Of a DNA stretch of 64,000 bases, positions 1 through 64,000 are shown piece after piece. A model generated the notes under the pieces. That model saw only the letters and a program-made list of their open reading frames with translations. It had not been told where the DNA came from and did not search any database. Numbering within the stretch: the stretch's first letter is position 1; each line of letters opens with the position of its first letter. The position numbers and the translations under genes are program-made. The DNA comes from an uncultured Planctomycetia bacterium (GTDB lineage: Bacteria; Omnitrophota; Gorgyraeia; Duberdicusellales; 4484-171): the NCBI GenBank assembly GCA_964483625.1, contig CAZABB010000006.1:2129-66128 (forward strand). Direction: 5' to 3'.

Positions 1-1113
1 ATTGATCGTGGGAGGAAGGTATCCGTTCTTAAAAATCATTCCGCACAGCACGCTTTCCACCGCGTTGGCCGCCGCAAGAGGGTGGCCGATCATCGATTTA
101 ATCGAGCTGATGGGGACTTTATAGGCGTAGTCGCCGAAAACCCCCTTGTAGGCATTGGTTTCAAACACATCGTTCTGGCGGGTGGAAGATCCGTGCGCGT
201 TGATATAGCCGATGTCTTCATTCTCTATCCCCGCCTCCTCGATAGCTTCGCGAATACAGCGTTCCATGGCTTCACCGCTTTCGGGCAAATCGGTCATATG
301 GTAGGCATTACAGCTGGTCCCGTAACCGATGACTTCTCCGTAAATCGGCGCGCCTCTTTTTTTAGCATGCTCGAGTTCTTCCAGAATAAGAATCCCCGCA
401 CCTTCGGAAATCACAAATCCGTTTCGTTTATTATCGAACGGACGGCTTGCTTTATGCGGCTCGTCGTTATTTTTGGCAAGCACATTAACCACATCAAACG
501 CCCCGAAGGTGATCGGACATACCGGCGCCTCAGATGCCCCGGCAATAACCAGATCCTGCCGTCCGTCACGGATCAATTCGTAACTGAACCCCAAAGAATC
601 GGTCCCGGCCGTACACCCGGTTGAAACCGTACAGTTGAATCCTTGCGTACCGTAGAGAGCACTGATTTCGGCACTGGGAGTATTGAACATCGCCGCATCG
701 TAAAGAAAGGGGCGCCCTTTACGGGGATCGATGGGGTTCTTCCCCCACGCCGTCACCCGCAGGAACTCTTCCTCCATAAACCGCGTGCCGCAGATCGCGT
801 TAGCCAGGATGACGCCGCACCGCCTGCGGTCTAATGTGGCAAAATCAATCCGGCTGTCGGCAACCGCCTGAATCGCCGCACCGAGAGCGAACTGCACATA
901 TCGATCCATACGGAAATGGTCTTTAATCCCGAATTTTTCCGGGTCGAAGGCAAGATCCTGGGAAGCAATTTTGGAAACAAAAAGGCTGACGTCGAAATTC
1001 TCAACCCGTTCGATACAGGGCTTTCCCGCGATTAAGTTCTCGTAAAACGTGTCTTTATCCTCTCCGGCACCGCAGATGACGCCGAGCCCGGTAATGACGA
1101 CTTTTCTTTTCAT
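1..1113 (-). CDS. fabF: beta-ketoacyl-ACP synthase II, partial (3' end beyond window start)
   Basis: Minus-strand translation from 1113 reads MKRKVVITGLGVICGAGED (KAS N-terminus). The start ATG overlaps the upstream stop (ATGA). The frame stays open to the window edge, so it is absent from the ORF track; plus-strand ORFs 82..624 and 643..834 are antisense artefacts. Confidence 0.8.
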   Translation of the reverse strand, partial: MKRKVVITGLGVICGAGEDKDTFYENLIAGKPCIERVENFDVSLFVSKIASQDLAFDPEKFGIKDHFRMDRYVQFALGAAIQAVADSRIDFATLDRRRCGVILANAICGTRFMEEEFLRVTAWGKNPIDPRKGRPFLYDAAMFNTPSAEISALYGTQGFNCTVSTGCTAGTDSLGFSYELIRDGRQDLVIAGASEAPVCPITFGAFDVVNVLAKNNDEPHKASRPFDNKRNGFVISEGAGILILEELEHAKKRGAPIYGEVIGYGTSCNAYHMTDLPESGEAMERCIREAIEEAGIENEDIGYINAHGSSTRQNDVFETNAYKGVFGDYAYKVPISSIKSMIGHPLAAANAVESVLCGMIFKNGYLPPTIN

Positions 1114-1712
1114 TCTATTCTCCTTACCTTAAACTTCAAATTCCCGCCGTCGGGACACGCGGTACCGGTCTTACAGTTTTCGTCCTCTTCGAAAGAAAAC
1201 TTCGCCCCGAAATTGAGCGCGAATAAAACCGGAAAGAGCGCACTATAGGCAGCGCCGCAGAAACTATCCGGCGTTTTCAACCCTTTCACCTCCCATTTCT
1301 GTCCCGACACATAGCCAAAGGTACACCGGCCGCAGACCTCCTGGACTTCAATTTCCATATTTTTAGGATTGGGCCCCTTCGGCTTCTCCTTCCGTGGTTC
1401 GACAATGATATTGCCGGCTTGGTCTAAAACCTCGACCTTAAACGTCAGCTTGGCGTTATCGGGACAGGTCACCTTAATCGAACGCATATTCTCCATAAAC
1501 GGGAACTGTGCCCCGAAGGTCAACGCGTACAAGCAGGGAAATGCCGACTGGGAAAGCCCCAGACAAAAATCTTTCGGGGGATGAGTGAAATCATCGAGAA
1601 CAATCTCATCTCCTACGTTATAGTGATGATAACAATATCCTTTCTGCTCAAGGACGGTCATTTTAAGTTTGGGAAATGTTACTTTCTGGGAAGCTTCTTT
1701 GTTCTCATCCAT
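1110..1712 (-). CDS. tandem Cys-rich TIGR04076-like domain protein
   Basis: 200-aa ORF with two internal repeats sharing CxG...AFPCLYALTFGAQFPF and ALFPVLFALNFGAKFSF motifs. The family call is from memory and unverified. Confidence 0.4.
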   Translation of the reverse strand: MDENKEASQKVTFPKLKMTVLEQKGYCYHHYNVGDEIVLDDFTHPPKDFCLGLSQSAFPCLYALTFGAQFPFMENMRSIKVTCPDNAKLTFKVEVLDQAGNIIVEPRKEKPKGPNPKNMEIEVQEVCGRCTFGYVSGQKWEVKGLKTPDSFCGAAYSALFPVLFALNFGAKFSFEEDENCKTGTACPDGGNLKFKVRRIE

Positions 1713-2718
1713 GGATTTCCTCCTTTATCGACATACATTCAGAGATCAGCTCCTCACGGGTAAAAAATTCCTTTTTAGCCTCAACCCTATGGACCAGATC
1801 AACCAGTTTTCTGTTTAAAGAAGCGTCTTTACCGATACTTTTAGCCAACCGTACGATCTCGCCGTTGATATAATCGATCTCAGATGGTTTCCCGCGCTGA
1901 ATGCTCTGCAAGATCGACCCGTAGAGTGGTTCTTTACTTAAAGACATCATGATCTTAGAAAAAAACGCCGCCGCTTTATCAATCGGCATACCGAGGAGTC
2001 CTTCGATGCGCTCTTTGGGATAGCCGGGTAGACTTTCCAACATAATCCCGGCTAAAGACACGATACGGAACGCCTCCCGATTCAGCCGGATCGCACACTC
2101 GGCTACGTTTACGTCAGCAAATGCCTCCTGCATCGAAACCCCCAGGATAGCGGCAATACAATTATTCAGATTAATAAAGAGCTTAAGATATTTCGCTCCC
2201 AGGATATTTTCCGAACGCACCACACCACTGACCGTACGTAATATTTCCGTCAATACCTCTGTCTGGGGAGGAAGCGCGCCGGAAAGAGAACCGATAACAA
2301 AATCCCCTTCAAAATTATGCACTATCCGGTTGGGCGGATAGAACGTCGCTCCAAACATCACGATACCGGTAATGATATTTCGCGAGTCAACATATTCCTG
2401 TACGATCGCATCGGCGGCAATCCCGTTCTGGGTGGTCACAACGACGGCATCTTTCAGGTAGCGATGATTACGGTGCACGATCTCCTTTAGGTCGCCGATT
2501 TTCGTCGCAAGAATCGCGACTTCAACCGGTTGAGACAATTCCGTCACCACCTTAACCGCAGCTCTATGCGCACCCCGAACTCCCTCGATACGCATGCCTT
2601 CTGAAACAACCGCATCAACCTGGTAATCTTTTACCACACACCCCACCTCAAGCCGTTCACTCATATATCCGGCAAATAATCCGCCAATAGCTCCGCACCC
2701 AAGCACCGCAATGTTCAT
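1705..2718 (-). CDS. panE: 2-dehydropantoate 2-reductase (ketopantoate reductase)
   Basis: MNIAVLGCGAIGG Rossmann N-terminus with ApbA/PanE-like length. ATG at 2718 is preferred over the track start at 2733. Confidence 0.75.
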   Translation of the reverse strand: MNIAVLGCGAIGGLFAGYMSERLEVGCVVKDYQVDAVVSEGMRIEGVRGAHRAAVKVVTELSQPVEVAILATKIGDLKEIVHRNHRYLKDAVVVTTQNGIAADAIVQEYVDSRNIITGIVMFGATFYPPNRIVHNFEGDFVIGSLSGALPPQTEVLTEILRTVSGVVRSENILGAKYLKLFINLNNCIAAILGVSMQEAFADVNVAECAIRLNREAFRIVSLAGIMLESLPGYPKERIEGLLGMPIDKAAAFFSKIMMSLSKEPLYGSILQSIQRGKPSEIDYINGEIVRLAKSIGKDASLNRKLVDLVHRVEAKKEFFTREELISECMSIKEEIHG

Positions 2719-3167
2719 GATTTCTTCTCGCAATATTTTTTGAGCGCTCCCAGTACTTTATCCAGCCCCTTGGTGTGCATCTTCTTAAACATAAGCCCCC
2801 AGAGCATTCGTTGCACCGGATTCTTCAATTGGTAACAGAACCGGTAGACGATTTCAACCGCCATGCCGGCACGATGTATGAAAAATTCTTCGTATCCCCC
2901 TTGAAACATTCCGTCCAGAAAGTCACGCCGCAGATACTTTTGCGTCCTGTCAACGATCGCGTTACGTTTATGCCACGCCGGGCCGAAGGGAAATTTTGCC
3001 TTCTGCCAATACAGGGTCCCCGGACCGGTACCGCCGGAGAGGTTCGTAAACCGCATCGCCAGATTCTCCGGCCACCACCGGCTTTCAGACGCCTTTACCA
3101 ATTCTTCGAACACATCGGTATCGGGATCGGCTAAGGCGATATGAATATTCTGTTTAAGCGCCTGCAT
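2715..3167 (-). CDS. hypothetical protein (possible SRPBCC/START-like fold)
   Basis: 150-aa ORF on the same strand, packed between panE and the downstream gene. No diagnostic motif. Confidence 0.35.
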   Translation of the reverse strand: MQALKQNIHIALADPDTDVFEELVKASESRWWPENLAMRFTNLSGGTGPGTLYWQKAKFPFGPAWHKRNAIVDRTQKYLRRDFLDGMFQGGYEEFFIHRAGMAVEIVYRFCYQLKNPVQRMLWGLMFKKMHTKGLDKVLGALKKYCEKKS

Positions 3168-3426
3168 CGTCTACGAACTGTTGATAGTCGATGTGTAAAT
3201 GCTGAAACAACCGGCGCATCATATCCCGAAACGCCGGAGGAACTTCCCGGAAAAAAGCTTCGATCAAATCTTTTTCCTGGACGGATTGCGAGCCGCGGGA
3301 TGCGGCAATCTCTTCAGCGCATTCTTTTACCAGCTGTTCGGCGATGGACCGGTGAAATTGAGGAAGGTTCCCGATCACGGTATCGAAAATGTCTTGTGTC
3401 TTTTTATCCCACGCTATATCTGCCAT
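3154..3426 (-). CDS. hypothetical small protein
   Basis: 90-aa ORF, co-directional and overlapping the neighbouring gene by 14 nt. Confidence 0.35.
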   Translation of the reverse strand: MADIAWDKKTQDIFDTVIGNLPQFHRSIAEQLVKECAEEIAASRGSQSVQEKDLIEAFFREVPPAFRDMMRRLFQHLHIDYQQFVDDAGA

Positions 3427-3436
3427 ACAAGATCCT

Positions 3437-3540
3437 TTCTATTAAAAATTCCAAGCTCCAAGATCCAAATTCCAAATAAATCTCAAACTCCAAATCTCAA
3501 ACAGGTTTTCGTTTAGAACATTGTGATTTTGGTTATTGGA
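3437..3540. repeat. degenerate heptamer array (A/C)TCCAA(A/G), about 7 units
   Basis: Sequence attccaag ctccaag atccaaa ttccaaa ... ctccaaa tctcaaa in the intergenic region between the PNP-family gene and the 90-aa ORF. Confidence 0.5.
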
Positions 3541-3637
3541 GTTTCCCGTACATAAATGCAATTTATTTAACGGGATCCCGCTGAATAATGAAATTATGGA
3601 ACGGGATATTTGGAAATTGTGATTTGTAATTTGTATA

Positions 3638-4378
3638 TCATACATTTCCTATCAATTGAAATGCGCCGTTAATCATTTTCATTTCGGCTTCGAAATACCG
3701 GTAATCGGTGAACCCGAGCTGTCCGGTAATCAGATTGTCGGAAACCGCAAGAACAACGGCAACCCTGCTCTTATAGAGGTTAGCCAGGGTTACAAAGGGA
3801 CTGGTCACCATATCCACCGCAATCGCGCCTTTCTCGATATAGGAATTCACGATATCCTTGGTTTCGCGGAAGATGGCATCGGTCGTCCAGATGCCGCCGC
3901 GATGGGCCCCGCCGATCTGCCGAAACGTCTCCTCAAGCGATGAAGTCAATGCCGTATCGACCAAAGGCGTATAATCGTTATCTACGTAATACTGCGTCGC
4001 TCCGTCGCCGCGAATTATGGTATCGCCGATAATGAAATCGCCGATCGCAATATCTTCCCGCAACGCCCCGCAGGAACCGATACGAATAAGCGTCTTGACT
4101 CCGGCGGCACAGACCAGTTCGGTAACAAAAGCCGAATCCGGCGCGTAGAATCCGCCGTTGCCGACGGTGATTCGTTTCCCGTTATAGGTACCGGTCCAGA
4201 ATGTGTACCCTAAAAACGTAAAATTCTTAACCGGGTCATGGAGCTTATCGACACACATCTTCGCCCGCTGCGGCTGGCCGCTGATGACAGCAACATCGCC
4301 AAAATCTCCTTGGCGAAACTGCAAAGAATCCAGTAAACCTTTAGGCTCCATATGAACATCTCTGGTCATCATAGTCAT
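3638..4378 (-). CDS. nucleoside phosphorylase (PNP/UDP family 1)
   Basis: Core RIGSCGAL...GDFIIGD and VDMVTSPF motifs typical of purine/uridine phosphorylases. Confidence 0.7.
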   Translation of the reverse strand: MTMMTRDVHMEPKGLLDSLQFRQGDFGDVAVISGQPQRAKMCVDKLHDPVKNFTFLGYTFWTGTYNGKRITVGNGGFYAPDSAFVTELVCAAGVKTLIRIGSCGALREDIAIGDFIIGDTIIRGDGATQYYVDNDYTPLVDTALTSSLEETFRQIGGAHRGGIWTTDAIFRETKDIVNSYIEKGAIAVDMVTSPFVTLANLYKSRVAVVLAVSDNLITGQLGFTDYRYFEAEMKMINGAFQLIGNV

Positions 4379-4391
4379 TACTCCTTCAATT

Positions 4392-4479
4392 AGTCACAAA
4401 GTCACACGTAACAATCACAATGCTGTATTCTCTTGACGTGTGTCGTGTGACGTGTGTCGTGTGGCGTGTGTCGTGTGAC
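4392..4479. repeat. GTCACA/TGTGAC inverted-repeat element (locus A)
   Basis: TAGTCACAAAGTCACACG ... CGTGTGTCGTGTGA / CGTGTGTCGTGTGG / CGTGTGTCGTGTGA (three tandem 14-mers), ending in TGTGACTTTTCA. The tandem units encode the odd C-terminal tail of the acyl-CoA ligase ORF. Confidence 0.7.
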
Positions 4480-5977
4480 TTTTCAGCGCTTGTTTATCGA
4501 TTTTTCCCGTCCGGTTCTTCGGCAGAGAGGTCACGAATTCAAAATGATGCGGAATTTTAAAGTGAGCGAGATGTTCTTTTAAAAACCCCCGCAATTCATC
4601 AACTGATAATTGAGCTCCTGGGGCTAACACCATAAATGCTTTCGGCACTTCTCCCCGTAATGAATCAGCAACGCCGATCACAGCGACTTCTTTGATCGCA
4701 GGGTGTCTCTGCATTTTTTCTTCGACTTCAACCGAAAAAACAATTTCTCCCGCCACTTTGATCATATCCTTTTTGCGGCCGACGATATAGAATAGCCCGG
4801 CCTCGTCACAATACGCGATATCTCCGGTTTTCAGCCAACCATCACACGTGAGGACTTCTTTGGTCAACCCCTCTTCCCGGTAGTATCCCTTCATGACCCC
4901 TTTGCCCTTCACCCATAATTCACCGTGTACCCCCATCGGACAACCCTTCCCCTGGTCATCAACAATTTTTGCCTGCATTGCGGGAGAAAACTTTCCGATA
5001 CTGTGGATCTTCGTTATATCGTTGGGAGAATACGTATTGGGGGCTGATGTCTCGGTCATCCCCCAGCCATTTAAAAGAGCCGTCGTGGGGCACATCTTCT
5101 TAAATCGTTGCAGAAGAACCGGGGAGGAAGGCGCGCCAAATACCACCGCCCACCGTAATGAGGAAAGGTCGAACGCATCATGTTCCTTAAGAGAAAGAAT
5201 CGCGATAAACATCGCCGGAACAATACAAAAAATAGTCCCCCGATGCTGTTGAATCATGCGTAAGAACTCCAACGGCTGGAATCGTTCCATCAATACCAGA
5301 GGCGAAGCAAAACGGATCATAAGCAAAATATAATCCAGTCCGGCGATATGAGAGAATGGTATTCCTGCGCAGACAAAAACATCCTGATCGGTTATCTTAA
5401 GAAAGTAATCCATCGTCTCAAGGGGACTCAGAAGATGAGCATAGGTAAGCATGACGCCTTTGGGGTGACCGGTAGACCCGGAGGTATAAAAGACAGCCGC
5501 AAGGCGGCCGGGATCAACTTCACCTTTGGGCAAATGAGCAGGCATCGCGGCCATGATCTCATTCCAGTTGACGGTGGCGCCGGCCTCTTCTCCCTGCACG
5601 ATAACATGTTTTAATCCCGAACATGCCCGCATAATGGAGCCGACATCGATTCCTTTTTTAGGCTGGATAAGCAACACCTCCGCCCCACTGTGATTGATAA
5701 ACTGAATAATTTCATCTTCAGTCAACATGAAGTCTAACGGTATAACGGTACCTTGAGCGCTGAAAACACCCGAAAAGCTTATCAATGTTTCCGGGGTATT
5801 AGGTAAATAGATAGCAATTTTAGGTTCGCTACCGAGATTAAGACCGAGAAGATAATTGGCCAATTTGAACGCAGCTTTGGCGATCTGAGGGAACGTCATT
5901 TTCTTTTCCTTATATATAAGCATCGGACGATCCCGGTAACGATCACATTGTTCGATAAGCAGTTGTTTTATATCCAT
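4415..5977 (-). CDS. long-chain fatty acid--CoA ligase (AMP-binding enzyme)
   Basis: Motifs YTSGSTGHPKGV, TGDIAYCDEAGLFYIVGRKKDMIKVAGE and LPKNRTGKIDKQALK. The last roughly 20 aa (SHTTHATRHTSHDTRQENTAL) are read from the GTGTGAC tandem repeats. Confidence 0.8.
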   Translation of the reverse strand: MDIKQLLIEQCDRYRDRPMLIYKEKKMTFPQIAKAAFKLANYLLGLNLGSEPKIAIYLPNTPETLISFSGVFSAQGTVIPLDFMLTEDEIIQFINHSGAEVLLIQPKKGIDVGSIMRACSGLKHVIVQGEEAGATVNWNEIMAAMPAHLPKGEVDPGRLAAVFYTSGSTGHPKGVMLTYAHLLSPLETMDYFLKITDQDVFVCAGIPFSHIAGLDYILLMIRFASPLVLMERFQPLEFLRMIQQHRGTIFCIVPAMFIAILSLKEHDAFDLSSLRWAVVFGAPSSPVLLQRFKKMCPTTALLNGWGMTETSAPNTYSPNDITKIHSIGKFSPAMQAKIVDDQGKGCPMGVHGELWVKGKGVMKGYYREEGLTKEVLTCDGWLKTGDIAYCDEAGLFYIVGRKKDMIKVAGEIVFSVEVEEKMQRHPAIKEVAVIGVADSLRGEVPKAFMVLAPGAQLSVDELRGFLKEHLAHFKIPHHFEFVTSLPKNRTGKIDKQALKSHTTHATRHTSHDTRQENTAL

Positions 5978-6086
5978 ATCTTCTTTCCTCCTGGGGTTAT
6001 AGTAAAATTTTATTAGTTAAATTTTACTATTTATACCTAAAAAGTCAATGGCATTTTTCCCTGTGTCTCAAGGGATCCGCTAAACC

Positions 6087-6617
6087 CTATACGCCTTGTT
6101 TTAATTGGTTCTTTACCGTGCTCACCATCTCCCGCAAAAATACTTTCTCAGTCGCAACGAGGGCGAGATGGTGTTCTAAGAGTAATTGAATATTGCGGGG
6201 AGAATCCTCTAACTGGTTCTGTTTCTCAATCAACCACTGCTCCACTTCACGTAAAAACCTCATCCTGAGCCGCAAAAGAGGCAAGACTTCTTTTTTATTC
6301 AGAAAAGCAAGAAAATAAAGCGGGATATCGATTTCGATGAAGGGACGCCGCTGTGAACGAAGCGCTTCCTTGGCCAGACGGGAAAACTCTTTTTCTCCCT
6401 TGGCGGTAATACAATAGCGGTATTTACGCAGACGGGCACTCTTGATTTCTTTTTTCTCGACAAGCCCTTCCTTCTCCATCTTCTGAAGAGGATAATAAAT
6501 CGATTTGGTTTCCAGCTGAGAAAACGATCCGAGTTCGTTGGTGATGAATTTTTTAATATCGTAGCCGGTGGCGGGATTTTTTTTTAAAATACCCAGGATA
6601 ATGAATCGTTGAATCAT
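6087..6617 (-). CDS. PadR family transcriptional regulator
   Basis: N-terminal winged helix ILGILKKNPATGYDIKKFI...YYPLQKMEKEGLV. Confidence 0.7.
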   Translation of the reverse strand: MIQRFIILGILKKNPATGYDIKKFITNELGSFSQLETKSIYYPLQKMEKEGLVEKKEIKSARLRKYRYCITAKGEKEFSRLAKEALRSQRRPFIEIDIPLYFLAFLNKKEVLPLLRLRMRFLREVEQWLIEKQNQLEDSPRNIQLLLEHHLALVATEKVFLREMVSTVKNQLKQGV

Positions 6618-7594
6618 TCTTTAAACATTCCCAGTTTTCTGAATTTCTGATAGCGGTTCTCTAAAAGCGTATCGGTATCTATGCTTTTCAATTGGGCAAG
6701 TTGGGCCAAAAGAATATTTTTCAGATTATTCGCTGCCTCAGACGGACTGCGATGAGCCCCTCCTTCGGGTTCGGGGATAACATCATCGATGATCCCCAGT
6801 TCAAGAAGTTCCGGCCCCGTCAGCTTAAGCGTCCGGGCCGCATCGGGAGCCCGCCGGGAATCTTTCCAGAGAATTGCCGCGCATCCTTCCGGAGAAATGA
6901 CCGAATAATACGAATACTCCATAATAAATACCCTATCGCCCACGCCGATGCCAAGCGCGCCGCCGGAACCACCTTCACCGATGACCACAACGATAACGGG
7001 CGTACGGATGCTGAACATATCCCGGATATTCTCGGCAATCGCCAATGCCTGGCCGCGTTCTTCGGCCCCGATCCCCGGATATGCGCCGGGTGTATCGACC
7101 AAGCAGATAACCGGCAGAGAGAACCGCTCTCCCAGCCGCATCAGACGTATCGCCTTACGATATCCTTCCGGATGCGCGCAGCCGAAATTCCGTTCGATAT
7201 TTTCCTTGGTATCCTTCCCTTTCTGATGTCCAATAACAACTACTTTCTCATCTTCTATCGTCGCAAGACCGGAAATAATGGCCTTATCGTCGCCGTAAAG
7301 CCGATCGCCGTGCAGTTCGATAAAATCCTTCATAATCAGATTGATGTAATCCATCGTTGTCGGCCGTTGCGGATGGCGGGATATCTGGACTTTCTGCCAG
7401 GGACTCAGGTGAGAATAGATCTCCCGTTTCAATTCTTTCAGTTTCTTCTGGAGATTATCCAATTCAGAGGAAAGGTTGACCTCTTTATCCTTGGAAAATT
7501 CGGTCAGCTCTCTGATCTTATCCTCCAACCCTTCAATCGGTTTTTCAAAATCCCAGTACTGCATAAAAATCAGGATTCTTAGGTAGTCCCGCAT
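6614..7594 (-). CDS. accA: acetyl-CoA carboxylase carboxyltransferase subunit alpha
   Basis: Motifs PQRPTTMDYI, ICLVDTPGAYPGIGAEERGQ and GEGGSGGAL. The real start is probably the MQYWDFEKP Met at 7564. The 296-aa plus-strand ORF 6692..7582 is antisense. Confidence 0.85.
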   Translation of the reverse strand: MRDYLRILIFMQYWDFEKPIEGLEDKIRELTEFSKDKEVNLSSELDNLQKKLKELKREIYSHLSPWQKVQISRHPQRPTTMDYINLIMKDFIELHGDRLYGDDKAIISGLATIEDEKVVVIGHQKGKDTKENIERNFGCAHPEGYRKAIRLMRLGERFSLPVICLVDTPGAYPGIGAEERGQALAIAENIRDMFSIRTPVIVVVIGEGGSGGALGIGVGDRVFIMEYSYYSVISPEGCAAILWKDSRRAPDAARTLKLTGPELLELGIIDDVIPEPEGGAHRSPSEAANNLKNILLAQLAQLKSIDTDTLLENRYQKFRKLGMFKE

Positions 7595-7658
7595 ACGCGC
7601 TTTGCGCTCTGCGGGATCCCGCCCAGAATAGAATTAGCAGGCGGGACGATTAGTAAAA

Positions 7659-8465
7659 TTATTCGATGACAATAACCTCGGTCCCTACCGGTATAATATC
7701 ATAAAGCTCTTCAACATCGGCATTATGCATCCGCACGCAGCCCAGAGTGACCTGTTCGCCTATCTTGTCCGGAGCCCGGGTTCCGTGGATACCATAGCCT
7801 TTCTCATCAAATCCCATCCAGCGCGACCCGAGAATATTTTCGGGACTATCGGGAGGGATCACCGCTCCGGTACGGAACCAGGTAGGGTTTTTAAGCTTAT
7901 TAATGATCTTAAACGTTCCTACCGGCGTCGATCCGTCACTGCCGGTACTAACCCCGTAGGTTTTTACAACCTCTCCGTTACGTTTTAAAAACAGCACATT
8001 CTGCGATTTATCGACGACAACCGAAAACGGACAGGTATTGACTTTAAGCTTCTGCTTTGGCCGGATAATGTGTGAATTCAGATTATTTGCTCTCTGGATA
8101 AGCGCCACGGTCGTATTATATTTTTTGGCAATCTTGATCAGCATATCATTGGGGTTAACCACATATTCGGTACTGCATTCATCAAGAACCGGCGAGAACA
8201 GGAGCCTGATCGTGGCTGTCTCCAGATAACTCCTGGCTTCTTCGATAACATTGGAATCCTCGGTGCTTTCCAAGACCTGCTTATAGATCTGCCGGGCTTG
8301 CAGGAAATCGCCTTCCGAGAGAGCCTGAGTCCCCTCTTTTATCGAAGCCCCGATTTCCCCTTTGGGGATACTTCGTTGTGAGGATTTCCGGTTTAAGATG
8401 AACACCGAACTGACCAGAAAGATGACAATAATCCCCGCTAGAATAAACACAATCTGTCTACGCAT
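7659..8465 (-). CDS. LysM domain-containing L,D-transpeptidase (YkuD family)
   Basis: N-terminal TM segment, a LysM domain (NPNDMLIKIAKKYNTTVALIQRANNL) and the YkuD catalytic motif HGT...GCVRM. Confidence 0.75.
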   Translation of the reverse strand: MRRQIVFILAGIIVIFLVSSVFILNRKSSQRSIPKGEIGASIKEGTQALSEGDFLQARQIYKQVLESTEDSNVIEEARSYLETATIRLLFSPVLDECSTEYVVNPNDMLIKIAKKYNTTVALIQRANNLNSHIIRPKQKLKVNTCPFSVVVDKSQNVLFLKRNGEVVKTYGVSTGSDGSTPVGTFKIINKLKNPTWFRTGAVIPPDSPENILGSRWMGFDEKGYGIHGTRAPDKIGEQVTLGCVRMHNADVEELYDIIPVGTEVIVIE

Positions 8466-8493
8466 TCTTAAACCTCCCCTTTCATTTCCCTTC

Positions 8494-8973
8494 TTACAAA
8501 TATGCGATGAATGCGACCAGAAATCCGATCAACGCCCCCACGAAAACTTCGATAGGACTGTGGCCGACAAGCTCTCTCAACCTGTCTTCGGTCACCCGGT
8601 TCCCGCGGTGAATATCATCCATCATGTGGTTTAAAATCTTTGCCTGTACTCCGATCGACCGACGCCAGGTCTGGGCATCGAACATCGTAATCAGCGCAAA
8701 CATGACCGCCAGAGCAAACATCGGCGAGAAAAACCCCAATTCACGTCCTACCGCGAACGCCAGGGCGCACACTGCGGCACTATGCGCCGAAGGCATCCCT
8801 CCGGTACGGAGTATCCATACGAAATTGAAGCGTTTCTCCCTGATAAGCCCGCCGCAGATCTTGATTCCCTGAGCAATACCCCAGCTGAGTATCGTCAGCC
8901 AGAGCGGTTTGTTATAGAACAACTCTTCCAGCCAATTTTCCATACTCTTTATTATAAAGAGAAAAAAGATCAT
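8494..8973 (-). CDS. divergent PAP2 family membrane protein
   Basis: GGMPSAHSAAV...GHSPIEV motifs with multiple TM segments. Confidence 0.55.
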   Translation of the reverse strand: MIFFLFIIKSMENWLEELFYNKPLWLTILSWGIAQGIKICGGLIREKRFNFVWILRTGGMPSAHSAAVCALAFAVGRELGFFSPMFALAVMFALITMFDAQTWRRSIGVQAKILNHMMDDIHRGNRVTEDRLRELVGHSPIEVFVGALIGFLVAFIAYL

Positions 8974-9072
8974 CGCAAGCTTTAATTGGTACCTTAAAAA
9001 CCGCGTTTTTTAGGGGGTGTGGATGCCGTAAAACCAAGAAAAATATTGACAGAATAACGATTTAATGATAGC

Positions 9073-9483
9073 TTGCCCTTGATGTCACAAAGCAGTACGA
9101 AAAGAATACTGGTCGTAGACGATGAAAAAGAAGTTGTTGAGTACCTGCGATCAATCCTGCAAAGGGCAAGCTATGAAGTCATATCCACAACGCAAGGGAA
9201 AGAGGCGGTCGATCTCGCGTTCCGTAACAAGCCCGATTTGATCATTCTCGATGTACTCATCCCCGATCTCCGGGGTGAAGAAATTTACCGGCTTCTTTCG
9301 GAGAACCCCGAAACCGCCGGCATTCCCATTATTTTCCTGACCGGGATCATTACCGAGGAAGACGAAAGCTTTATTCAGAATCTCACCGGAAGATCCCGTC
9401 TCCTGGCAAAACCCACCACGAAGGAAAAGATCCTGGATGCGATCCATAAAACCCTGGAAGACCCTGATCTTTCCTTCTCTTAG
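9073..9483 (+). CDS. response regulator (single receiver domain)
   Basis: ILVVDDE...DLIILDVLIPD...IIFLTG...LAKP CheY-like motifs. Confidence 0.75.
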   Translation: MPLMSQSSTKRILVVDDEKEVVEYLRSILQRASYEVISTTQGKEAVDLAFRNKPDLIILDVLIPDLRGEEIYRLLSENPETAGIPIIFLTGIITEEDESFIQNLTGRSRLLAKPTTKEKILDAIHKTLEDPDLSFS

Positions 9484-9652
9484 ACAGAAGAGATAATTTT
9501 TCATAACCCCTTGAATTTGAAGCATAAATGTTTTATATAGGAGTTTGTTCGAGGCAAACAAAACTCGGCACTACCAATATGTAGAGGAGAAGAAAGAAAC
9601 GAAACCCCATATATTGGGAAGTAGAAACGCAGCTTAAAAAAGGAGGAGAACA

Positions 9653-10000
9653 ATGCTTAAAAATGCAGCGAAATGCATGTTGATCTTACTGGTCGCAGCA
9701 GGCCCGATAACGATGGCTTATGCTTCGGTAGAAGAGGAACTTTCGGCGATTGAACGCTACCAGTATACATCCGAGGAATTCAAAGACGTGGTAAACATCA
9801 TCAAGTATTACCATCCACGGTATTCCCGCAAGCAAATCGGCCGGCTGATCGTCATGGCCTATTACGAATTACAGGAACATTTCCGTGACGTTTCCCTGTA
9901 TGAAGTCGCTCAAGGGATAAAAAGCATCTCCCGCCAGCGCCTCGGCATCGATTTAGAAAGCCATATCGTTACCTACATGAACGCCAAGATCAAAAAGTAA
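9653..10000 (+). CDS. hypothetical secreted small protein
   Basis: AGGAGG Shine-Dalgarno 6 nt upstream, a signal-peptide-like N-terminus (LILLVAAGPITMAYASV), followed by a terminator. Confidence 0.45.
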   Translation: MLKNAAKCMLILLVAAGPITMAYASVEEELSAIERYQYTSEEFKDVVNIIKYYHPRYSRKQIGRLIVMAYYELQEHFRDVSLYEVAQGIKSISRQRLGIDLESHIVTYMNAKIKK

Positions 10001-10025
10001 CCATACCTTTATTTTCTGAGAATCT

Positions 10026-10060
10026 CAGGCCCTGTTGGACAAACGTTCCACAGGGCTTTT
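10026..10060 (+). terminator. rho-independent terminator
   Basis: CCCTGTTGGAcaaacgTTCCACAGGG stem-loop followed by CTTTTTTA. Confidence 0.55.
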
Positions 10061-10140
10061 TTATCTGCGCCCACCTGCGTGAATGCGATTGCGGTGGTTA
10101 TTCCGACAGGGATTACAGTGATTTCGTTTTATGTAAAATC

Positions 10141-10629
10141 TCACACCCACAGATTCTTATCCAGAGAACGGTACTGCACCGCCTCAGCCACATGGGCCGG
10201 GAGGATATCTTTACTTTGAGCCAGATCGGCAATGGTGCGGGAAATTTTGAGGATCTTATCGTAGGCCCGGGCGCTGAATCCGAATTCCCGCGCGGCAGCT
10301 TCAATCAATGTTTTTGCCTGAGAACTCAGGACGCAGTACTTCCTGATCTGCTTATGGTTCATCCGGGCGTTAAAGAACGTGCCGCCGTTATAAGACGCAA
10401 ACCTCTCCCGCTGGATCTTCCGGGCAGCTTCAACTCGTTTTTTTATTCGATAAGAGTTTTCACTCACCACTCCGTCAGCCATAACCGCACTCATCTTAAT
10501 ACTCTGCAGTTCGATGTGAATATCGATCCGGTCCAGGAGCGGACCGGATATTTTATTGCGATACCGCTGGATCTGAGAACCGGAACAGTGGCAGGGTTTG
10601 TGGTGGGAGTTGAAATACCCGCAGGGGCA
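10141..10629 (-). pseudogene. comM: comM/yifB Mg-chelatase-family ATPase, C-terminal fragment (island-interrupted)
   Basis: Minus-strand translation ..GCPCGYFNSHHKPCHCSGSQIQRYRNKISGPLLDRIDIHIEL...FSARAYDKILKISRTIADLAQSKDILPAHVAEAVQYR is the ComM C-terminal third. It lacks an N-terminus and is contiguous in sequence logic with the fragment at 44,566-45,624. Confidence 0.8.
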
Positions 10630-12253
10630 TCCCTTCAGCACACTTCGCAAACTCTTCGGGACTGTCAACGTAGATTGTCATGTCCATCTTGAGCTTCCTC
10701 CTGACTTTCTTGGCGAGGACTTCCTTTACGATTACGGCGAGCCTTGACTTCCTTGCTTCTTCTGAAAGGACTGGCCAGGTCTTTGCGAGGTTCTCAAGCT
10801 CTTCAAACGAGGCTTCGAGGGCGAGTATCCTGTTCTGCGATTCTTCTTTGACGGTCTTTACCTTTAGGAGGCTGTTCCTTACTTCTTCAAGCTGTCTGTT
10901 CACCTTTTCAAATCTCGGGGTGAATGTCTCGTCGTCTATTATCCTGCGTTCGAGCTTGCCGAGGAGTGTTTCTCTTATTTCATCAAGTTCCTTCTCATGC
11001 GCCTCGAGCTGGGCTTTTTCCTGTTTTTTGTTCTTGGTGTCGGGCTTTACCGCTTTCTTGAGTTCATTGATGAGCTTTGCCTTCTCTTTCAGGAATTGCT
11101 TGTTTTCTGAGAGCGCAAGGAGTGTCCCGATGACTATCTCTTCGAGTGGCTCTCCGTCTATGGTCTGTCCTTTGCAGGCTGAGGTTCCTTTCCTGCTTGT
11201 GGTGGCGCACCTGTAATACAGGTATTCCTTCTCCGTCCCGTCTGCATAGGTCTTTGTGTGGGTATAGCCGTACATCTTTCCCCCGCAGTGCCAGCATTTC
11301 AGTATTCCCGACAGGAGATAGGTCTTGTCCGATTTGGTGGGCTTTGATGTCTTCTGCATCAGCAGGTCCTGGACTTCATCGAATTTCTTTTTCGCCACTA
11401 TCGGCTTGTGGTCGCCTTTGACTATCTTCCATTTCTCCCTGTCCACGTGCCTGAGCTTTCCAGAGGAGATGTCAGTCTTTCTTTTGCCGTAGGTTATGTA
11501 TCCGAGATAGAAGGGGTTTGTCAGCATCCGTCTTACTGTCGTTGTTGTCCAGTCGCCCTTCCTTGTCTTGAGTCCCCGGAGATTGAAGCCGTTGACCACT
11601 TTGCGGAGGCTTTTCTCTTTGAGGTAGGAGTCATACATCTGCCTGATTATCTGCGCTTCCTCTTCAAGCAGGTAGAGCTTCTTGTTCTCGGGGGTTTCCC
11701 TGTCCGCTTTGTTCAGGGCTTTTGCTTCGCTTGCTCCTTTTGCCCTGAGGCTTTCGATGAGCTTTTCCCTTGTTATGTATCCAAAGGGGATTATCCCTCC
11801 GTTCCATTTGCCTTTTTCCGCCCTGTAGTGCATGTCAGTTGAGACTCTTTCGGAATCAATTTCTCTCTCAAGCTGTGCCAGTGCCCCGAGGAGGTTGAGC
11901 ATGAATCTTCCCATCGGGCCTTCGGTATTTATGTTTTCGTTGAGGGAGAGGAGCTTGATGTCGTGCTTCTCGAAGAACGATACAAGGAACAAAAGGTCTT
12001 GAAGCGACCTTGTGATCCTGTCAAGCCTTGTGAATACGACGATGTTGAACTTCTTGTCTTCTGCATCCTTCAGCAGAGCTTCCAAAGCCGGCCTGTTCTT
12101 GTCCTTTGCAGATATTCCCTCATCCCTGTAGAGCCTGAATACGGAGAATTCCCTTGCGTTACAGTATTGCTTGAGGCGTTCTTCCTGGGTCTTGAGGGAG
12201 TCACGGTCTATCTGCTGGGTGGTTGATACTCTTATGTAGAGTGCAGCTTTCAC
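10553..12253 (-). CDS. large serine recombinase
   Basis: N-terminal resolvase catalytic domain ALYIRVSTTQQ...S-nucleophile, a recombinase domain and a C-terminal zinc-ribbon/coiled-coil. GTG/ATG start at 12253. The 3' end reads across the attL junction into comM-derived DNA. Confidence 0.85.
   Translation of the reverse strand: MKAALYIRVSTTQQIDRDSLKTQEERLKQYCNAREFSVFRLYRDEGISAKDKNRPALEALLKDAEDKKFNIVVFTRLDRITRSLQDLLFLVSFFEKHDIKLLSLNENINTEGPMGRFMLNLLGALAQLEREIDSERVSTDMHYRAEKGKWNGGIIPFGYITREKLIESLRAKGASEAKALNKADRETPENKKLYLLEEEAQIIRQMYDSYLKEKSLRKVVNGFNLRGLKTRKGDWTTTTVRRMLTNPFYLGYITYGKRKTDISSGKLRHVDREKWKIVKGDHKPIVAKKKFDEVQDLLMQKTSKPTKSDKTYLLSGILKCWHCGGKMYGYTHTKTYADGTEKEYLYYRCATTSRKGTSACKGQTIDGEPLEEIVIGTLLALSENKQFLKEKAKLINELKKAVKPDTKNKKQEKAQLEAHEKELDEIRETLLGKLERRIIDDETFTPRFEKVNRQLEEVRNSLLKVKTVKEESQNRILALEASFEELENLAKTWPVLSEEARKSRLAVIVKEVLAKKVRRKLKMDMTIYVDSPEEFAKCAEGMPLRVFQLPPQTLPLFRFSDPAVSQ
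10609..10645. repeat. island left junction (attL-like): gaaataccc-GCAGGGGCA-tcccttcagc
   Basis: comM reading frame ends at the CPC codons. The plus-strand 9-mer GCAGGGGCA matches GCATGGACA at the right junction (GCAnGGnCA, 7/9). Confidence 0.5.
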
Positions 12254-12384
12254 TTATTGGTTTTCCTTTCTTCGAGGAGCTTTTGGAATACCTTGATATC
12301 GGCTTCAAGCAGGATTTCAAGAACTCTCTGAAGCCTGAACCGCTCCCCGCTACCTTCCTTTATTATCCTGCGTTTCTTCTTCAT
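12250..12384 (-). CDS. small basic protein (44 aa), possible recombination directionality factor
   Basis: MKKKRRIIKEGSGERFRLQRVLEILLEADIKVFQKLLEERKTNK. Its stop overlaps the recombinase start (GTGA). Absent from the ORF track (<60 aa). The RDF role is inference only. Confidence 0.25.
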   Translation of the reverse strand: MKKKRRIIKEGSGERFRLQRVLEILLEADIKVFQKLLEERKTNK

Positions 12385-12476
12385 GATTTGCTTTCCGTAA
12401 CATATTCTACTATGGAACACTATGAAGTCAAGAGGAATGTGCCTGCTGCTTATTTCAAAATTAAATGCAAAATCGG

Positions 12477-12505
12477 TTGCGTTACGGTTAGCGTTTGGAT
12501 ATAAT
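12477..12505 (+). promoter_or_regulatory. sigma70-like promoter (TTGCGT-17-TATAAT)
   Basis: -35 at 12477-12482, 17-nt spacer, -10 at 12500-12505, upstream of the RHH/methyltransferase operon. Confidence 0.4.
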
Positions 12506-12607
12506 AAAATCATATTTATACGATTAATATTATTCATATGATAAATAATATAAATAGGGCAAAAAACACAAAAAGTATAAATACCACTTTCTGCAGGAGT
12601 TAGATAA

Positions 12608-12766
12608 ATGCCAAAAAAAGGGAAATCAAAACAATCCATAGGGATAACTATAGATAAAGAAATCCTTAAGAAATTGGACAATTTCTGCAAGAAAAATTTT
12701 AATGCAAAACGGTCAGGCGTAATAGAGCAGGCCACAAAGAAATTCTTAGAGGAGAATTCAAAATGA
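12608..12766 (+). CDS. ribbon-helix-helix (CopG/Arc-like) DNA-binding protein
   Basis: 52 aa: MPKKGKSKQSIGITIDKEILKKLDNFCKKNFNAKRSGVIEQATKKFLEENSK, a beta-strand then two helices. GGAG RBS. Its stop overlaps the methyltransferase start (ATGA). Missing from the ORF track. Confidence 0.5.
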   Translation: MPKKGKSKQSIGITIDKEILKKLDNFCKKNFNAKRSGVIEQATKKFLEENSK

Positions 12767-14892
12767 GCAAATATGATTTTCTTGATGCACGCAAAGAACT
12801 CGAGCAGACGATAAGTGCTGATTTAAAACGGGCTCTTGAAAAGAGAGGGTTTAGCGTTAAACACAATGGCACTAAAGATTCCTCTGCACCGGGGAATAAA
12901 GCTGACATTGAGCTCTATAATTCGACTTACCATATCACTGTAGAGGTAACGAAGACAACAAAATCCAATGCAGACAGGGAATTTTTGGCAATAAAAGACC
13001 ACTTAGAGCAGATTAAAAATACATACACTTCAAAGAAATGTTTTACTATTTATGTATCTCCTGAGACACATTACCGCATGATGAATGCCATTCGAGATCA
13101 TGATATCTTAAATAGCAAGAAAAACGACCTTAAGATATTGCCTTTTTCTTTCGCTTCTTTTGAGCTCTTTATTACCAAGCTAATTCAATCTCACAAGGAA
13201 CAATACAATAAAACTCTGATTATAGGGTTATTTAATGAATATCTTAATTTTCTGGATGATGAGCGTGTCTTGAGGATATTATATGACAAACTATTTTCCG
13301 ACGACGAGCAACTCAAAAGAGAAATTCAAATTAAAGAGGAAAATAGGCATCAGCAGACCGTTGAGAATTTAGTAAAAGATTTACTCAATCTCGAAAATAA
13401 GTTGAGAGAAGAATTGGGAATTACCCATACTGATGCAATCAGAGATATTATATTTCTGGTCTTCATTAAACTTTATGAAGAAAAAAGAGAATTTGAAGGT
13501 AAAGAGAACAGATTTAAAAGGCACACCTTTCCTAAATTTCAAGAGTATATCAATGATGAGAAATTAGCAGGACATGAATTGTTTAAGTTGATAAAGGAAG
13601 ATAAAGAGCTTAAGTCTGCGAAGGTCTTTACTGATTCTGATTTTCTGTCCGATAAACTGGACGACAATTTCATCCTGAAATTCTATATTGAGCCGTTTGA
13701 GAAATATCACTTTTATACTACTAAAGTAGATGGCCTCGGCGCTGCATATGAGGTTTTGGGTATGCGGGCAGGTAAAGATGTTAAGGCAGGGCAGTTTTTT
13801 ACTCCTGAGAATGTCGTGAGATTTATGGTTCATATGGCAGAACTGGATTATGATGATGTAGTATTAGACCCCGCCTGCGGCACAGCAAGATTCCTTATAT
13901 ATTCTATGTATGACATGATTGAAAAAGTTCGAGGACGAAATCAGGATGATAAAGTCAAGAATATTAAGGTTAAACAATTGTATGGCTCAGATTATGACCC
14001 TAATGTGGCAAAGCTGGCAAAAATGAATATGTATATACACGGAGATGGGAAAACAAACATTATGGACCAAGACGGTCTTTTATTATTTCATTTTGATAAT
14101 CAAATTGATGCAATCCTTACAAATCCTCCTTTGGGTGACCAATCATATCAAAAGACAAGCTATGATGATATTTTTAAGAAGGAACGCATGGCTGTAATTC
14201 CAAAGAATAATGTATCCACAGATAATCTGAAGTCTTTGAGGGACAAGCTCAATGCCTTAAAAGAAAGTTTATTGAAGGCAAAAGAGACACAATCTCAGAA
14301 GAATGTCCAAAGGATAAGCAAGAACATTGAGGAATGTGAAAGGAAAATTGTTAATTTAGAAGAAGACATTGCCCGGGGGACTGTTGAACATAAGGTCTCT
14401 GGCACACAAATGAAAGGTGGCGCCTTATTCATAAACGCTGCGTATCATTATTTAAAGACTGTTAGAAATGAGGATGCTTTACCAGAGTGGCGTGGGGGGA
14501 AGCTGCTTCTTATTTTGGATGAGGGCATTTTGAATACAGAGGATTATTCTAATGTTAGAAATTTTGTAAAGGAGCATTTTTATATTAAGGCGGTGATTTC
14601 TCTTACGAGAGATACCTTCATCCCTATTTCTCATACAAGCACAAAGACCTCGATATTGTATTGTATAAAGAAAGAAGATTTAGATGCAGTCCAGCAAGAA
14701 CCTATCTTTTTTGCGCATGTGGATAAAGTCGGTTTGAATACAAAAGGCAAGGTGTGTGAGAATCATTTATTTAGTGGCAACAAGAAAAATATTCTGAAAA
14801 ATTATATGGAATTCAAGAAGAATGTGTTGGATTCATATGATGGTTTAGCCTTTAATAGAAAAAGATTTGTCGGGAAAAAGAAAAATGTTTGA
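12763..14892 (+). CDS. N6-adenine DNA methyltransferase with N-terminal nuclease-like domain (type IIB/BcgI-A-like or HsdM-like)
   Basis: Motif X/I QFFTPENVVRFMV...DPACGTARFL and motif IV NPPLG (gamma-class amino-MTase). The roughly 200-aa N-terminal domain has a D..E.TK arrangement (ADIELYNSTYHITVEVTK), possibly PD-(D/E)xK-like. Confidence 0.8.
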   Translation: MSKYDFLDARKELEQTISADLKRALEKRGFSVKHNGTKDSSAPGNKADIELYNSTYHITVEVTKTTKSNADREFLAIKDHLEQIKNTYTSKKCFTIYVSPETHYRMMNAIRDHDILNSKKNDLKILPFSFASFELFITKLIQSHKEQYNKTLIIGLFNEYLNFLDDERVLRILYDKLFSDDEQLKREIQIKEENRHQQTVENLVKDLLNLENKLREELGITHTDAIRDIIFLVFIKLYEEKREFEGKENRFKRHTFPKFQEYINDEKLAGHELFKLIKEDKELKSAKVFTDSDFLSDKLDDNFILKFYIEPFEKYHFYTTKVDGLGAAYEVLGMRAGKDVKAGQFFTPENVVRFMVHMAELDYDDVVLDPACGTARFLIYSMYDMIEKVRGRNQDDKVKNIKVKQLYGSDYDPNVAKLAKMNMYIHGDGKTNIMDQDGLLLFHFDNQIDAILTNPPLGDQSYQKTSYDDIFKKERMAVIPKNNVSTDNLKSLRDKLNALKESLLKAKETQSQKNVQRISKNIEECERKIVNLEEDIARGTVEHKVSGTQMKGGALFINAAYHYLKTVRNEDALPEWRGGKLLLILDEGILNTEDYSNVRNFVKEHFYIKAVISLTRDTFIPISHTSTKTSILYCIKKEDLDAVQQEPIFFAHVDKVGLNTKGKVCENHLFSGNKKNILKNYMEFKKNVLDSYDGLAFNRKRFVGKKKNV

Positions 14893-16321
14893 CACTTCTA
14901 TTTACTACAGATTTTCAGAAGAGATTGATGACAGGTTTGACGAAAATTATAATCATTTGCGTTATGATGAAATTAATCGGCTACTCAGTAAAAGCAGATT
15001 CGAGAATATCCTTCCTATAGGCGATAAGCAAGTTCTGAAGGAAATTACCAGTGGCAAAACGCCTCGAGGAATTAAGTATCAGGAAGAAGGAGTGCCATTT
15101 TTAGGAGCTTCAAATATCATCAACGGAGAGGTTGATATAGAAAGTTGCCCTAAGATTGAACAAGAAATGCATGAAGGAGTGCTTAAGTCTTCCAAGGTAA
15201 AAAAGGGAGATATTCTAATAACGATGGCGGGAACAATAGGTCGTTGTGCGATTTATTCTTATGAAGAAGAGGCAAATTGTAATCAAGCCGTAGCAATATT
15301 GCGATTGAATGAAGATATAGTAATCCCCCATTATGTCGTAGAATATCTTGATTCAGTTATTGGTGATCTGTTTTTTCAGAAATTCCAGCATATTTCGAGT
15401 CAGCCTAATATTAATCTTAATGAAATTAAAAGAATTAAGGTAATCCTTCCAGATAAGACGCAACAGAAGACCATACTGAATGAAATAAATAAAATTAGAG
15501 CAGAATTACATAATATAATAAAAATGCGTGAAGATAAGCTCATAGAGATTAAGGTTTCTATAATTGACGAGTTAGAATTTAAGTCTCAAATACCCAAAAC
15601 GTACTTTTTTCATAAAGGGAGAGAATCTACGAACTCCTGTTTTTCCTTTTTTGAAGATTTGGATAGGCTTCACTACTTGTTTAATCAACCCAAAGGTAAA
15701 TTATACGAAGAATTAATTAAAATATTTCATACTGTTGAACTTAATGATGCTTGCAGCGAACCCATTAAACGAGGAGAGCAGCCTGTATATATGGAAGAGG
15801 GGGAAGTGAAAGTCATAAAAACTATAGATTTAAAGAATTCTTATATAGATATGGATAATTGCTTAAGAGTATCACAGGAATTTTATGATGAGAAGGTTAC
15901 TGCTCAAATTTTTAAAAAAGATATTTTAATTGCTTCAACAGGCTATGGGTCTTTAGGCAAGGTAGATATATATGAGGATGATGAACCCGCTATGGTGGAT
16001 GGGCATATTTCTATTTTACGCCTTAACTCAGATTATGACCCCTATTTTATACTATACTTTCTTCGTTCTCCTTTGGGGCAGATACAGTTTGAAAAGTGGT
16101 TCTCTGGTTCTTCTGGGCAAATAGAAATTCAACCCGGAGACTTAGGCAAATTCTTGATTCCCTCTGCATCTGATAATGGAATTTCTTTTGTAAGGCAGTG
16201 CCAGATATCAAAGAAAATATCTGGTAAGTTAAAAGAAGCTAATTTGTTAAGAAGTAAAGCGGATTTAGTCAGAGATAAATTGTCTCAGAATTTTCAAGAA
16301 TTAATATTCCGGAACTTTTAA
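14867..16321 (+). CDS. hsdS: restriction-modification specificity subunit (HsdS-like, two TRDs)
   Basis: Two target-recognition domains separated by a conserved helical spacer (TQQKTILNEINKIRAELHNII), typical of HsdS. The likely start is ATG at 14885, overlapping the MTase stop. Confidence 0.8.
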   Translation: MSGKRKMFDTSIYYRFSEEIDDRFDENYNHLRYDEINRLLSKSRFENILPIGDKQVLKEITSGKTPRGIKYQEEGVPFLGASNIINGEVDIESCPKIEQEMHEGVLKSSKVKKGDILITMAGTIGRCAIYSYEEEANCNQAVAILRLNEDIVIPHYVVEYLDSVIGDLFFQKFQHISSQPNINLNEIKRIKVILPDKTQQKTILNEINKIRAELHNIIKMREDKLIEIKVSIIDELEFKSQIPKTYFFHKGRESTNSCFSFFEDLDRLHYLFNQPKGKLYEELIKIFHTVELNDACSEPIKRGEQPVYMEEGEVKVIKTIDLKNSYIDMDNCLRVSQEFYDEKVTAQIFKKDILIASTGYGSLGKVDIYEDDEPAMVDGHISILRLNSDYDPYFILYFLRSPLGQIQFEKWFSGSSGQIEIQPGDLGKFLIPSASDNGISFVRQCQISKKISGKLKEANLLRSKADLVRDKLSQNFQELIFRNF

Positions 16322-16348
16322 TCCCATTCAGAGGATATATCTTTATCT

Positions 16349-16831
16349 CTATTTCCCCATCAATTCCTCTCTAATCCTTTCCCCTTCCTCAGTCAGTACG
16401 TATAGCCTTCCGTTTTTCTGTTCGGGGTTGAGGCATTTGGCTATGCCTTTGTCTATGAATTCCCTGAGTGCGTCGCATATCCTTGCCACCTTTATGTCGT
16501 CGCTTTCCCCGTCCGGATTGATTTTCGAGAAGAGTTCTTTTTCCGTTATCGGGATGATGATGTGCCTGATTATCTCCTCTCGGAGCTTTTTGCCTTCGTC
16601 GGTCAGCTCATACAGTTTTCTTGCTGTCTTGCCTCCGTTTCTGCTTACCGCTATCCCTTTTTTCTCAAATGCCTTGAGCACGTCTGTCGTGTTGTTGCAG
16701 TTCGCCCTGTTGTAGTAGGGCTTGATTTTCTTCTGTATGAGGCTTGCTGTCATCGGGTAATCCATAGCTTTGATAATCGCTATCCTTCTTGGCCCTTTGA
16801 CAACCCATGCTAACAGCTCTATGCTCACCAT
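16349..16831 (-). CDS. tandem winged-helix DNA-binding protein
   Basis: Two wHTH-like repeats (..KGPRRIAIIKAM..GKTARKLYELTDEGKKL.. and ..ICDALREFIDKGIAKCL..GRLYVLTEEGERI..). Paralogous to ORF 22981..23232. Confidence 0.45.
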   Translation of the reverse strand: MVSIELLAWVVKGPRRIAIIKAMDYPMTASLIQKKIKPYYNRANCNNTTDVLKAFEKKGIAVSRNGGKTARKLYELTDEGKKLREEIIRHIIIPITEKELFSKINPDGESDDIKVARICDALREFIDKGIAKCLNPEQKNGRLYVLTEEGERIREELMGK

Positions 16832-17019
16832 CTTTTTACGTTTATAAATGGAAACGCTGTTTTAAATTTATCACTCATTTTATACTTTTTAGGTAAGTAT
16901 TGATTGAGAATTGGTAACTCTCGTCCGATTTCGGATAAATACAGCATGTTTTTTACAGGTTTACTTAGTTAACTTTTTGAAGCATAAGCTTTAAGAATAA
17001 ACTTCCTTGTGTTTTCGAG

Positions 17020-17400
17020 GTGGTCTGTATGAATGGTGTCTATGTGTGTTATAGCGAAGAGAAGCAGGGCGATTTCTCTGAGGTTGTTGAGATGTCGAAT
17101 GATGAATATCTGATTTGGAGGCATAAGACTTCTATCAGGAGGGAAATGAGGTATCCGGCGAAGGTTATCATTAAGATTTCAAAGAAGGATATCTATTACG
17201 TGGGGGATTTGCTTCTGGTTAAGGAATATGAGGCTTTTAATCCTGAGATTTTCATCAAAGATGAGCGTCATCGTCCTGTTGCTTGGAGTGAGTCTTCCGA
17301 TGATACGAAAAGTGTGCTATTCATTGCTAATTTGCAGGAAGTTCCCGAGCCTGAGGAAGTGAAGGATATTCATCCTCCACGGGGGGTCGCTTATTTTTAG
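17020..17400 (+). CDS. hypothetical protein
   Basis: 126-aa ORF with no recognisable motif. Confidence 0.3.
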   Translation: MVCMNGVYVCYSEEKQGDFSEVVEMSNDEYLIWRHKTSIRREMRYPAKVIIKISKKDIYYVGDLLLVKEYEAFNPEIFIKDERHRPVAWSESSDDTKSVLFIANLQEVPEPEEVKDIHPPRGVAYF

Positions 17401-17642
17401 ATACGGTATTTATCGAAAACTTCTTCTAGGTCTCGATACATATTTGTAAGCCAGTCATTTTTCCATCCGCCTTTATCTGTAAGGAGAAGTTTTTTTGCCA
17501 GGAATTCGTTGCTGACTTCGGATTTGCCGAATATTTTATCGGCGTATTCGAGAGCTTTTTCCATGCCTTGTTGTTTGTAGATCATAAAGATGTTAATGCA
17601 CGCTATTTTGTTTGCTTTGTAGTTGCGTCTAAATCCTGTCAT
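17397..17642 (-). CDS. hypothetical protein
   Basis: 81-aa ORF convergent with the previous one. Confidence 0.3.
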   Translation of the reverse strand: MTGFRRNYKANKIACINIFMIYKQQGMEKALEYADKIFGKSEVSNEFLAKKLLLTDKGGWKNDWLTNMYRDLEEVFDKYRI

Positions 17643-17843
17643 TTATGCCTGACTAGGGGTTCTGTTTAATATATTTTTTGTATATTGGATATTTCGGCAC
17701 ACGCAGACCTTCTTTTCTTAAAGCTTTTCCCCTGAATTGCGGGGTCGGATATGTTTATCCTAAAGCTTTAATGAGAGGTCTGCTATACGTGCCTTTCACT
17801 CAGGCCTCCAAAGACCGCTGAAAAATCTTTGGAGGTGTTTACC

Positions 17844-18155
17844 ATGAGTGAAGTAGTAGAAACTATAGTCAGGCAGTTGTCCTGCCAGGGCCTTGACAAG
17901 CTGACTCTTGCTTGCCTCGGCTTCAAGACGTTTGTGAAGATGGATGATGATACTCTCCGCCTTCACTTCAAAGACAGAAGGGGCGTTGTCAATGTGGATG
18001 TGCATTACAACATCGGGTATGACTCGTACGATGTGACATACCAGCGAATCGACAGGGAGACTTACGAGATTAAGTCGAGAATCAGGAAAGATGTTTTCTT
18101 CGATGAGCTCGCCGGCGTCTTCGACGATTTGTTTGCCATTAAGGGGCTCGCCTGA
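17844..18155 (+). CDS. hypothetical protein
   Basis: GGAGG RBS 8 nt upstream of ATG at 17844. Confidence 0.4.
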   Translation: MSEVVETIVRQLSCQGLDKLTLACLGFKTFVKMDDDTLRLHFKDRRGVVNVDVHYNIGYDSYDVTYQRIDRETYEIKSRIRKDVFFDELAGVFDDLFAIKGLA

Positions 18156-18184
18156 GCCTCTTTATTTTTTTTGGCTCGCTGGTT

Positions 18185-18577
18185 TTATGCCGTAGGGATG
18201 AAGTGTTCTCTTAATGACTGTATGAGCTTGTCTTGGCCTTCTTTTGTTTTGTCCGTTGCTATCAGGTGTATGGAGTTTTCGTTGTAGATGACGCTTGCTG
18301 TGGAGTGCTTGCCTGTGTAGGTTTCGCTTTGCCCCTGCCAGTCTTCGTATCTGTGGCTTTTTAGCCTTTCTTCAGAATGAGGTTTTTCCATTTCCAGCTC
18401 TTTCATTATGCCTGTCAGGATTTTTATGCACGTGAAGGGGCATCCTTTGGGAATGTTTATCTTTGCGTGGGTATCGTTCTTCCTGCTTGTATCAATCTCG
18501 ATTTTTGGTTTTAGCATTTTATCGAGAATACAGAGATAACAAGTCTTATTAATATCTTTGCTATTTTTAGTATTCAA
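18185..18577 (-). CDS. hypothetical protein
   Basis: 130-aa ORF. Confidence 0.35.
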   Translation of the reverse strand: MNTKNSKDINKTCYLCILDKMLKPKIEIDTSRKNDTHAKINIPKGCPFTCIKILTGIMKELEMEKPHSEERLKSHRYEDWQGQSETYTGKHSTASVIYNENSIHLIATDKTKEGQDKLIQSLREHFIPTA

Positions 18578-18645
18578 GAATGGTGACAGGAGAGTTGCGG
18601 CACTTTTCGTCAGGTTTAAATAGAAAAGAACAGCTTTGATATTGC

Positions 18646-18858
18646 ATGGCAGAAGGACTGATTGAAGGGGTGCTCGTAACTTTTACAGCCGTGATGATAT
18701 TAATGCTTATGGGCATTACTTATTCTGGTGTTCAGCAGTACTCTAATCCTGCTGTCCATGCTGGCATACTCGGCGGTATCCTTTCTATCCTTTTGCTTAT
18801 CTGTGCTGGCTCTTTGTTATCAATGGAGAATTATGTCTATAATGGAGGAATCCTCTGA
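18646..18858 (+). CDS. small membrane protein
   Basis: Two predicted TM helices. Confidence 0.3.
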   Translation: MAEGLIEGVLVTFTAVMILMLMGITYSGVQQYSNPAVHAGILGGILSILLLICAGSLLSMENYVYNGGIL

Positions 18859-18947
18859 TTATTATTTTACCTTTTCTTTGAGTGTTCTTTTCCCAGACCT
18901 ATCCTTTGAGTGCAAATCTTTTATATCCTTCCCGTTACCATTCTTTC

Positions 18948-19136
18948 ATGGTTAAAAGCAGGCTGATTAATGTGCGGTTGTCGGGGAGACAGTATGATCT
19001 CCTCATCAACCGTATGGAGTGCATGGGCTACCTTAACATGAGCCAGTTCATCAGGGATTGCGCTCTTCGGGATGACCTTGCCACCCTCAAGCTTCTGCGG
19101 GACATTCACGAGAGGGTGGTCGGCAGTGCCTCTTAA
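18948..19136 (+). CDS. MobC-like mobilisation (relaxosome accessory) protein
   Basis: VRLSGRQYDLLINRMECMGYLNMSQFIRDCAL matches the MobC family pattern (VRLTxxExxxLxxxAxxxGxSxSxYIRxxAL). Confidence 0.45.
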   Translation: MVKSRLINVRLSGRQYDLLINRMECMGYLNMSQFIRDCALRDDLATLKLLRDIHERVVGSAS

Positions 19137-20146
19137 CCCTTCATCAGTGCTTGTATCTCGGTTAATTCTTGTCTTTGCCTGCGGTATTCTTCTTCGGTTA
19201 TCCTGCCGTTACGGAATTCGTTGAATAGCTGGATGTATTGCCCTGCAAATATTCCGTTTGTGTCTGCTGGGTGCTGATTGGGTGGAGTCCGGGTGCATGG
19301 ATTATCCCCATTCTCTTGGTGCGTTGGCCGTGCCTCGGCGTATGGGTCTATGTGATCCATTGCCGAAGTCAGGTTCTTCTTGCCAAGCTGTGTATATGTC
19401 CTCGCCGTCAGCTCGACTTTCTCGTGCCTCATCAGCCTTCTTGCGGTCTCGAGATGTGTGCCCGAATTGATGAGCATTGAGCAGAAGAATTTTCTGAAGC
19501 TGTGGAAGCCGTATTTCTTTGCCTTGTAGCCGTTCTCTTTGATGTATAGGGTCTCAAGAAGTCCCGATTTTTGGGTGGCCTTCTCGAGCTCCTTTGACAG
19601 CGTGGTTACTGCTATCGGTTTCTCCGCCGTCTGGTGCGAGGGCAGGAGATACTTGCTGTCTCTCGTGTAGTGTGTCCATTTCTTCAGGAGCGGTATCAGG
19701 GACTTCGGGAAATACACGTCCTGGGGCACTCCTTTCTTCGTGACTATTAGCCTTATCCTGCATTCGTCGAAGTCTATGTTTTCTTTGAGGATTTCGCTTG
19801 TCTCTTCCCGACGGGTTCCCGTCACGCATGATACAAGGCTTGCCATCATGCAGTTGAGGTTATCCATGTGCCTGAACAGAGGGGGGAGGTCTTTTGGTCT
19901 GAACGGCTCCTTGCCTCTGTTCTTCTGAATCCATCTTTTGGGTCTCGGGTTGATTAGGCAGCCTTTTTCCCTGAATGCCCTAATCAGGAATTTCTTTTGA
20001 CGCTGCGTGATTCCTCCCGTCAGTATCTGCTCGTAAAGTTCCTCCGCTGTCAGATTGACCGTTTTCTGTATGTCCTTTTTCCCGTGTTGCTCGGGCTGTT
20101 TATTTGTTTGTTTATTTGGCTGTTTATCGGTTTGCATATTCGCCAC
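19133..20146 (-). CDS. tyrosine recombinase, catalytic-domain ORF (probably frameshifted gene)
   Basis: Catalytic residues in GTRREE...HSFRKFF...LMRHEKVELTARTYTQL (R..HxxR..Y). Low-complexity N-terminus KQPNKQTNKQPEQ encoded by a gtttgtttattt tandem repeat. Confidence 0.7.
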   Translation of the reverse strand: MANMQTDKQPNKQTNKQPEQHGKKDIQKTVNLTAEELYEQILTGGITQRQKKFLIRAFREKGCLINPRPKRWIQKNRGKEPFRPKDLPPLFRHMDNLNCMMASLVSCVTGTRREETSEILKENIDFDECRIRLIVTKKGVPQDVYFPKSLIPLLKKWTHYTRDSKYLLPSHQTAEKPIAVTTLSKELEKATQKSGLLETLYIKENGYKAKKYGFHSFRKFFCSMLINSGTHLETARRLMRHEKVELTARTYTQLGKKNLTSAMDHIDPYAEARPTHQENGDNPCTRTPPNQHPADTNGIFAGQYIQLFNEFRNGRITEEEYRRQRQELTEIQALMKG

Positions 20147-20534
20147 CTCTCAGGAAATCGTTCTGTGCGATTTTCTCTACATAGCCGATTATCTCGGCCC
20201 GAAGCTCCTCGGCCATGACCTCGTTCGGCCTGTTGCGTTGCAGATTCTCAGAAAAAGCCTCAGTCATGGACAGCCTTTTCTCCTGGATTTCCTGCTGAAG
20301 ATACAGGGGGAGATTAAGGACTCTATACCATGTATGGGCTGTGCTTGGCTTGATGTTGTGCCTTAGAAGCAGGGAGTTGATAATCTGCTCCTTCTCGCTC
20401 ATCTCCGATATTTTCTCTCGTCTCATCCTCGCAATCCGTTTCAGGTGATATCTTATTTCTTCCCGGGTTATTTTCGGATACATTGCCTGGACGATTTCCT
20501 TCACGTATCTTATCCGTTCAAATACGTCTATCAT
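20124..20534 (-). CDS. integrase N-terminal SAM-like/core-binding domain ORF (upstream piece of split integrase)
   Basis: IKPSTAHTWYRVLNLPLYLQQ fits the Phage_int_SAM pattern (S..T...Y..L..F). It overlaps the catalytic ORF by 23 nt in a different frame. Confidence 0.45.
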   Translation of the reverse strand: MIDVFERIRYVKEIVQAMYPKITREEIRYHLKRIARMRREKISEMSEKEQIINSLLLRHNIKPSTAHTWYRVLNLPLYLQQEIQEKRLSMTEAFSENLQRNRPNEVMAEELRAEIIGYVEKIAQNDFLRGGEYANR

Positions 20535-20808
20535 GGTTACAACCTCGCTTTACTTTACTCATAGAATTCGATAGCCATTCTTAAAATTTGTAAAGTAAAT
20601 GTAAAGCAAGCCCGTTTAACACCAGAAACAGTCAAATAAGAGCCATACTACAGCGGCATTTATGTATTGGATATGTTTTTGCTGTTTCTGCCGTTTTAAG
20701 CCTTGTATTGGCTGTTTTGGGGCTTTTCGGCAATCGTTTCTATGGTGTATTTTAGAAGTTTGGATAGGTTTTTAAGTCTTTCTTTTCATTCATGTATTGG
20801 ATAGGGTT

Positions 20809-21258
20809 TTACCCTGTCGGATTGAGAATTTTCTCCGCCTTTTCGAGAAGCTTTGTGATCTCTTTTTTGAGAGACACCATCCTTCCGCATATCTTCTCCT
20901 GAATTTCGCCTGTCCGCCTTAGATTGCTTATCTGGTCGTTCATGGCCTGCTGGGTTGCCTTGATGATGTTGGTCTGGATTGAGATATTGTTGAGGTTTCG
21001 GGCGTAATCCTCTTTGTCCTGCGGTCTTATTTTCTTGTGCTCCTCGAGATAGTAGTTGAGGCGGTCGAGATTCTTTTCTATCAGCTCAGCATAATACTTT
21101 GTGCGGTATAGGTCTGTTACTGTTGCGTTCTGGGCTTTTGCGAACGAGTCGATGTTTCGCTTCTGTTCCTCGATTCCGTTCGACATCTTTTTCAGGAGAG
21201 CCTTTATGTCCGGCATGGGAAAAATAAAAGAAAAAGGAGATAAAAACATTTCACTCAA
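20809..21258 (-). CDS. hypothetical coiled-coil protein
   Basis: 149-aa ORF. Confidence 0.35.
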   Translation of the reverse strand: MSEMFLSPFSFIFPMPDIKALLKKMSNGIEEQKRNIDSFAKAQNATVTDLYRTKYYAELIEKNLDRLNYYLEEHKKIRPQDKEDYARNLNNISIQTNIIKATQQAMNDQISNLRRTGEIQEKICGRMVSLKKEITKLLEKAEKILNPTG

Positions 21259-21351
21259 ATATTGCTTCTATTTCGAGTAGTCTTTGAGTGTCTTTTTTAT
21301 TGTTTTAGTCTTTTTTGGGGGTATAATTTAGGTTGTTGAAAGGGAATCATT

Positions 21352-21921
21352 ATGTATAAAAAAATCTTGTTTCTTGGCAAGAAAACATACAAAAAAGACT
21401 ATTCTAAGGCAATTGTTTTAAAAGCAATTAAAGACAAATATTCTTCTATCACAGAACTGCCTGACTCCAAGGCGGCTTACGAGAAGTGCAAAGTATCTCA
21501 CTTTGACATAATCATAGTTGATATGAAGATGCCTGGCCAGGAAGAAAAGCAATGGCTGGAAAAGATTCGCCTTGAGCATGAGGATATTCCGATAGTCATG
21601 GTTGAAGAATTCTCAGGGCAAGCCAAGTTTGTTGCAAAAGAAGCATTTGTCGAATTAGCTTTTTCCGGAGCTGATACCGAAAAGAATAAAAAGAAGGATA
21701 ACAATAATAGAGATATGGATAAGGAATTAGAGGCTATGTTGGAGAAAATACCTATTGAGCAGAGGCAGGAAGCTGAACAGCAGATTAGAAGCATGTATGA
21801 AGAACTTTATAAAATTCGTGAAATAGGTGACAGAATCCACAGTATTTATGAGCATACTCATGCTCAGGTAGAGGCTACTATGGAGAAAGCGAAGGAATAC
21901 GGTTATGTCCCAAGGCCCTAA
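21352..21921 (+). CDS. receiver-like (degenerate CheY-like) domain protein
   Basis: DIIIVDMKMPGQEE...IPIVMV pattern, C-terminal coiled coil. Confidence 0.4.
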   Translation: MYKKILFLGKKTYKKDYSKAIVLKAIKDKYSSITELPDSKAAYEKCKVSHFDIIIVDMKMPGQEEKQWLEKIRLEHEDIPIVMVEEFSGQAKFVAKEAFVELAFSGADTEKNKKKDNNNRDMDKELEAMLEKIPIEQRQEAEQQIRSMYEELYKIREIGDRIHSIYEHTHAQVEATMEKAKEYGYVPRP

Positions 21922-22258
21922 AATCCCATTAACTTCTTATGGTTTTTTTACAGATGCTTTTTTAAAACCTGTTAGGGAGAGTCTCATTCGTATTGAGGCA
22001 GATTTTGAGCATCAGGCAAAAGATATTTCCAGGATAGACAATTTATGCAATGATATGATGAAAGACATAAGCACTTTGAAAGCTGATGTTGAAGGGTTAA
22101 AATCTGAGTGTAAACATGCAAAAGAGGATGTTCTTCAAAAGCTTATTATTATGATTCAGAACCGTAAGATTAGTTTGCAGGATAATCAGATAAAAGATTT
22201 AATTGCACATTTCTCTGCATTGCTCTCCGATAAGCAGGACAATCCAGATAAAAAATAA
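21905..22258 (+). CDS. hypothetical coiled-coil protein
   Basis: Overlaps the upstream gene by 17 nt on the same strand. Confidence 0.3.
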   Translation: MSQGPKIPLTSYGFFTDAFLKPVRESLIRIEADFEHQAKDISRIDNLCNDMMKDISTLKADVEGLKSECKHAKEDVLQKLIIMIQNRKISLQDNQIKDLIAHFSALLSDKQDNPDKK

Positions 22259-22440
22259 ATAAAAAGTTATCACTCATTTATTGCTTTTGCTGTGAGTAAT
22301 CTTTGAGTGTCTTTTTGTAGGCTATGCCGTCGAGTGCGTCGTAATAGTCGCTTCTGTAGTTCTCTATGAAGTGTCCAAGAAGGTCTTTGATCTCTTTGAC
22401 GTCATTCGAGATTTTAAGCACTGCCTGCCTGCATCGTTCC

Positions 22441-22680
22441 TCAAGCGAGTCCTGCGTCATCTTGAATCCTCCTCAGAGGTTTAAGATTAGAAAATCCGCC
22501 TTTTGGATTTTCTTTATCTGAGCCACCTTTTTGAAGAATTGCCTGCAAGTAGTTGGCGTGAACAAAGTCTGTCCTTATGGTCTCTATGATGAGCCAGCTT
22601 CCGTCTTTGCTTGCCCGAATCTTCTTTCTGAAGACAGGCTGCTTCTCCTCGAATTCCTGCTTCTGTTTTTCTTTTGCCAT
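22441..22680 (-). CDS. hypothetical small protein
   Basis: 79-aa ORF. Confidence 0.25.
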   Translation of the reverse strand: MAKEKQKQEFEEKQPVFRKKIRASKDGSWLIIETIRTDFVHANYLQAILQKGGSDKENPKGGFSNLKPLRRIQDDAGLA

Positions 22681-22980
22681 TTTATTCCTCCACTATCACC
22701 CTTACTCAGACGTAGTGATGGACACCCTTAAATGGCTTTCACCCGATATTTACTTACGGGAAAAGTAAATGTCTGTGGCTTTTTGGAACACTGCAAACAA
22801 TGATTATCTTTTTCTCGCCCTCAAGAAAGAGAATTTTGTCTTTATCTGCCAGCCTCAGAGTCCTTTTTACTTCTGGGATGGTTGTTTTATACGTGATTGT
22901 TTCCGGTTTATCCATTCTTAAAGCTCTGTTATTGTTCTGTTATTTACTTTATATAAATGTTTTCATTAAATCAGCTAATC

Positions 22981-23232
22981 ATGGACGCTGACGAATTGCT
23001 CGGTTACGTGCTTTCAAGCAAGAGAAGGAAGCAGGTTTTAAAAGAGCTGCGGAAGGGCCCGAAGAGGCCGATGGAGCTGTGCAAAAAGCTGAAGCTCGAC
23101 ACAGGCAACACGGCGAGACTTCTCTTCCAGCTCGAAAAGAACGGGCTCATTAAGTGCATCACGCCCGACAAGAAAAGCTGGCGGGTCTACAAGATAACAG
23201 ACACGGGAGAAAAGATACTGAAGAGTCTGTGA
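22981..23232 (+). CDS. winged-helix DNA-binding protein
   Basis: KGPKRPMELCKKL...TARLLFQLEKNGLIKCI...WRVYKITDTGEKIL, paralogous to the 16349..16831 protein. Start at ATG 22981. Confidence 0.45.
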   Translation: MDADELLGYVLSSKRRKQVLKELRKGPKRPMELCKKLKLDTGNTARLLFQLEKNGLIKCITPDKKSWRVYKITDTGEKILKSL

Positions 23233-23272
23233 TCCTTGCAGGAAATTCTTGATTAGAAAAGATGAGGGGGCA

Positions 23273-23545
23273 TTACTGCCGCCCTCTCTGGAATTGACAG
23301 CCTTCGCATCTTGAAGGGTCTTTGCATGCCTGGCAGACCTTTGTTGCGTCTATGTGCTTCGTTAGTTCTGCAAAGCACCACTCCATCGCATAAGTCATTG
23401 GTTTGCCGAGCATCCACGCAATCCTTCTCAGTGTTGAGCTGTCGTCGTTGCTTAGTTCGGGTGTGTAGGCCATTGCTTCTCCTTTCTCATTTGTGACAGA
23501 AGGCGTTTTCCTTTCCTGCTGTCGAAGGCCACGAATTCGAGACAC
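23273..23545 (-). CDS. hypothetical protein
   Basis: 90-aa ORF. Confidence 0.3.
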   Translation of the reverse strand: MSRIRGLRQQERKTPSVTNEKGEAMAYTPELSNDDSSTLRRIAWMLGKPMTYAMEWCFAELTKHIDATKVCQACKDPSRCEGCQFQRGRQ

Positions 23546-23837
23546 TTGTCGGGAATTGCTTTTCTGAATTCCCTGAGCCTGTCATCGACGGTGTAGCCTC
23601 TGAACGTCGGTAGCTGTATAGCCATCGTTTACCCCCTTTCTGTTATGTGAGTATAAGACGGGCAGTTTTTTCCGTCATGCCCTGGACGTTTCCCCTTACC
23701 CCTGATAGTGGTAGTAGTGGTGGTGTTTTTGGCTTTTCCCCGCTGTTGTCCTCAATCCTTTAACAGAATGAGTTAGATAGGTTTTTCACCTTCATAGGGG
23801 CCGGTTTAAAGGTTGTCCGGCAACTTCTCTGTGTGTT

Positions 23838-24164
23838 TTACCAGCATTGTGCTTCGGCAATGAGAGATACGTCTTTGGCTGGCTTTGGCTCCCAGTATAG
23901 GTCTCTGTCGACCTCAAGAAACTTGACCCGCAGGTCTGAAAGTTCTTTGAGGCTGAAGTTTCCCCATTCGGCCATTTCGAGGTCGCCGTTGAGCACAGCA
24001 AACCCGAAGAATATCTCGTCTTCGAGGCAATACTCGCAGGCATACCAGTCGCATCCGCCGATGAAAAAGTGCATATAGATCACTTTCTCCTTCAGGGGAG
24101 TGCTTTCGCCTGAATACATTCGCGGGAGCTTTGCAAGTTCTTCCGCTGTGGGCTTATTCCACAT
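23838..24164 (-). CDS. DUF2958-like protein (conjugative-element associated)
   Basis: MHFFIGGCDWYACEY...E motif resembles the DUF2958 family, common on ICEs and plasmids (from memory). Confidence 0.45.
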   Translation of the reverse strand: MWNKPTAEELAKLPRMYSGESTPLKEKVIYMHFFIGGCDWYACEYCLEDEIFFGFAVLNGDLEMAEWGNFSLKELSDLRVKFLEVDRDLYWEPKPAKDVSLIAEAQCW

Positions 24165-24466
24165 AGGTTTTCTCCTTTCTCCGGGACACTTACCCAGATT
24201 TCTCCGTCAAGGTCTACCCAGTCCAGCACTTCCTCAGTGCCATTCATCTGGTCTTTGCGAATCCACACAATTCACCTCCTTTCGTAGCTTTGCGTTTCTG
24301 CACAAAATTGTTTTGATTAAGGAGTGAATACGGGTGAGGTAGAAAAAGATTTCACTCAAGAATTACTCATGGAAAGAGAATGATTGAAGAGGTTTGCACT
24401 CAGGAAGCACTTTTTGTTTAAGAGTATTCGTAGTCTGGGATATCTTTCTGAGGAGAAAATGAGGGA

Positions 24467-24940
24467 TTAATTTTTTGTCGGAATTAGTTTTTGAGAAATG
24501 GTTTTGATTGAGCATTGCTTGTTCTTGTTGTCCCAAATAGCGCAGAATTCTTTTATGCATGGGGCGTGTTGCCAGACGTATGTTCCTCCGCCGTAACCGC
24601 CGATATGAGTTTCTTGGCCTATTGATATTTGTGTGAATGGACACATTTCGCCTTTTAGGTATGTGGGGGCGAGTTCTTCCTGACTGAGGGTTTTGTCTTC
24701 TCTGTGTTTTTCTTCTTCTTTGAGTATTGCCAGAATGGAGTTTTTGTTTTCTTTACAGAATTCGTCCATGCTTTTTTTGCCATCCTTTGGCAGGGTGAAG
24801 GACTTTCCGTTAATGAAGCGAAATATATATTTGCCTTTTTTGTATTGTAGGGTGTGATGAAGCAGTCCACATTTTGTGCATATTCCTGTTAGTGGGATTG
24901 TTTTTTCCCCGCAGAGTATACAGGGTTTTCCTATATTCAT
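24467..24940 (-). CDS. zinc-ribbon hypothetical protein
   Basis: N-terminal CxxC...CxxC (CILCGEK...CTKCG). Confidence 0.4.
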   Translation of the reverse strand: MNIGKPCILCGEKTIPLTGICTKCGLLHHTLQYKKGKYIFRFINGKSFTLPKDGKKSMDEFCKENKNSILAILKEEEKHREDKTLSQEELAPTYLKGEMCPFTQISIGQETHIGGYGGGTYVWQHAPCIKEFCAIWDNKNKQCSIKTISQKLIPTKN

Positions 24941-25038
24941 TTTTTCCCTCAGGTCATTTTAGGCTTTTTGCATGGTTGCGTTTTTAAAATATAAATAACT
25001 ATCGTTATTTATGGGTATCCCCACAGTTTTAAGAATGT

Positions 25039-25392
25039 TCATGAAGCTTTGAAGTATATCGTCGGGCAGAGGTATTTTGTTCCTTGCTGGTTGTTTCTGT
25101 GATTGTATTTTTCTTTCCTGAGCAGGATTATGGGTGCTCGTATCAGAATTTGGGGTTTTCCGTCCTTGTCATCTTTTTCTGCTTTCTTCGCTCCCCATAG
25201 TCTTATCGCTGTGCTTGTTGTCGAAAGAGTGCTTTGCCTTATGTCTTTTGCGAGCCTGCTTATCGGTGTCCATTGGACATATTTCGGGAGTGCCTTGATT
25301 ATCTTTATCGCTCTTGCTTCCTCTGAGCGTTCAAGGTGGAAGAAGCTTTCTTCATTGTGGAAGCTTACGAGCCTCAGTTTTTCTCTTGCCAT
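25039..25392 (-). CDS. hypothetical protein
   Basis: 117-aa ORF abutting the ATPase gene. Confidence 0.35.
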   Translation of the reverse strand: MAREKLRLVSFHNEESFFHLERSEEARAIKIIKALPKYVQWTPISRLAKDIRQSTLSTTSTAIRLWGAKKAEKDDKDGKPQILIRAPIILLRKEKYNHRNNQQGTKYLCPTIYFKAS

Positions 25393-26774
25393 TTTCCTGC
25401 TATCTCTTTGAGTTCTTCATCGCTGACTTTTCTTATCGGGAGCGGTTGCGGTGTCCTTATTAGGCAGTTCTTGGCTCTGCCTTTCACTTTTGCAACTGCC
25501 TGGGCGACCCATATGTAGTCGAGGTATCTTGTCTCGTGGGGTTTGAGGAACAGGGCGTTTGATACTGTCGAGATGTCCTTGTAGGTGTTGTTTGTGAAAT
25601 GGATTTGGGTCTTGCACTGGTAAGCGTAATTGGGAACAGAGCTTGGCTCCTGCAAAATCGAGCATAGCCCGAGGCCCATCTTGCGTCCCTCACGGTAAAG
25701 ATTCTGAAGGATTTCCCCAGCTATCTGTTGTTCGTGCTGGCTTGAGGGGAAGAGGTGCTGGGCTTCCTCGCATATCAGGAAGAGCCGGAGCTTTTCGGAC
25801 TCTCCTCTGCTGAGCATTTCGAGAAGAATATGCAGGAACAAGGCTTCCTGGAAGAGTATCCTCAGGCTGTTGGGGAGTTCTATGTCCATTTCGAGAATGG
25901 TTATTCCCGGCCTTTTCAGCATTTCTGAGACGTCCATCGGGTTTCGTGAGCCGAACAGCTCTTTGGTATTTGAGCGGAGAAGGCTGTTAAGCACTCGAAG
26001 GGCCGAGTCCTTCCAGAGAGCAGACCTGCCCCGCAGGAATTGCCTGTCCACACGCTTCTTGATGTCCTCGATGTTCGGGAGCAGACGGAGCTTTCCCTCC
26101 TCGTAGCCGTCGAGAAGGTTTTCCGCCTCGTTCAGAATGAGGCTTCCTGATCCCTGGCCTGACAGTAGGGATTTGGCGAGAGGTTTTTCCGCTATTATCT
26201 CAATCCAGCTCCTTCTCGATATCCCTTTCGGGCCCGAGAAGAAAAGGTTGTATCTGAACGGAGAGATGTCCCTGCCGATAGTGAAGACCCGCACTTCAAA
26301 AGGATATTTCTCAGGTGGTAGCGAGAGCAATGATTTCCACTGGCGGTTCCAGTCCACAATCCAGACAGGAATGCCCTTCTTTGCCATCTGGACAGCGATA
26401 TTGAAAGAAAGAAGCGTTTTTCCTGTTCCTGTAAGCCCCGAAACCATGATGTGCTGCATGGCATCCTCAAGAGAAATCCGTAGCGGATAAAGCTCTCTGT
26501 CCGTTCCGTCGGAATTCTTCCCGTAACAGACCGTTCCGAGTGTTATATCTCCCTGTCCGCACTCCCGCTCTGTCGAAGGGGGGAGCATCACTTGGTCATT
26601 GAGTAGCCTGTCCTTGAGGAGCTTGTTTGCCGATAGCCTGAGAATCTTATCAAGCCTTTCTTTCCGCTCATCATCGCCTATTGCGTGTATCAGCTTCAGT
26701 TTTTCAGCTTTATCCGAGCCCCACTCAGTCTCGAGCTTCAGAATCAATTCATTTGTGCTTTCTGCTGTGTCCAT
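25374..26774 (-). CDS. FtsK/HerA/VirB4-superfamily P-loop ATPase (DUF87-like)
   Basis: Walker A SGLTGTGKT, Walker B-like LFLICEEAQHLF, length about 466 aa. The likely start is MDTAESTNE at 26774. Confidence 0.6.
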   Translation of the reverse strand: MDTAESTNELILKLETEWGSDKAEKLKLIHAIGDDERKERLDKILRLSANKLLKDRLLNDQVMLPPSTERECGQGDITLGTVCYGKNSDGTDRELYPLRISLEDAMQHIMVSGLTGTGKTLLSFNIAVQMAKKGIPVWIVDWNRQWKSLLSLPPEKYPFEVRVFTIGRDISPFRYNLFFSGPKGISRRSWIEIIAEKPLAKSLLSGQGSGSLILNEAENLLDGYEEGKLRLLPNIEDIKKRVDRQFLRGRSALWKDSALRVLNSLLRSNTKELFGSRNPMDVSEMLKRPGITILEMDIELPNSLRILFQEALFLHILLEMLSRGESEKLRLFLICEEAQHLFPSSQHEQQIAGEILQNLYREGRKMGLGLCSILQEPSSVPNYAYQCKTQIHFTNNTYKDISTVSNALFLKPHETRYLDYIWVAQAVAKVKGRAKNCLIRTPQPLPIRKVSDEELKEIAGKWQEKN

Positions 26775-26776
26775 TT

Positions 26777-27241
26777 TTAACCCAGAATCTTCCTGTCCTG
26801 TTTTAGTTCCTGTCTTTTGTGCCACTCGTTTATGAAGTAGGTGATGGGTTCGTTGAGGTCTTTCCATGTTTCATGCCTGTTTTCGAGCATCCGCATTTCC
26901 AGGCTGTTCTTTTCTTTTTCGAGCATGGATTTCCTTCTCTCGATGTTCATGTTGTAGCCTGTCCTGAAGCCTGAAAGCTCGCCGATCTGTCCAGATAGCT
27001 CGTTCCATTTTGATTCAAGAGCATAGGAAGAAGCCCGATAAAGTTTAAGCCTGTAAGCCACGGAAAGGGCGGTATTCACGACCTTATCGAGAAGCTTGCC
27101 GGAGTCCTGTTCAAGGATTTCCTCGATAGAAAAGCCTGAAGCAGGGCTTCTTTCGGGCTTGCAGGGCTTGCCAGATGAATAGAGATACTGCTGGAAGAAC
27201 GGCGTGTAATAAGCAACTGGTTTATAGTTATTGAAGTTCAT
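26777..27241 (-). CDS. hypothetical protein
   Basis: 154-aa ORF immediately upstream of the ATPase on the same strand. Confidence 0.4.
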   Translation of the reverse strand: MNFNNYKPVAYYTPFFQQYLYSSGKPCKPERSPASGFSIEEILEQDSGKLLDKVVNTALSVAYRLKLYRASSYALESKWNELSGQIGELSGFRTGYNMNIERRKSMLEKEKNSLEMRMLENRHETWKDLNEPITYFINEWHKRQELKQDRKILG

Positions 27242-27517
27242 AGTAATTGATTAGTGAGGACAAGATTGTTTTTAGATTTATCACCCAAAGATTATGTTTA
27301 GTTAGAGTAGCTTTTCCGTTTCGGCCAGAGCTTGCGCTCTTTTCCCCGAAACGGACTGGAAACGGAGGCAGTGCAAAAATATCCCCTTGGGGCCTGTCGG
27401 CATGAGGCATCAAGGTCATTTTCGCTCTTTTTTTCTCTGCTGGATACTTTCTGAACGGATTTTGTCGTGAAATTTTAAGAATTTTTGAATTTTTTTTGAT
27501 TTTGTCATATAATGCCC

Positions 27518-27546
27518 TTGACACTGACAAAATGATATGGTATATT
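27518..27546 (+). promoter_or_regulatory. consensus sigma70 promoter (TTGACA-17-TATATT)
   Basis: TTGACA at 27518-27523, 17-nt spacer, TATATT at 27541-27546, about 115 nt upstream of the 27664 gene. Confidence 0.5.
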
Positions 27547-27663
27547 TACTTTGAAAACGCTTTCCGGGCACTGACCACGGACTCGCTTAATGCGAGGCAG
27601 CTTTGTAAAGCTACTGTTCCTAAAGGACAGTGGCTTTTTTGCTATATGGGAAGAGAATGACGA

Positions 27664-28410
27664 GTGAAAATTCCTAAGAACAGGAAAATGATTAGTGTAG
27701 AGATTTTTGGGGGGGAGACTATTCTTGTCCCTGAGTATGATAATGTTCTTTTACCGGATGGCAGAAAACTGCGACTTTCAAAGATTACTCCATTTAACCA
27801 GCTTCTTTATCTTTGGAAGGATAAAAAGGGTAACCTTTTCATTCATAAAGCAGGCAGTTATGAAGAGGCATTGTATATTTCAGGCGAATCCCGCAGGTGC
27901 TTGTTTTGTAATAGTTCCGGATGCGTTCATCAGGGAATTGCGGCCTTTGGCTCTCGAGATATTTCGCCTTTATTCGGAAGCGGAGCTTATGAGACTGATG
28001 AAAGCCGTTATGTAACGATAGATATCTGGGATAAATATTTGATTTCTGCGCACCGCTGCCAAAGGTATGAAAAACATTTTATTTCGGTTTTTGAAGTCCG
28101 CTCGTTGCTTGAAGGATTAACGGAATGTCCTGCGTGCGGTTCAAAATATGGATTTGAGAATGTTCGCTTGGAAGAACATCGTGAAGAAATACAGACGGAT
28201 TTCCTTCTTTTCATCAAGCATGGATGTTATATGAGTGAAGATTTCCGTAGTAAGCATTATTCGGGACAAAATCTCGACGAGATGCTCGATTGGATGCTTA
28301 ATGGCTATCAGTGCAAAAATTGTAAATGGAAATTCGACAGGTCGTTTCAGACCAAATGGAAACCGATAGAAAAAGGGGGGAATTCGGGACATATGCAGGA
28401 GATATTTTGA
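27664..28410 (+). CDS. Cys-rich hypothetical protein (zinc-ribbon motifs)
   Basis: CLFCNSSGC, CPACGSKYG and CKNCKW motifs. Confidence 0.5.
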   Translation: MKIPKNRKMISVEIFGGETILVPEYDNVLLPDGRKLRLSKITPFNQLLYLWKDKKGNLFIHKAGSYEEALYISGESRRCLFCNSSGCVHQGIAAFGSRDISPLFGSGAYETDESRYVTIDIWDKYLISAHRCQRYEKHFISVFEVRSLLEGLTECPACGSKYGFENVRLEEHREEIQTDFLLFIKHGCYMSEDFRSKHYSGQNLDEMLDWMLNGYQCKNCKWKFDRSFQTKWKPIEKGGNSGHMQEIF

Positions 28411-28491
28411 TGATATCGAGTAAAAAATCTTATTAGCTTAGATTTTAGGTAGCACGCACTACCAGCGATAATTTTATCGCGCCTTAACCAA

Positions 28492-28533
28492 GGGCTATTC
28501 TCAGCAGAAATGCTGGGGGTAGCCCTTTTTTTT
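28492..28533 (+). terminator. rho-independent terminator/attenuator
   Basis: GGGCTA...(inner CAGCAgaaaTGCTG)...TAGCCC followed by T8. Confidence 0.45.
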
Positions 28534-28561
28534 GTTTATACCCATTAACCAAAGGAGAGCC

Positions 28562-29224
28562 ATGAAAAGATTATCAATATTATTATTTCTTATCTTTCTC
28601 TCAGGGTGCGCTTCCATCACGCCCTATCTTAACCAGCCACAGGAGCTTCATGAGGGCGAGGCGGTAATCCTTTCCCGCCTGCTTGATTCAGCATCCCCGC
28701 TCGAGAATTTCGAGGCCGTGAGAGAGATTGCGTTCAGGAACAATCCTGACATGAATGTTCTTGCACTCGAGATAATTTCTTATCACAAGGGGCTCGGCCT
28801 GCTTCGGAATTTCCCCCTGTCCTCCGGCTCAAAAATATACTTCGGTGATTATGCAGGTTCGGCGATGAGTGTCTGCACTTATGTTTCAGACCTGATCAGG
28901 AAGATAAATCCCGAGAGCGACCCGAACATGAAAGTGATGATTGCGAGATTCGAGAGGCTGAGGCTTGAGATTTCCCAGGGGATATCGGATGAGCTTTCTC
29001 TTCTCGAAGACCTGAACGAAGAGGTCAGGGTGCTCAAGTCCCTGCATAAAGACAAGTCCATCGAGGAAAAGATAAACAGGTTCTTTGAAAAGAAAGGCTT
29101 CAGCATAGCTTCGGATGGTGAGAAGCAGGAAGACAAAAATGAGGAGCTTCTGAAGAAAAAGCTCGCTGAAAGGGAAAAGGTAGTCCGCCGGATTTACGAA
29201 CTCTGCGGGCTCGTTAAAAAATAA
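28562..29224 (+). CDS. lipoprotein
   Basis: AAGGAG RBS, MKRLSILLFLIFLSGCAS signal peptide and lipobox, helical C-terminus. Confidence 0.55.
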   Translation: MKRLSILLFLIFLSGCASITPYLNQPQELHEGEAVILSRLLDSASPLENFEAVREIAFRNNPDMNVLALEIISYHKGLGLLRNFPLSSGSKIYFGDYAGSAMSVCTYVSDLIRKINPESDPNMKVMIARFERLRLEISQGISDELSLLEDLNEEVRVLKSLHKDKSIEEKINRFFEKKGFSIASDGEKQEDKNEELLKKKLAEREKVVRRIYELCGLVKK

Positions 29225-29261
29225 TTCTAAAAATCAACCATTCAGGGAGGTGTGAACAGAA

Positions 29262-29705
29262 ATGAAAAGTAACTGGAAGAAAAACAATTTTTCTCAAAGA
29301 GACATGTGTCTTGAACTGCTTGCCGGCAAATTCGGGCTTCCTCTCGAGGAAGATTCGTTCTGGACAAGACGCCCCCGTTTCGTTTATGCCGAAAGCGAGC
29401 TGATGAACTCAAAGACCGAAGCGGTGCTCACCCACAGAAACGGCAGGCTGGTATGGACGGAGAAAATTCAGACTGACAACGGCGAGACCTTCGAGATTTT
29501 GATAGAGACAAACAGGAATCATCCTTACTCTGTCCCGAGAGTTTTCATCACACCGAAGCTTTCGCTGAACGGCAGGGGACGTCCCGACGGAAGTGTGGGG
29601 CTCTGTTCCTGCGATGAATACGTCGAGAAGATGTCGGTGTATGACCTCAGGCAGAAGGCCGTTGATTTCCTCAACGAGCATTTGGCAAATCAATACGGGA
29701 GGTAA
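29262..29705 (+). CDS. UBC/E2-like (ubiquitin-conjugating-enzyme fold) small protein, putative
   Basis: GGAGG RBS. NHPYSVPRVFITPKLSLNGRGRPDGSVGLCSCDEY aligns with the E2 core YPFKPPKVxFTTKIYHPNIxxNGSICLDIL, giving a candidate catalytic Cys. Confidence 0.5.
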   Translation: MKSNWKKNNFSQRDMCLELLAGKFGLPLEEDSFWTRRPRFVYAESELMNSKTEAVLTHRNGRLVWTEKIQTDNGETFEILIETNRNHPYSVPRVFITPKLSLNGRGRPDGSVGLCSCDEYVEKMSVYDLRQKAVDFLNEHLANQYGR

Positions 29706-29711
29706 TCAAAA

Positions 29712-30617
29712 ATGATAATAGACAGGCTATTACAGATTACAGGAAGGATTAAGACTGTCAAAGAGCTTTACCGTCTCGTGAACAAAGGCATCAATACGAT
29801 TATCGAGGGTGCGAAGACTGTCGGCAAGACCTTTGTCCTCGAGAGGGTATTCAAGGCATTCTGCAATTCCGAGCGTGTAAACAGGAAACTTCTTTACGTC
29901 AGGGCGCATGGGACAAGGCGTGATTATGAACAGATTATGTTCGTAATGTCCGAGAAATATGGCGACATCCATGACGAAGACTGCAAAGAGCAGACCTTCA
30001 ATGAATTCCGCAAAGGAAACCAGCAGCAGATTGAGAGACGCATCATCACAGGTATTAAGAATTCAGATTTGCCTTATGTAATCTTCATCGAGGAGATGAA
30101 GAAACTCCCTGACTCAATGCGTATTTTCATTAAAGAGCTTCTTAAGACAGGCAAGGTTTCAATCGTGGCAGAGCCGAAGGATATGTCCGATTCAAAGACA
30201 AGACAATTTTATCAGGGCTTTGACAGGTTTGAAGTGAGGCCGATGAATGACGAGAAGATGGGGATTCTCTTTGATGATTTAATCAAATGTCATTCAGTCA
30301 AAATTAAGCCCGAGGATTACGAGGAGATCAAAAGCAAGCTTCTGATTGAGACGGCAGGCAACCCCGGCAGGATGAAGGCAATAATTGAAAGATGCACCAA
30401 GGAAAAGGAAGTCAATAAAGAAGACATTCTCGAGAAATACGCATCGTCTCACCGCAGGGAATATCCGATAGGCATGAGCATCATGCTCTGTGTGGTTTTC
30501 TTCATGGCTTACAGGTATTTCATGCGGGGGCTCGGCACGGTTACGGACATGGTCTGCGGAGGGATTATCTTCGCCCTGGGGATTCTTCTTTACAGAATCA
30601 GCAATAAATTCAAATAA
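29712..30617 (+). CDS. membrane-anchored AAA-type ATPase
   Basis: Walker A GAKTVGKT, Walker B YVIFIEEM, sensor-like TAGNPG, two C-terminal TM helices. Confidence 0.55.
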   Translation: MIIDRLLQITGRIKTVKELYRLVNKGINTIIEGAKTVGKTFVLERVFKAFCNSERVNRKLLYVRAHGTRRDYEQIMFVMSEKYGDIHDEDCKEQTFNEFRKGNQQQIERRIITGIKNSDLPYVIFIEEMKKLPDSMRIFIKELLKTGKVSIVAEPKDMSDSKTRQFYQGFDRFEVRPMNDEKMGILFDDLIKCHSVKIKPEDYEEIKSKLLIETAGNPGRMKAIIERCTKEKEVNKEDILEKYASSHRREYPIGMSIMLCVVFFMAYRYFMRGLGTVTDMVCGGIIFALGILLYRISNKFK

Positions 30618-30628
30618 GAGGAAAAAAT

Positions 30629-31915
30629 ATGACCACACCTACTCATATCGCAGGAGCTACGGCAGGCATGCTTCTCATAGCAGTCGCCTTCAGGTGCCTG
30701 AACGTATCATGGGCGACAATTCTTTTCACGATGTTTGCGGGACTGCTTCCCGACATAGATAACGTTAAGTCTATAATCGGGTGGCTGTTTCACAGGCTTG
30801 TTTCCATTCTGTCTTTCGGCAAAGTGAATTTCTCGAAGCTTGTTCAGCACAGGGGATTCTTTCATTCACTGCCTTTTGTGGCCCTGCTCTCATTCATACT
30901 TTATTTCATAAGGGCTGATTTGATTCCTTATCTCCTGATTGGAATGCTCTCTCACATTGTCCTTGATTCATTCCAGAAGAGAGGTGTCAAGCTTCTGGGT
31001 TTTGGCAATGCCTGGGGAAGATTCTCCCTTAATTGGAACATGCTCTTGAGGTCTTCGGGAGAATATTCAGTCCTTGCTTCCTGCATCATGATTATTCTTG
31101 TTTCATCGGCGGTAATCTCGAAAGGCGGGACTAATCACATCATCAGGAAAGCGTTAGGCACGCTCAAGGCCACTGTTGAGGATATCAATGACCTGAAGAA
31201 TTATGAGTGCTTCCTTGTCGTGAATGATAGCGGTGTCCAGAGTGAGTATCTTATAATCGGCTCTTTTGGAAAGGATTCAGTCATTGTCCTTGACGGGAAT
31301 TCTCCTCTGTCATTCGGCTACCGCCATAACTGCCAACTGAAAGCGGATAACAAGTCTTACGTCAGGAAAGACAGGAAGATGAAGACTATCGAATACAAGT
31401 TTATCCTGAAGGATAAATCATTCAGGCATCTTTATAACAAGATTGACAGCTCGTATTTCTATTATTTTTCCGGCAGTGCTCTTCTCAAAGATTCAAAGGA
31501 AATCCCGTTTTTTTATAACAGGTATAACACTGTTTCTGCTTCCGGAAAGAGGCTGAATTTTGAATTTGCGAGGCTTGAGGATTTGAAGGTTTATGGGATT
31601 GAGGACTCTGAAATACTGCTCGGCGATTTTGTAATAACTTACAGAATCGCCGAAGGCCAGAATCCTCCTCCGCTTTCGGCAAAGATTACCGAAGCGGTTT
31701 CCGCCGATGTTGAAGCTGTCGAGAAAAGGATTTCGGAATTGAAAGGAATCATAAACAGTCCTGACCTGAAGCGGGAAGTCGAAAACATATTCAATGTCGA
31801 TTCAGAGGAAGCGGAAATCTACCTGCGGGTTTTCAGGAGAAAGGCTGAAAAGCTGTTAAAGGAAGAAGAAACCAACCTTCTGAGGATTCACTCGATAAAA
31901 AAGGATATGCCATGA
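30629..31915 (+). CDS. DUF457/YdjM-like membrane-bound metal-dependent hydrolase fused to a ~250-aa soluble domain
   Basis: About 4 TM helices with conserved HxxxD (HIVLDSF) in the N-terminal 170 aa. The C-terminal domain is unknown. Confidence 0.5.
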   Translation: MTTPTHIAGATAGMLLIAVAFRCLNVSWATILFTMFAGLLPDIDNVKSIIGWLFHRLVSILSFGKVNFSKLVQHRGFFHSLPFVALLSFILYFIRADLIPYLLIGMLSHIVLDSFQKRGVKLLGFGNAWGRFSLNWNMLLRSSGEYSVLASCIMIILVSSAVISKGGTNHIIRKALGTLKATVEDINDLKNYECFLVVNDSGVQSEYLIIGSFGKDSVIVLDGNSPLSFGYRHNCQLKADNKSYVRKDRKMKTIEYKFILKDKSFRHLYNKIDSSYFYYFSGSALLKDSKEIPFFYNRYNTVSASGKRLNFEFARLEDLKVYGIEDSEILLGDFVITYRIAEGQNPPPLSAKITEAVSADVEAVEKRISELKGIINSPDLKREVENIFNVDSEEAEIYLRVFRRKAEKLLKEEETNLLRIHSIKKDMP

Positions 31916-32769
31916 AAATTCTCAAAGAATACGAAAGGCACATGAAGATTTGCAGGAAAAGCCCTGCCACTATCCGGCAGTATGGTAATGACGTGAAGCT
32001 TTTCTGCAATGCTTTCGGTGCGGATATCTTCAAGAGTTCGGGCAAGGACGTTGATGGATTCATTGAGTGGCTCATTGACAGGAAGTGCCAGAACGTAACG
32101 ATTGCGAGAAAGATAGCATCGCTCAGAAGCTTTTACGTCTTTCTCACAGCGAAAGGCTTCGTGAAAAATAATCCATTCCTCAAAGCTCCAAAGCTGAGGA
32201 TCCCCCGGAAAGACCAGAGGGTTCTCACGGGAGAAGAAGTAAATCGGATATTTGAGACCCTGGGGGATTATCCTCCCACTCTTAAAGGCAGGGTGACTGA
32301 TTGCATCCTGCATATCATGTATTTTCTCGGCCTGCGGGTCTTTGAGGTTGCGAGCCTCGATGTCTCAAGCATCTCGGCTCCGCCTGAGAGTTATCTGAAC
32401 TTTATCGGGAAAGGCGGGAAACAAAGAAGCCTTCCGCTTGTCCATGATAAGCTTGTCTGCTCTCTTGATGAATGGATGGAATTTCGGAAAAAGTTTCCCG
32501 GAGTCGAGGCCCTTTTCATCAGCCGTAACCTCAGCAGGATTTCGGTAAGGACTATCCAGAGGTGGATAAAGTGTCTCGGAGTAAATTCCGGCTTGGGGGA
32601 TTGTTTGACGCCTCACGTTCTGAGAAGGACTTTCGCTACCCGGCTTCTTGAGCAGGGGGCTGACCTTTTCTCGGTTGCGGATTTGATGGGGCACGAGAGC
32701 CTCACTACGACAAGGAGGTATGCAGTGGTAACAGACAAAAAGCGGAAGGGCACGCTTCTCTTACTATGA
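31912..32769 (+). CDS. tyrosine recombinase (XerC/D-like)
   Basis: N-terminal SAM-like domain (TIRQYGNDVKLF...IASLRSFYVFL) and catalytic R...HVLRRTFATRLL...GHESLTTTRRY. Its start overlaps the upstream stop (ATGA). Confidence 0.8.
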   Translation: MKILKEYERHMKICRKSPATIRQYGNDVKLFCNAFGADIFKSSGKDVDGFIEWLIDRKCQNVTIARKIASLRSFYVFLTAKGFVKNNPFLKAPKLRIPRKDQRVLTGEEVNRIFETLGDYPPTLKGRVTDCILHIMYFLGLRVFEVASLDVSSISAPPESYLNFIGKGGKQRSLPLVHDKLVCSLDEWMEFRKKFPGVEALFISRNLSRISVRTIQRWIKCLGVNSGLGDCLTPHVLRRTFATRLLEQGADLFSVADLMGHESLTTTRRYAVVTDKKRKGTLLLL

Positions 32770-32836
32770 TTATAACTATATTAGTTGCACATTTAATTAT
32801 GATTAATTTTTCCGGTCAGAATCCGTGTTTTTACGG

Positions 32837-32861
32837 TTTTCTGGCTGGTTCTGCCAGAAAA
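32837..32861. other. candidate recombinase core site (9-7-9 inverted repeat TTTTCTGGC-tggttct-GCCAGAAAA)
   Basis: Perfect 9-bp inverted arms with a 7-bp spacer 68 nt after the Xer-like stop. Additional GCCAGAAAACCG / CGGTTTTCTGGC copies lie at 32832-32846 and 32913-32924. Confidence 0.4.
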
Positions 32862-32971
32862 GAATTTCTTTCACGACTGAAGTCTGGCCGTTTCTTTAAC
32901 TCGCTCTTAACAGCCAGAAAACCGTATTATTTGGCGGTCAGATTTATGTCCTTAATCCGGGAGGTGTCCTG

Positions 32972-33838
32972 ATGATAAAAAAATTATTCAACCGCATCAG
33001 GGATTCCTTTGGAAAAATTAATGAGGAGTCCTATGACGAAAATGCAGTCCTTGATGAATCCCCTCATGTCTCAGATGAGGGCGAAAAGAAGGTCTGCGTT
33101 CTTGAGTTCTACGCTTTCATGCGTAAGCTGTATGAGAAGATTCTTGGCAGGCTGGGGTTCTCGTATTTCATAACAGGGAGCGAAGAAGAATTTTTATCAT
33201 CCCTTGAATGCTGTTCTGTTGCCGTTGTTGATGACAACCAGCCTGACATCAGGGGCTTTCTTCTGGCCTCAAAACTGAAGGCTGAACGCCCTGAGCTTCC
33301 TGTAATTGTATGCACAGCTAACGCTTCGCTTGAAGCTTATGAGGAGTTCAAGGTCTCTAAGGCTGATGCTCTGCTGTTCAAGCCTGTTTCTGAAAGCGAG
33401 CTTGCTGGCTGCATTAATAGGGTTCTTGTCAAGTCCTCTGCCGAGCCTGTTGTTGAAGAAAAAGTAATTCCGAAAAAGCGTGGCAGGAAACCTTTTACTT
33501 TTCTTGATATCGCTGAAAAGCATGTCTGGGAGTTTTCCCAGAGCGGGCTTTCAAAGGCCGAGTTTTCAAGGAAGAACAAGCTGAGCCTTTCATCTCTGAA
33601 AAACGAGTTCAGGATTATTGCACTGCCTGAAAGCGTGAAGAAACTTGTAGGCGAAAACATCGACTGCTTCAAGAAGTCCTTTTTTGAGCACATCACCAAG
33701 CTCAAGGATGAACAGAGCATCCTTGATTTATGCTCTGAAATTATCGAACGTGGTAGCAAGGGGTCTTATTATGATCTCTCTGCCCTGAAGCAGAGAGTCA
33801 ATGAGTATCTTTCATTGGAGAAAAAAGATGAGGTTTGA
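32972..33838 (+). CDS. receiver (REC)-like domain protein
   Basis: VAVVDDNQPDIRGF...LPVIVCTAN...DALLFKPV with a C-terminal helical domain. Confidence 0.5.
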   Translation: MIKKLFNRIRDSFGKINEESYDENAVLDESPHVSDEGEKKVCVLEFYAFMRKLYEKILGRLGFSYFITGSEEEFLSSLECCSVAVVDDNQPDIRGFLLASKLKAERPELPVIVCTANASLEAYEEFKVSKADALLFKPVSESELAGCINRVLVKSSAEPVVEEKVIPKKRGRKPFTFLDIAEKHVWEFSQSGLSKAEFSRKNKLSLSSLKNEFRIIALPESVKKLVGENIDCFKKSFFEHITKLKDEQSILDLCSEIIERGSKGSYYDLSALKQRVNEYLSLEKKDEV

Positions 33839-34769
33839 AGAGCGAATAAAAGTCAGCAATGATTTTGTCCTTGAGGTTGCGAGGAAGGCTTTTCCTTCCT
33901 GTAGCCTGAAGAGCGTCTGCCCTTCGTCTCTTGGCAAAGTCTCGAGCGTTTTCAGGGTTGATATTTCTTCCCCTGATAAGAACATGTGCCTGAGGGTCTC
34001 ACGCAACGGAGAGGTCGGGAAGGAATCTGTCGCTTACGGCCTGCTTGAAGGGATTGTTCCTGTCCCTCCGATAATAATTTCAGGCGAGAAGTTTCTCCTG
34101 TCGGGCTGGCTTCCCGGCATGACTCTGGAAGACGCTTTAAAGACTGTTGATTCCGATGACAGGAGGCTTCTTGCTTTCTCTGCCGGCGAAGTCCTTGCCC
34201 GCATCCATTCGGTCGCTCTTGATTCTTTCGGTTTTATCTTTGACGGTGATGTTGCGTTTCCTTCGGCGAGGTCTTTTATTCTGACGAAGCTTGATTCGCT
34301 TCTTTCTTCTCCTCTTGTCAGGGAAGCTTTCGGGCTAATTACTCTTGAGGAGATTAAGAAATTCTGTTCCCAGTATATTGTTATGTTTGAAGGGAAACCT
34401 TGTCTGCTTGTCGGGGACTACAAGGCAAACAACATCAACGTAATCAATGATCCTTCATGGAGGATTAACGGCGTCTATGATTTCGGGGATGCCTTTGCAG
34501 GACTCAACGAGTGGGATTTCTCCAAGTTCTTCAGGCATGTTGCGGATGTTTACCCTGACATGAAGCGGCCTTTCCTTAGCGGGTATAAGAAATGCGGGAC
34601 TATAAAAAACGGCTTTGAGAAAAGGGTGAGAATCTTCGATGTTTTCCTGATACTCCTCACTGTCGAGAAGATGATGAGGGCTCCCGTCTCTGACGAGGAA
34701 AAGATTGAGGAGCTTCGCAAATACGTTGATGTCCTGAAGGAGAACATCTTTATCGTAAATTCACTATAA
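33828..34769 (+). CDS. phosphotransferase (APH/choline-kinase family) protein kinase-like
   Basis: Brenner-like motif LVGDYKANNINV and DFGDAFAG (DxD). The start overlaps the REC gene stop. Confidence 0.65.
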   Translation: MRFEERIKVSNDFVLEVARKAFPSCSLKSVCPSSLGKVSSVFRVDISSPDKNMCLRVSRNGEVGKESVAYGLLEGIVPVPPIIISGEKFLLSGWLPGMTLEDALKTVDSDDRRLLAFSAGEVLARIHSVALDSFGFIFDGDVAFPSARSFILTKLDSLLSSPLVREAFGLITLEEIKKFCSQYIVMFEGKPCLLVGDYKANNINVINDPSWRINGVYDFGDAFAGLNEWDFSKFFRHVADVYPDMKRPFLSGYKKCGTIKNGFEKRVRIFDVFLILLTVEKMMRAPVSDEEKIEELRKYVDVLKENIFIVNSL

Positions 34770-34974
34770 GAGGTGATTAATTTGAGAAAGAAAAAGCCTG
34801 ACATGAAGTTCAGAGGTAAGTGCGGAAAGTATGATTTTGAGCTTTCCGTCACCTTTGCGCCGTTTCCTTCCTCAAAGGAAAGGGACAGGGCTTATCGTGT
34901 GTGGGCTGAGACATTCGCTGAAAGCTGTAAGAAAGGGAGAAAGGTTTAAGTAATCTTCTTGAATATAAATCTCT

Positions 34975-35487
34975 ATGCAAACTAAAGCACAGTTAAACAG
35001 GCAAAAGGACGGATATCGTAGAGAGAATGAAATGGTGGATTATTATTTGTCTAACGGGTTTAAAGTGCTTGGGTATAAGAATTGCGATGATATGAACATG
35101 ATATCGTTTTTCCTGCCTTTTGAGATTGCGCTAAAGAAAGTCTTTGGTTCTTGGAATTCTCTTGCGGAGCTCGTTCGGTCAAATACTGTTGAAATGTTAA
35201 GGCTATCAAAGGATGGGGAGCTGGAAGTGCTTGAAGTCAAAACTAAAGCCGATATTAAGAAAGATAAAGCATCTCATAAATTTAGATTTGATTGTCAGCC
35301 AGAACAGATAGAAAAATGTGAACGTGTGCTTGAGAAAGGAGTTGCGGTTATTTGGGTTTTTTATATAGAGACTTATAATAAATACATAGAAGTCCCTTTT
35401 GGTGAATTGCATTTTTCACCTAAGCAATGCAAGGTTAAATTACCTGAAAAATATCGAGACCTTAATTTGTGGAATGTTAAAGAATAG
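34975..35487 (+). CDS. PD-(D/E)xK nuclease-like hypothetical protein
   Basis: KDGELEVLEVKTK resembles the DGxLhhhEhK nuclease core. Confidence 0.4.
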   Translation: MQTKAQLNRQKDGYRRENEMVDYYLSNGFKVLGYKNCDDMNMISFFLPFEIALKKVFGSWNSLAELVRSNTVEMLRLSKDGELEVLEVKTKADIKKDKASHKFRFDCQPEQIEKCERVLEKGVAVIWVFYIETYNKYIEVPFGELHFSPKQCKVKLPEKYRDLNLWNVKE

Positions 35488-35622
35488 GCGTCGCTCAGAT
35501 ATCCGGATAATTCCCTATCCATCGCCAAAAGTTTTTCCTGTGTTTGGGGCACATTTCCTTCCTTAGCTCTTTCAGTGGTTTGTCTGACGCTTCGATTTTG
35601 GTTAAGCAGTTGCAGGTTTTCA

Positions 35623-35631
35623 TGATATAAT
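35623..35631 (+). promoter_or_regulatory. possible extended -10 promoter (TGaTATAAT)
   Basis: TGnTATAAT element 120 nt upstream of the mcrB-like start. No good -35. Confidence 0.25.
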
Positions 35632-35751
35632 GTGAGCTATTAATATTTATATTAGTTCTTGACAGTTTGTCGGAAGTTTTTCGGCATTTTGATAAAGTTT
35701 TTATATGAGTAGGGGTTTATGCCCTGTTAATTATTTGGGAGGGGGTCTGTT

Positions 35752-38091
35752 ATGGATAAAGCTGTTCTTGTATCAAAAATTAAGGAGTTGAGCAATCTTG
35801 CTAATAAGCTTCATGGCTTTGAAGATGATGAGGAAAGTTTCCTTGTTGCGATTAAGGGGCTTGACAGGAAGTATCTTGAGGGCGAGCTTGAGAAATTTCG
35901 TGAAGGAAGCATTAGCTGGAATGGCGTTTTGAAGCCTGTTAATTTCCTTAAATTCTTGGTAATAGATAAGGTTCTTGATGACAAGGATGTTTCTCTTGAG
36001 ATTATTGACGAGTTCAAGGATAGGATTCTTAAGCTGGATGTTGATTATTTCAAGGATTATCCTGATTTCAAGGAGGCAATGCTCAAGCTTGAGAAGGGTA
36101 AAAACTTTTTTTGGCAGTGGAACAATATTTTCAAGATTCTTTTTTATGTCTATTATGACCAGCATAAGGACAGCGTCAATTCTTCTCTGACCGAGATTGC
36201 TGACCATTTCAAGACTGTTTTGAATATGAAGGATTCCAAGACAACGATTAACGGGTTTGGGTGGAATAATAATTATGGCTCGAGCGATTGCTGGATTGCT
36301 CTTTATCCTCCTGATAGGGACAGCCATCAGAAGGCTTATCAAATCTTTTTGAGGGTGAATCCTGTAAACGAGCTTGTTTATGGAATGACTAACGGCGCAA
36401 AGATTGCGGAGAACAAGAAGCTTGAGAAGCAGGATGGTTCTAACGTTGATGTAGACAAGCTCGAGAAATTTCTCTTTGAGAAAGCTAAGCCTGAGTATGA
36501 AAAGCTTAACGCCTCTGTTAAACCTGAGCCTGACGAAGAAGAGGTTGACGAAGAATTAAGGGTTGTCGATGAGAAATGCCCCAAGAATGTCATTCTTTAC
36601 GGCCCTCCTGGGACTGGAAAGACTTATATGGCTTACGAGGAGGCTGTTCGCATTGTTGATCCTTCCTTTTCGTGGAAGGACAGGAAGGCTCTCGTTGCTA
36701 AATTTCGTGAGTTTCAGGATAGCGGTTATATCACTTTTGTTACTTTCCATCAGTCTTTCAGCTACGAGGAATTCATTGAGGGTTTCAGGTATGACAAGGA
36801 AGAAAAAATGCCTATGGTTGAGTCTGGCGTGTTCAAGACGCTTGTCGAGAGCGCAAGGTCTGACTATGTAAGTCCTAAGAAGAAGATTGATTTGAACCTT
36901 GCTAAGAGGAATGTATTCAAAATGTCGCTCGGCAACACTCTCAAGGAAGATGAGGATATTTATGATTTCTGTATGCAAGAAGACATCATAGCCATTGGTT
37001 GGGGGCAAGATGTTAACTATACGGGAGCCGATACTAAGGAAAAAGTCGCCAAGAAGTTCAAAGAGCATGAAGGAAGCGATAAAGATTCTGTCTTTAATGT
37101 AACAGCGATTCACTTCTTCAAGAATATCATGAAGAAAGATGACCTTGTATTTGTCTCTAAAGGAAACCGTTCCTTGCGTGCTATTGGTCGTGTTGTGGGG
37201 GAATATTATTATGATGAAAATGTACCTATAAATTATCGCCATTTCAGAAAGGTCGAGTGGCTTCTTACGGACAGCAATATTCCCGTAGAGAAAGTTATGA
37301 AGAAGAATTTCAGCCAGCAGACTATTTATGAGATAAGCAAGAGCTGGCTGCTTGAACAGAACCTTCAGGAGCTTCTTGCTAAACCAGCAGACAATAAGAA
37401 AGAGGTCAGGAATTATGTGCTGATTATCGACGAGATTAACAGGGGGAATATCTCTAAGATTTTCGGGGAGTTAATCACTCTTATTGAGGATGATAAAAGG
37501 CTTGGCATGGAGAACGAGATGGTCGTCAAGCTTCCATACAGCAAGGAGATCGATTTCGGGATTCCTCCCAATATCTATGTTATCGGCACTATGAATACTG
37601 CTGATAGGAGTATAGCTTTGATGGATGTCGCTCTTAGACGAAGGTTTAGTTTTAAGAGGATTGCTCCAGAATCCAAGATTATCTCTGACTTGTTGTCCGA
37701 GAAGGAGGTCGATGGGGATTTTATTGAGATTTTGCAGAAGTCCTTTATTGCCTTGAACAAAAGGATTAAGGTGTTGCTTGATGAAGACCATGTTATAGGG
37801 CATAGTTATTTTCTGAAGATTGGGCCTGAAGATTTCGAGTATGATCTTCATGCTGTCTGGTATGACAAGATTATTCCTCTGCTTCAGGAATATTTCTATA
37901 ATGATTGGGATAAGTTGAGGCTTGTTCTCGGCGAGCATAATTCTCAGAAACGTAGCGGTTTCATTAAGGTTTTAGAGGCTGAATACAAGGGCATTTTCGG
38001 CTCTGAGTTTGATGAGGAGTATCCTTGCGAAATTGTCCGCTATGAGCCTGATTTGTTCTCTCAGGTATTGAAGAACACATTTATCGGATAA
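35752..38091 (+). CDS. mcrB: McrB-family AAA+ GTPase with unknown N-terminal domain and internal PUA/EVE-like insertion
   Basis: Motifs GPPGTGKT, FHQSFSYEEFIEG, LIIDEINRGNISKIFGE, GTMNTADRSIALMDVALRRRF are near-identical to E. coli McrB motifs, but about 175 extra aa lie between FHQS.. and IIDEINR. GGGAGGGGG RBS. Confidence 0.8.
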   Translation: MDKAVLVSKIKELSNLANKLHGFEDDEESFLVAIKGLDRKYLEGELEKFREGSISWNGVLKPVNFLKFLVIDKVLDDKDVSLEIIDEFKDRILKLDVDYFKDYPDFKEAMLKLEKGKNFFWQWNNIFKILFYVYYDQHKDSVNSSLTEIADHFKTVLNMKDSKTTINGFGWNNNYGSSDCWIALYPPDRDSHQKAYQIFLRVNPVNELVYGMTNGAKIAENKKLEKQDGSNVDVDKLEKFLFEKAKPEYEKLNASVKPEPDEEEVDEELRVVDEKCPKNVILYGPPGTGKTYMAYEEAVRIVDPSFSWKDRKALVAKFREFQDSGYITFVTFHQSFSYEEFIEGFRYDKEEKMPMVESGVFKTLVESARSDYVSPKKKIDLNLAKRNVFKMSLGNTLKEDEDIYDFCMQEDIIAIGWGQDVNYTGADTKEKVAKKFKEHEGSDKDSVFNVTAIHFFKNIMKKDDLVFVSKGNRSLRAIGRVVGEYYYDENVPINYRHFRKVEWLLTDSNIPVEKVMKKNFSQQTIYEISKSWLLEQNLQELLAKPADNKKEVRNYVLIIDEINRGNISKIFGELITLIEDDKRLGMENEMVVKLPYSKEIDFGIPPNIYVIGTMNTADRSIALMDVALRRRFSFKRIAPESKIISDLLSEKEVDGDFIEILQKSFIALNKRIKVLLDEDHVIGHSYFLKIGPEDFEYDLHAVWYDKIIPLLQEYFYNDWDKLRLVLGEHNSQKRSGFIKVLEAEYKGIFGSEFDEEYPCEIVRYEPDLFSQVLKNTFIG

Positions 38092-38095
38092 GAAA

Positions 38096-39415
38096 ATGGT
38101 CTTAAAAAATAAAGTTATATCGCTTTCAGAATTTGAAGAAATTCCCCTCTCTGAGCTTGAGGTAAAGATTGGCAAACGAGGCATCAGGCTTTTGAAGAGG
38201 ATTAATTCCCGGAGCGGTTGCGAGATTTTTCGCCTCTTGCATGATAGGGTTAAGGCTTCTCATTATGTGGGTTTTGTCCGTGTTCTTGGTTACACGATTC
38301 AGGTCGTGCCTAAAGTTTTTGGGGAGGACAAGCCGGATAATCTCCATTTCCTTCTTTGCCTTTTGAGATATACAAGGAAGATTCAGGTCAAGGAGCACGA
38401 AATCGGTAATCTGGGGAAGGTCAAGGATGACTTTTTCGAGATATTGATTTTCTTGTTTGCTAAGGCTCTTCGGGAGCTTTTGCGGAGGGATTTTAAAAAG
38501 ACGTATGTTGTCCGTGAAGAAAATAGTCCGTTCTTGAAGGGAAAATTCTTAATCAGTGAGAATGTCAGGCGGAATATTTTTGATGATTCGAGGTATTGTT
38601 GCAGGTTTGATGAATTCACTGAGAATAATTTGATGAATCAGCTCTTTAAGTATGTTGTTTCGATGCTCATAAGGATATCGAGGTCTGTGTCCAATAAGAA
38701 GCTCCTTGAGGATATCCTCATATATTTATGTGATGTTGAATTGGTGAATATTACCTGTGCGGATATTGATAGGATTCACTTTACCCGTCTCAACAATTCA
38801 TATGAGCCGTTGGTAAACCTGTGCAGATTATTCCTTGAAAACATGAGCATCCGTTTCTCAGCTTCCAAGCTCGAGACTTTCGTGTTCATGTTTGACATGA
38901 ACAGGCTGTTTGAGGAATTTGTCTTTGAGTTCGTTAGAAGAAACAGGAGTAAATTGTTTATTGGCGGGGAAAACGAAGTTGTTTTTGTTAAAGACCAGAT
39001 TTATATTGGCAAGCTGTTCGACGAATTCAAGATGCGAGGGGATATTCTCATTAAGGACTCTTCAGGCAGACTTATTTTGTTGGATACGAAGTATAAAACT
39101 CTTGATTCATACGCCCTTCATGGGCGTTTGTCTCAAGCAGACTTTTATCAGATGTTTACTTATTCGACATCGCAAGAACAAAAGTATGAGGATGTAATCT
39201 TGTTGTATCCTTCCAATGAAGAGGTGGCCGAGCCTTTCACTGATAAAGAGCTTAGGCATGTTATAGCTGGAAAAGAGACTGTTAAGATTCATGTCAGAAC
39301 AATCAGTCTTACTAAAATATTCAATGCGGAAAAGAAGTCAATTAATGAGACGGCGATGATTGAAGAGTTAAATAAAGCATTTATGTTGCCTTCTGCTAAT
39401 TTGGTATTGAGGTGA
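38096..39415 (+). CDS. mcrC: McrC-like restriction endonuclease subunit
   Basis: Starts 5 nt after the mcrB-like stop. C-terminal PD-(D/E)xK core LILLDTKYK, McrC-like length. Confidence 0.75.
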   Translation: MVLKNKVISLSEFEEIPLSELEVKIGKRGIRLLKRINSRSGCEIFRLLHDRVKASHYVGFVRVLGYTIQVVPKVFGEDKPDNLHFLLCLLRYTRKIQVKEHEIGNLGKVKDDFFEILIFLFAKALRELLRRDFKKTYVVREENSPFLKGKFLISENVRRNIFDDSRYCCRFDEFTENNLMNQLFKYVVSMLIRISRSVSNKKLLEDILIYLCDVELVNITCADIDRIHFTRLNNSYEPLVNLCRLFLENMSIRFSASKLETFVFMFDMNRLFEEFVFEFVRRNRSKLFIGGENEVVFVKDQIYIGKLFDEFKMRGDILIKDSSGRLILLDTKYKTLDSYALHGRLSQADFYQMFTYSTSQEQKYEDVILLYPSNEEVAEPFTDKELRHVIAGKETVKIHVRTISLTKIFNAEKKSINETAMIEELNKAFMLPSANLVLR

Positions 39416-39447
39416 CAAGGTAGTGACGTTTTGCCGGAGGAATAATA

Positions 39448-40305
39448 ATGAAAAAACCTATGATTTCCAGATATATTTCAGATGAACGAATTTTTGAGGA
39501 TATTATCTGCAAAGATTTTGAGTTCCTTGTGGATAAGATAAAGCAGTCTGGCTTTGAGTATTCGCTCGAAATCAGGGAAGATTACTTTAATCTGTATTAT
39601 CAGGGTAACAGTATAGGCAAGATTACCTTTCGAGCTCGCAACAGGGATTATAAAGTTGGAATCAATAAGAAGTTTGTTGATAAGAAGATGAATGACCGTT
39701 TTGATGGTCAGAAATCAGGTGACTATGTTGATTTCTTCATTTCTCCAAAGAAATTGCAGTCTTTTTTCTCTGAAGCTAATTTAAGGTTTCTCAGCCAGAA
39801 GGTCAGGGACGTGAATTATCAGGAGGAGATTGCTTTTGAGCAGATGATTATGACTGATAACGTCGGCAGACCTGATTTTGTCGTAATTGACAGGCAGGTG
39901 GTTGACCACTCGAGCAGGGAGAAGATAGATTTGCTTGGCCTCAAAAGGGTTTCTGGGGATAATTTTCAGTTTTGCGTGCTTGAAGTAAAGCTGGGAAAGA
40001 ATGAGGAATTGAAAGGCGCAGTGAGCGGTCAGCTAAAGCGATATGTCAGGAGGGTTACAGACCATTTTGAAGAATATAAGCAGTGTTATGAAAAGAATTT
40101 TGAGCAGAAAAAGATATTGGGTTTGATTAATAGCATAGAAAAGGTTTGTATTGTTAAGCCTGTCCTCGGCATTGTTGTTGTAGGTGGCTATGGCGGTTTA
40201 GCAGAACCGAACATAAAAGAACTTAGAGGCAAGGATAAAGATATCAGGATTCTTCACATAAAGAACGAGATAGACTTTAACAAAGTAGAGCCAAAATGCA
40301 ATTAA
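39448..40305 (+). CDS. NucS/DUF91-like PD-(D/E)xK nuclease
   Basis: GRPDFVVID...FCVLEVKLGKN nuclease core in the C-terminal half. Confidence 0.55.
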   Translation: MKKPMISRYISDERIFEDIICKDFEFLVDKIKQSGFEYSLEIREDYFNLYYQGNSIGKITFRARNRDYKVGINKKFVDKKMNDRFDGQKSGDYVDFFISPKKLQSFFSEANLRFLSQKVRDVNYQEEIAFEQMIMTDNVGRPDFVVIDRQVVDHSSREKIDLLGLKRVSGDNFQFCVLEVKLGKNEELKGAVSGQLKRYVRRVTDHFEEYKQCYEKNFEQKKILGLINSIEKVCIVKPVLGIVVVGGYGGLAEPNIKELRGKDKDIRILHIKNEIDFNKVEPKCN

Positions 40306-41561
40306 CTATTTATCGTGGCACTAAGGAAATCGGCGGTTCTTGTGTTGAGCTTCAGACCAGGAATGCAAGGCTTCTTGTCGATTTCGGTCTTCCTTTGAGT
40401 GATGAGACTTTTTCTAAGGACGTTAAGAAGAAGTCCATGAAGGATTTCATAAGGGATGGATTGCTTCCTGACGTTGAGGGATTATATGATAAGCCGGGCT
40501 TTGACGCTGTTCTGCTGAGTCATGCCCATCAGGATCATTACGGCCTTCTTTCCTTTGTGCATCCCGATATTCCAATCTGCATGAGCCGGGGCACGAAGGA
40601 GCTTGTCGAGCTCAGCTATCTTTTTGGCCAGACAAACTGCAACCTTAAGAATGTCAGGGTCGTGGAGGCTTGGAAGACTTTTGAAATAAAGGATGTCAGG
40701 GTGACTCCTTACCTTGTTGACCATTCAGGCTTTGACGCAATGGCTTTTCTCATAGAAGCCGACGGGAAACGAATCTTCTATACTGGCGATTTCAGGGCGC
40801 ATGGAAGAAAATCGGTGCTTTTCCGCTCCATGATAGAAAATCCTCCGAAGGATATTGATTACCTGATTATGGAAGGCACAATGCTTTCAAGGGAAAATGA
40901 GGAACGCAAGACCGAGGATGATGTCGAGAAAGAGCTGGTGTCTCTTTTGAAATCTCAAGGCAATCTCACTTTTTTGTCCTGCTCGTCCCAGAATATCGAC
41001 AGGCTTGTTTCTGCATACAGGGCGTGCATGCAGACGGACACTTTGTTTGTAGTTGACCCCTATACTGCTTATGTTCTTTATGAGCTGAAAGACATCTCGA
41101 AGGGACTCCCTCAATATGATTGGGGCAGGAACATGAGGATATTTTTCATCCCGAACAAATACACGGACAAAGTTCTTAATGGGAAAAAGATGTATCAGTT
41201 TAAGAGGGCGAAAATCACAAAAGAAGAAGTGTTCTCTCTTGAGAAAAAAATGCTTGTTAAGGATTCTTACACCATGAGGAATATCTTCAGGAACAAGCGG
41301 TTGCTCAAAGGCACTTCAGTCATATATTCGCAGTGGGAAGGATATCTTGATGACATAAAGGAATTCTGGGATAAGAATGGGGTTAAGATTATACAGGTGC
41401 ATGTCTCAGGCCACGCTTACGTTGCGGACTTGATTAAGTTCGCACAAGCGGTAAAACCTAAGAACATTATTCCTATACACACTGAGAGGGCAGAAAGATT
41501 TAAGGAATTATTCGATGCAAATATAATCTCTGTCAATGATAGGCAGAGAATAGATTTATAA
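40296..41561 (+). CDS. metallo-beta-lactamase fold beta-CASP nuclease
   Basis: MBL motif SHAHQDHYG, beta-CASP motifs (YTGDF; ...HVSGHA). Overlaps the previous gene by 10 nt. Confidence 0.7.
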   Translation: MQLTIYRGTKEIGGSCVELQTRNARLLVDFGLPLSDETFSKDVKKKSMKDFIRDGLLPDVEGLYDKPGFDAVLLSHAHQDHYGLLSFVHPDIPICMSRGTKELVELSYLFGQTNCNLKNVRVVEAWKTFEIKDVRVTPYLVDHSGFDAMAFLIEADGKRIFYTGDFRAHGRKSVLFRSMIENPPKDIDYLIMEGTMLSRENEERKTEDDVEKELVSLLKSQGNLTFLSCSSQNIDRLVSAYRACMQTDTLFVVDPYTAYVLYELKDISKGLPQYDWGRNMRIFFIPNKYTDKVLNGKKMYQFKRAKITKEEVFSLEKKMLVKDSYTMRNIFRNKRLLKGTSVIYSQWEGYLDDIKEFWDKNGVKIIQVHVSGHAYVADLIKFAQAVKPKNIIPIHTERAERFKELFDANIISVNDRQRIDL

Positions 41562-41777
41562 GGAATTCTGGTGAACTATAAAGAAATACCTATGGATGTC
41601 CGTATTGACCGTATCGGCTCTCTTCTCGCTAAGGCCGTTCATCTGGCTGTCTTGAAGGAGAGGTCTGATTTCTTTGTTGATTCTTCTGGCCGGGACATAT
41701 TCGGGGAGTCTTCGGATTGTTGATTTTCCTCTCTGTGGAAAAGATTTATATAGCTGGATTCTAAGGAAGGTTCGTTT

Positions 41778-42503
41778 ATGAAAAGAAAAAAAGGTTCTTC
41801 TGTCCGCTGGTTCGGCGACTGGGCGAATGAATATGATTCTACCTTAGGCAGTATGGGGTTTCATTGCGGTCTGCTGGATTTGGTCGTTTCGGTCTCGGGC
41901 GTCAGGGATTCTGACAGGGTTCTGGACATCGGGTGTGGGACTGGCCTTCTGAGCCTCAGGTTTTTGAGGGCTTCGGAGTGTTCGGTTGTGGGTGTCGATA
42001 ATTCCCGAGAGATGATTGGGATATTCCGTGAGAAGATTGAGAAGCTTGGCATCGGAGAAAAAATGAGACTCAGCCTGATGGATGCCTCTTCTCTCAGGTT
42101 CGGCAAGGAAAGTTTTGATGTTGTGGCTTCTACTGTTACGCTTCATCACCTAAAAGACAAGCTGAAATCCCTGAAAACTATCCATAAGATTCTCAGACCC
42201 AGCGGTAAACTGGTTATCGGAGATATCGACATGGACACTACCGGAAAGCTTACTGATGAAAGAAGGATGAGAAGGATTCTCGATGTCCTTGCCGATGAGT
42301 GGATTTCTGCCCTGAAAGAGTCGGGAATTGACAGCTTTGAGAGGATGTTTGACAACGGGAAGAAGCATATCCTTAACGACGGGGAATATTGCATCGACTT
42401 TAAGCAGTGGTCGAGATTGTGCAAGAAAGCAGGTTTTAAATCAGTATCAGTAAAATCTGTTCCAGGACACAGCAGGTTTAAGGTTCTGCTCGCAAGAAAG
42501 TAG
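41778..42503 (+). CDS. class I SAM-dependent methyltransferase
   Basis: Motif I VLDIGCGTGLLS, Methyltransf_11/25-like. Confidence 0.65.
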   Translation: MKRKKGSSVRWFGDWANEYDSTLGSMGFHCGLLDLVVSVSGVRDSDRVLDIGCGTGLLSLRFLRASECSVVGVDNSREMIGIFREKIEKLGIGEKMRLSLMDASSLRFGKESFDVVASTVTLHHLKDKLKSLKTIHKILRPSGKLVIGDIDMDTTGKLTDERRMRRILDVLADEWISALKESGIDSFERMFDNGKKHILNDGEYCIDFKQWSRLCKKAGFKSVSVKSVPGHSRFKVLLARK

Positions 42504-42513
42504 AGCTTGCCTT

Positions 42514-42675
42514 ATGAAAAAGAATACGCAAAAAGAAGAGAAGAAAGCCTCTCTCCGCAATGATCTTACTCTGCCTTTGACTGTTCTTGAGATGATTGCC
42601 GACGGGAAAGATGTGCCGAAGAAAGATGTTTTGATTGCATTGAAAGAAATCAGAAAAGCAGCAGATAATCTTTGA
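42514..42675 (+). CDS. hypothetical small protein (53 aa)
   Basis: MKKNTQKEEKKASLRNDLTLPLTVLEMIADGKDVPKKDVLIALKEIRKAADNL. Not in the ORF track. Confidence 0.2.
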   Translation: MKKNTQKEEKKASLRNDLTLPLTVLEMIADGKDVPKKDVLIALKEIRKAADNL

Positions 42676-42730
42676 TTAAAAAGGAAAAAGATTATTAATC
42701 TTGAGAACATGTACTGGAGTAAGGTCGATA

Positions 42731-43621
42731 ATGGCAAAGAAAGAAAAACATGGCTGGATTTGGGATGAACAGGAGAAAGAATTGATTCTTTCTCTTAAAA
42801 GCAAACTGCGAACGAGATGTTTGCAGCTTAATACGCAATTATCACGATTTGAAGAATCTTTACCTGCCTATTCTGAAGAGGCTAATAACACTGCAAAACC
42901 TTATCTAAATCTTGCAGACGAATTGTTATCGCTTGATGGACGAACAGCAGGACGGAAATATCAGCAGATGTCGCCTGAGGATGTACGGGGGGCACTTAAA
43001 AGACTGGAAATCCTGTATCAGGCATGGGTATTGTTTACTAATAGGGCAGACATACAGGAAGCTATTCGAGAGAGAAACAGGGATATGAGAAAAGAAGCAC
43101 GAGGATTTAAGTCTGCCGCTTTGAAAAAGATAGAGAGCGAAGAATACAAAAACCAGCTTGAGATGATAACGGATGCTTTGATAGTTCAGGCCGGTCAAGT
43201 GGTTCCTCTCAGCGGAGGGTTTCTCTCTCCATCTAAATTAGACAAAAAAGACAAAGAAATCCTGCAGCGGCTTCTCCTCGTTCATTTCGTCAGATTCTCA
43301 TACGAATTCCATGCAGACAGAAAAGAACAAATGCGGAAATTCTTAGAAGCGCATCCGGAGGGGACATTAAAGGATGTGATAACCCATGCTGTTTATATAG
43401 TCATTAAGAGCCATATTCTAAAATCTTCCCCCATGATTTCTCCTCAAAAACACATCCAATCCCTGTTTCTTAACTCTTTTGAAGGCCTGACTCGAAGTTT
43501 TGCGGAATGGAGGGATAAGAAACAATCTCTCAAAAAGCTTGATAAGGATTATTTCACCATTTTAGGGGCAGATTTTTCATTAACAGCTAAATCGGAAAAG
43601 GCTAAGCCACGAAAGGGATAG
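42731..43621 (+). CDS. hypothetical protein
   Basis: About 296-aa helical protein. ATG at 42731. Confidence 0.4.
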   Translation: MAKKEKHGWIWDEQEKELILSLKSKLRTRCLQLNTQLSRFEESLPAYSEEANNTAKPYLNLADELLSLDGRTAGRKYQQMSPEDVRGALKRLEILYQAWVLFTNRADIQEAIRERNRDMRKEARGFKSAALKKIESEEYKNQLEMITDALIVQAGQVVPLSGGFLSPSKLDKKDKEILQRLLLVHFVRFSYEFHADRKEQMRKFLEAHPEGTLKDVITHAVYIVIKSHILKSSPMISPQKHIQSLFLNSFEGLTRSFAEWRDKKQSLKKLDKDYFTILGADFSLTAKSEKAKPRKG

Positions 43622-43623
43622 AT

Positions 43624-43854
43624 TTATTCCTTTACGCAGATTATGGTCTTTCCGTCGAATAATGAATTGCAGGATAGACAGAACCAGACACCTTTTAATG
43701 GTATGATTTTCCCTTCCGAAGAATCCTCGCCGAGCAATAAAGAGCAGTTCTCAAACCTTTCATAAGACTTGTCCGCTTCTCGCCAGCCAGCAACCTCAGA
43801 AGTGTTATAACTGCCACAGCCGGGGCATTTTTTATCAGGTGATTTGTCAGGCAC
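43624..43854 (-). CDS. zinc-ribbon small protein
   Basis: CPGCGS...CLSCNS motifs. Confidence 0.35.
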   Translation of the reverse strand: MPDKSPDKKCPGCGSYNTSEVAGWREADKSYERFENCSLLLGEDSSEGKIIPLKGVWFCLSCNSLFDGKTIICVKE

Positions 43855-43993
43855 TAAATATCTCCTTTAAAGAAAATATAGCATATATTTCTGATAGGGG
43901 CATATTAAAGAAAGCTGTATTGATGGGGGTGAGGGAGTTAATGGCTGTTGTTAAGAGGATTTGAATTTTTTTCTGAATGGGTTGTGTTCGAAT

Positions 43994-44569
43994 TTATGCA
44001 CTTTGAATAGGTGGCATTCTTTGCAGAGGGTCATCGTATTTTTTTCCCAGTCTTTCCACCATCCCCTTTCTCATCTCATGCCTTCCATTCTCCCAGTCCA
44101 GCAGTGTAGAAGGGTCTATCCCTAACTCCTCTGCCATCTCCCTGTGGGTCTTCAGCAGGCTCAGGCGTAGTGCTCTCAGAACAATTCCTTTATTAGCTTC
44201 TCCATTCATTAGTCTTTGTTTGATCTCTTCGTGGTTGAAGAGAAGGGACTTTTCTATGCTGTATCTTTTTGACAGGGTTTCTTTGAGGACTTCCTGCGGT
44301 ATCTGTATCTTTTGTAGGATTAGTTTCAGGCTTCTTATCTCTGGTGTCCGTTTGTCCTGTTCCCATGCGAGGAGTATGTCCTGACTGCATCCGATTTGTC
44401 CCGCCATCTGTCCGGCGGTCATTTCCCTGTCTATCCTTTCCTTTCTCAGATACTGCCCGAAAGTCTTTGGTTTTGTGGTGTAATAGCCTCTCTGTTCGAG
44501 CAGGTCTAATTCAAGCTGTATGGTGATGGTAAGTGTTTCCCGTCGGTCGGTTTGCTTTGTGTTACGCAT
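43994..44569 (-). CDS. XRE-family transcriptional regulator (two HTH domains)
   Basis: Two HTH_3-like repeats ([40 protein letters not shown] and [28 protein letters not shown]). The annotated ATG lies in the attR core (cCATGc). Confidence 0.6.
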
Positions 44570-44585
44570 GGACAGGGGTTCATCG
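44553..44585. repeat. island right junction (attR-like): gtgttac-GCATGGACA-ggggttcat
   Basis: The comM N-fragment frame (AAMNPCPC) switches to island sequence after the CPC codons. Repeat partner of the 10,621-10,629 site. Confidence 0.5.
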
Positions 44586-45624
44586 CCGCAATCGATAAAA
44601 ATCGGGCCGGTAGCCGGACGCGGCGTGAAGCCCGGGCGATATGAACCGACCCTTCCTCAATCGGCTGCCGTAACGCCTCCAGAGAACTGCGGGAAAATTC
44701 CGGCAGTTCATCGAGGAACAATACGCCGTAATGAGCCAGAGTAATCTCCCCCGGCTGAACGCGTGTCCCCCCTCCCACCAGCGCCACTCCCGACGCGGTA
44801 TGGTGAGGATTGCGGAACGGTCGCCTTTTAAGAAACGGCCGCTGAGGGTCAAGCTCACCGGCAATGCTGTAAATTCTGGTAACCTCAAGCGCTTCCTCAT
44901 AGGACATATCCGGCAAAATCGTCGGGACCCGGCGAGCCAGCATCGTCTTCCCGACCCCGGGCGGGCCGATGAGAATCATATTATGCATCCCGCTTACGGC
45001 GATCTCCATCGCTCTTTTGGCAAATACCTGCCCTTTTACCTCATCAAAGTCAACGGGATAACGAGGCGTCACTCCTTCAAGTTTATCCTCAAGAGACGGC
45101 CGGACCGGTTCTTTAGGAATCGTCCCCGAAAGAAATCCTACCGCATCTTTCAGACTCCTTACCGGATATACCTCTACCCCTTCAACCAGAGATGCCTCAA
45201 GAGCATTGCCCTGGGGAATAATCAATTTCTTCTTGAGTTCTCTCGCTTTCAGCGCGGCGGGAAACGCACCGGTTATGCCGCGAACACCTCCCTCCAAGGA
45301 AAGTTCACCCAGAATTAGACAATCGGAGAACACGACGGATATCTGCCCTGACGCCTGCAAGATTCCCAATGCGATGGCAAGATCGAAATGAGAACCTTCT
45401 TTTTTCACGTTCGCCGGGGCGACATTCACCGTTATCCGCTGCGCCGGGAAAAGATAGCCGCTGTTTTTTACGCCGGAACGGACCCGATCCCGGCTTTCCT
45501 TAGCCGCGGTATCAAGCATCCCGACCAGAGATACAGCCGGCAGGCCGCGCTGGGAATCGACTTCGACCTCGACCCGATGAAGCTCAAGACCAGAATATGT
45601 GAGAGAAAAAAGCTTGGCGACCAT
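44566..45624 (-). pseudogene. comM: comM/yifB Mg-chelatase-family ATPase, N-terminal fragment (island-interrupted)
   Basis: ChlI/Lon-like N-domain, Walker [17 protein letters not shown], Walker [12 protein letters not shown], ends AAMNPCPC at the junction. The ORF continues 20 codons into island DNA to a stop at 44506. Confidence 0.8.
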
Positions 45625-45864
45625 AATCGGTTCTTCTGTTTTGATCTATTGTATGCCGGAAAGATAGGAGATGACAACAGGAAACTACTGTCCCGGTTCT
45701 CCTTTTTTCTGTCATGGTTCCACCTGGAAAAACCGCATCATACCGGGAAAACCTTTAAAATATTACGCCGTGTGGTAAAATACACCATCCTGGCAGTTCA
45801 CCCGTGCTTCCGTTATCCCGTTGTTATGAACGGGTAAACGCAAAAACGGGCTAACCCGAAACAT

Positions 45865-47808
45865 ATGAAAAAATATTCGTTAGATTCATTCCAGACTCCC
45901 CATACGGTCGAATTCGACGGCAATCTGAATGAACAACAACGCAAAGTCGTCCGGGAAGCTGACGGTCCGGCTCTGGTTTTAGCCGGCGCCGGCAGTGGCA
46001 AAACCCGGGTGCTTATCTACCGTCTGGCACATCTTCTGGAAACAGGCATCCCGCCCCAAGAAATCCTTCTGGTCACCTTCACCAACAAAGCCGCGGCCGA
46101 GATGTCGCACCGGGCCGAAAGCCTCCTGAAACGAACATTGAATGATTTGTGGTCGGGGACATTCCACCATATCGGCAACGTGATTTTACGGAAAGAGGCC
46201 GCGGTCTTAGGCTATACCTCCAATTTTACGATTATCGACCGGGAAGATTCGCTCGATTTTTTCGACGACTGCATCGAAGAACTCGGGCTGGACAAACGGG
46301 ACAAACTATTTCCCAAGAAAAATGTCATAAGCAATATCTGGTCGCTTTCGGTCAGCTCCCTGAAAGAATCCGAAGAAGTCATAAGTTCTTGTTATCCCCA
46401 TCTGGAAGAATTCATCCCGGCGATAAAAAAAGTCATCCATCTCTACGGCAAGAAAAAGAAAGAAGCCAATGTTATGGATTTCTCCGATTTGCTGTCGAGG
46501 TGGCTCCAGCTTATGCAGAATGAATCCCTGGCCGAAAAGTACAGCCGCCTGTTCCGCTATATCCTCGTCGACGAGTATCAGGATACCAACCGTATTCAGT
46601 TCGAACTCCTCCAGAAAATATCTTCTTTCCACAACAACATTCTCGTTGTCGGCGATGACGCCCAGTCCATCTACTCATTCCGCGCCGCCGATATCAATAA
46701 TATCCTTGATTTTCCCAAGACCTTCCCCGGCGCACGGATATTCAAACTGGAAACCAACTACCGTTCCTCACCCCAGATCCTTTACCTGGCAAACCAGATC
46801 ATCAAACATAACATAAACCAGTTCCCCAAAGAATTAAAGGCGGTAAAGAAAGGGGGTGAAATCCCGGTAATCGTAAAAACCAAAGATGTCTACGGTCAGG
46901 CCCGTTTCGTCGCCCAGAGAGTCCTTGACCTCATCCGCGAGGGAATGACGCTGAAAAATATCGCCGTTCTATTCCGTTCCCGGTTTCAAGCGCTGGAGCT
47001 GGAAATGGAACTACTGAAACGGAATATCCCCTACATCGTACGGGGCGGAATGAGATTTTTCGAACAATCGCACATTAAAGACGTCCTTTCTTACCTGCGT
47101 TACCAGATGAACACCCGCGATGAAATTTCATTTAAACGCGCCGTCTGCCTGCATCGGGCCATCGGCCGGGGGTACGCTGCGAAAATATACCATAAATTGA
47201 ACCAGGAGGGGAAGAATTTCGCTGCGGTTACAAAAGAACTGCCGAAACGGCAGCGGGAAGGCTTCAAAGAATTCACCCGACTCATCAGTCAGATCGACAA
47301 GAACTCATCAGCCGAGCAAGCGGTACGCACGATCATGAAATCCTACCAGGATCATTGCTATCTTTCTTTCGATAACCCCCAAGACCGTATTCAGGATCTT
47401 GAAGAACTGGCAAAAATGGCTCACAGTTACGCGGGCGTAAAAGATTTCCTTCTCGATTTAGGCTCATATGAGGAATTTAAAGGGGAAACGGTAGTGTCGC
47501 CGAGAGACTCAAATGAACTTCTCGTCCTTTCAACCATACATCAGGCAAAAGGTCTTGAGTGGAACGTTGTATTTTTTATCGGGTTCTGTGACTATGAATT
47601 CCCTCACCCGAAATCGCTGGGGACACCGGAATCCATCGAGGAGGAACGCCGCCTGTTTTATGTGACGGTAACGCGGGCAAAAGACGAATTATATATTGTG
47701 TACCCGGAAACAAAATATACCTACCGCAACGGTTTGATCATTACCCGTGCTTCTCAATTTTACTGGGAGTTGCCGGGCTCAGCATTTGAAGAATGGGAAG
47801 CAATATAA
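45865..47808 (+). CDS. UvrD/PcrA/Rep-family ATP-dependent DNA helicase
   Basis: Walker A AGAGSGKTRVL, motifs TFTNKAAAEM and VDEYQDTN. Confidence 0.85.
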   Translation: MKKYSLDSFQTPHTVEFDGNLNEQQRKVVREADGPALVLAGAGSGKTRVLIYRLAHLLETGIPPQEILLVTFTNKAAAEMSHRAESLLKRTLNDLWSGTFHHIGNVILRKEAAVLGYTSNFTIIDREDSLDFFDDCIEELGLDKRDKLFPKKNVISNIWSLSVSSLKESEEVISSCYPHLEEFIPAIKKVIHLYGKKKKEANVMDFSDLLSRWLQLMQNESLAEKYSRLFRYILVDEYQDTNRIQFELLQKISSFHNNILVVGDDAQSIYSFRAADINNILDFPKTFPGARIFKLETNYRSSPQILYLANQIIKHNINQFPKELKAVKKGGEIPVIVKTKDVYGQARFVAQRVLDLIREGMTLKNIAVLFRSRFQALELEMELLKRNIPYIVRGGMRFFEQSHIKDVLSYLRYQMNTRDEISFKRAVCLHRAIGRGYAAKIYHKLNQEGKNFAAVTKELPKRQREGFKEFTRLISQIDKNSSAEQAVRTIMKSYQDHCYLSFDNPQDRIQDLEELAKMAHSYAGVKDFLLDLGSYEEFKGETVVSPRDSNELLVLSTIHQAKGLEWNVVFFIGFCDYEFPHPKSLGTPESIEEERRLFYVTVTRAKDELYIVYPETKYTYRNGLIITRASQFYWELPGSAFEEWEAI

Positions 47809-47889
47809 AATATCAAAAATCAAAAACAGGTTTTTTCTTTCTTATTTTTTATGTTTGATATGTATTTTTAATATTTGTTATTTGCTTTT

Positions 47890-48450
47890 TTATTTTTTTG
47901 AGGAAATAAGGCTTAACGCTTCTTCTCTGGTCTTCTGATTGGAACGGAAGATCCCGCGAACCACACTGGTCACGGTCGTTGCCCCCGGTTTTTTCACCCC
48001 CCGCATCGTCATACAGAGATGTTCGGCTTCGATCACCACCATGACGCCTTTGGGTTTGAGTTTTTTCATGATCACATCGGCGACCGAAGTCGTAAGGCGC
48101 TCCTGAACCTGGAGTCGCCGGGCCAGACAATCCACAACCCGGGCAATCTTACTCAAACCCGTAATGCGATTCTGAGGGATATAGGCGACATGCGCGGTTC
48201 CGATAAACGGAAGCAGATGGTGTTCGCAGAGTGAATACAGCGGAATACCCTTGATCAGGATAATCTCATCGTGCTTCTGCTCCAGGAAAATATCCAGTTC
48301 ATCGGCCGGATCTTTATGTTCCCCCGAAAGTATTTCTTCATACATGTCGGCGACTCGACGGGGTGTGGTCGCGATATCTTTACGCTTAAGATCGGCACCG
48401 ATGCCTTCTAAAATGATTTTCGCCCCTTGACCTATTTTTTTCTTATCCAT
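47890..48450 (-). CDS. folE: GTP cyclohydrolase I
   Basis: CEHHLLPF and HLCMTMRGV motifs. Confidence 0.85.
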
Positions 48451-48540
48451 AATGTTTCATCCTTCCTTTTATGCGCAGATGACCACAGAACAACCCTGCG
48501 AGCCCGGCGGATGATCGCTGATTTTTATCTGCGATGATCC

Positions 48541-48558
48541 CTGCCTGCCGGCAGGCAG
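48541..48558. repeat. 18-bp perfect palindrome CTGCCTGCCGGCAGGCAG flanked by ATCTGCGAT direct repeats
   Basis: Lies between the mnmE 3' end and the folE 5' end. Confidence 0.6.
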
Positions 48559-48594
48559 ATACGTCTCCTCATCTGCGATCCTCTGTGTCTCACC

Positions 48595-50040
48595 CTACTT
48601 CCCGATACAGAACCGGGTGAATATTTTATCCATTACCTCATCGTGCAATGTTTTACCCGTAAGCACATTCATTTTCGCGAATAATTCCCGCAAAGAGAAA
48701 TGAATGAAATCAAGCGAATGTCCGGCCCGATGGAATTGAAGAGCCTTCTCCACTTCCCGTTCCATCTGAACGAGAAGTTCCTTCTGCCATTGAGCCAAAA
48801 AGAGAACATCCTGATTTTTCGCGGTCCGGCCGGATGAAACCGCAGCCACAACAGCTTTCTCCAACGCGGCCATCCCTTTGTTTTTCAGAGCACTCATCTT
48901 GACCCGGCGCGCTTTCATTCGGTTTAACCGGTCACTCTTGAGCCGTTGCGGTAAATCGATTTTATTGAAAATGAGAATAACGTTCTTGTCCTGAACGGCA
49001 TCCAGCAAAAACCGGTCATGAGGGCCAAGCGGTTTTGAAGAATCAAGAACGATCAGGACAAGATCGGCTTCTTTGATCTTCCTCTGCGATTTCTCAATCG
49101 CCTTTTTGTCAATCAGATCCCTGGGTTCAAGGATGCCGGCGGTATCATGCATTTTAAGCGCCACACCGCGAATATATATCTCTTCCTGAATAACATCCCG
49201 AGTCGTTCCGGGAGTACGGGTTACAATAACCCGTTCCTGACGTAAGATGCGGTTGAACAGAGTCGACTTACCGACATTCGCTTTGCCGCAAATAACACAA
49301 TGTATATCCCCGCGGGCCAGATCACCCCGCCGGGCGTCTTCAAGAAAAATCTTAACCGTACGCCTTATGCTCTCCAGATGATTCCTGATCTCATCATCCG
49401 AAACGGCCGTTTCTTCTTCGTCTTCGGGGAACTGGAGGGAGGCTTCAACACGCATAACGAATTCGCTTATCTCATCAGACAGACGGCTGATTTTACGTGA
49501 ATACTCACCGCGCAGCTGAGCCGCCGCCTGAGCCAGTGCCGATTCATTTTTTGCCTCAACAATATCAACAATACTTTGCGCCTGAAGCAGATCAATTCTA
49601 CCTGAGATAAACGCCCGGTAGGTAAATTCGCCCGGCAATGCCAGCCGTACCCCGCGCTGGCAGAGCAGTTCCACGATTTTATTCACCGCCAGTGCGCCGC
49701 CGTGAGAAGAAATCTCTACCACATCCTGACGGGTATAGCTTTGGGGCTTGCGCATCATAGTAACCAGCACCTCATCTACCACCTTCGCTTTTTTCCCCAT
49801 CTTTGCTTTTTGATTTTTGATTTTTGATTTATCTACGATCCATCCGTAATGAACCGAAAATCCCCGCGCCCGGCGAATATCTTTCTTTTTTGCCGGCAAG
49901 AACAATGCCGCCACCTGAGAGATCGCGTCCGGACCGGACACTTTAATAACTCCCAGGGCCGCTTTTCCGGCAGAAGTCGCCACGGCGCAGATCGTATCGT
50001 TATGATTATACCGGCTTATACCGGATACCGGTTCAGACAT
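48595..50040 (-). CDS. mnmE: tRNA modification GTPase MnmE
   Basis: N-terminal TICAVATSAGKAAL, G domain GKANVGKSTLFN, C-terminal CIGK. Start at 50040 (MSEPVSG) preferred over 50079. Confidence 0.85.
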   Translation of the reverse strand: MSEPVSGISRYNHNDTICAVATSAGKAALGVIKVSGPDAISQVAALFLPAKKKDIRRARGFSVHYGWIVDKSKIKNQKAKMGKKAKVVDEVLVTMMRKPQSYTRQDVVEISSHGGALAVNKIVELLCQRGVRLALPGEFTYRAFISGRIDLLQAQSIVDIVEAKNESALAQAAAQLRGEYSRKISRLSDEISEFVMRVEASLQFPEDEEETAVSDDEIRNHLESIRRTVKIFLEDARRGDLARGDIHCVICGKANVGKSTLFNRILRQERVIVTRTPGTTRDVIQEEIYIRGVALKMHDTAGILEPRDLIDKKAIEKSQRKIKEADLVLIVLDSSKPLGPHDRFLLDAVQDKNVILIFNKIDLPQRLKSDRLNRMKARRVKMSALKNKGMAALEKAVVAAVSSGRTAKNQDVLFLAQWQKELLVQMEREVEKALQFHRAGHSLDFIHFSLRELFAKMNVLTGKTLHDEVMDKIFTRFCIGK

Positions 50041-51415
50041 ATGTTCTCGGCCTTCGTATCGCCCGTTTGGCATCGGCAACCAGGAAAAGTGATCCGGCCA
50101 CTACGATCATCGTTCCTTTCTTTCTACGGATCAAATCCCGCGCCAGGTCCAATGCCTGCCGGGAATCCCGGGCATAATGAGCCTTTTGTATTTTCGCTTT
50201 TCTCATAATTTCTTCCGGCGGCATACTGCGGGGATTCTGGAAGCGGGTCAAAATGATTTCTGCATAAGGTATCTTATGAATCATCCAGGCAACATCCTTA
50301 TCCGAAGAAGCTCCGAAAATAAAAACGATTTTTTCACCCCCGTAATAATCACATAGATTCTTTGCCAGCACTCCGAAGGCGGCCGGATTATGAGCAACAT
50401 CAAGAACAACCGGCGGATTGGTTCCGGCCAGCTCAAACCGGCCGGAGATAAACGCAGCCTTCATCCCGACACGAAATCCCTCGGACCCGTTGAGGACTCC
50501 CTCATCGTTCAGAACTCCCATCGCCGCAAGAGCTAGAGAAGCGTTCGTGATTTGACAAACTCCTTTCATCCCGATCTTTAGGCCCCGCAGGTGCTCGTCC
50601 TGCCGAGAAAAGTCAAACCGGGACTCCTCACTTCCCAGGATAACATTTTCAAAATCAAAATCGGTTCCCAGAAGAAAGACTTTCGATCGATTTCGTCGGC
50701 CGGCACGTTTGATTTCCCGTAAGACACCGGGGCGCTGATGGGAACTTACGACAGGAACATTCGGCTTGATAATCCCCGCTTTCTCGCGGGCAATCTCCGG
50801 AAGAGTTCCGCCCAGAACCTGCGTATGATCATAGTCGATCGAGGTTAAAATCGAGATGAGCGGTGTTACCACATTGGTCGCATCAAGCCTTCCGCCCAAT
50901 CCGGTTTCCAGAACGACAAAGTCGGGTTTTTTCTTCAGAAAATAACGCAATGCCAGGGCGGTATAGATTTCAAAAAACGTCGGAGTATCGTGCCCTCCGG
51001 CGCTTCTTATATTCTCCAGAACCGGTTTGAATTCAGCGATAATCGCGATAACCTCCGGGCGGGAGATCGAACTTACATGGATTCCTCCTGTTTTGCCTAT
51101 CGCCTTCTGTTTGCACCGACGGTAAAGGGCAATCCGTTCGGTCAGATCAAAAAAATGAGGCGACGTATAGAGTCCTACGCGATACCCCGATGCGGCAAGC
51201 ATTGAAACGCAGAAGGTCGCCGTCGAACCTTTTCCTTTGGTCCCCGCGATATGGATGTATTTCAGTCGAGAGTACTCGATGCCCAATCGCTTAAGCAGCA
51301 GACGCATTCTATCCAGCTTCATCGCCCGGGCGTAAGAATCTGGCGGCTTCTTCTCGTAATTGATAAACGAATCCAGATACGCGACTGTTTCCTTATAGTT
51401 CATGCATCGCTCCAT
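50033..51415 (-). CDS. folC: bifunctional folylpolyglutamate synthase/dihydrofolate synthase
   Basis: Mur-ligase P-loop HIAGTKGKGST. Confidence 0.8.
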   Translation of the reverse strand: MERCMNYKETVAYLDSFINYEKKPPDSYARAMKLDRMRLLLKRLGIEYSRLKYIHIAGTKGKGSTATFCVSMLAASGYRVGLYTSPHFFDLTERIALYRRCKQKAIGKTGGIHVSSISRPEVIAIIAEFKPVLENIRSAGGHDTPTFFEIYTALALRYFLKKKPDFVVLETGLGGRLDATNVVTPLISILTSIDYDHTQVLGGTLPEIAREKAGIIKPNVPVVSSHQRPGVLREIKRAGRRNRSKVFLLGTDFDFENVILGSEESRFDFSRQDEHLRGLKIGMKGVCQITNASLALAAMGVLNDEGVLNGSEGFRVGMKAAFISGRFELAGTNPPVVLDVAHNPAAFGVLAKNLCDYYGGEKIVFIFGASSDKDVAWMIHKIPYAEIILTRFQNPRSMPPEEIMRKAKIQKAHYARDSRQALDLARDLIRRKKGTMIVVAGSLFLVADAKRAIRRPRTYV

Positions 51416-51463
51416 GGTTCTACCGTGCTATCTCGGAACATTTTCGATCATCTGCGTGACGGA

Positions 51464-52978
51464 TCAGTGGCGGAAGTGACGGATACCCGTAAACACCATC
51501 GAAAGTTTGAGTTTATTACATAATTCGATTATCGACTGATCTTTAATCGACCCCCCCGGCTGAATAATCGCTTTGATTCCGTATCTCTTTATCAACTTTA
51601 CCGAATCGGGCTTAGGAAAGAATCCGTCCGATGCCAATACGGCACCTTTAACGGGTTTAGAGGCGTTGGCGATGGCGATTTTTACCGATCCCACCCGGGA
51701 AGGCTGTCCGCCGCCGATGCCCAGCGTCGCCCCACCTTTGGCAACAACAATGGCGTTGGACTTGACGAACTTAACCACCCGCCAGGCGAACAGCAGATCG
51801 GTCATTTCCCGCTGGGTAGGCTTTCTTTTTGTAACCACTTTCATCTGGTTTTTCTCCAGGATCGCCGTATTGTTATCCTGAATCAAGTATCCGAAAATCG
51901 TGCGTTTGATATCTTTATTATTGGCAACCTTAGAAAAATTCATCTCAAGAACACGCAGATTTTTCTTGGCTGAAAAGAGCTTCAAGGCTTCCTTGGAATA
52001 AGACGGGGCGATAATACATTCTTTGAAATCACTCTTTAATATTTTCTGCGCCGTTTTCCCGTCAATCTTGCGGTTTACCCCCACAATCCCTCCGAAACTC
52101 GAAATCGGATCGCACTTATACGCGCTCTCATACGCGCGATTGAGTTTTTTATTGCAGGCGACACCGCAGGGAGAAGAATGCTTCAAGACGGCAACCGCCG
52201 GTTCGTTGAAACTTTTCACGATAGCGAAAGCCGTATCCAGATCGCACAGATTGTTAAAGGAAAGCGGTTTTCCCTGTATCTGGGTATACTCGACACCTTC
52301 TGTCCCCGAAAGTCTATACAACCCGGCTTTCTGATGAGGGTTTTCTCCGTAACGCAAAGAAGCGGATTTCTCCATGTCCCACACCAGCATATCCTGTTTT
52401 TTCAAAAAACTGAAAATCGCCGCATCATATTCTTTGGTCAACCGGAATATCTCACAGGCAAAATCACGGGAAGTCGCCTCATTTAGCATCCCTTTCTGGT
52501 TTTCCAATTCATCGATGATTCTGCGATACTGGGAAGGCGAAGAGACCGGAATGGTATTTTTGAAATTCTTCGCGGCCGCCCGCAACATCGCCGGGCCGCC
52601 GATATCGACATACTCCATCATCTGATCAAAGGTAAGCTTCTCTTTCAGCATCCGCCGGAACGGATAGAAATTCACGATAACCATATCGATCGAGTCGATT
52701 TCGAGATTCCTCATTTCCTCCATATGCAAAGGATTCCGTTTATTAGCCAGAATCCCGCCGAAAATCTTAGGATGAAGGGTCTTCACCCGTCCGGAAAGAA
52801 TTTCCGGGAACTCGGCAAGAGAAGACACCTTTTTGACCGGAACTCCGCCTTTGGTCAATAACGCCGCGGTCTTTCCCGTAGAGATAATTTCGACATTGAA
52901 TTTCTTGAGCTTCCGGGCGAACTCAAGAAGCCCTTTTTTATTCCATACACTGATCAACGCTCTTCTTACTTTAATCAT
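51464..52978 (-). CDS. purH: bifunctional AICAR formyltransferase/IMP cyclohydrolase
   Basis: MGS-like N-domain ALISVWNKKGL and AICARFT C-domain. ATG at 52978 preferred over the TTG at 52984. Confidence 0.85.
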   Translation of the reverse strand: MIKVRRALISVWNKKGLLEFARKLKKFNVEIISTGKTAALLTKGGVPVKKVSSLAEFPEILSGRVKTLHPKIFGGILANKRNPLHMEEMRNLEIDSIDMVIVNFYPFRRMLKEKLTFDQMMEYVDIGGPAMLRAAAKNFKNTIPVSSPSQYRRIIDELENQKGMLNEATSRDFACEIFRLTKEYDAAIFSFLKKQDMLVWDMEKSASLRYGENPHQKAGLYRLSGTEGVEYTQIQGKPLSFNNLCDLDTAFAIVKSFNEPAVAVLKHSSPCGVACNKKLNRAYESAYKCDPISSFGGIVGVNRKIDGKTAQKILKSDFKECIIAPSYSKEALKLFSAKKNLRVLEMNFSKVANNKDIKRTIFGYLIQDNNTAILEKNQMKVVTKRKPTQREMTDLLFAWRVVKFVKSNAIVVAKGGATLGIGGGQPSRVGSVKIAIANASKPVKGAVLASDGFFPKPDSVKLIKRYGIKAIIQPGGSIKDQSIIELCNKLKLSMVFTGIRHFRH

Positions 52979-52986
52979 ATACAAAT

Positions 52987-53075
52987 GATTACGGTGATTA
53001 TCCCGGGATTACGGTGATTAAAAACAAAAATGTTTTTTCATCACTGTAATCATGCTCTTTTAAATCACTGCAATC
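52987..53075. promoter_or_regulatory. operator-like array: GATTACGGTGATTA x2 (direct) + ATCACTGTAATC / ATCACTGCAATC (inverted)
   Basis: Four copies of a 12-14-bp motif in both orientations around an ATCCCGGGAT palindrome, directly upstream of the purH start. Confidence 0.5.
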
Positions 53076-53080
53076 CCTCC

Positions 53081-53776
53081 TTACACATTAAATTTCACCT
53101 CAATAATATCTTCCGCCTGGATGAGGTATTCTTTGCCTACCGTCTGGACCAATCCTTTCGCCCGGGCTTCGGCCATGTTGAAAAACTTATCCAGATCGGC
53201 CGCTTTGGTCACATCAGCCTTGATGAACCCGCGAGCCAGGTCACTGTGAATACGCCCCGCCGCCTCAACAACTGTCGCCCCTTGTTTCACACTCCAGGCG
53301 TGAACTTCTTTTTTCCCGGCGGTAAAAAATAAAAAGACCTGCGCTTTTTTCAGTAGATCGGCGATAAGTTTATCCCGATCCTCTCCTCTCTCAACAGCCA
53401 GAGACGGCTTATAGGTGCCAAAAGAAAGATTCTTTAACAAGCCATGCTCTTCTTCTGTGAATTCACCGTGGGCATCACAGAGAAGCACCTCGCGTTCAAG
53501 CAGTCCCTGCGCTTTCTCCAGTATAGACTGTTCCTTTTGCTCCGGGCCGCGTTGGAGGCGTTTTTCTATTTTTTCCAGATCAAAGAACACATAGTCAAAC
53601 TGTCGAACTTTGGCGTATATGACCGCGTCGGCTTTCTCGAAATCCTCGCCGATAAATTCGACCGTGTACGGTGTTGCTTTTTGAGGAGAAAACTTCTCGA
53701 CGAGCGTATCGAACGTTTGACAATGATATTTATGTTTCCCGGGTTGGACGTCCAAACCAAAGCTGGCAATCTTCAT
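53081..53776 (-). CDS. YchF-like protein lacking the G domain (coiled-coil + TGS domain)
   Basis: The C-terminal 80 aa (FFTAGKKEVHAWSVKQGATVVEAAGRIHSDLARGFIKAD...YLIQAEDIIEVKFNV) match the YchF TGS domain. The N-terminus GLDVQPGKHK is a degenerate P-loop. No G2-G4 region. Confidence 0.5.
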   Translation of the reverse strand: MKIASFGLDVQPGKHKYHCQTFDTLVEKFSPQKATPYTVEFIGEDFEKADAVIYAKVRQFDYVFFDLEKIEKRLQRGPEQKEQSILEKAQGLLEREVLLCDAHGEFTEEEHGLLKNLSFGTYKPSLAVERGEDRDKLIADLLKKAQVFLFFTAGKKEVHAWSVKQGATVVEAAGRIHSDLARGFIKADVTKAADLDKFFNMAEARAKGLVQTVGKEYLIQAEDIIEVKFNV

Positions 53777-55776
53777 CCGTCTTCTTTTTTGGCATCTTTG
53801 GCTTGTTGAATAATCGCCTGGGCAATACGCTGCGGGACAACGTCATAATGAGAAAATTGCATGGTATAACTGCCGCGGCCGCCGGTAACCGAACGTAAAT
53901 CGGAAGCGTACTTAAACATTTCCGCCAGGGGAATCTTTGCCTTCACAATTTCGTTTTTCCCTCGCATCTCCATCCCCATGACCCGGCCCCGGCGGGAATT
54001 GATATCTCCGGTAATCTGCCCCATGAATTCTTCCGGAACGACGATCTCCACGTTCATGATCGGCTCGATAAGAACCGTTTCACTCTGCTCCATCGCTTTT
54101 TTTAAAGCCATCGACCCGGCAATTTGAAAAGACATATCGGATGAATCTACGGGGTGGTATGATCCATCAAAAAGCGTTACCCGGATATCGGATACCGGGA
54201 ATCCGGCAAGAATCCCCGCCTGCATTGCTTTCTTAATTCCTTTTTCCACCGAAGGAATAAAGTTGCGCGGAATTGCGCCGCCGACGATTTTATCGACAAA
54301 TTCAAAATTCTTGCCTCTTTCCAGCGGCTCAACCTCGATAGAAACGTCCCCGTACTGGCCGTGCCCCCCGGTCTGCTTTTTATATTTCGACTGGACTTTT
54401 ACGGGTTTACTCACCGTTTCTCTGTAAGGGACTTTAGGGGTCCCTAAATCGACATTCGCGCCGTATTTGCGTTTCATCCGCTCAATGATGACGTTTAAAT
54501 GCAATTCCCCCATCCCGGAGATAATCAGTTCTTTGGTCTGTTCGTCACGGGAAACACAAAAAGTAGGATCTTCACTGGTCAGACGCGAAAGCGCCGTGGA
54601 TATTTTTTCCTCATCTTTACGCGATTTTGGTTTGACCGATGCCGAATAGACCGGCGAGGGAAATACCAACTCGGGAAAGACGAAATTCTTGCCCGCGGTA
54701 GCCAGAGTATCCTGTGTATGCGTGTCTTTTAACTTTGCCACCGCAACAATATCTCCCGCGGAAACCTGCTCTTTCGCGATCTGCTGTTTGCCCTGCAAGG
54801 CAAATATCTGGCCGACCTTTTCTTTGGTCTGAGTCGTTACGTTATACATGTCCGAACTGGCCGAGAGGGTACCGGAAAATATCCGAAAAATACTCATTTG
54901 CCCCACAAAAGGGTCGATCACCGTCTTAAACACTTGAGCGGCAAATTCTCCGCCAGCGTCAGGCTCAACGGTCATCTCGTTTCCCTCAGACGTTTTTACC
55001 GTACGCGGCAGGGCATCGGAAACCGCCGGCATTTCCTTACGGATAAAATCGATTAAAAACTGAACACCGGTCTCCTCAACCGCCACACCTCCCAATATAG
55101 GAAATACTTTTGAATGCACGATTGCTTTACGTAACGCCGGGACAAATTCGGCTTCCTCCAGCGCTCCGGTTTCAAGGTACTTCTCCAAAAGCGCATCATC
55201 ACTTTCGGCAACTTTTTCCACGATCTGCCCGTAGGCGTCACTGAAAGCATCTTTCTGTTCGATAACTCCCGCGACCTTACCCGACTCAACGACGGCAATA
55301 GGCACGGCGTCTTTGGTAAGCGTTTCTCGGATCTCTTTTACCAGAGAAGCATAATCGCTTGTCGCTTTATCCATTTTATTAATGAAAAACAGACAGGGAA
55401 GATTTTCCCGCCGGGCCAGATCCCAGGCTTTCTCGGTACCCACCTCAACGCCGGCCGCGGCATCAACCACAATGACCACAAAATCGACGGCACGAACGGC
55501 CGCGCAGAGTTCTCCGACAAAGTCAAGATATCCCGGCACGTCGATAAACTGGAAAGAATAGTCCTTTCCTTCGGCATTCACGACCGAAAGGTTGATCGAG
55601 CTCCTCCGGTCCTTCTCATCCTCTTCATGATCGCTGATACTGGTCCCGTCATCGACTTTACCGAACCGGGAAGATGCGCCTAATTTATACAGGATTGCTT
55701 CGATAAGAGAGGTCTTGCCGCTCTGGGCATGCCCACATAACAAGAAGGTAAATTTTTGCGCGAGGTTTGTACTCAT
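53773..55776 (-). CDS. elongation factor G-family GTPase (EF-G paralog)
   Basis: G1 GHAQSGKTSL, G3 DVPGYLDF, G4 NKMD. EF-G domains II-V present. 667 aa. Confidence 0.75.
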   Translation of the reverse strand: MSTNLAQKFTFLLCGHAQSGKTSLIEAILYKLGASSRFGKVDDGTSISDHEEDEKDRRSSINLSVVNAEGKDYSFQFIDVPGYLDFVGELCAAVRAVDFVVIVVDAAAGVEVGTEKAWDLARRENLPCLFFINKMDKATSDYASLVKEIRETLTKDAVPIAVVESGKVAGVIEQKDAFSDAYGQIVEKVAESDDALLEKYLETGALEEAEFVPALRKAIVHSKVFPILGGVAVEETGVQFLIDFIRKEMPAVSDALPRTVKTSEGNEMTVEPDAGGEFAAQVFKTVIDPFVGQMSIFRIFSGTLSASSDMYNVTTQTKEKVGQIFALQGKQQIAKEQVSAGDIVAVAKLKDTHTQDTLATAGKNFVFPELVFPSPVYSASVKPKSRKDEEKISTALSRLTSEDPTFCVSRDEQTKELIISGMGELHLNVIIERMKRKYGANVDLGTPKVPYRETVSKPVKVQSKYKKQTGGHGQYGDVSIEVEPLERGKNFEFVDKIVGGAIPRNFIPSVEKGIKKAMQAGILAGFPVSDIRVTLFDGSYHPVDSSDMSFQIAGSMALKKAMEQSETVLIEPIMNVEIVVPEEFMGQITGDINSRRGRVMGMEMRGKNEIVKAKIPLAEMFKYASDLRSVTGGRGSYTMQFSHYDVVPQRIAQAIIQQAKDAKKEDG

Positions 55777-55916
55777 AATCTACATTTGAACGTAATGGTC
55801 AATTATAGTAAAAATATCGTTCTTCGTCAATGGCGGTTTTATTATTATCCCTAAATTATTACCAATGAATGGGTTAGATGAAATAATCGAGGGGATTTTA
55901 CGGGGATTTTACGGTG

Positions 55917-56159
55917 TTATTTAAGAACGCCGCCGGGAATGATTCCTTTTTGGGCGACCGGGGATGTTACGACTTTCCCCGCGGTATGAGCGATCTTTGC
56001 CGTTGATTCGACGACTTTTCCGGTTGTCGTCACGACTTTCCCCGCGGTATCGATCGCTTCCCCGGGAATTTTAAGCAGAACACAGCCGGTGAAAATGAAT
56101 ATACACCATCCCGCCAAAAACATCCTGTTTATCACCATTAATCGATATTCATTATTCAT
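55917..56159 (-). CDS. small lipoprotein-like repeat protein
   Basis: FIFTGC lipobox-like motif with (TAGKVVT)n repeats. Confidence 0.3.
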   Translation of the reverse strand: MNNEYRLMVINRMFLAGWCIFIFTGCVLLKIPGEAIDTAGKVVTTTGKVVESTAKIAHTAGKVVTSPVAQKGIIPGGVLK

Positions 56160-56171
56160 GATGGATAGGAT

Positions 56172-56678
56172 CTACCGAAATAATCCGGCATAGAGAGAAT
56201 CCCGGTACATACGAATTTTTTTCAGTTTGAGCAGGTGCTTTTCCTCTTCGCCGATGATCAGGCTCAACGTATCCCGAGCCGGTTTCTCTTTAACGTATTC
56301 CCGGACTTTCTGATAAAAAATAAGCGTGTTTATCTCAACATCCATCGCCAGCTTAAGCAATCTCACATGCGCATTCTTTTGCTGGACGGCCGTATCCCGA
56401 ACCTCAGAGACATCGAAAAACGCCATCCCGCGCATAAAGGCATCAAGCAGATCCTCAAACTGGCTGTCGGCTTTAAACGATCCTTTGCGGCGGCGGGTCC
56501 GATTGGCCAGCCGGGTAAACCGCCGGGCATGTTTTATTTCCTGGTCCCGCAAATACACAAACAGTTTCTGCAGCTGTTTATCAGTAGTCAGACGCAGCGC
56601 TTTCTCATAGAATATTTCTCCCTGCTGCTCGATATTCACCGCCCACCTCAGGATATCATCGAACGCATACTTCGCCAT
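56172..56678 (-). CDS. ferritin-like (rubrerythrin-family) domain protein
   Basis: ExxH pairs (EIKHARRF, EEEKHLLKL). Confidence 0.55.
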   Translation of the reverse strand: MAKYAFDDILRWAVNIEQQGEIFYEKALRLTTDKQLQKLFVYLRDQEIKHARRFTRLANRTRRRKGSFKADSQFEDLLDAFMRGMAFFDVSEVRDTAVQQKNAHVRLLKLAMDVEINTLIFYQKVREYVKEKPARDTLSLIIGEEEKHLLKLKKIRMYRDSLYAGLFR

Positions 56679-56685
56679 TGTTCGT

Positions 56686-57189
56686 TTACACCCCCTTCTC
56701 TATCTTGAGGATATTCACAAGGAGTTCTTTATGTTTTTCTTCCTGGGAAATGATCTCATCCAGTTCTTTTCGGGTATCAGCAATGACATGTTCGGCGCAC
56801 GCCCGATAGAACGCTATGGATTTATCTTCAATGATCACCCCCAGATTAAGCGCCCGGCCGACATCGCTGATCACCTCACACATTTCTTTCATCTGATTGT
56901 ACGGTTCATAGATGCCGAAATCCATACTACCCAGGAGATCATTATCCTCGCCGGGATCCGGTTCTTTTTGTCTGAGTTCAGTAAGGGCGTTCTCGAAAAA
57001 CGAAAGATGTTTTCTCTCCTCTTCGATAAGGAATTTCAGCATCGACTGAGCCTTCTCATCGTGAGTACATGCGAGAACTTTTTCGTAAAAACTGATGCCC
57101 TGTTTTTCGACCGCAAGCGCCATCCGATAGGCGTCAAATCCGCTGAAATCGGTAATCACCGGTTTGCCGTCATGTATTTTTATTTGCAT
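56686..57189 (-). CDS. ferritin-like (rubrerythrin-family) domain protein, tandem paralog
   Basis: EEERKHLSFF and EEKHKELL motifs, same architecture as the neighbour. Confidence 0.55.
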   Translation of the reverse strand: MQIKIHDGKPVITDFSGFDAYRMALAVEKQGISFYEKVLACTHDEKAQSMLKFLIEEERKHLSFFENALTELRQKEPDPGEDNDLLGSMDFGIYEPYNQMKEMCEVISDVGRALNLGVIIEDKSIAFYRACAEHVIADTRKELDEIISQEEKHKELLVNILKIEKGV

Positions 57190-57216
57190 CGTTCGTCCTC
57201 CTCTTAGAATTCAGTA

Positions 57217-58536
57217 TTAATAAGTATACATCGCATCGATTATCCCGGCCATAACAAAGTCATTCTCGGTAAGTCCGCCCGCGGCGTGAGTCGTAAGGAT
57301 AACGGTCAACTTATTGTAGCCAAACCGGACCGAAGGATGATGCCCTTCGGCTTTTGCCACTTCCGCGATCAGATGAGCGAAAAGCTGTACATCGCCGTAA
57401 TGTGAAAACGAAAATTGTTTTTTGATTTTGGTCGCCTTGATCGATTCCCAGCAGGAAAGTTCACCTAACCGTTCGGTAACGGCGCTTTCGGATAATGAAG
57501 AAATACCTCCTTCACAGACGACACAATGCCCTGCTTCCGGCGCATCCTGCGCCGGCGACGCGAGGATACTCTTTAATGCTTTCAGGATTTCCTCATAATC
57601 GGGGCTTTGCGTAAGCTCGGGTACGATCTGGATATACCGAATGACATCGTTTTTATCGACGATCACGACCGCCCGGGCAAGCAATTTCAATTCTTTAATG
57701 AGCAATCCGTAATTACTCCCGAACGAAAGCGACTGGTAATCGCTTAATGTAGTCACCTTATCGATACTGTTTGCCTGACAGAACCGCTTCTGAGCGAAAG
57801 GGAGATCACAGCTGATCCCGACGATCACAACGTCATCGGAAAATGTTGCTGCCTTTTTATTGAATTCCTTCACCTGCAGGTCACAGACCGGCGTATCCAG
57901 GGACGGGAAACTGGTCAGGATCTTTACCTTCCCGGCAAAGGCGCCCAATCCTGCGGGCTTTAAACCGGTATCGACCGCGCTGAAACTACTTGCTCTCCGG
58001 CCTAAAACCAGCGGCCGGCCGGCACAATGAAGCGATGCGCCGGAAAACGTCACCACCCCCGGTGCGTGGGCTCCCAGGGTAACCTCCCGCAGTCTCTGGC
58101 GTACCCGTTCGCGATGGTCTTTCGTCATCTTCTTCAAAGCACCCAGTAAGTCTTTAAGCTGATCGGCATCGTTTTCGATAACTTCAAAAAAGTCCTTTTC
58201 TAAAAAGGCGTCTTCGACCTCTAACGCCATCTCAAGCACATTCCGTTCGCTCACCGAAGCCTTTTGAACGCGAACGATAAGATCGTCGATCTTTTGAGCA
58301 AACGCCTCCACCGCCAACATGCTGAATCGTCCTGTATCGACCGCCACGTCTTTACTTTGAACTTTTTTATGGAAATCGGCAAGAACCCGGGCGTGGTCGA
58401 GTTCCTCATCAACCAGTTTGCGGAAGAAATCATCTAAAGCGGGCACTTTTTTGGCGCACCATGCATACAGCCGCCCGGCGGCCTCTTCATTCTGGATCAT
58501 GACCGTTAATTGCGCGAGATTTTCCTTTTCTGACAT
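57217..58536 (-). CDS. three-domain fusion: ferritin-like + Tpx-type thiol peroxidase + pterin-4a-carbinolamine dehydratase
   Basis: N-terminal ferritin-like (DEELDHARVL). Middle Tpx motifs (FPSLDTPVCDLQVKEFNKKAA...ISCDLPFAQKRFC). C-terminal PCD motif (VAKAEGHHPSVRFGYNKLTVILTTHA). Confidence 0.65.
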   Translation of the reverse strand: MSEKENLAQLTVMIQNEEAAGRLYAWCAKKVPALDDFFRKLVDEELDHARVLADFHKKVQSKDVAVDTGRFSMLAVEAFAQKIDDLIVRVQKASVSERNVLEMALEVEDAFLEKDFFEVIENDADQLKDLLGALKKMTKDHRERVRQRLREVTLGAHAPGVVTFSGASLHCAGRPLVLGRRASSFSAVDTGLKPAGLGAFAGKVKILTSFPSLDTPVCDLQVKEFNKKAATFSDDVVIVGISCDLPFAQKRFCQANSIDKVTTLSDYQSLSFGSNYGLLIKELKLLARAVVIVDKNDVIRYIQIVPELTQSPDYEEILKALKSILASPAQDAPEAGHCVVCEGGISSLSESAVTERLGELSCWESIKATKIKKQFSFSHYGDVQLFAHLIAEVAKAEGHHPSVRFGYNKLTVILTTHAAGGLTENDFVMAGIIDAMYTY

Positions 58537-58663
58537 AGCATATCCTCCTTTTATGGACTACCCTGTTTGCATCCCCTACTATACCGCATTATCCCTTTGG
58601 CTTCAACGCTTTTGATCATATTGACTTATCGGGGAGTTCTTCTACAATAAAAAATAAAAGCCT

Positions 58664-59539
58664 ATGCGGCTCATTACCCCCTTCGATCCCTGGCGCAACG
58701 AATTCTGCAGCTGTCCTCCCAAATACAGCCTCTCACCCTACACCGGCTGCGAGCACGGCTGTCTCTATTGTTACGCCTCATCCTACATTGTCCGTTTCGG
58801 CCGGGTACGATCCAAAAAAGATTGCATCTCCCGCCTGAAGAAAGAAATACAAAAGATACCGCCCGGGACTACCCTCACCGCGGCCAACTCATCCGATCCT
58901 TATCCTGTTCAGGAAAAAGAATCCGGACTTACCCGGCAGATGCTTGAGGTACTCCTGCGGCATGATATCGGATTGTTACTTGTTACCAAATCTTCGCTGG
59001 TCGAACGCGATCTGGATGTTCTCAAAAAATTTCGGCGGCTGGTTGTCGCCATCACGATCACCACCGCCGATTGCGAGATTGCCGGGAAACTCGAACCCAA
59101 CGCTCCCTCTCCCGAACAACGCCTTCATACGATAGCACGCCTCTCGCCTCACATACCGGTCATCTACCGGCTTGATCCGCTGATCTTCCCGCTCAATACA
59201 CCGGAGGTCCCGGTTCTCATAGACCGGATACGATCCGCTGGCGCCCGGCAGATTATCACCTCGACGTACAAAACAAAACCGGATAATTTCAAACGGATGT
59301 GTGCCGTCTTCAGGCGGCATAAAGAGCTCTGGGAAGACCTCTATATGAACAGGGGTGAGACGTTCGGGAACTACCGCTATCTGCCGCAAAATTTACGGAA
59401 AAAACTCATCCTGAACGTAAAAAAAGAGGCGGAAAGAGCCGGCCTTCGCTTTTCCTCCTGCCGCGAGGGATTCTCTCCTTACAATACCGCCTCATGTGAC
59501 GGCTCGCATTTTTTACAAAATGACACAGATGACCGCTGA
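58664..59539 (+). CDS. radical SAM protein (SplB/DNA-photolyase-like family)
   Basis: CxxxCxxC cluster GCEHGCLYCYA near the N-terminus. Confidence 0.6.
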   Translation: MRLITPFDPWRNEFCSCPPKYSLSPYTGCEHGCLYCYASSYIVRFGRVRSKKDCISRLKKEIQKIPPGTTLTAANSSDPYPVQEKESGLTRQMLEVLLRHDIGLLLVTKSSLVERDLDVLKKFRRLVVAITITTADCEIAGKLEPNAPSPEQRLHTIARLSPHIPVIYRLDPLIFPLNTPEVPVLIDRIRSAGARQIITSTYKTKPDNFKRMCAVFRRHKELWEDLYMNRGETFGNYRYLPQNLRKKLILNVKKEAERAGLRFSSCREGFSPYNTASCDGSHFLQNDTDDR

Positions 59540-59667
59540 TTGGGAAACCGCAGATGAACACAGATATCTTCTCTGCGATCATCCGTGTTTCTTTTTATCT
59601 GTCCCGTCACCGCAATTTTGATGCAGGCGGGATCCCGCTCATACGGAATATTGAGGTGCGGGACGAT

Positions 59668-59843
59668 CATTTCCCTGCTTTCCGAAGGAAAAACATCATC
59701 GGGCACCAGTTGGTAAACGCCGATTGAAAAAGATTCAGGCCCACAAAGGCGGTAAAGAGATACCAGCGGGGATCGACCCAGTATCCCAGTGCCAAAGACC
59801 CCAGGATGAAAAACCCGGCAATTCCCCGTAATGTCCGTTCCAT
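59668..59843 (-). CDS. DUF2892 (YgaP-like) small membrane protein
   Basis: 58 aa MERTLRGIAGFFILGSLALGYWVDPRWYLFTAFVGLNLFQSAFTNWCPMMFFLRKAGK. GGAGG RBS 7 nt upstream. Missing from the ORF track. Confidence 0.5.
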
Positions 59844-59864
59844 ACTACTCTCCTCCTTATTAAA

Positions 59865-59966
59865 GTCACAAGGTCACATAGTCACAGGTCACACGTAAAA
59901 ACCGAAAACAGATATGTGCTTCTTAGGATCTGAAACGTGTGACTATGTGCCGTGTGACGTGTGACC
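59865..59966. repeat. GTCACA/TGTGAC long imperfect inverted repeat (locus B)
   Basis: AGTCACAAGGTCACATAGTCACAGGTCACACGT ...40 nt... ACGTGTGACTATGTGCCGTGTGACGTGTGACC. The right arm overlaps the OMP stop codon. Confidence 0.65.
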
Positions 59967-61292
59967 TTAAAAAATATATCTCGCCCGGGTATATACGTTC
60001 GTATTGCCTTCCATCTGGCCGAACTCGGTATAATCATCCTCACCGAAGAAGTAGTTGCCGCCGACGGTAAGCGTAAACCGGTCACCGAACTTCCGCGACA
60101 GGCTCATCCGGAAATACCCGTCTAAATCCGACGGGCTGAAATACACGAAATTATCCCAGGTAATCGTCTGGTTCCGGAACTGTTTTACGAGCGAAACCGT
60201 CAGAAGATGCCGGAACTCATCCTGTCTGAGATCCCCGGCAAGAAGATTCCTGCGGTAATCGTGGTAGGCGAGGATCCGTTCGCAGAAATACTGAAACCCC
60301 AGCGACAGGTCTCCGGCAAAATCACGGGAATATCCCGTCATCGCTTTAACCGAAGAATTCGGGATCAGCCGGTTGGTCCCCCCTTCATCGTCACGGGAAT
60401 CGTAATATCCCATCTCGATATTGCCGATCCCGTTTAGAACCGGGGCACGCAGACTTCCCCCGTAGACATTGAGCCGGGGATAGTAATACTCGGCATTGGC
60501 CGGATTCTTATACCCGAGGGGGCTTAAATAAAATCCCCGGTATCCATACACGGCCCATTCCAGAGAACCTTCCTGATGATAGAGCCGGACTGCGTACTGG
60601 ATGTTCTCGGCCTGGTGCGGCGGTTCTCGCCGGAAAAACTCGGAATCCCGCCCCGAATACTGCCGGCGTAAAACATCATAGAAGGATATCCGGTCTCCCG
60701 AAGGCATAACGTTCGGCTCAAAATAAGGGATCATCACCATATCCAGCCAGAATTTCTCTCCGAAATACGACGTTTTGACCGCCCAGGAAGGACTTTTAAG
60801 ATATTCGGTATCCCGGCCGGTAAAAAAAGAAACGTAATCTTTGGGAAATATATCGTTGATAAACAGGTAATCCCCGGTCCCCCACGTCAGTATCTGACGG
60901 CCGATTTTCACATCCCAGGCATCGAGGGGAGAAACGGTCAGGTTCACCTCCCGCAGGTCGAAATCGGTCTTACCCGAATAGTACCCATCGACGGTGAAAT
61001 CGCCTTTGAAGTTAAATACCGCGTTATAATCGTAGAGAATATCCGGTTTCTCCGGAAACGACCTCAGCTTCAACTGAAACCTGTTCTCCAGGACATTATA
61101 GTCGGGACGCTTGGTGTAATCGTCCCCGTGACGGTATCCGAACATTACCTCCTCGAACCCGTGGAAATTCTTTGCGATGCCCTTTAGCGAGCCAAGCATA
61201 TCCGCATATCCCGAAACCCCGACCATCATGACCGCCAGTCCCGCGAGAAGCCCCCTAAACCTCCACTTCCTACTTCTTCTGTATTTTTTCAC
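59967..61292 (-). CDS. outer-membrane beta-barrel protein (porin-like)
   Basis: GTG start at 61292 gives the signal peptide VKKYRRSRKWRFRGLLAGLAVMMVGVSGYA. Aromatic-rich alternating pattern and a C-terminal ...RARYIF (terminal Phe). The track's extra 15 N-terminal codons are translated TGTGAC repeats. Confidence 0.5.
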   Translation of the reverse strand: MKKYRRSRKWRFRGLLAGLAVMMVGVSGYADMLGSLKGIAKNFHGFEEVMFGYRHGDDYTKRPDYNVLENRFQLKLRSFPEKPDILYDYNAVFNFKGDFTVDGYYSGKTDFDLREVNLTVSPLDAWDVKIGRQILTWGTGDYLFINDIFPKDYVSFFTGRDTEYLKSPSWAVKTSYFGEKFWLDMVMIPYFEPNVMPSGDRISFYDVLRRQYSGRDSEFFRREPPHQAENIQYAVRLYHQEGSLEWAVYGYRGFYLSPLGYKNPANAEYYYPRLNVYGGSLRAPVLNGIGNIEMGYYDSRDDEGGTNRLIPNSSVKAMTGYSRDFAGDLSLGFQYFCERILAYHDYRRNLLAGDLRQDEFRHLLTVSLVKQFRNQTITWDNFVYFSPSDLDGYFRMSLSRKFGDRFTLTVGGNYFFGEDDYTEFGQMEGNTNVYTRARYIF

Positions 61293-61326
61293 GTGTGACC
61301 TTGTGTCGTGTGACGTGTGACTTTTC
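61290..61326. repeat. TGTGAC repeat half-element (locus C)
   Basis: CACGTGTGACCTTGTGTCGTGTGACGTGTGACTTTTCA. Shares the 3' end TGTGACTTTTCA with locus A. Confidence 0.6.
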
Positions 61327-62155
61327 ATTTGATCCATTCGCGCGGCGGCCGTCTGAGGTACCGTTCGGTAAAAATATCCTCGGCGATACCCAATTCGTAT
61401 TCGACTTCCTGAAATTCCATCACCGTGTGCGCTCCGGTCTCTGCGTCACGCATAACGCCTTTGGTGATGGTAGGCGTATCCTGGATAGTCTCGATTTCGA
61501 GCGCTTCAAAGACTTTATACAATTCATCGCGCTTATTATAATGCTCGACTTTCAGCGGCAGAACATATTCCTTGTCGACCCAGATAACCCGGTAGGAAAA
61601 TTCAACACCCGCGGTATCCTTCGGTACGGCCTTGATCTTCAACGCCTTGCGTTTATCTAAAAGACCTTCGCTTTCCAATACCATCTCTCCCATATACTCA
61701 TAGGTATCATCATCGAGATGGCGGCCGGAGACGTCTTCATAGGTAAAATCACTCCCGACAAACGAAGAACGCTTATCGTTCGCCGAAATCCGGCGCACCA
61801 GATCGATCGCAGGAAGATACAGCCACCGGTCATCGTCACGGTCGATATGCTTATTCACCAGAAATACCACACCCCGCACATCGGAGGGTTCGTAGAAATA
61901 GACATAATAAAACTGATCGCGGCTATCCGGCACGTTTTTGCGCAGGATCACAAAATCCCGCGTACGGGTCTGCCCCGTGCGGGAGACGATCTCCATCACC
62001 GCGCGCGAACGTCCGTCGGAGTTGGAATAATAATAATTGGTAAGCATCTCCTCGACCGTCGCCCGCGCATCAATATCGGCCGCGTACGAATTCACCGCAC
62101 ATTGAGTCCCCAGCAGCAGCACCGCCATGATAAAGAAAACGATCATCCCTTTCAT
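61325..62155 (-). CDS. outer-membrane lipoprotein-sorting (LolA-like) family protein
   Basis: Signal peptide MKGMIVFFIMAVLLLGTQCAVNSYA, with a fold family often paired with MMPL/HpnN-type exporters. Its start ATG overlaps the MMPL stop (ATGA). Confidence 0.55.
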   Translation of the reverse strand: MKGMIVFFIMAVLLLGTQCAVNSYAADIDARATVEEMLTNYYYSNSDGRSRAVMEIVSRTGQTRTRDFVILRKNVPDSRDQFYYVYFYEPSDVRGVVFLVNKHIDRDDDRWLYLPAIDLVRRISANDKRSSFVGSDFTYEDVSGRHLDDDTYEYMGEMVLESEGLLDKRKALKIKAVPKDTAGVEFSYRVIWVDKEYVLPLKVEHYNKRDELYKVFEALEIETIQDTPTITKGVMRDAETGAHTVMEFQEVEYELGIAEDIFTERYLRRPPREWIK

Positions 62156-64000
62156 ACTTTCCCTCCCTTTTCTCTGAACCCGGCTTTTCGTAATACTATT
62201 TTCAACAGACAGAACCCGGTAAACGCCGACTGGATCAATCCGATGCATAAAAGAAAGGCGATACTCAAAAACCAGCGGTGGACCAGATGCGCTCCCAGGA
62301 AACTTCCCAGAAGCAGTACACCCAGCGCAAGCTGAAACGCCCGCTCGAGCGACAGAAACCGTAACGGCGATTCAAACCATTTTTTCCCCAGTATCGAAAT
62401 CAGAACCGGGATCAGAATAAGGGTGCTGAGCCCGCTTAAAATGGTAATCGCCGACATAAACACCCCCACGGTCTTATAGGGCACAAGCGATGAAAGCATA
62501 AGCGGCAGAAAAGCGATACCGACAATGATCACAACCCGGGTAATGGCGCGGGCCGGTTCGGCAAATACATGCATCAGCGCCTGATTAAGATCGCGATCTT
62601 CGCGGTATTTCGTCCGGCACTGTTCAATAAAATGGATGGCAAAGTCGACCGAGAGCCCCAGGGTCAACGCCGAAAGGACCGCGACCGGCATATCGTAATC
62701 TTTCCCGATCAGGCCGATAAACCCGTAGATGCCCAGCACGGCGATCGTCATCGGGATCATTCCCAGAAACCCCAGCCGCAATGACCGGAACATAAGGCTG
62801 ATCAGCACAAAGACCACGATAAAACTTCCCATAAACGAATGGAACATTCCCTTAACCATCTTTTCCTGCCAGACCACATTAACATAAGTCAACCCCGCCC
62901 AGTTGTAGATGACGTTACCGGGAAGCGGGTGTTCATCGATATAGGAATCGACCCGTTCGATAACCGAAGTCATATCCACGTTATCGCCGCTTTTGAGCTG
63001 CAGCCAGATATTGGTCCGTTTATAGTCATAATCGATAAACTTAAACAGATCGTCGGGAGAACCCGAATTCTGGTATAAAAACAGGTATTGATTCGCCGCC
63101 TGGCGGGAGGCCGGCGGAGCAAAATACTGCGGATCTTCATCCCTGAGTTCATAAGAGATCTTTTTTACGATGTCGACGACCGATGAGGTTTTGCCCACCA
63201 CGGGAATATCGGCCAGATACCTCTGGAGATCGTCAATATAGGTAAGCATCTCGGGCTCGATCATGGCGTTTGTTTCTTCCGACTCAAATACCAGGTACGC
63301 CATATAGGTCCCGCCGAAATACTCATTCAAGATACTGTCGGCAACCCTGATCTTATGCTCGGGGGCAAACCATTTTACCGGATTGTCGTTTACCCGTATC
63401 TGGAATATGCCGAGCACGCTCACAAGCAGTACCAGGAGCGTCAAAACGAGGATCTTGCGGGCATGGCGAAGCGAAAACTCCCCGATCCGCTTTACGATCT
63501 CAGCAAACCGGTCGGTACCTTCCTGATGATGCTCCATCCCGAACTTCTCAAACGCTCTCTCGGGAAGAAGGACGATACAGGCAGGCAGAAGGAACAGGCT
63601 GAATATCCAGGCACAGATCACTCCGAACGCGGTAAAAAGACCGAATACCTGTACCGGAGGGATCGGAGTGGTGGCAAGCGAGGCAAATCCAGCCGATGTC
63701 GTAAGCGAAGTATAGAGAATCGGCGACCAGAGATCTTCCATCACATGCCGCAGGGCTTTCCGCTTATCGTGATGTTTGCGGTAGACATCGTGGAAGGCGC
63801 TTAAAATATGTGTGCCGTCACCGATGGTAATGGGGATAATGAATATGGGAATCATCGAACTCATGATATGGAGAGGAAATCCCAGTCCGATCAATAATCC
63901 CATGCTGTAGAGGATACTGACCAGCGGTACCGCCATCGCGATAAAGCTTAACGACCATTTTCGCAACGAAAGGTAGATCAGGAGGACGACCAGACACATC
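62152..64000 (-). CDS. MMPL/RND-superfamily exporter (partial, 5' end beyond window)
   Basis: More than 10 TM segments in two bundles separated by a periplasmic domain (RND/MMPL topology). The ORF is open at the window end. Confidence 0.7.
   Translation of the reverse strand, partial: MCLVVLLIYLSLRKWSLSFIAMAVPLVSILYSMGLLIGLGFPLHIMSSMIPIFIIPITIGDGTHILSAFHDVYRKHHDKRKALRHVMEDLWSPILYTSLTTSAGFASLATTPIPPVQVFGLFTAFGVICAWIFSLFLLPACIVLLPERAFEKFGMEHHQEGTDRFAEIVKRIGEFSLRHARKILVLTLLVLLVSVLGIFQIRVNDNPVKWFAPEHKIRVADSILNEYFGGTYMAYLVFESEETNAMIEPEMLTYIDDLQRYLADIPVVGKTSSVVDIVKKISYELRDEDPQYFAPPASRQAANQYLFLYQNSGSPDDLFKFIDYDYKRTNIWLQLKSGDNVDMTSVIERVDSYIDEHPLPGNVIYNWAGLTYVNVVWQEKMVKGMFHSFMGSFIVVFVLISLMFRSLRLGFLGMIPMTIAVLGIYGFIGLIGKDYDMPVAVLSALTLGLSVDFAIHFIEQCRTKYREDRDLNQALMHVFAEPARAITRVVIIVGIAFLPLMLSSLVPYKTVGVFMSAITILSGLSTLILIPVLISILGKKWFESPLRFLSLERAFQLALGVLLLGSFLGAHLVHRWFLSIAFLLCIGLIQSAFTGFCLLKIVLRKAGFREKGGKV

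Follow-up and report, generated by a model that had tools for sequence, protein, structure and literature searches.

The window, as we call the whole 64,000-nt stretch of DNA analysed here, probably derives from a member of the phylum Omnitrophota and carries a comM/yifB gene in two pieces on the same strand, with about 34 kb between them (Table 1). The break falls at the NPCPC|G codons, within the Mg_chelatase domain (Pfam), and the open reading frame (ORF) of the 5' fragment runs on for 19 further codons of out-of-frame origin, to position 44506. A large serine recombinase (LSR) gene lies at one end of the intervening DNA and a short ORF with two helix-turn-helix (HTH) domains at the other; restriction-modification (R-M) and McrBC-like genes, two tyrosine recombinases and a conserved backbone module are found between them.

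Table 1 Features of the comM island and its junctions, with positions in the window
Feature	Position	Strand	Remarks
comM 3' fragment	10141..10629	(-)	host codons 10620->10141 (stop), n=159; first residues GYFNSHHKPCHC, GYFNSHH..
LSR, integrated truncated form, 566 aa	10553..12253	(-)	Resolvase, Recombinase, Zn_ribbon_recom
core copy, LSR end	10629-10620	(-)	TGCCCCTGCG
RHH controller	12608-12766	(+)	R-M cargo, GC 34-35%
AlwI-like nuclease fused to N6-methyltransferase	12763-14892	(+)	R-M cargo
specificity subunit	14867-16321	(+)	R-M cargo
tyrosine recombinase, 337 aa	19133..20146	(-)	first of two in the island
HerA/FtsK-superfamily ATPase, 497 aa	25374..26867	(-)	putative DNA translocation or defence role
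conserved backbone module	29712..34949	(+)	by Pfam; first AAA ATPase (301 aa) and YdjM-like (428 aa)
backbone, continued	within 29712..34949	(+)	XerC/D-like tyrosine recombinase (285 aa), 68-aa ORF, response regulator (288 aa)
backbone, last genes	within 29712..34949	(+)	APH-family kinase (322 aa), 58-aa ORF
variable putative defence cargo	35752..42503	(+)	McrB-like AAA_5 GTPase/ATPase (779 aa), McrC (439 aa), unknown (285 aa)
variable putative defence cargo, rest	within 35752..42503	(+)	MBL/RMMBL-fold nuclease (421 aa), SAM methyltransferase (241 aa)
191-aa ORF, two XRE-type HTH domains	43994..44569	(-)	detached C-terminal module of the LSR gene
core copy, far end	44574-44565	(-)	TGTCCATGCG
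comM 5' fragment	44566..45624	(-)	353 host codons, ending ..AAMNPCPC

Joined in silico on the minus strand (45624->44566 with 10620->10141), the two comM halves give a contiguous protein of 512 aa. All three domains of the ComM/YifB family are then full length (Pfam: ChlI 1-121/121; Mg_chelatase 1-204/207, E 3e-91; Mg_chelatase_C 2-94/94) and the Walker A motif GPPGVGKT is present. Residues 1-512 align end to end with intact ComM from 80 genomes, the closest of which is 63% identical and comes from a Candidatus Omnitrophota MAG. In two Omnitrophota relatives (L004, L005), both flanks are syntenic with the window and comM is uninterrupted between the same neighbour genes, while a related LSR adjoins a comM fragment broken at residues ~352-362 in at least 30 independent metagenomic loci. 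The completeness of the rejoined ORF, the intact gene in syntenic relatives, this recurrence and a pair of related loci described below (L250/L082) together support an insertion of the ~34 kb into comM by a large serine recombinase, the uninterrupted sites being those of other species and the attP forms those of relatives (L082/L250, L251). The first-pass annotation had read the two halves as one contiguous ComM opened by an insertion, and had named a failed end-to-end alignment, or a lack of empty sites among related genomes, as what would speak against it; its reading stands on each of these points.

LSR targeting of the comM family is an already published and common pattern, and islands of this class are known. 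In one survey, 12.4% of the LSRs predicted to be site-specific have the Mg-chelatase/ComM family as their target (Durrant et al. 2022, PMC10083194), and a second lists yifB as a target (Mageeney et al. 2020, PMC7192596); many divergent LSR clusters have this target in common. The elements described there have the same terminal LSR, the same site-specific insertion into comM/yifB and an inactivated competence gene; next to them, the present island would be a new member in its Omnitrophota host phylum and its cargo. Since comM is a routine site for such islands, these two novelties are all that the island as such contributes. Insertion into comM is thus a known habit, and the less ordinary part is the self-cut recombinase gene described below.

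comM is also the hotspot of the AbaR islands of Acinetobacter, with which the element shares the target gene and a defence or resistance cargo (PMC11472951). By analogy with AbaR in comM, the element likely gains from a lower rate of transformation-mediated curing. However, AbaR/Tn7-like islands move by TnsABC/TniQ transposition, whereas serine recombination operates here, and no TnsA/B/C or TniQ domains were found in the scanned island ORFs. The junction is moreover codon-exact and recurs in at least 30 independent assemblies with related LSRs, and flank synteny is conserved on both sides. That the split arose through chimeric assembly or through Tn7-like (AbaR-type) insertion is therefore hardly credible.

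The R-M, McrBC-like and nuclease genes that had been noticed in the cargo were all recovered, the nuclease having a metallo-beta-lactamase (MBL) fold. For McrBC, an AAA_5 match (E 6e-15) is followed by an McrBC component match (E 4e-68, coverage 1-318/318). The backbone segment 29696-34949 shows 95% nucleotide identity to a sibling locus (L251), and the genes from the XerC-like recombinase to the 58-aa ORF (31912-34949) show 65-86% amino acid identity to a second locus (L245), which ends before the AAA/YdjM genes. The defence cargo that follows the backbone is replaced by other genes in both loci. These comparisons suggest that the cargo is anti-phage defence (R-M, McrBC plus nuclease), carried in cassettes that are probably swapped between relatives on a conserved backbone.

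Transfer-remnant genes had also been proposed, but their sole basis is the HerA/FtsK-like ATPase, whose CedD and TraC matches are far under the curated cut-offs (TraC 25 bits vs 567). Homologues of this ATPase lie upstream of related LSRs in two other loci (L134, L136). Its weak similarity to terminase, TraC and CedD, together with a DUF2958 protein, the two tyrosine recombinases and distant LSR-HTH relatives in phage-like genomes (L166, L137), would be in keeping with a degraded prophage or conjugative element (ICE) rather than a non-autonomous island. However, Pfam, PHROGs and NCBIfam scans gave no capsid, portal, tail, lysis, relaxase or T4SS match among 38 of the ~44 island ORFs of at least 45 aa (the six left out measure 47-84 aa), and no coupling protein was found among the scanned ORFs. 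The only prophage-type signal was the weak terminase-like P-loop match in the ATPase. Unknown ORFs submitted from 16.3-31.9 kb, each searched against up to four libraries and not every ORF against every library, had no PHROGs, PADLOC or NCBIfam match. As the nearest relative of the window LSR on a viral contig (IMG/VR) is only 41% identical, the prophage reading was dropped, and we regard the alternative as a whole as very unlikely.

The island measures 33,945 bp, and the interval given by the first-pass annotation, 10,621-44,574, contains exactly one core copy. At each junction, the Cys-Pro-Cys codons are found as an imperfect 10-bp copy. The exchange point most likely lies within the last four bases of TGTCCATGCG, TGCG (44568-44565). 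For the window's own subfamily, the placements of the crossover by dyad symmetry, by relatives and by contig ends conflict, with the dyad axis 6 nt away from the breakpoint given by relatives; contig L085 ends exactly at the core dinucleotide. Crossovers at the CCCCTG or ATG repeats were rejected, as the joins yield NPCGY or AMPLRV and not the conserved NPCPCGY. The terminal LSR, the core copy at each junction and the intact target in other genomes give the region the make-up of an LSR-moved integrative element; its exact attP pattern had no match in the IMG/VR scan. The GC content of the island is 42.5%, compared to 48.0% and 49.3% in the flanks. The earlier estimate of a cargo about 10% poorer in GC was thus too high: the difference averages ~6 points, and values of 34-35% are reached only in the R-M block. 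The GC skew, which the same annotation had suggested computing across the boundaries, flips from -0.10 to +0.10.

The recombinase has the three parts expected of its class, namely a catalytic domain that carries the nucleophile serine (Pfam: Resolvase, E 9e-40), a Recombinase domain (E 1e-25) and a zinc ribbon with embedded coiled coil (Zn_ribbon_recom, E 1e-13), and is accordingly classed as a large serine recombinase. R8 and S10 of the catalytic region are invariant in the alignments. The protein matches the SprA and A118 integrase structures, with residues 191-518 aligned to SprA 183-514. As the first-pass annotation had seen, the gene runs into the junction at the left end of the island: island DNA encodes about 541-543 residues, whereas comM supplies, in a different frame, the last ~25 codons together with the stop codon. 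The annotation had not drawn the consequence that the recombinase ORF is interrupted by attP and has its other half in the HTH ORF at the far end. When the island ends are joined, no stop intervenes and a 734-aa LSR-HTH reading frame results; the HTH ORF begins 0-5 nt inside the junction and continues the LSR frame once attP is rejoined. The attP falls in the linker between the LSR core (~541 aa) and the C-terminal tandem XRE-type HTH module, so that the catalytic, recombinase and zinc-ribbon/coiled-coil domains all stay on the LSR side.

Linker codons up to the junction are under stronger purifying selection than the remaining ORF (pN/pS 0.13-0.18 in HTH ORF codons 2-49 vs 0.34-0.40 in the remaining codons). 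The codons for helix 1 of the first HTH domain precede the annotated Met50. Once the island is integrated, the junction start codon has no evident ribosome-binding site, and the HTH module may therefore not be made in that state. The module is predicted to have a generic Cro/C1-type DNA-binding fold: when its model was compared with PDB structures, no match reached E <= 0.001 and no known recombination directionality factor (RDF) came up, the matches being of a generic, single-domain, repressor-like kind. No convincing operator-like repeats were found around the LSR promoter or at the HTH end.

Natural, uninterrupted LSR-HTH fusions were found by Pfam in two proteins, P0005 (702 aa) and P0011 (718 aa), on contigs without comM. 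Starting at its first residue, the 191-aa ORF of the window aligns with residues 539-702 of P0005 (E 7e-29); it also aligns with P0011 (E 3e-15). Fusion genes of 700+ aa occur in L081, L082 and L114, and fused and split forms interleave, L082 being 74% identical to type-B loci and L114 80% identical to L118. Among the loci examined, none of the 7 HTH-fused genes has an adjacent comM and the ~30 comM-adjacent genes are all unfused; in this sample, the two states are mutually exclusive without exception. The fused, attP-form contig L082 is 99.2% identical upstream to the integrated locus L250 of an Omnitrophica MAG and diverges from it at the core; one related element is thus seen here in both states.

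In three different hosts, HTH homologues with 71-73% identity directly follow the truncated 5' part of comM at the same junction. In the opposite insertion orientation, the HTH ORF adjoins the comM 3' part divergently, matching the prediction. The family thus inserts in both orientations with the same split architecture in each, which shows that one attP, inverted within the LSR gene, yields both orientations in the same comM codons. The position of the HTH ORF with respect to comM transcription differs between the two orientations, so that transcription running on from the comM promoter cannot hold for the family in general.

Taken together, it is highly probable that the region is an LSR-moved comM island of 33,945 bp whose attP lies in the LSR's own ORF, which is split on integration. 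The LSR would move the island into the NPCPCG codons of comM and inactivate this gene. In the excised circle, the recombinase gene would encode the 734-aa LSR-HTH fusion; after integration, it would yield a truncated LSR with a meaningless host-encoded tail at one end, while the HTH module would lie 34 kb away, directly behind the comM 5' fragment on the same strand. From this split we infer that the two element states differ biochemically. Its most likely form would be an integration-dependent switch, in which the repressor-like HTH module stays attached to the integrase while the element is episomal and is free or silent when it is integrated, with effects on recombinase expression or directionality. 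At less than even probability, this would be an evolved state switch: placement of attP in the LSR-tandem-HTH gene would make the episomal and integrated enzymes differ in directionality or self-regulation, without a separate RDF.

Less probable is that this is an ordinary comM-targeting LSR island for which the split is of no account: attP would merely fall in a linker that tolerates it, the truncated LSR would keep its full function, and the HTH protein would be an independent regulator fused by accident in some elements. The truncated LSR keeps its complete core domains, and LSRs commonly target the comM family. At comM-adjacent loci, the ORF extends 1-92 codons beyond the aligned LSR core with tails that also vary in sequence, and on this account such tails would be without function. 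Moreover, in L251, a sibling with 95-96% identity, the HTH gene stands alone, has an ATG and a ribosome-binding site of its own, and is accompanied by only a 16-codon LSR remnant; the HTH module can therefore work unfused. However, the fusion is kept among LSRs that are only 32-50% identical and in both attP orientations, which argues against this account, as do the selection on the linker codons and the perfect exclusivity of fused and comM-adjacent states among the loci sampled.

The HTH module might instead be a built-in RDF that switches the enzyme between attP x attB and attL x attR recombination, so that no separate RDF is needed. Fusing an integrase artificially to an RDF does switch directionality (Olorunniji 2017, PMC5737554), the PDB contains a structure of an SprA-SprB fusion (9dxd), and the island yielded no other recognisable RDF candidate. 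The accessory protein is likewise attached covalently to the LSR C-terminus in these engineered proteins; they are, however, artificial and contain bona fide RDFs, whereas the fusion here is natural and its tandem HTH module is of the generic Cro/C1 type, with no match to solved RDFs and no detected RDF similarity. Going by the published precedent, fusion to an RDF should promote excision, but here the fused form belongs to the excised state, which needs integration. A built-in RDF is thus unlikely.

Such a switch would have a parallel in mycobacteriophages, namely their integration-dependent immunity (Broussard et al. 2013; account in PMC8092301), in which the integrases are tyrosine recombinases, attP lies in a separate repressor gene and integration strips a short C-terminal degradation tag. 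Common to both are an attP in a regulatory coding sequence, here the LSR-HTH gene, protein products that differ by state, and a stop or tail supplied by host DNA. Here, in contrast, attP lies in the serine recombinase gene, a whole 190-aa tandem-HTH module is detached, and the C-termini (..IQSA, ..LLND, ..IGMD, ..HTTQ) have no ssrA-like -AA terminus. The comM island resembles integration-dependent immunity in principle and is not a member of it. The searched passages of the comM/yifB surveys (PMC10083194, PMC7192596) do not mention an attP within the LSR ORF or HTH detachment, both of which are features of this family. Literature searches found no serine integrase with attP inside its own gene, which is not proof of absence.

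The self-splitting LSR gene would be a simple possible mechanism by which a serine-integrase element senses integration. If the switch reading is true, direction could be controlled without a conventional separate RDF, and LSRs mined from integrated copies for genome engineering would be truncated chimeras with host-encoded tails rather than the native integrating enzyme. For LSR mining, a caution follows: the annotated ORF of this family is not the protein that carried out integration. It lacks ~190 residues of DNA-binding module and gains a random host-encoded tail, and the activity of candidates could suffer.

Among tyrosine recombinases, attP lies within the integrase ORF in Myxococcus phage Mx8 (intP->intX) and in the fusellovirus SSV1 (int), and the ORF is changed or split by integration; in SSV1 it is the catalytic protein that is divided, and in Mx8 a short C-terminus is exchanged. 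Unlike in these systems, integration here leaves the catalytic LSR intact and detaches only an accessory DNA-binding module. Promoter and terminator scans of the locus performed no better than shuffles; two promoter-like sites, one upstream of comM (45677-45648) and one upstream of the LSR gene, are suggestive by position only.

The first-pass annotation had taken two ORFs for the halves of a single comM gene, separated by an insertion of about 34 kb with a large serine recombinase (LSR) reaching into one junction. Joining 45624->44566 to 10620->10141 in silico yielded a protein of 512 aa with all Pfam domains complete (ChlI 1-121/121, Mg_chelatase 1-204/207, Mg_chelatase_C 2-94/94). Intact ComM from 80 genomes aligned with residues 1-512 of this contiguous product, and the best match (63% identity) came from a Candidatus Omnitrophota MAG. 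Furthermore, genes from both flanks also occur in two relatives, L005 (Omnitrophica UBA6253) and L004 (an unclassified bacterial MAG), and enclose an uninterrupted comM there, which identifies the intervening 33,945 bp as an insertion. The Cys-Pro-Cys codons recur at the junctions as imperfect 10-bp copies, TGTCCATGCG (44574-44565) and TGCCCCTGCG (10629-10620), and the sign of the GC skew in the insert is opposite to that of the flanks. The cargo had also been described as about 10% lower in GC. This holds for the restriction-modification (R-M) block, which has the lowest GC of the window (34-35%), but not for the whole insert (42.5% versus 48.0% and 49.3% in the flanks).

The LSR aligned with the structures of SprA and A118 integrase and is a canonical large serine recombinase. 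Its ORF crosses the island boundary, such that the last ~25 codons and the stop codon consist of comM DNA read in another frame. The split of comM is confirmed, and the interpretation as an insertion made by an LSR is supported. The class itself has already been described: Durrant et al. 2022 (PMC10083194) give 12.4% as the share of predicted site-specific LSRs that target the Mg-chelatase/ComM family, Mageeney et al. 2020 (PMC7192596) include yifB in their list of genes that integrative elements split, and work on Acinetobacter discusses the benefit to elements of disabling comM (PMC11472951). The genes flanking comM in the window (8494-10000 and 45865-48450) have the same order and strand in L004 and L005. 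Because comM is reversed relative to these genes in the window and is accompanied by a response regulator, a 115-aa ORF and uvrD as additional genes, this looks like a rearrangement or local inversion around the target.

Features of the comM locus and its island (window coordinates)
Feature	Position	Strand	Content
comM 5' part	44506..45624	(-)	First 353 residues of Mg-chelatase-family ComM, end ..AAMNPCPC, then 19 codons of foreign sequence
comM 3' part	within ORF 10141..10668	(-)	Remaining ComM residues, start GYFNSHHKPCHCSGSQIQRYR..
LSR, 566 aa	10553..12253	(-)	Resolvase, Recombinase and Zn_ribbon_recom domains
HTH ORF, 191 aa	43994..44569	(-)	Two XRE-type HTH domains
R-M block	12.6-16.3 kb (12608-16321)		RHH controller, AlwI-like nuclease/N6-methyltransferase fusion, specificity subunit
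Backbone	29.7-34.9 kb (29712-34949)		AAA ATPase, YdjM-like protein, XerC/D-like tyrosine recombinase, response regulator, APH-family kinase
Second defence block	35.8-42.5 kb		McrB-like protein, McrC, MBL-fold nuclease, SAM methyltransferase
Regulator	in island cargo		PadR family
Tyrosine recombinases, backbone one included	in island cargo		Two
ATPase	in island cargo		HerA/FtsK-like

When the island ends are joined as in the excised circle, the LSR frame runs without a stop into the helix-turn-helix (HTH) ORF at the opposite end, giving 734 aa; the attP join (10,621.. to ..44,564) would read in frame GGGATGCCCCTGCGTAACAC. The AlphaFold model of the HTH ORF reached a pLDDT of 85.6, with values >90 across residues 31-180. 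Two LSR homologues, P0005 with 702 aa and P0011 with 718 aa, have the same LSR-HTH architecture, and comM was not found on the contig of either. The window ORF aligns from its first residue with positions 539-702 of P0005 (E 7e-29) and also with the tail of P0011 (E 3e-15), and a small profile of the HTH module retrieved further fusions (P0037, P0092, P0102, P0110, L114, L128, L129, L132, L137 and L166). Together, these fusions and alignments argue that the open frame across attP is not due to chance. What this adds to the known class is an LSR-HTH gene apparently split by its own attP, an anatomy well supported by comparison across the family; no description of such a self-split gene was found in the literature searched.

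To survey the family, 80 metagenomic loci with related LSRs were scored for an adjacent comM fragment and a fused HTH. The LSR abuts a comM fragment broken at residues ~352-362 in about 30 loci, none of them fused, while HTH-fused LSRs occur in 7/80 loci, none with comM nearby. Fused and split forms are phylogenetically interleaved: the fused L082 shares 74% identity with each of three integrated loci, and the fused L114 shares 80% with the integrated L118. The 90%-identity cluster of P0011 comprises both a 718-aa and a 557-aa version, the latter in Omnitrophica MAG L250, where it converges on a truncated comM with host genes, among them uvrD, behind it. Up to the att core, L250 and L082 are 99.2% identical; directly past it they are unrelated. 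L085, which represents this element on an independent contig, ends exactly at the att-core dinucleotide, as expected of a branch point in an assembly graph.

The NCBI gene call for the HTH protein (P0121) begins at Met50 (window 44420-44422); with this start, the first HTH would lack its helix 1 as seen in the AlphaFold model. The conserved coding sequence reaches back a further 49 codons, to the island junction. Between the window and three relatives, pN/pS was 0.13-0.18 for codons 2-49 and 0.34-0.40 for the remainder of the ORF. Codons 2-49 are therefore translated, either within the fusion or with the NTG at the junction as start codon (ATG, TTG or GTG across four loci).

The gene split predicts stand-alone HTH ORFs at the far end of the island. 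Homologues of the HTH ORF (71-73% identical) were found in three host contexts, L244, L245 and L246, each directly behind a truncated comM (373-375 aa) on the same strand and with a junction shared with the window, ..TGYCCNTGCG|TMACACAAAGCAAAC. The majority of the family is inserted the other way round, so that the LSR converges on the comM 5' part. As predicted for that orientation, the HTH part of P0011 used as a query retrieved L249, in which the HTH ORF abuts and diverges from the comM 3' part; P0126 has antisense comM as its N-terminus. The sense strand of the window reads GGGATGCCCCTGCGTAACACAAAG, and the antisense strand of L082 reads GGGATGCCCGCGCGATACAGAAAG; the two insertion orientations correspond to an attP inverted within the LSR-HTH gene.

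In the window subfamily, breakpoints from comparison with relatives place the exchange in the final TGCG of the core. The strongest dyad axis of the reconstructed attP (10620-10665 + 44520-44564) lies at the first TG of the core, 6 nt from TGCG, with arms TTTGCGAAGTGTG / CACAAAGCAAA matching at 15/24 positions (95th percentile of shuffles, 12). Breakpoint and dyad axis coincide in the opposite-orientation relatives. Island length and the in-frame fusion would be identical under either crossover register.

The LSR-HTH gene has two states, both of which retain an intact catalytic LSR core. We infer that the states differ in function. Single HTH domains resembled phage and island repressors in a fold search (P22 c2, P2 C, Stl and C-proteins), which returned no significant overall match for the module and no RDF (recombination directionality factor) among its matches. 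The module may have an RDF-like role, although this is a poor fit to the engineered integrase-RDF precedent (PMC5737554). We favor an integration-dependent regulatory switch, which would arise from the position of attP inside the LSR-HTH gene. Integration-dependent immunity shares this logic, with attP located within the repressor gene (PMC8092301). However, those systems use tyrosine integrases and the removal of a degradation tag, and the resemblance would thus be a functional analogy, not membership.

Alternatively, the gene may be split without consequence. We consider this rather unlikely, and it retains some weight partly because a sibling island, L251 (GCA_964590595.1 CAZPXQ010000013.1, 1380-2240; 95-96% identical to the window), carries a free-standing HTH gene of 205 aa that has an ATG and an AGGT ribosome-binding site of its own. 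Only the last ~16 codons of the LSR remain there, and an attP-like, near-perfect palindrome (CGCACGG-ATGC-CCGTGCG) occupies the attP position. The upstream genes are not comM but an HTH_3 gene in opposite orientation and an AAA_14/DUF4143 gene.

The island ORFs scanned included no genes for phage structure or conjugation, and IMG/VR essentially lacks the LSR family; we therefore call the element a non-autonomous integrative defence island. The R-M, McrBC-like and nuclease genes expected from the initial reading were all recovered. The AlwI-like nuclease domain and the N6-methyltransferase form one 709-aa protein, accompanied by a separate specificity subunit with two TRDs and a small RHH protein, which is a BcgI/type-IIG-like arrangement and not classical type I. 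The full backbone also occurs in L251 (6383-11636), and L245 (11142-13994) matched it from the XerC-like to the APH part, where the locus ends. Defence cassettes differ across these islands: L251 carries an ApeA-HEPN protein, L245 OLD-like and Metallophos proteins. Through the backbone, an LSR island also contains a second recombinase, which is Xer-like, together with a kinase/response-regulator pair.

The closest LSR relative (85% identical) is in L083 (GCA_019308645.1 JAFDHR010000016.1, 1-8868), from a MAG labelled Deltaproteobacteria, with BREX-like cargo (PglX-type methyltransferase, BrxC-like protein and PLD-helicase). Assuming that the binning is right, near-identical integration modules therefore occur across MAGs of different phyla. 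More distant LSR relatives with one C-terminal HTH (31-34% identical; L166 384-12064 and L137 2804-15027) lie in phage-like genomes encoding a primase/polymerase, a Dda-like helicase, a Sak4-like annealing protein, an exonuclease and a CI/LexA-like repressor.

Follow-up and report, generated by a model that had tools for sequence, protein, structure and literature searches.

Serine integrases are prized for genome engineering owing to their action in one direction, and reversal normally needs a separate directionality factor. Previous studies showed that archaeal viruses and plasmids with SSV-type 'suicidal' tyrosine integrases have their recombination site within the ORF of the integrase itself; integration partitions the gene and destroys the enzyme, and excision restores the gene (PMC7253208; PMC8371274). 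In the integration-dependent immunity of mycobacteriophages, attP lies inside the repressor gene; it is the repressor that is split, the integrase is a tyrosine recombinase, and a degradation tag of 20-35 residues is removed (PMC8092301). The sr1WO prophages of Wolbachia are elements of large serine recombinases (LSRs) inserted in a gene of the Mg-chelatase/comM family, and the excerpts of the report that we draw on describe attP at the element ends and make no mention of a recombinase gene spanning attP (PMC9203015). Artificial fusions of an integrase with a known directionality factor (RDF) have also been engineered (PMC5737554), among them an SPbeta Int-RDF fusion for cryo-EM (PDB 9dxd; PMC11722253). 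Among the open-access papers that we searched, none describes an LSR ORF that contains attP.

The window analysed here is a stretch of 64,000 nucleotides of an Omnitrophota genome (contig CAZABB010000006.1), in which comM, on the minus strand, is interrupted at its Cys-Pro-Cys codons by an island of about 33.9 kb (Table 1). We give a probability of roughly 0.8 to the reading that the junction next to the comM 3' part is the recombinase-side junction of an LSR-mobilised island, that attP lies inside a gene joining the LSR to helix-turn-helix (HTH) domains, and that integration at a TG dinucleotide cuts this gene while excision rebuilds an ORF of 734 aa. The junctions, the continuity of frame, purifying selection, unsplit homologues with attP-like palindromes and a second reconstructed island are the observations that carry this reading.

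Table 1. Features of the interrupted comM gene, the island and its att sites (positions in the 64,000-nt window).
Feature	Position	Strand	Description
comM 3' part (host)	10141..10627	-	codons after crossover (..CPCGYFNSHHKPCHC..) to comM stop
LSR ORF, integrated state	10553..12253	-	566 aa; residues 1-542 element-encoded
Host-encoded LSR tail	10553..10627	-	24 codons (PLRVFQLPPQTLPLFRFSDPAVSQ) + TAA; comM DNA, frame differs from that of comM
Left 9-mer copy	10621..10629	-	minus strand TGCCCCTGC = ComM Cys-Pro-Cys codons (..LKG-CPC-GYFNSHHKPCHC..)
Predicted crossover dinucleotide, left copy	10628..10629	-	TG on minus strand; dyad centre of reconstructed attP
Island	10630..44572	.	33,943 bp between two TG copies; interrupts comM
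P arm of attP	10630..10654	-	minus strand GAGTTTGCGAAGTGTGCTGAAGGGA; also last element-encoded LSR codons (..EFAKCAEG-M)
Putative promoter-like site upstream of LSR gene	12404..12431	-	TTGACT-16-TAGAAT; consensus scan
ORF191, tandem XRE-type HTH module	43994..44569	-	191 codons; ATG inside right 9-mer
P' arm of attP	44548..44572	-	minus strand TCCATGCGTAACACAAAGCAAACCG; also first HTH-module codons
Right 9-mer copy	44566..44574	-	minus strand TGTCCATGC
Predicted crossover dinucleotide, right copy	44573..44574	-	TG on minus strand; basis as for left copy
comM 5' part (host)	44575..45624	-	Pfam ChlI + Mg_chelatase; ORF continues into island, stop at 44506
Putative promoter-like site upstream of comM	45648..45677	-	TTGTCA-18-TACAAT; consensus scan
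attP (reconstructed)			..GCTGAAGGGA-TG-TCCATGCGTAACAC..
attB (reconstructed)			..ATGAACCCC-TG-CCCCTGCGGGTAT..

On the plus strand the left junction runs from comM DNA at 10610-10620 (ttgaaataccc) through the 9-mer GCAGGGGCA at 10621-10629 into the island, and the partner 9-mer GCATGGACA occurs only once on this strand, at 44566-44574, exactly at the end of the comM 5' part. The two copies agree at 7 of 9 positions, as a sequence-only reading of this DNA had reported, and at 8 of 10 when the next G is counted; at a fixed register, at least 7/9 identity would be reached by chance with a probability of about 0.001. The comM 3' part carries the C-terminal end of Pfam Mg_chelatase together with Mg_chelatase_C, and joining the two parts gives a ComM of 512 aa, 83% identical to the intact protein P0004 and 67% to an Omnitrophica YifB protein. 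The ChlI, Mg_chelatase and Mg_chelatase_C domains found across the two fragments, and a joined size matching that of roughly 510-aa proteins, assign it to the ComM/YifB family. The intact comM genes of L004 (83% aa identity) and L005 (67%; order UvrD-comM-ORF115-response regulator shared with the window) contain the 9-mer once, as TGTCCCTGC; in the window, its left flank is confined to positions from 44575 upwards and its right flank to positions from 10620 downwards. Since these flanks sit at opposite junctions of the window, the island boundaries can be placed inside the 9-mer, and the comparison with uninterrupted genes, which the sequence-only reading had proposed, thus defines attB.

The junction first flagged is a genuine recombinant att site, consisting of a P arm, the crossover and the comM 3' arm. 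By LSR convention a P-O-B' junction is usually called attR, and the name attL given to it earlier serves only as a label. The P arm is conserved in L001 and L002, and the P' arm in L003, L008, L009 and L010. The reconstructed attP has 15/24 symmetric matches about the first TG (background probability of at least 15 matches, 2e-4), and both the attP reconstructed from L002 and L009 and the site in the unsplit gene of L006 have 17/24 with the same centre as in the window, while the attB arms show little symmetry. The site is an imperfect dyad of about 50 bp around a non-palindromic central dinucleotide common to attB, which is the form of an LSR-type attP (roughly 40-50 bp). Both junctions have TG, as does intact comM of the relatives, and in L012 host identity stops directly after it. 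The crossover is most likely this first TG of the 9-mer. Within TGYCCNTGCG the crossover is positioned by symmetry, with CC (positions 4-5) or the second TG as lower-ranked alternatives. The relatives' attB TGTCCCTGC is compatible with a CC crossover without any substitution; we ranked CC below the first TG on the grounds that all four attP sites, of which two are reconstructed and two unsplit, have their centre of symmetry at this TG or CA, that L012 loses host identity after TG, and that the unsplit L006 has TCCATGCG, like the right junction of the window. The sequence-only reading had missed that the crossover is probably the first TG alone and not the 9-mer as a whole, as dyad symmetry and L012 suggest; the 9-mer as an overlap core of the tyrosine-recombinase type was rejected. 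Most likely only the first TG is exchanged, and the 9-mer copies are alike because the innermost bases of the attP and attB half-sites are similar. Positions 3 and 6 of the 9-mer vary more among L008-L010, and we did not take this as a sign of host-derived bases, relaxed constraint beside the centre explaining it equally well.

By its domain order the recombinase belongs to the large serine recombinases (serine integrases): Resolvase (PF00239, residues 3-150, E 9e-40), Recombinase (PF07508, 197-298) and Zn_ribbon_recom (PF13408, 313-378) are followed by a coiled-coil helical hairpin at 385-495 in the AlphaFold model, the motif YIRVS10T holds the Ser nucleophile, and sequence matches in the PDB are the TP901-1, SPbeta and A118 integrases. 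That related elements occupy these codons in hosts whose ComM is 48-59% identical is indirect evidence of activity; no directionality factor was identified. The promoter-like site upstream of the LSR gene falls in the sole non-coding stretch conserved with L002 (window 12380-12432). Before the crossover the LSR ORF has no stop codon of its own in the window, L001 or L002, and it reads through the junction into comM DNA to a TAA at 10553-10555, which lies 22 codons past the 9-mer and 24 past the predicted crossover TG (10629-10628). Both the read-through and the estimate of some 25 host-derived codons that would change on excision, made in the sequence-only reading, therefore agree with our count of 22-24 codons. 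In other hosts the tails of the relatives L001 and L002 are different (MPMRIFW and MSVRVLY, each ending in a stop), 4-5 aa being host-encoded there as against 24 aa in the window. The conservation of the tail, also suggested for checking, does not extend past 3-5 residues dictated by conserved comM codons (PLRVFQ.. versus PMRIFW and SVRVLY, each with its stop). In addition, P0129 has a long tail whose first residues (MPLRIF) resemble comM read-through, and P0138 has the in-frame C-terminus of ComM as its tail.

When the ends of the island are joined, the LSR is in frame with ORF191, and an open frame of 734 aa results that consists of the LSR core and a tandem-HTH part of 192 residues. The tail would thus change on excision, as had been said before, and, as had been missed, be replaced by this module. 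attP sits in the DNA coding for the flexible linker of the fusion, and in the AlphaFold model (pLDDT 79) the low-confidence stretch between core and HTH is the att-encoded segment at residues 540-555. ORF191 (pLDDT 81.5) contains Pfam HTH_31, HTH_3 and HTH_19 in two stretches, and Foldseek and PDB sequence searches with the module returned only generic Cro/CI-type repressors. Frame conservation across the junction alone is weak evidence, since the att arms are constrained anyway. Codons 10-49 of ORF191, which follow the att arm and reach to the first internal Met, have a dN/dS of 0.05-0.10, and only in the frame continuous with the LSR (pS 0.52-0.59, pN 0.06-0.09; pS<pN in the other two frames); nowhere else in the HTH ORF is constraint as strong as in these 40 codons next to the linker.

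A second island was reconstructed from L002 and L009, two contigs of one sequencing run (SRR29278612), and yields a fusion of 725 aa (LSR 78% and HTH 71% identical to the window). Three independent right junctions, in L008, L009 and L010, have the comM 5' part followed by the 9-mer and, in an unchanged register, the HTH ORF. The ComM 5' parts of these hosts are only 48-59% identical to one another and to that of the window, and their truncated ComM ends in the same element-encoded tail as in the window (VTQSK.TDGKH..SP.SLN, then a stop). Moreover, unsplit homologues exist. P0124 (702 aa, 47% identity) aligns in a single alignment across the junction (query residues 1-705), its gene in L006 has non-comM genes on both flanks, and the dyad in its linker, ..gtgacgcacgga-CA-tccatgcggcac.., is the best in the whole 14.5-kb locus. 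L006 is a linear 15-kb contig that may stand for either the integrated or the free form. L011 has a clear palindrome in the linker, and P0142, P0145, P0149 and P0211 have LSR and HTH in one ORF as well, single-ORF LSR-HTH proteins recurring across lineages at 26-47% identity. The LSR-HTH gene of L012 (P0145) is intact beside the comM 5' part, so an LSR-HTH protein can work from the chromosome without a split. A protein search with the LSR C-terminus plus ORF191 as the query returned three LSRs only and no HTH protein; the HTH proteins were missed because database entries begin at an internal Met, from which the HTH ORF is called in every database entry found, and a profile search recovered them. 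Scans of viral and metagenome contigs for the ORF191 protein gave no matches, the genome scan gave L003 as the sole match, and tblastn searches of curated phages (query P0211) and curated plasmids (query the 734-aa fusion) gave no record that spanned 80% or more of the query.

From these features we propose that the LSR would mobilise the island of about 33.9 kb into the Cys-Pro-Cys codons of comM, and that the gene of this element family would encode an LSR core, a flexible linker and a tandem XRE-type HTH, with the dyad attP of about 50 bp encoding the linker. Integration at the central TG would cut this LSR-HTH gene in two: the LSR core (residues 1-542) would keep its promoter and gain a short arbitrary host tail and a stop from comM DNA, and the HTH module (192 codons), detached and without a promoter of its own, would be placed 34 kb off at the other island end, behind the comM 5' part and on the same strand. 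Precise excision would restore the 734-aa LSR-HTH ORF. Further, we infer that the element still excises, that the free circle yields the full-length protein and this form performs integration, with the HTH as an accessory DNA-binding or autoregulatory domain, and that, owing to the split, the recombinase isoform differs between the integrated and the excised state and serves as a built-in state marker.

Improbably, the read-through might be incidental, the products being the LSR core and a separate HTH regulator that starts in the att core, and the 734-aa ORF a tolerated by-product of attP packed between two genes. The core of 542 aa is already a complete LSR and host tails of any length seem to be tolerated (L001, L002, the window, P0129, P0138); however, with no LSR stop in the element the circle can encode the fusion only. 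The codon at positions 6-8 of the 9-mer is ATG, TTG or GTG in 5/5 right junctions, so the HTH module could also be translated alone, but a consensus scan found no promoter-like site upstream of it inside the element, and no Shine-Dalgarno motif precedes the NTG codon of ORF191, although this last result says little, since only about half of the genes in the window show such a motif. The promoter-like site of comM is the only candidate found that could drive ORF191 transcription in the integrated state. The recurrence of single-ORF LSR-HTH proteins and the strong constraint on the linker-proximal codons also speak against separate products.

It is more improbable still that the island is an immobile fossil and the split gene a relic without a present role. 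The cargo includes restriction-modification, McrBC and other defence-type genes (Pfam scans), GC is lower in parts of the island, and the cargo of relatives differs (BREX-like in L001, HsdM and SduA_C in L002, an OLD-family nuclease in L009). The island carries two tyrosine recombinases, which suggest later insertions, and it lacks two genes that L001 and L002 have upstream of the LSR, an ORF of 292-310 aa and an HTH_17 (excisionase-like) gene; the circular form was not detected either, the exact attP pattern TTTGCNAAGTGTGCNGARRGNATGNCCNTGCGNAACACAAAGCAAAC having 0 matches in metagenome and viral contigs. The tyrosine recombinases, the two missing genes and the undetected circle would suit a fossil, yet neither half of the gene is disrupted and both are under purifying selection, the att arms hardly differ between elements in hosts with ComM only 48-59% identical, and segments of L003 are 96-98% identical to those of the window island in another context, and therefore recent transfer is indicated. 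The 9-mer does encode the conserved Cys-Pro-Cys of ComM, but the objection, already raised in the sequence-only reading, that at either junction it is plain comM sequence and the island really ends elsewhere can be dismissed: intact comM in L004 and L005 has it once, with flanks divided between the two window junctions, and similarity to the islands of relatives begins exactly at it.

Beyond the reading of an attP inside the LSR-HTH gene, a natural switch is an unlikely but conceivable extension: LSR-HTH, made from the circle only, would be integration-competent or self-repressing, the integrated state would have the truncated LSR, and the HTH module under the comM promoter would act in trans as a regulator or directionality factor, so that element topology rather than a separate RDF would set direction. 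If true, integration that alters the recombinase polypeptide and brings the detached HTH under a host promoter would give an element a new means of sensing and recording its state. As for annotation, both halves of the LSR-HTH gene are cut short or overlooked by gene callers, and a predictor of att sites that expects attP beyond the recombinase ORF would put it in the wrong place here. The Cys-Pro-Cys codons of comM are an insertion point for defence islands in hosts that share about half of their ComM 5' residues.

Compared with sr1WO as described in those excerpts (PMC9203015), our locus likewise has an LSR at one element end, flanking halves of a Mg-chelatase-family ORF and a short shared core, and attB and attP are likewise rebuilt by joining flanks; unlike sr1WO, it is a defence island of Omnitrophota and not a phage, with an LSR ORF that extends across attP and has a C-terminal tandem HTH. 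Like engineered integrase-RDF fusions, in which an LSR C-terminal fusion partner can change which att pair recombines, it joins a partner to the LSR C-terminus, but its fusion occurs in nature and depends on the state of the element, with an XRE-type HTH module as the partner. With integration-dependent immunity it shares an attP in coding sequence, free and integrated forms that differ in their C-termini, a host-supplied stop near the junction and the use of integration state as information; unlike in that system, the recombinase itself is split and a folded DNA-binding module of 190 residues is removed. No ssrA-like tag was found in the integrated or the fusion form, the host tails (..AVSQ, ..RIFW, ..RVLY) being unlike ssrA, and the locus is an analogue only. 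As in SSV-type integrases, attP lies inside the integrase ORF and the gene is partitioned on integration. Unlike in these, the enzyme is a serine recombinase whose catalytic, recombinase, zinc-ribbon and coiled-coil parts stay intact in 542 residues, only the accessory C-terminal HTH module being detached; it has neither the tyrosine-recombinase fold nor the inactivation of that class, and the island LSR is an analogue of it, not a member. If our reading is true, the island would represent, among serine recombinases, the counterpart of both SSV-type integrases and integration-dependent immunity.

Joined to each other, the two comM parts give a ComM of 512 aa, which in the database most closely matches YifB/ComM from Candidatus Omnitrophota (83% identity for P0004, <=67% for the others). 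By Pfam, ChlI and Mg_chelatase fall in the 5' fragment, and the C-terminal end of Mg_chelatase together with Mg_chelatase_C in the 3' fragment. In the related locus L005, intact comM is flanked by a UvrD helicase, a 115-aa ORF and a response regulator, and the same genes flank the window's two halves. The intact comM of both L004 and L005 has a single copy of the 9-mer, TGTCCCTGC, with ..GCGATGAAYCCC before it and GGBTATTTCA.. after it, which are the window sequences at 44575+ and 10620- respectively. Therefore, about 33.9 kb was inserted within the Cys-Pro-Cys codons, and the alternative that the 9-mer is ordinary comM sequence on both sides, with the boundary elsewhere, fails against these two genes. 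The truncated ComM ORF has the same element-encoded tail and stop (VTQSK.TDGKH..SP.SLN*) in 4/4 hosts (window 44506-44574, L008, L009, L010), and this tail overlaps, in a different frame, the initial ~21 codons of the island's right-end HTH module.

Window coordinates of the comM parts, the recombinase and HTH ORFs, and cargo
Feature	Position	Strand	Description
comM 5' part	45624..44575	minus	ORF then enters foreign sequence
ORF191	44569..43994	minus	191 codons, two XRE-type HTH domains
Large serine recombinase (LSR) ORF	12253..10553	minus	566 aa; Resolvase, Recombinase, Zn_ribbon_recom domains
comM 3' part	10629 to 10141	minus	starts CPC-GYFNSHHKPCHCSG..
Tyrosine recombinase gene	19133-20146	minus	within island
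Tyrosine recombinase gene	31912-32769	plus	within island
Defence-like cargo	12763-16321, 25374-26867, 35752-39415, 40296-41561		

The LSR ORF is a complete large serine recombinase; a PDB sequence search matched the TP901-1, SPbeta and A118 integrases, and the AlphaFold model has a long coiled-coil hairpin. The ORF has no stop codon ahead of the junction and runs for 22 codons beyond the 9-mer (24 beyond its first TG) through comM DNA, in a non-comM frame, to a TAA at 10555-10553, which bears out the sequence-only reading that the recombinase crosses the junction into comM and that its last ~25 codons are host-derived. In other organisms, P0002 and P0003 (76-78% identical to the LSR) likewise adjoin a comM 3' part, and read-through was found there too. 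Since the tails differ between the window (..MPLRVFQLPPQTLPLFRFSDPAVSQ*) and the P0002/P0003 relatives (..MPMRIFW* and ..MSVRVLY*), the LSR tail is host-derived and is not conserved in homologous elements. Tail lengths among LSR relatives range from 4 to >90 residues, and the tail of P0138 is the in-frame ComM C-terminus; sequence comparison suggests that the tail as such has no role. In P0138 (669 aa, a protein record from another lineage), the LSR ORF continues past the crossover in the comM frame, so that a single protein has the Resolvase, Recombinase and Zn_ribbon domains and, behind them, the C-terminal part of ComM (..TVPHG-CPCGWVGDP.., with Mg_chelatase and Mg_chelatase_C).

At the right junction the minus strand reads ..AACCCC TGTCC-ATG-CGT AAC ACA AAG.., and the ATG within the 9-mer starts ORF191. 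The registers of ORF191 and the LSR ORF relative to the 9-mer are identical at their junctions, and joining the island ends, as in precise excision, gives a single open frame of 734 codons. Because the element holds no LSR stop codon, the circular form can encode the fusion only. We conclude that the LSR-HTH fusion is real and not a coincidence, based on five lines: a second island, the right junctions, selection, unsplit homologues and linker palindromes. AlphaFold modelled the fusion with a mean pLDDT of 79; low-confidence residues 540-555, which separate the recombinase core from the HTH module, coincide exactly with the att-encoded residues; the LSR C-terminal beta-hairpin and a helix precede them, and a strand and then two HTH modules follow. 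Fold and sequence searches with the HTH module (Foldseek, PDB) returned generic Cro/CI-like folds only.

The second island is made up of L002 (LSR side) and L009 (HTH side), both from run SRR29278612, and joining them gives a 725-aa ORF in frame. L008, L009 and L010 have a truncated comM 5' part, the 9-mer and the HTH ORF in the same strand and register as the window, while their host ComM 5' parts are 48-59% identical among themselves and with the window's. Positions 6-8 of the 9-mer are a possible start codon at 5/5 right junctions (window 44567-44569 ATG, L003:1665-1667 GTG, L008 TTG, L009 ATG, L010 GTG); the same codon at the recombinase-side junctions (n = 3) is CTG, GTG and ATG, numbers too small for significance. 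Database entries for the HTH protein (P0274, P0227, P0275-P0277) are called from an internal Met, which is residue 50 in the window. Over the 40 codons from the att arm to this Met, pS was 0.52-0.59, pN 0.06-0.09 and dN/dS 0.05-0.10 (window vs L008, L009, L010), and strong purifying selection was present in the LSR-continuous frame only (pS < pN in the other two frames), indicating that this stretch is translated. A consensus scan found no promoter-like site upstream of the HTH ORF inside the element.

When HMMER was run exhaustively with the 734-aa fusion as query, the top match was P0124 (702 aa, 47% identity), in a single alignment stretch over query 1-705; its gene lies mid-contig in L006 (15 kb) with non-comM neighbours on both sides. 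P0142, P0145, P0149 and P0211 are likewise single-ORF Resolvase-Recombinase-Zn_ribbon proteins with a C-terminal HTH (26-30% identity by alignment). In a comM-inserted element (L012:1962-5480), the P0145 LSR-HTH gene (699 aa) is intact, with the truncated comM 5' part 310 nt upstream of it, and therefore the HTH module is a normal part of these enzymes. In this lineage attP is upstream of the LSR-HTH gene, and the locus also encodes another LSR-like protein and two of ParB/RepB type. An attP in the linker is one variant inside the LSR-HTH group.

The LSR/HTH linker DNA of L006, cagtttgagttatgtgacgcacgga-CA-tccatgcggcacagaaacaaaac, is 17/24 symmetric, the best dyad across the 14.5-kb locus, and lines up collinearly with the attP reconstructed for the window, gagtttgcgaagtgtgctgaaggga-TG-tccatgcgtaacacaaagcaaac (15/24 symmetric; window background P(>=15) = 2e-4). 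The L011 linker (P0211, in a phage-like lysogeny module) reads gttttgctcctgcaagga-CA-tgggtgcgggagcaaaac, and in L007 the best dyad is also within the linker. An attP pattern search of metagenome and viral contigs found no excised form of the window element. The junctions share TGYCCNTGCG, and the dyad centre of both reconstructed attP and of the unsplit sites is the first TG (plus strand CA, 10628-10629 and 44573-44574). To the right of this centre L006 has TCCATGCG, as at the window's right junction; in L012 host comM identity ends directly after the first TG (..AATCCC TG Ttccaccc..), and P0124 and the window both encode S-M-R at the crossover. By dyad symmetry and these three agreements, the crossover is most likely the first TG of the 9-mer. 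A crossover at CC (positions 4-5), which matches the relatives' attB without any substitution, is a less probable, formal alternative, and the frame argument holds for either position. With the crossover at the first TG, the 7/9 match between the junctions is not an overlap core; the match reflects similar innermost half-site bases of attP and attB. In gene orientation, the unsplit L006:3963 and L011:7815 have CA as the central dinucleotide, and the window and L002/L009 have TG; relative to the target gene, CA-centred lineages would insert into a TG-centred attB the other way round. In L003:1391-1720 (contig CAZPXQ010000013.1), the HTH end of an island that is 96-98% identical to the window's abuts a palindrome, gtaacgcacgga-TG-cccgtgcggaacac, and not comM. 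In its left flank, two genes on the opposite strand point away from the junction, one of XRE type (33% identity over 72 aa with residues 6-77 of ORF191) and one for a DUF4143 ATPase. This looks like two HTH-bearing element ends head to head, as a tandem/inverted relative or a product of att-site recombination.

Integration splits the LSR-linker-HTH gene at its linker. A promoter-like site (12431..12404), within the sole upstream non-coding stretch conserved with L002, stays with the LSR core, which acquires an arbitrary tail. The HTH module comes to lie behind the comM 5' part and shares its strand; the sole promoter-like site found upstream of it there is that of comM (45677..45648). We propose that the free circle would express the 734-aa form, which would carry out integration with the HTH module as an accessory DNA-binding or autoregulatory domain. 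In the integrated state the element's own promoter would yield the truncated LSR only, and the HTH module would be silent or expressed through comM transcription from the ATG/TTG/GTG at 9-mer positions 6-8.

The cargo genes encode an N6-methylase that includes an AlwI-like nuclease region, together with an S subunit; a HerA-like ATPase; McrBC along with an AAA_5 ATPase; and a nuclease-like protein of the metallo-beta-lactamase/RMMBL kind. The same LSR/HTH ends carry other cargo in L001 (BREX-like), L002 (HsdM and SduA_C) and L009 (OLD-family nuclease). The second tyrosine recombinase gene shares its block with genes for a response-regulator-like protein (32972-33838) and an APH-type kinase-like protein (33801-34769); the block is 80-98% identical in nucleotides to L003 and L009, and may be a nested element or belong to the backbone. 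In L001:8692-10000 and L002:4011-5322, a 292-310-aa ORF of unassigned family immediately precedes the LSR, and a 58-aa HTH_17 (excisionase-like) gene lies on the opposite strand; the same place in the window (12250-12760) has a 44-codon ORF only, followed by cargo, and this island may have lost a candidate directionality factor.

We found no full-length relatives in curated phage and plasmid collections, and no description in the open-access literature of an LSR ORF containing its own attP. LSR-borne elements in a Mg-chelatase/comM-family gene are already known, such as sr1WO prophages (PMC9203015). Artificial Int-RDF fusions alter LSR directionality (PMC5737554), attP lies within the integrase ORF in SSV-type tyrosine integrases (PMC7253208), and in integration-dependent immunity attP is within a coding sequence of which the C-terminus is altered (PMC8092301).

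Follow-up and report, generated by a model that had tools for sequence, protein, structure and literature searches.

To our knowledge only about 28 type IIB restriction-modification (R-M) enzymes are known, and methods such as 2b-RAD employ them as tools. Within type IIB, the "RM + S" group, as described for BcgI and BsaXI, combines a nuclease-methyltransferase fusion (RM) of R-H-M layout with a specificity (S) subunit (PMC11997821). In BcgI, cutting needs extra protomers and a higher concentration than binding does (PMC3592470). AlwI and MlyI dimerise on DNA and thereby cut both strands (PMC3017599), and the D456A mutant of the related BspD6I is catalytically dead (PMC6261011). The locus described here lies in a window of 64,000 nucleotides, the whole stretch of DNA that was analysed, and consists of three overlapping genes, all on the + strand, for a ribbon-helix-helix (RHH)-like protein, an RM protein and an HsdS-type S protein:

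12477 to 12600, + strand: candidate promoter/operator region (sequence reading, heptamers, conservation in the related locus L006 and partly in L008)
12608 to 12766, + strand: 52-aa RHH-like protein, putative controller or autorepressor (sub-threshold RHH matches, coding signature)
12763 to 13197, + strand: RM residues 1-145, PD-(D/E)xK nuclease domain (Pfam, PDB profile, Foldseek)
13198 to 13707, + strand: RM residues ~146-315, multi-helical connector (model, alignments with HsdM and RM.BsaXI)
13708 to 14892, + strand: RM residues ~316-709, gamma-class N6-adenine methyltransferase (MTase) (N6_Mtase, PDB matches)
14885 to 16321, + strand: HsdS-type S, two target recognition domains (TRDs) and conserved helical regions, 478 aa from the ATG (Pfam Methylase_S, PADLOC)

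A Shine-Dalgarno sequence, AGGAG (12595-12599), lies 8 nt 5' of the RHH ATG, and another AGGAG is found 8 nt 5' of the ATG of the 709-aa RM frame (12763-14892). The RHH stop TGA overlaps this ATG in the ATGA at 12763-12766, and the coupling of a 52-aa to a 709-aa ORF claimed in the preliminary description can thus be read directly. The S frame as called automatically (14867-16321) starts from a TTG, and the true start, judging from the sequence, is more likely the ATG at 14885, which overlaps the RM stop by 8 nt (ATGTTTGA); the RM/S overlap of the homologue L001 is likewise 8 nt. Pfam finds two Methylase_S stretches in S, corresponding to two TRDs, and PADLOC Specificity_I matches it with an E-value of 1e-40, in agreement with the HsdS with two TRDs and an overlapping start proposed earlier. 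The S genes of related loci show TRD-wise mosaic similarity. The three ORFs are genuine genes and not chance frames, because RM has more than 100 full-length homologues (50-65% identity) and the 52-aa ORF carries a coding signature.

The absence of HsdR claimed earlier was also found in our ORF survey of the 64-kb window. All ORFs of at least 600 aa encode RM, a McrB-like AAA protein, UvrD, EF-G and an MMPL transporter, no HsdR-sized ORF in the window is left unassigned, and Pfam detected no helicase or ATPase domain in RM. Neither HsdR nor a large helicase ORF was found beside the relatives. RM with an overlapping or abutting S, and without a nearby HsdR, occurs in about 20 archaeal and bacterial genomes that span at least 8 archaeal and several bacterial phyla. 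The family has hundreds of members, including those of the cultured Neobacillus sp. OS1-33, Sphingomonas mucosissima DSM 17494 and Deinococcus radiomollis, and includes fused RM-S variants (P0082, P0085) that resemble single-chain type IIB enzymes. RM homologues are annotated in every source only as "N-6 DNA methylase."

RM starts with a PD-(D/E)xK nuclease domain (residues 1-145) of the AlwI/BspD6I type. The Pfam model RE_AlwI (PF09491; cut-off 23.1 bits) matches them with 38.1 bits at profile positions 318-438 of 441. A profile of the domain (A2) compared with the PDB matched residues 430-568 of N.BspD6I with an E-value of 3.7e-8, and in this alignment D48, E61 and E73 of RM correspond to D456, E469 and E482 of BspD6I. 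The structural model of the domain (pLDDT 93.8) has an alpha-beta-beta-beta-alpha-beta core, and its best nine Foldseek matches were all BspD6I (TM 0.63-0.73), large and small subunits alike, with a 4-log gap before the next folds. The predicted catalytic residues are E14, D48, E61, K64 or K67, E73 and H80. Across 53 homologues, E14, D48, E61, T63, E73 and H80 do not vary, and D48, E61, E73, E14 and H80 are kept down to about 30% identity. The D...E.TK arrangement noted earlier is present as D48...E61-V-T63-K64, in which the usual Lys of E-x-K is replaced by Thr, likewise in BspD6I. The candidate catalytic Lys is K64 or K67; a few homologues have Q or T in place of K64.

The N-terminal FokI-like recognition domains of the AlwI family (PF09491 positions 1-317) have no match in RM, and the remainder of RM is HsdM-like. 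BsaXI, BpuSI and FokI are absent among the best 50 Foldseek matches of the N-domain; because BsaXI is missing there, homology to the known type IIB nuclease domains is not supported. The comparison with PD-(D/E)xK profiles suggested in the preliminary description therefore leads to N.BspD6I and not to a known type IIB kind. The PADLOC type IIG/IIB models align with the MTase part of RM only (REase_MTase_IIG, residues ~320-464) and not with the N-domain, and hhalign found no similarity between the N-domain and the D..ExK N-domain of the L006 enzyme (probability 0.4%). A standard HsdM N-domain, which the preliminary description had named as the finding that would speak against its reading, was ruled out: the alignment with HsdM does not begin before residue ~197, and a nuclease domain with conserved residues occupies positions 1-145.

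The whole-chain model of RM (pLDDT 87) has helices at residues 150-312. This connector (~146-315) corresponds to the helical domain at the N-terminus of HsdM and to the BsaXI "H" domain: RM residue 197 aligns with residue 6 of StySJI HsdM, where that alignment starts, and RM residues 209 and 241 align with residues 219 and 251 of RM.BsaXI. N6_Mtase (Pfam) matches the following part with an E-value of 7e-31, its best PDB sequence matches are HsdM proteins (StySJI, EcoKI) and RM.BsaXI, and RM.BsaXI is also among the best whole-chain structural matches, with ~750 columns aligned. Motif I, DPACGTARF (aa 369-377, 13867-13893), precedes motif IV, NPPLG (aa 454-458, 14122-14136), which is the gamma-class order, and the model shows an inserted two-helix hairpin (aa 484-538, 14212-14376) following motif IV. 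NPPLG is kept in 52 of 53 close homologues and in all 29 genomic relatives, so the Leu is family-wide, compared with the usual (N/D)PP(Y/F/W). The "complete gamma-class core" described earlier therefore holds for the motif order and the N6_Mtase match, but motif IV reads NPPL where NPP(F/Y/W) is usual, and for this reason MTase competence is not guaranteed.

The 52-aa protein is probably RHH-like, as several concordant matches suggest, each of them sub-threshold alone. Pfam RHH_3 (E 0.004) and the NCBIfam aCcr1 RHH family (6e-5) both fell short of their cut-offs, a profile of the protein (A4) matched PDB entry 2kel (E 3e-4) and the RHH antitoxin Rv0298, and PHROGs gave an Arc-like repressor and other transcriptional repressors. 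Thus the gene and its position stand as first described, and for the fold assignment the matches are concordant but sub-threshold only. Among 5.8 billion proteins searched the ORF has two relatives, both of which overlap a nuclease-MTase fusion gene by 4 nt. The differences by codon position in the comparisons were 10/3/18, 12/5/22 and 10/6/29, with synonymous exceeding non-synonymous changes, and by this sequence measure the gene is under purifying selection.

Upstream of it, a candidate sigma-70 promoter (TTGCGT-17 nt-TATAAT, 12477-12505) is followed by ATAAATA/TATTTAT heptamers at 12513-12519 (- strand), 12541-12547, 12550-12556 and 12577-12583, so that 4 of the 23 heptamers of the window fall in one 71-bp stretch. 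The promoter geometry and the heptamer arrays are kept in L006 (TTGCAC-17-TATAAT, 173-201) and partly in L008. A generic promoter scan gave no signal above chance. The very high AT content of the DNA around the heptamers makes such words more likely locally. Because the RHH gene and its promoter precede three different nuclease-MTase fusions, the RHH gene and its heptamer-rich promoter behave, at the level of sequence, as a portable controller cassette. A divergent recombinase promoter adjoins the cassette in two of the three loci. Other members of the family have AbrB-like, Zn-ribbon, HTH-XRE or Arc-like RHH genes in the same position. An RHH controller "in place of" the usual HTH C protein had been proposed for this locus; an RHH-like protein in a conserved cassette is what was found, and since it is the classical type II systems, and not type IIB, that typically have HTH C proteins, the replacement of a C protein is an analogy only.

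We conclude that the locus encodes a type IIB-like enzyme of an undescribed lineage, with an invariant NPPL motif IV and non-HTH controllers as its unusual features. That it is a self-contained, ATP-independent R-M cassette which works as set out below is, in our judgement, probable. The enzyme would work like type IIB and is not counted as a member of the BcgI family, because its nuclease domain is of the AlwI/BspD6I kind and not detectably that of BcgI, BsaXI or type IIG. The earlier label "BcgI-like type IIB" is thus retained for the RM fusion with S and without a translocase, and dropped for a BcgI-family nuclease.

Stoichiometry, two-sided cleavage, methylation and RHH repression are what we infer in the following scheme. 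The likeliest assembly is an (RM)2S unit, in which S, with its two TRDs, holds two RM chains and which would read a bipartite target with one RM per half-site. In host DNA that is hemimethylated or unmethylated, the MTase domains would methylate a single adenine in each half-site; with unmethylated foreign DNA, the nuclease domains would swing away on the connector and cleave beyond the site at fixed distances. By analogy with BcgI, double-strand breaks probably need extra protomers recruited through nuclease-nuclease contacts, because a chain has a single catalytic site and domains of the AlwI type require a partner for cutting the second strand; with such recruitment, cleavage would depend steeply on enzyme concentration. 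The RHH protein, translated first from the shared mRNA, most likely binds the ATAAATA array just 3' of the promoter and would repress the operon, keeping the enzyme at a safe concentration. Such a regulator cannot serve to delay R with respect to M, because both share one polypeptide, and dosage control is more likely.

Two other readings concern the enzyme itself. An orphan M+S methyltransferase, with a vestigial or non-catalytic N-domain for DNA binding or protein contacts and an epigenetic or anti-restriction role, would agree with the absence of HsdR, the "N-6 DNA methylase" annotation of all homologues and the replacement of the E-x-K lysine by Thr. However, the same E-V-T occurs in the catalytically active BspD6I, and D48/E61/E73, E14 and H80 show no variation among 53 homologues and are retained to ~30% identity. 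Also, toxic nuclease genes typically have a tight regulator upstream, and the relative L037 is frameshifted, as costly restriction genes are. We therefore regard this reading as unlikely. Marginally less so, but still improbable, is an active enzyme that nicks one strand or cuts on one side because a dedicated partner is absent. The best match, Nt.BspD6I, is a nickase by itself and cuts the second strand only with the help of a separate small subunit, and no gene for a small AlwI-like subunit adjoins RM in the window. Against this, AlwI and MlyI of the same family homodimerise on DNA and cut both strands, and BcgI handles the one-site-per-chain problem by recruiting protomers. In addition, the N-domain matches the small subunit of BspD6I nearly as well as the large one (TM 0.63), which makes self-pairing plausible.

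The third reading accepts the enzyme and gives the RHH protein another role, as a regulator of the divergent serine recombinase in island excision or integration, or as an antitoxin-like partner that inhibits RM by contact. A conserved - strand promoter (TTGACT-16-TAGAAT, 12431-12404) lies back-to-back with that of the RHH gene and faces the recombinase, L006 carries the same recombinase 5' end, and the RHH parts of HicB-like and Rv0298 antitoxins are weakly matched. However, in L008-L012 the 4-nt overlap of the RHH and MTase-fusion genes is kept while the recombinase-proximal DNA is not conserved, similarity beginning only at window position 12530. In other members of the family this position is taken by unrelated small DNA-binding genes, with no recombinase nearby. 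At the other end, DNA similarity between the loci stops exactly at the RHH stop codon, and therefore the RHH gene travels with its promoter ahead of any RM gene that follows. A role elsewhere is accordingly unlikely, and control of the R-M operon is the preferred reading for the RHH gene.

A wider proposal, which we advance tentatively and would rate just short of evenly balanced, is that these loci form a mostly archaeal, horizontally mobile, helicase-free lineage in which an AlwI-type domain sits on a type I-like M2S core, with Leu throughout at the place of the adenine-stacking aromatic residue of motif IV (NPPL), and with expression set by swappable RHH, AbrB-like or Zn-ribbon controllers that move between unrelated fusions. 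If true, type IIB-like enzymes arose at least twice through independent nuclease capture, and the folds of R-M controllers are far more diverse than the HTH C-protein paradigm. Because the current annotation, "N-6 DNA methylase," conceals the nuclease, the family is missed in defence-system censuses. An independent lineage whose nuclease domain differs would bring new specificities and possibly new cut geometries. The system is also a naturally occurring case in which to test how AlwI-type domains, with one site per chain, make double-strand breaks when attached to an M2S core. The invariant NPPL challenges the presumed need for an aromatic residue in motif IV, and the shared RHH-promoter cassette, with the other small DNA-binding genes, suggests that non-HTH control of R-M systems is common and overlooked, especially in archaea.

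Among described systems, BcgI (A2B) and BsaXI ((RM)2S; PDB 8w0p/8w2p) have the same R-H-M chain, with a separate two-TRD S whose gene follows directly downstream, and no ATPase or translocase. The domain boundaries of RM.BsaXI are almost identical to those found here, with ~20% identity in the MTase and connector only. The solvent-exposed two-helix hairpin in our model appears similar to the BsaXI "paddle," but it follows motif IV directly and is not C-terminal, and there is no "knob." The present enzyme further differs from BcgI and BsaXI in its AlwI/BspD6I nuclease, its NPPL motif IV and its upstream RHH gene; the comparison with BcgI is indirect. The catalytic domain is homologous to that of the type IIS enzymes AlwI, MlyI, PleI and N.BstNBI-BspD6I (PF09491; PDB 2ewf, 2p14), with PD...E-V-T...E...H shared, and in both cases there is one active site per chain and a partner is required for a double-strand break. 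In those enzymes, however, the domain is C-terminal to FokI-like recognition domains and the MTases are separate proteins, whereas here it is N-terminal to the MTase and recognition is left to the HsdS subunit. Type I systems (HsdR2M2S) share the HsdM-like MTase, the HsdS-type S and TRD shuffling, but the present system has no HsdR, SF2 motor or ATP dependence, and its nuclease is fused to M. MADS, the methylation-associated defence system, was considered and rejected, since the NCBIfam models for MAD2 and MAD5 gave 138 bits against a cut-off of 720 and 93 against 400, and no other mad genes are nearby. As in the C.PvuII, C.AhdI and C.Esp1396I systems, a gene for a small, putatively DNA-binding protein lies upstream, is co-transcribed with the nuclease gene, has operator-like repeats in its own promoter and forms a module common to unrelated R-M enzymes; unlike those systems, the putative fold is RHH and not HTH (XRE-type), and ATAAATA heptamer arrays take the place of C-boxes. 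The nearest analogue with an RHH regulator is the heptad-binding Omega repressor of the epsilon-zeta toxin-antitoxin system (PMC3874152).

The interval 12477-16321 contains three genes on the same strand, within a patch where GC falls to 0.34-0.39 from ~0.48 in the flanks. The arrangement reported in the preliminary description was confirmed, namely a gene for a ribbon-helix-helix (RHH) protein, a gene for a nuclease-methyltransferase (MTase) fusion (RM) and a gene for an HsdS-type specificity subunit (S).

Genes and candidate promoter of the cassette
12477-12505, plus strand: candidate RHH promoter, TTGCGT-17-TATAAT (counterpart TTGCAC-17-TATAAT in L006, a related metagenomic element)
12608-12766, plus strand: RHH gene, 52 aa, with AGGAG 8 nt 5' of its ATG
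12763-14892, plus strand: RM gene, 709 aa, preceded by AGGAG-N8, its ATG overlapped by the RHH TGA (ATGA)
from 14867 (TTG, mechanical ORF) or 14885 (alternative ATG), plus strand: S gene

The ATG at 14885 is the likelier start of S, since it gives an 8-nt overlap with the RM stop (ATGTTTGA), which recurs in the homologous locus L001. No unassigned ORF of at least 600 aa was found in the 64-kb window. A 161-aa ORF at 12250-12735 on the minus strand is most likely spurious, because the conserved promoter and the greater part of the RHH gene lie inside it. Convergent with S, 28 nt away and in the same low-GC patch, a minus-strand gene at 16349-16831 encodes a 160-aa protein with two PadR-like winged-helix repeats; it is not conserved beside relatives.

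The N-terminal domain of RM is very likely an active nuclease. The C-terminal part of the Pfam RE_AlwI profile matched residues 18-133 with 38.1 bits (cut-off 23.1), covering profile positions 318-438 of 441. A single-sequence search of the domain against the PDB gave no match, and BspD6I was found only by profile and fold searches. The domain profile aligned with N.BspD6I residues 430-568 at E 3.7e-8. With a model of the isolated domain (pLDDT 93.8), the best nine fold matches in the PDB were the Nt.BspD6I catalytic domain or the R.BspD6I small catalytic subunit (TM 0.63-0.73, E 1e-8 to 4e-7), separated by a four-log gap from RecU, Hjc and other generic PD-(D/E)xK folds; BsaXI, BpuSI and FokI were absent from the top 50. 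The alignment pairs PD48IE with PD456ME, VE61VT with GE469VT, E73 with E482 and H80 with H489, and E14, Q15, K27, R28, H34, D48, E61, T63, K67, E73 and H80 are invariant in RM homologues. Thus, the D...E.TK arrangement remarked on earlier represents the AlwI-family active-site signature. The D456A and E418A variants of Nt.BspD6I are catalytically deficient (PMC6261011). Within RM, the residue that plausibly corresponds to E418 is E14, which is invariant and lies where helix 1 begins.

The preliminary description had also considered that this region might be a standard HsdM N-domain, with no nuclease. The remainder of RM does resemble HsdM: Pfam identified N6_Mtase at E 7e-31, and HsdM proteins matched the whole chain in the PDB, with RM.BsaXI at rank 3 over ~750 columns. 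However, the alignment with solved HsdM sequences starts only at residue ~197 (StySJI HsdM residue 6), so residues 1-190 are extra relative to HsdM and a standard HsdM N-domain is ruled out. In the AlphaFold model of RM, built on 53 homologues (pLDDT 87, pTM 0.79), an alpha-beta-beta-beta-alpha-beta domain (residues 1-145) is followed by a helical connector (~150-312) and then the MTase fold. Motif IV is NPPLG (14122-14136, residues 454-458), with Leu in place of the usual aromatic residue and aligned with the Phe of NPPF in StySJI HsdM. This Leu is kept in 52 of 53 close homologues, and each of the 29 genomic relatives has it too, even at identities as low as 30%. Just after motif IV, the model has an inserted long antiparallel two-helix hairpin rich in K and E (residues 484-538, 14212-14376), which is missing in the homologue P0065 and shortened in P0061. 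Membership in MADS was rejected, as the MAD2 and MAD5 matches were weak and far under the cut-offs.

More than 100 full-length homologues of RM were found at 50-65% identity, annotated only as "N-6 DNA methylase" or "type I ... methylase subunit". With the N-domain profile, a search of 1.84 billion cluster representatives yielded just 181 proteins at E <= 0.001. Strong matches were MTase fusions of 700-1010 aa that carry the domain N-terminally, and weak matches were either genuine AlwI-family enzymes of ~600 aa, in which the domain is C-terminal, or small catalytic subunits. A survey of species-representative genomes placed full-length relatives in bacteria and in at least eight phyla of archaea; cultured bacterial carriers include Neobacillus sp. 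OS1-33, Sphingomonas mucosissima DSM 17494, Methylobacterium hispanicum DSM 16372 and Deinococcus radiomollis. Two groups were recognized. In the first (about 20 loci), an RM of ~700-790 aa is followed by an overlapping S gene, whose product matches the window S over one or both target recognition domains (TRDs), a pattern that TRD shuffling would produce. The second, at 30-36% identity, is more remote, and its members are single chains of ~970-1030 aa. In addition, the close relatives P0082 and P0085 have one TRD fused to RM. No HsdR-like neighbouring ORF was found at the RM-family loci examined. In a Dehalococcoidales MAG (L037 4001-5988) two ORFs cover the RM homologue, beside an intact S gene, which suggests a frameshift and probable inactivation of this copy.

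The RHH protein gave sub-threshold family matches only, all of them toward the same fold: RHH_3, RHH_1 and the RHH part of HicB-like antitoxins in Pfam, aCcr1 and the NikR N-terminal RHH in NCBIfam. Arc-like and other repressors were matched among PHROGs. In the PDB, the matches were to the RHH antitoxin Rv0298 and to 2kel (E 3e-4), the RHH regulator SvtR of an archaeal virus. Only two relatives were found among 5.8 billion proteins, at 83% and 77% identity. Differences between the three genes by codon position (10/3/18, 12/5/22 and 10/6/29) show a third-position excess, with more synonymous than non-synonymous changes. Both relatives overlap a large MTase-fusion gene by 4 nt, and these fusions share only the MTase core with the window RM (25-33% identity). 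The fusion at L008 is a type IIG-like enzyme, and that of L006 has 723 aa and a classical D...E-F-K N-domain. No homologue of the window RHH was found beside other members of the RM family.

The element L006 (1-7206, metagenome SRR7048225) is related to window 12215-12766. It shares the 5' end of a recombinase gene (98% over 58 nt), a divergent promoter block and the RHH cassette, with DNA similarity running from 12386 and ending exactly at the RHH stop codon. Its cargo differs, consisting of the other nuclease-MTase fusion followed by another S gene and a GmrSD type IV enzyme; thus, defence cargo appears to have been swapped behind a constant regulator. The 12477-12505 promoter is proposed on its conservation with L006, and not on a generic sigma-70 and terminator scan, which performed no better than shuffled expectation. 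On the minus strand at 12404-12431, TTGACT-16-TAGAAT is a good sigma-70-like match that faces the serine recombinase and is conserved in L006, so the 12253-12607 spacer is read as a divergent promoter region. Four ATAAATA/TATTTAT heptamers lie in 71 bp 3' of the RHH promoter, out of 23 in 64 kb, and L006 and L008 have similar arrays. Omega and comparable RHH repressors recognise arrays of heptads within the promoters of their own genes (PMC3874152). A description of the promoter by inverted repeats was set aside, since many overlapping AT-rich pairs of doubtful meaning were present and the heptamers were more reproducible. We read the RHH gene and its promoter as a portable cassette that would drive whichever nuclease-MTase fusion comes next.

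Ahead of other RM-family genes there is often a small gene, sometimes overlapping the RM start, for a putative DNA-binding protein; the folds of these proteins are unrelated.

Small genes 5' of RM relatives, by locus
L003 7807-7995, L013 3842-4000, L017 3465-3794, L023 3817-4008: AbrB/MazE-like
L020 21-167, L022 3843-4004: zinc ribbon
L025 784-1023: HTH-XRE
L029 176-313: Arc-like RHH

An island of ~34 kb houses the cassette and interrupts comM (Mg-chelatase-like), the two halves of which meet within the codons for ...NPCPCG.... From its gene content, it looks like a defence island.

Features of the island
10141-10668, minus strand: comM C-terminal part
10553-12253, minus strand: large serine recombinase at the island edge, overlapping the comM C-terminal fragment
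19133-20146, minus strand, and 31912-32769, plus strand: two tyrosine integrases
25374-26867, minus strand: HerA-like ATPase
35752-39415, plus strand: McrB-like (AAA_5) and McrC
40296-41561, plus strand: metallo-beta-lactamase-fold RNA/DNA hydrolase
44506-45624, minus strand: comM N-terminal part

The organism-named best matches of EF-G (53773-55776, minus strand) were all Candidatus Omnitrophota (top 82% identity), so the host is taken to be an uncultured Omnitrophota bacterium. The closest named relatives of RM are mostly archaeal, which points to horizontal transfer of RM.

By analogy with BcgI (A2B) and BsaXI ((RM)2S), S is expected to bring two RM chains together at a bipartite target. 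Each half-site would receive one methylated adenine from the MTase domains, and cleavage by the nuclease domains would fall beyond the recognition site, with one predicted catalytic site per chain. Double-strand cutting by AlwI and MlyI involves dimerisation on DNA, whereas BstNBI/BspD6I acts as a nickase when its small subunit is missing (PMC3017599). With BcgI, additional protomers are recruited, and more protein is required for cutting than for binding (PMC3592470). If cleavage is concentration dependent, a dosage-setting repressor would have a rationale in this system, where R and M expression cannot be separated in time. In the mostly freely accessible literature covered, no published description of AlwI-domain/MTase fusions, of an NPPL motif IV or of an RHH controller of an R-M system was found.

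The BcgI-like type IIB reading proposed earlier is supported, with one refinement. The design is type IIB-like in its order of nuclease, helical connector and MTase (R-H-M), its S gene and its lack of HsdR, but the nuclease is AlwI-type and not BcgI-type. The cassette probably works like a type IIB enzyme, a likeness that does not establish membership in the BcgI/BsaXI lineage. Alignments of RM with BsaXI have near-equal residue numbers on both sides (209/241 against 219/251), so the region before the connector is equally long in both. The RM hairpin resembles the BsaXI "paddle" in shape, although its insertion point is different. BsaXI and further type IIB enzymes of the "RM + S" group are reported to have the same R-H-M layout as RM (PMC11997821).
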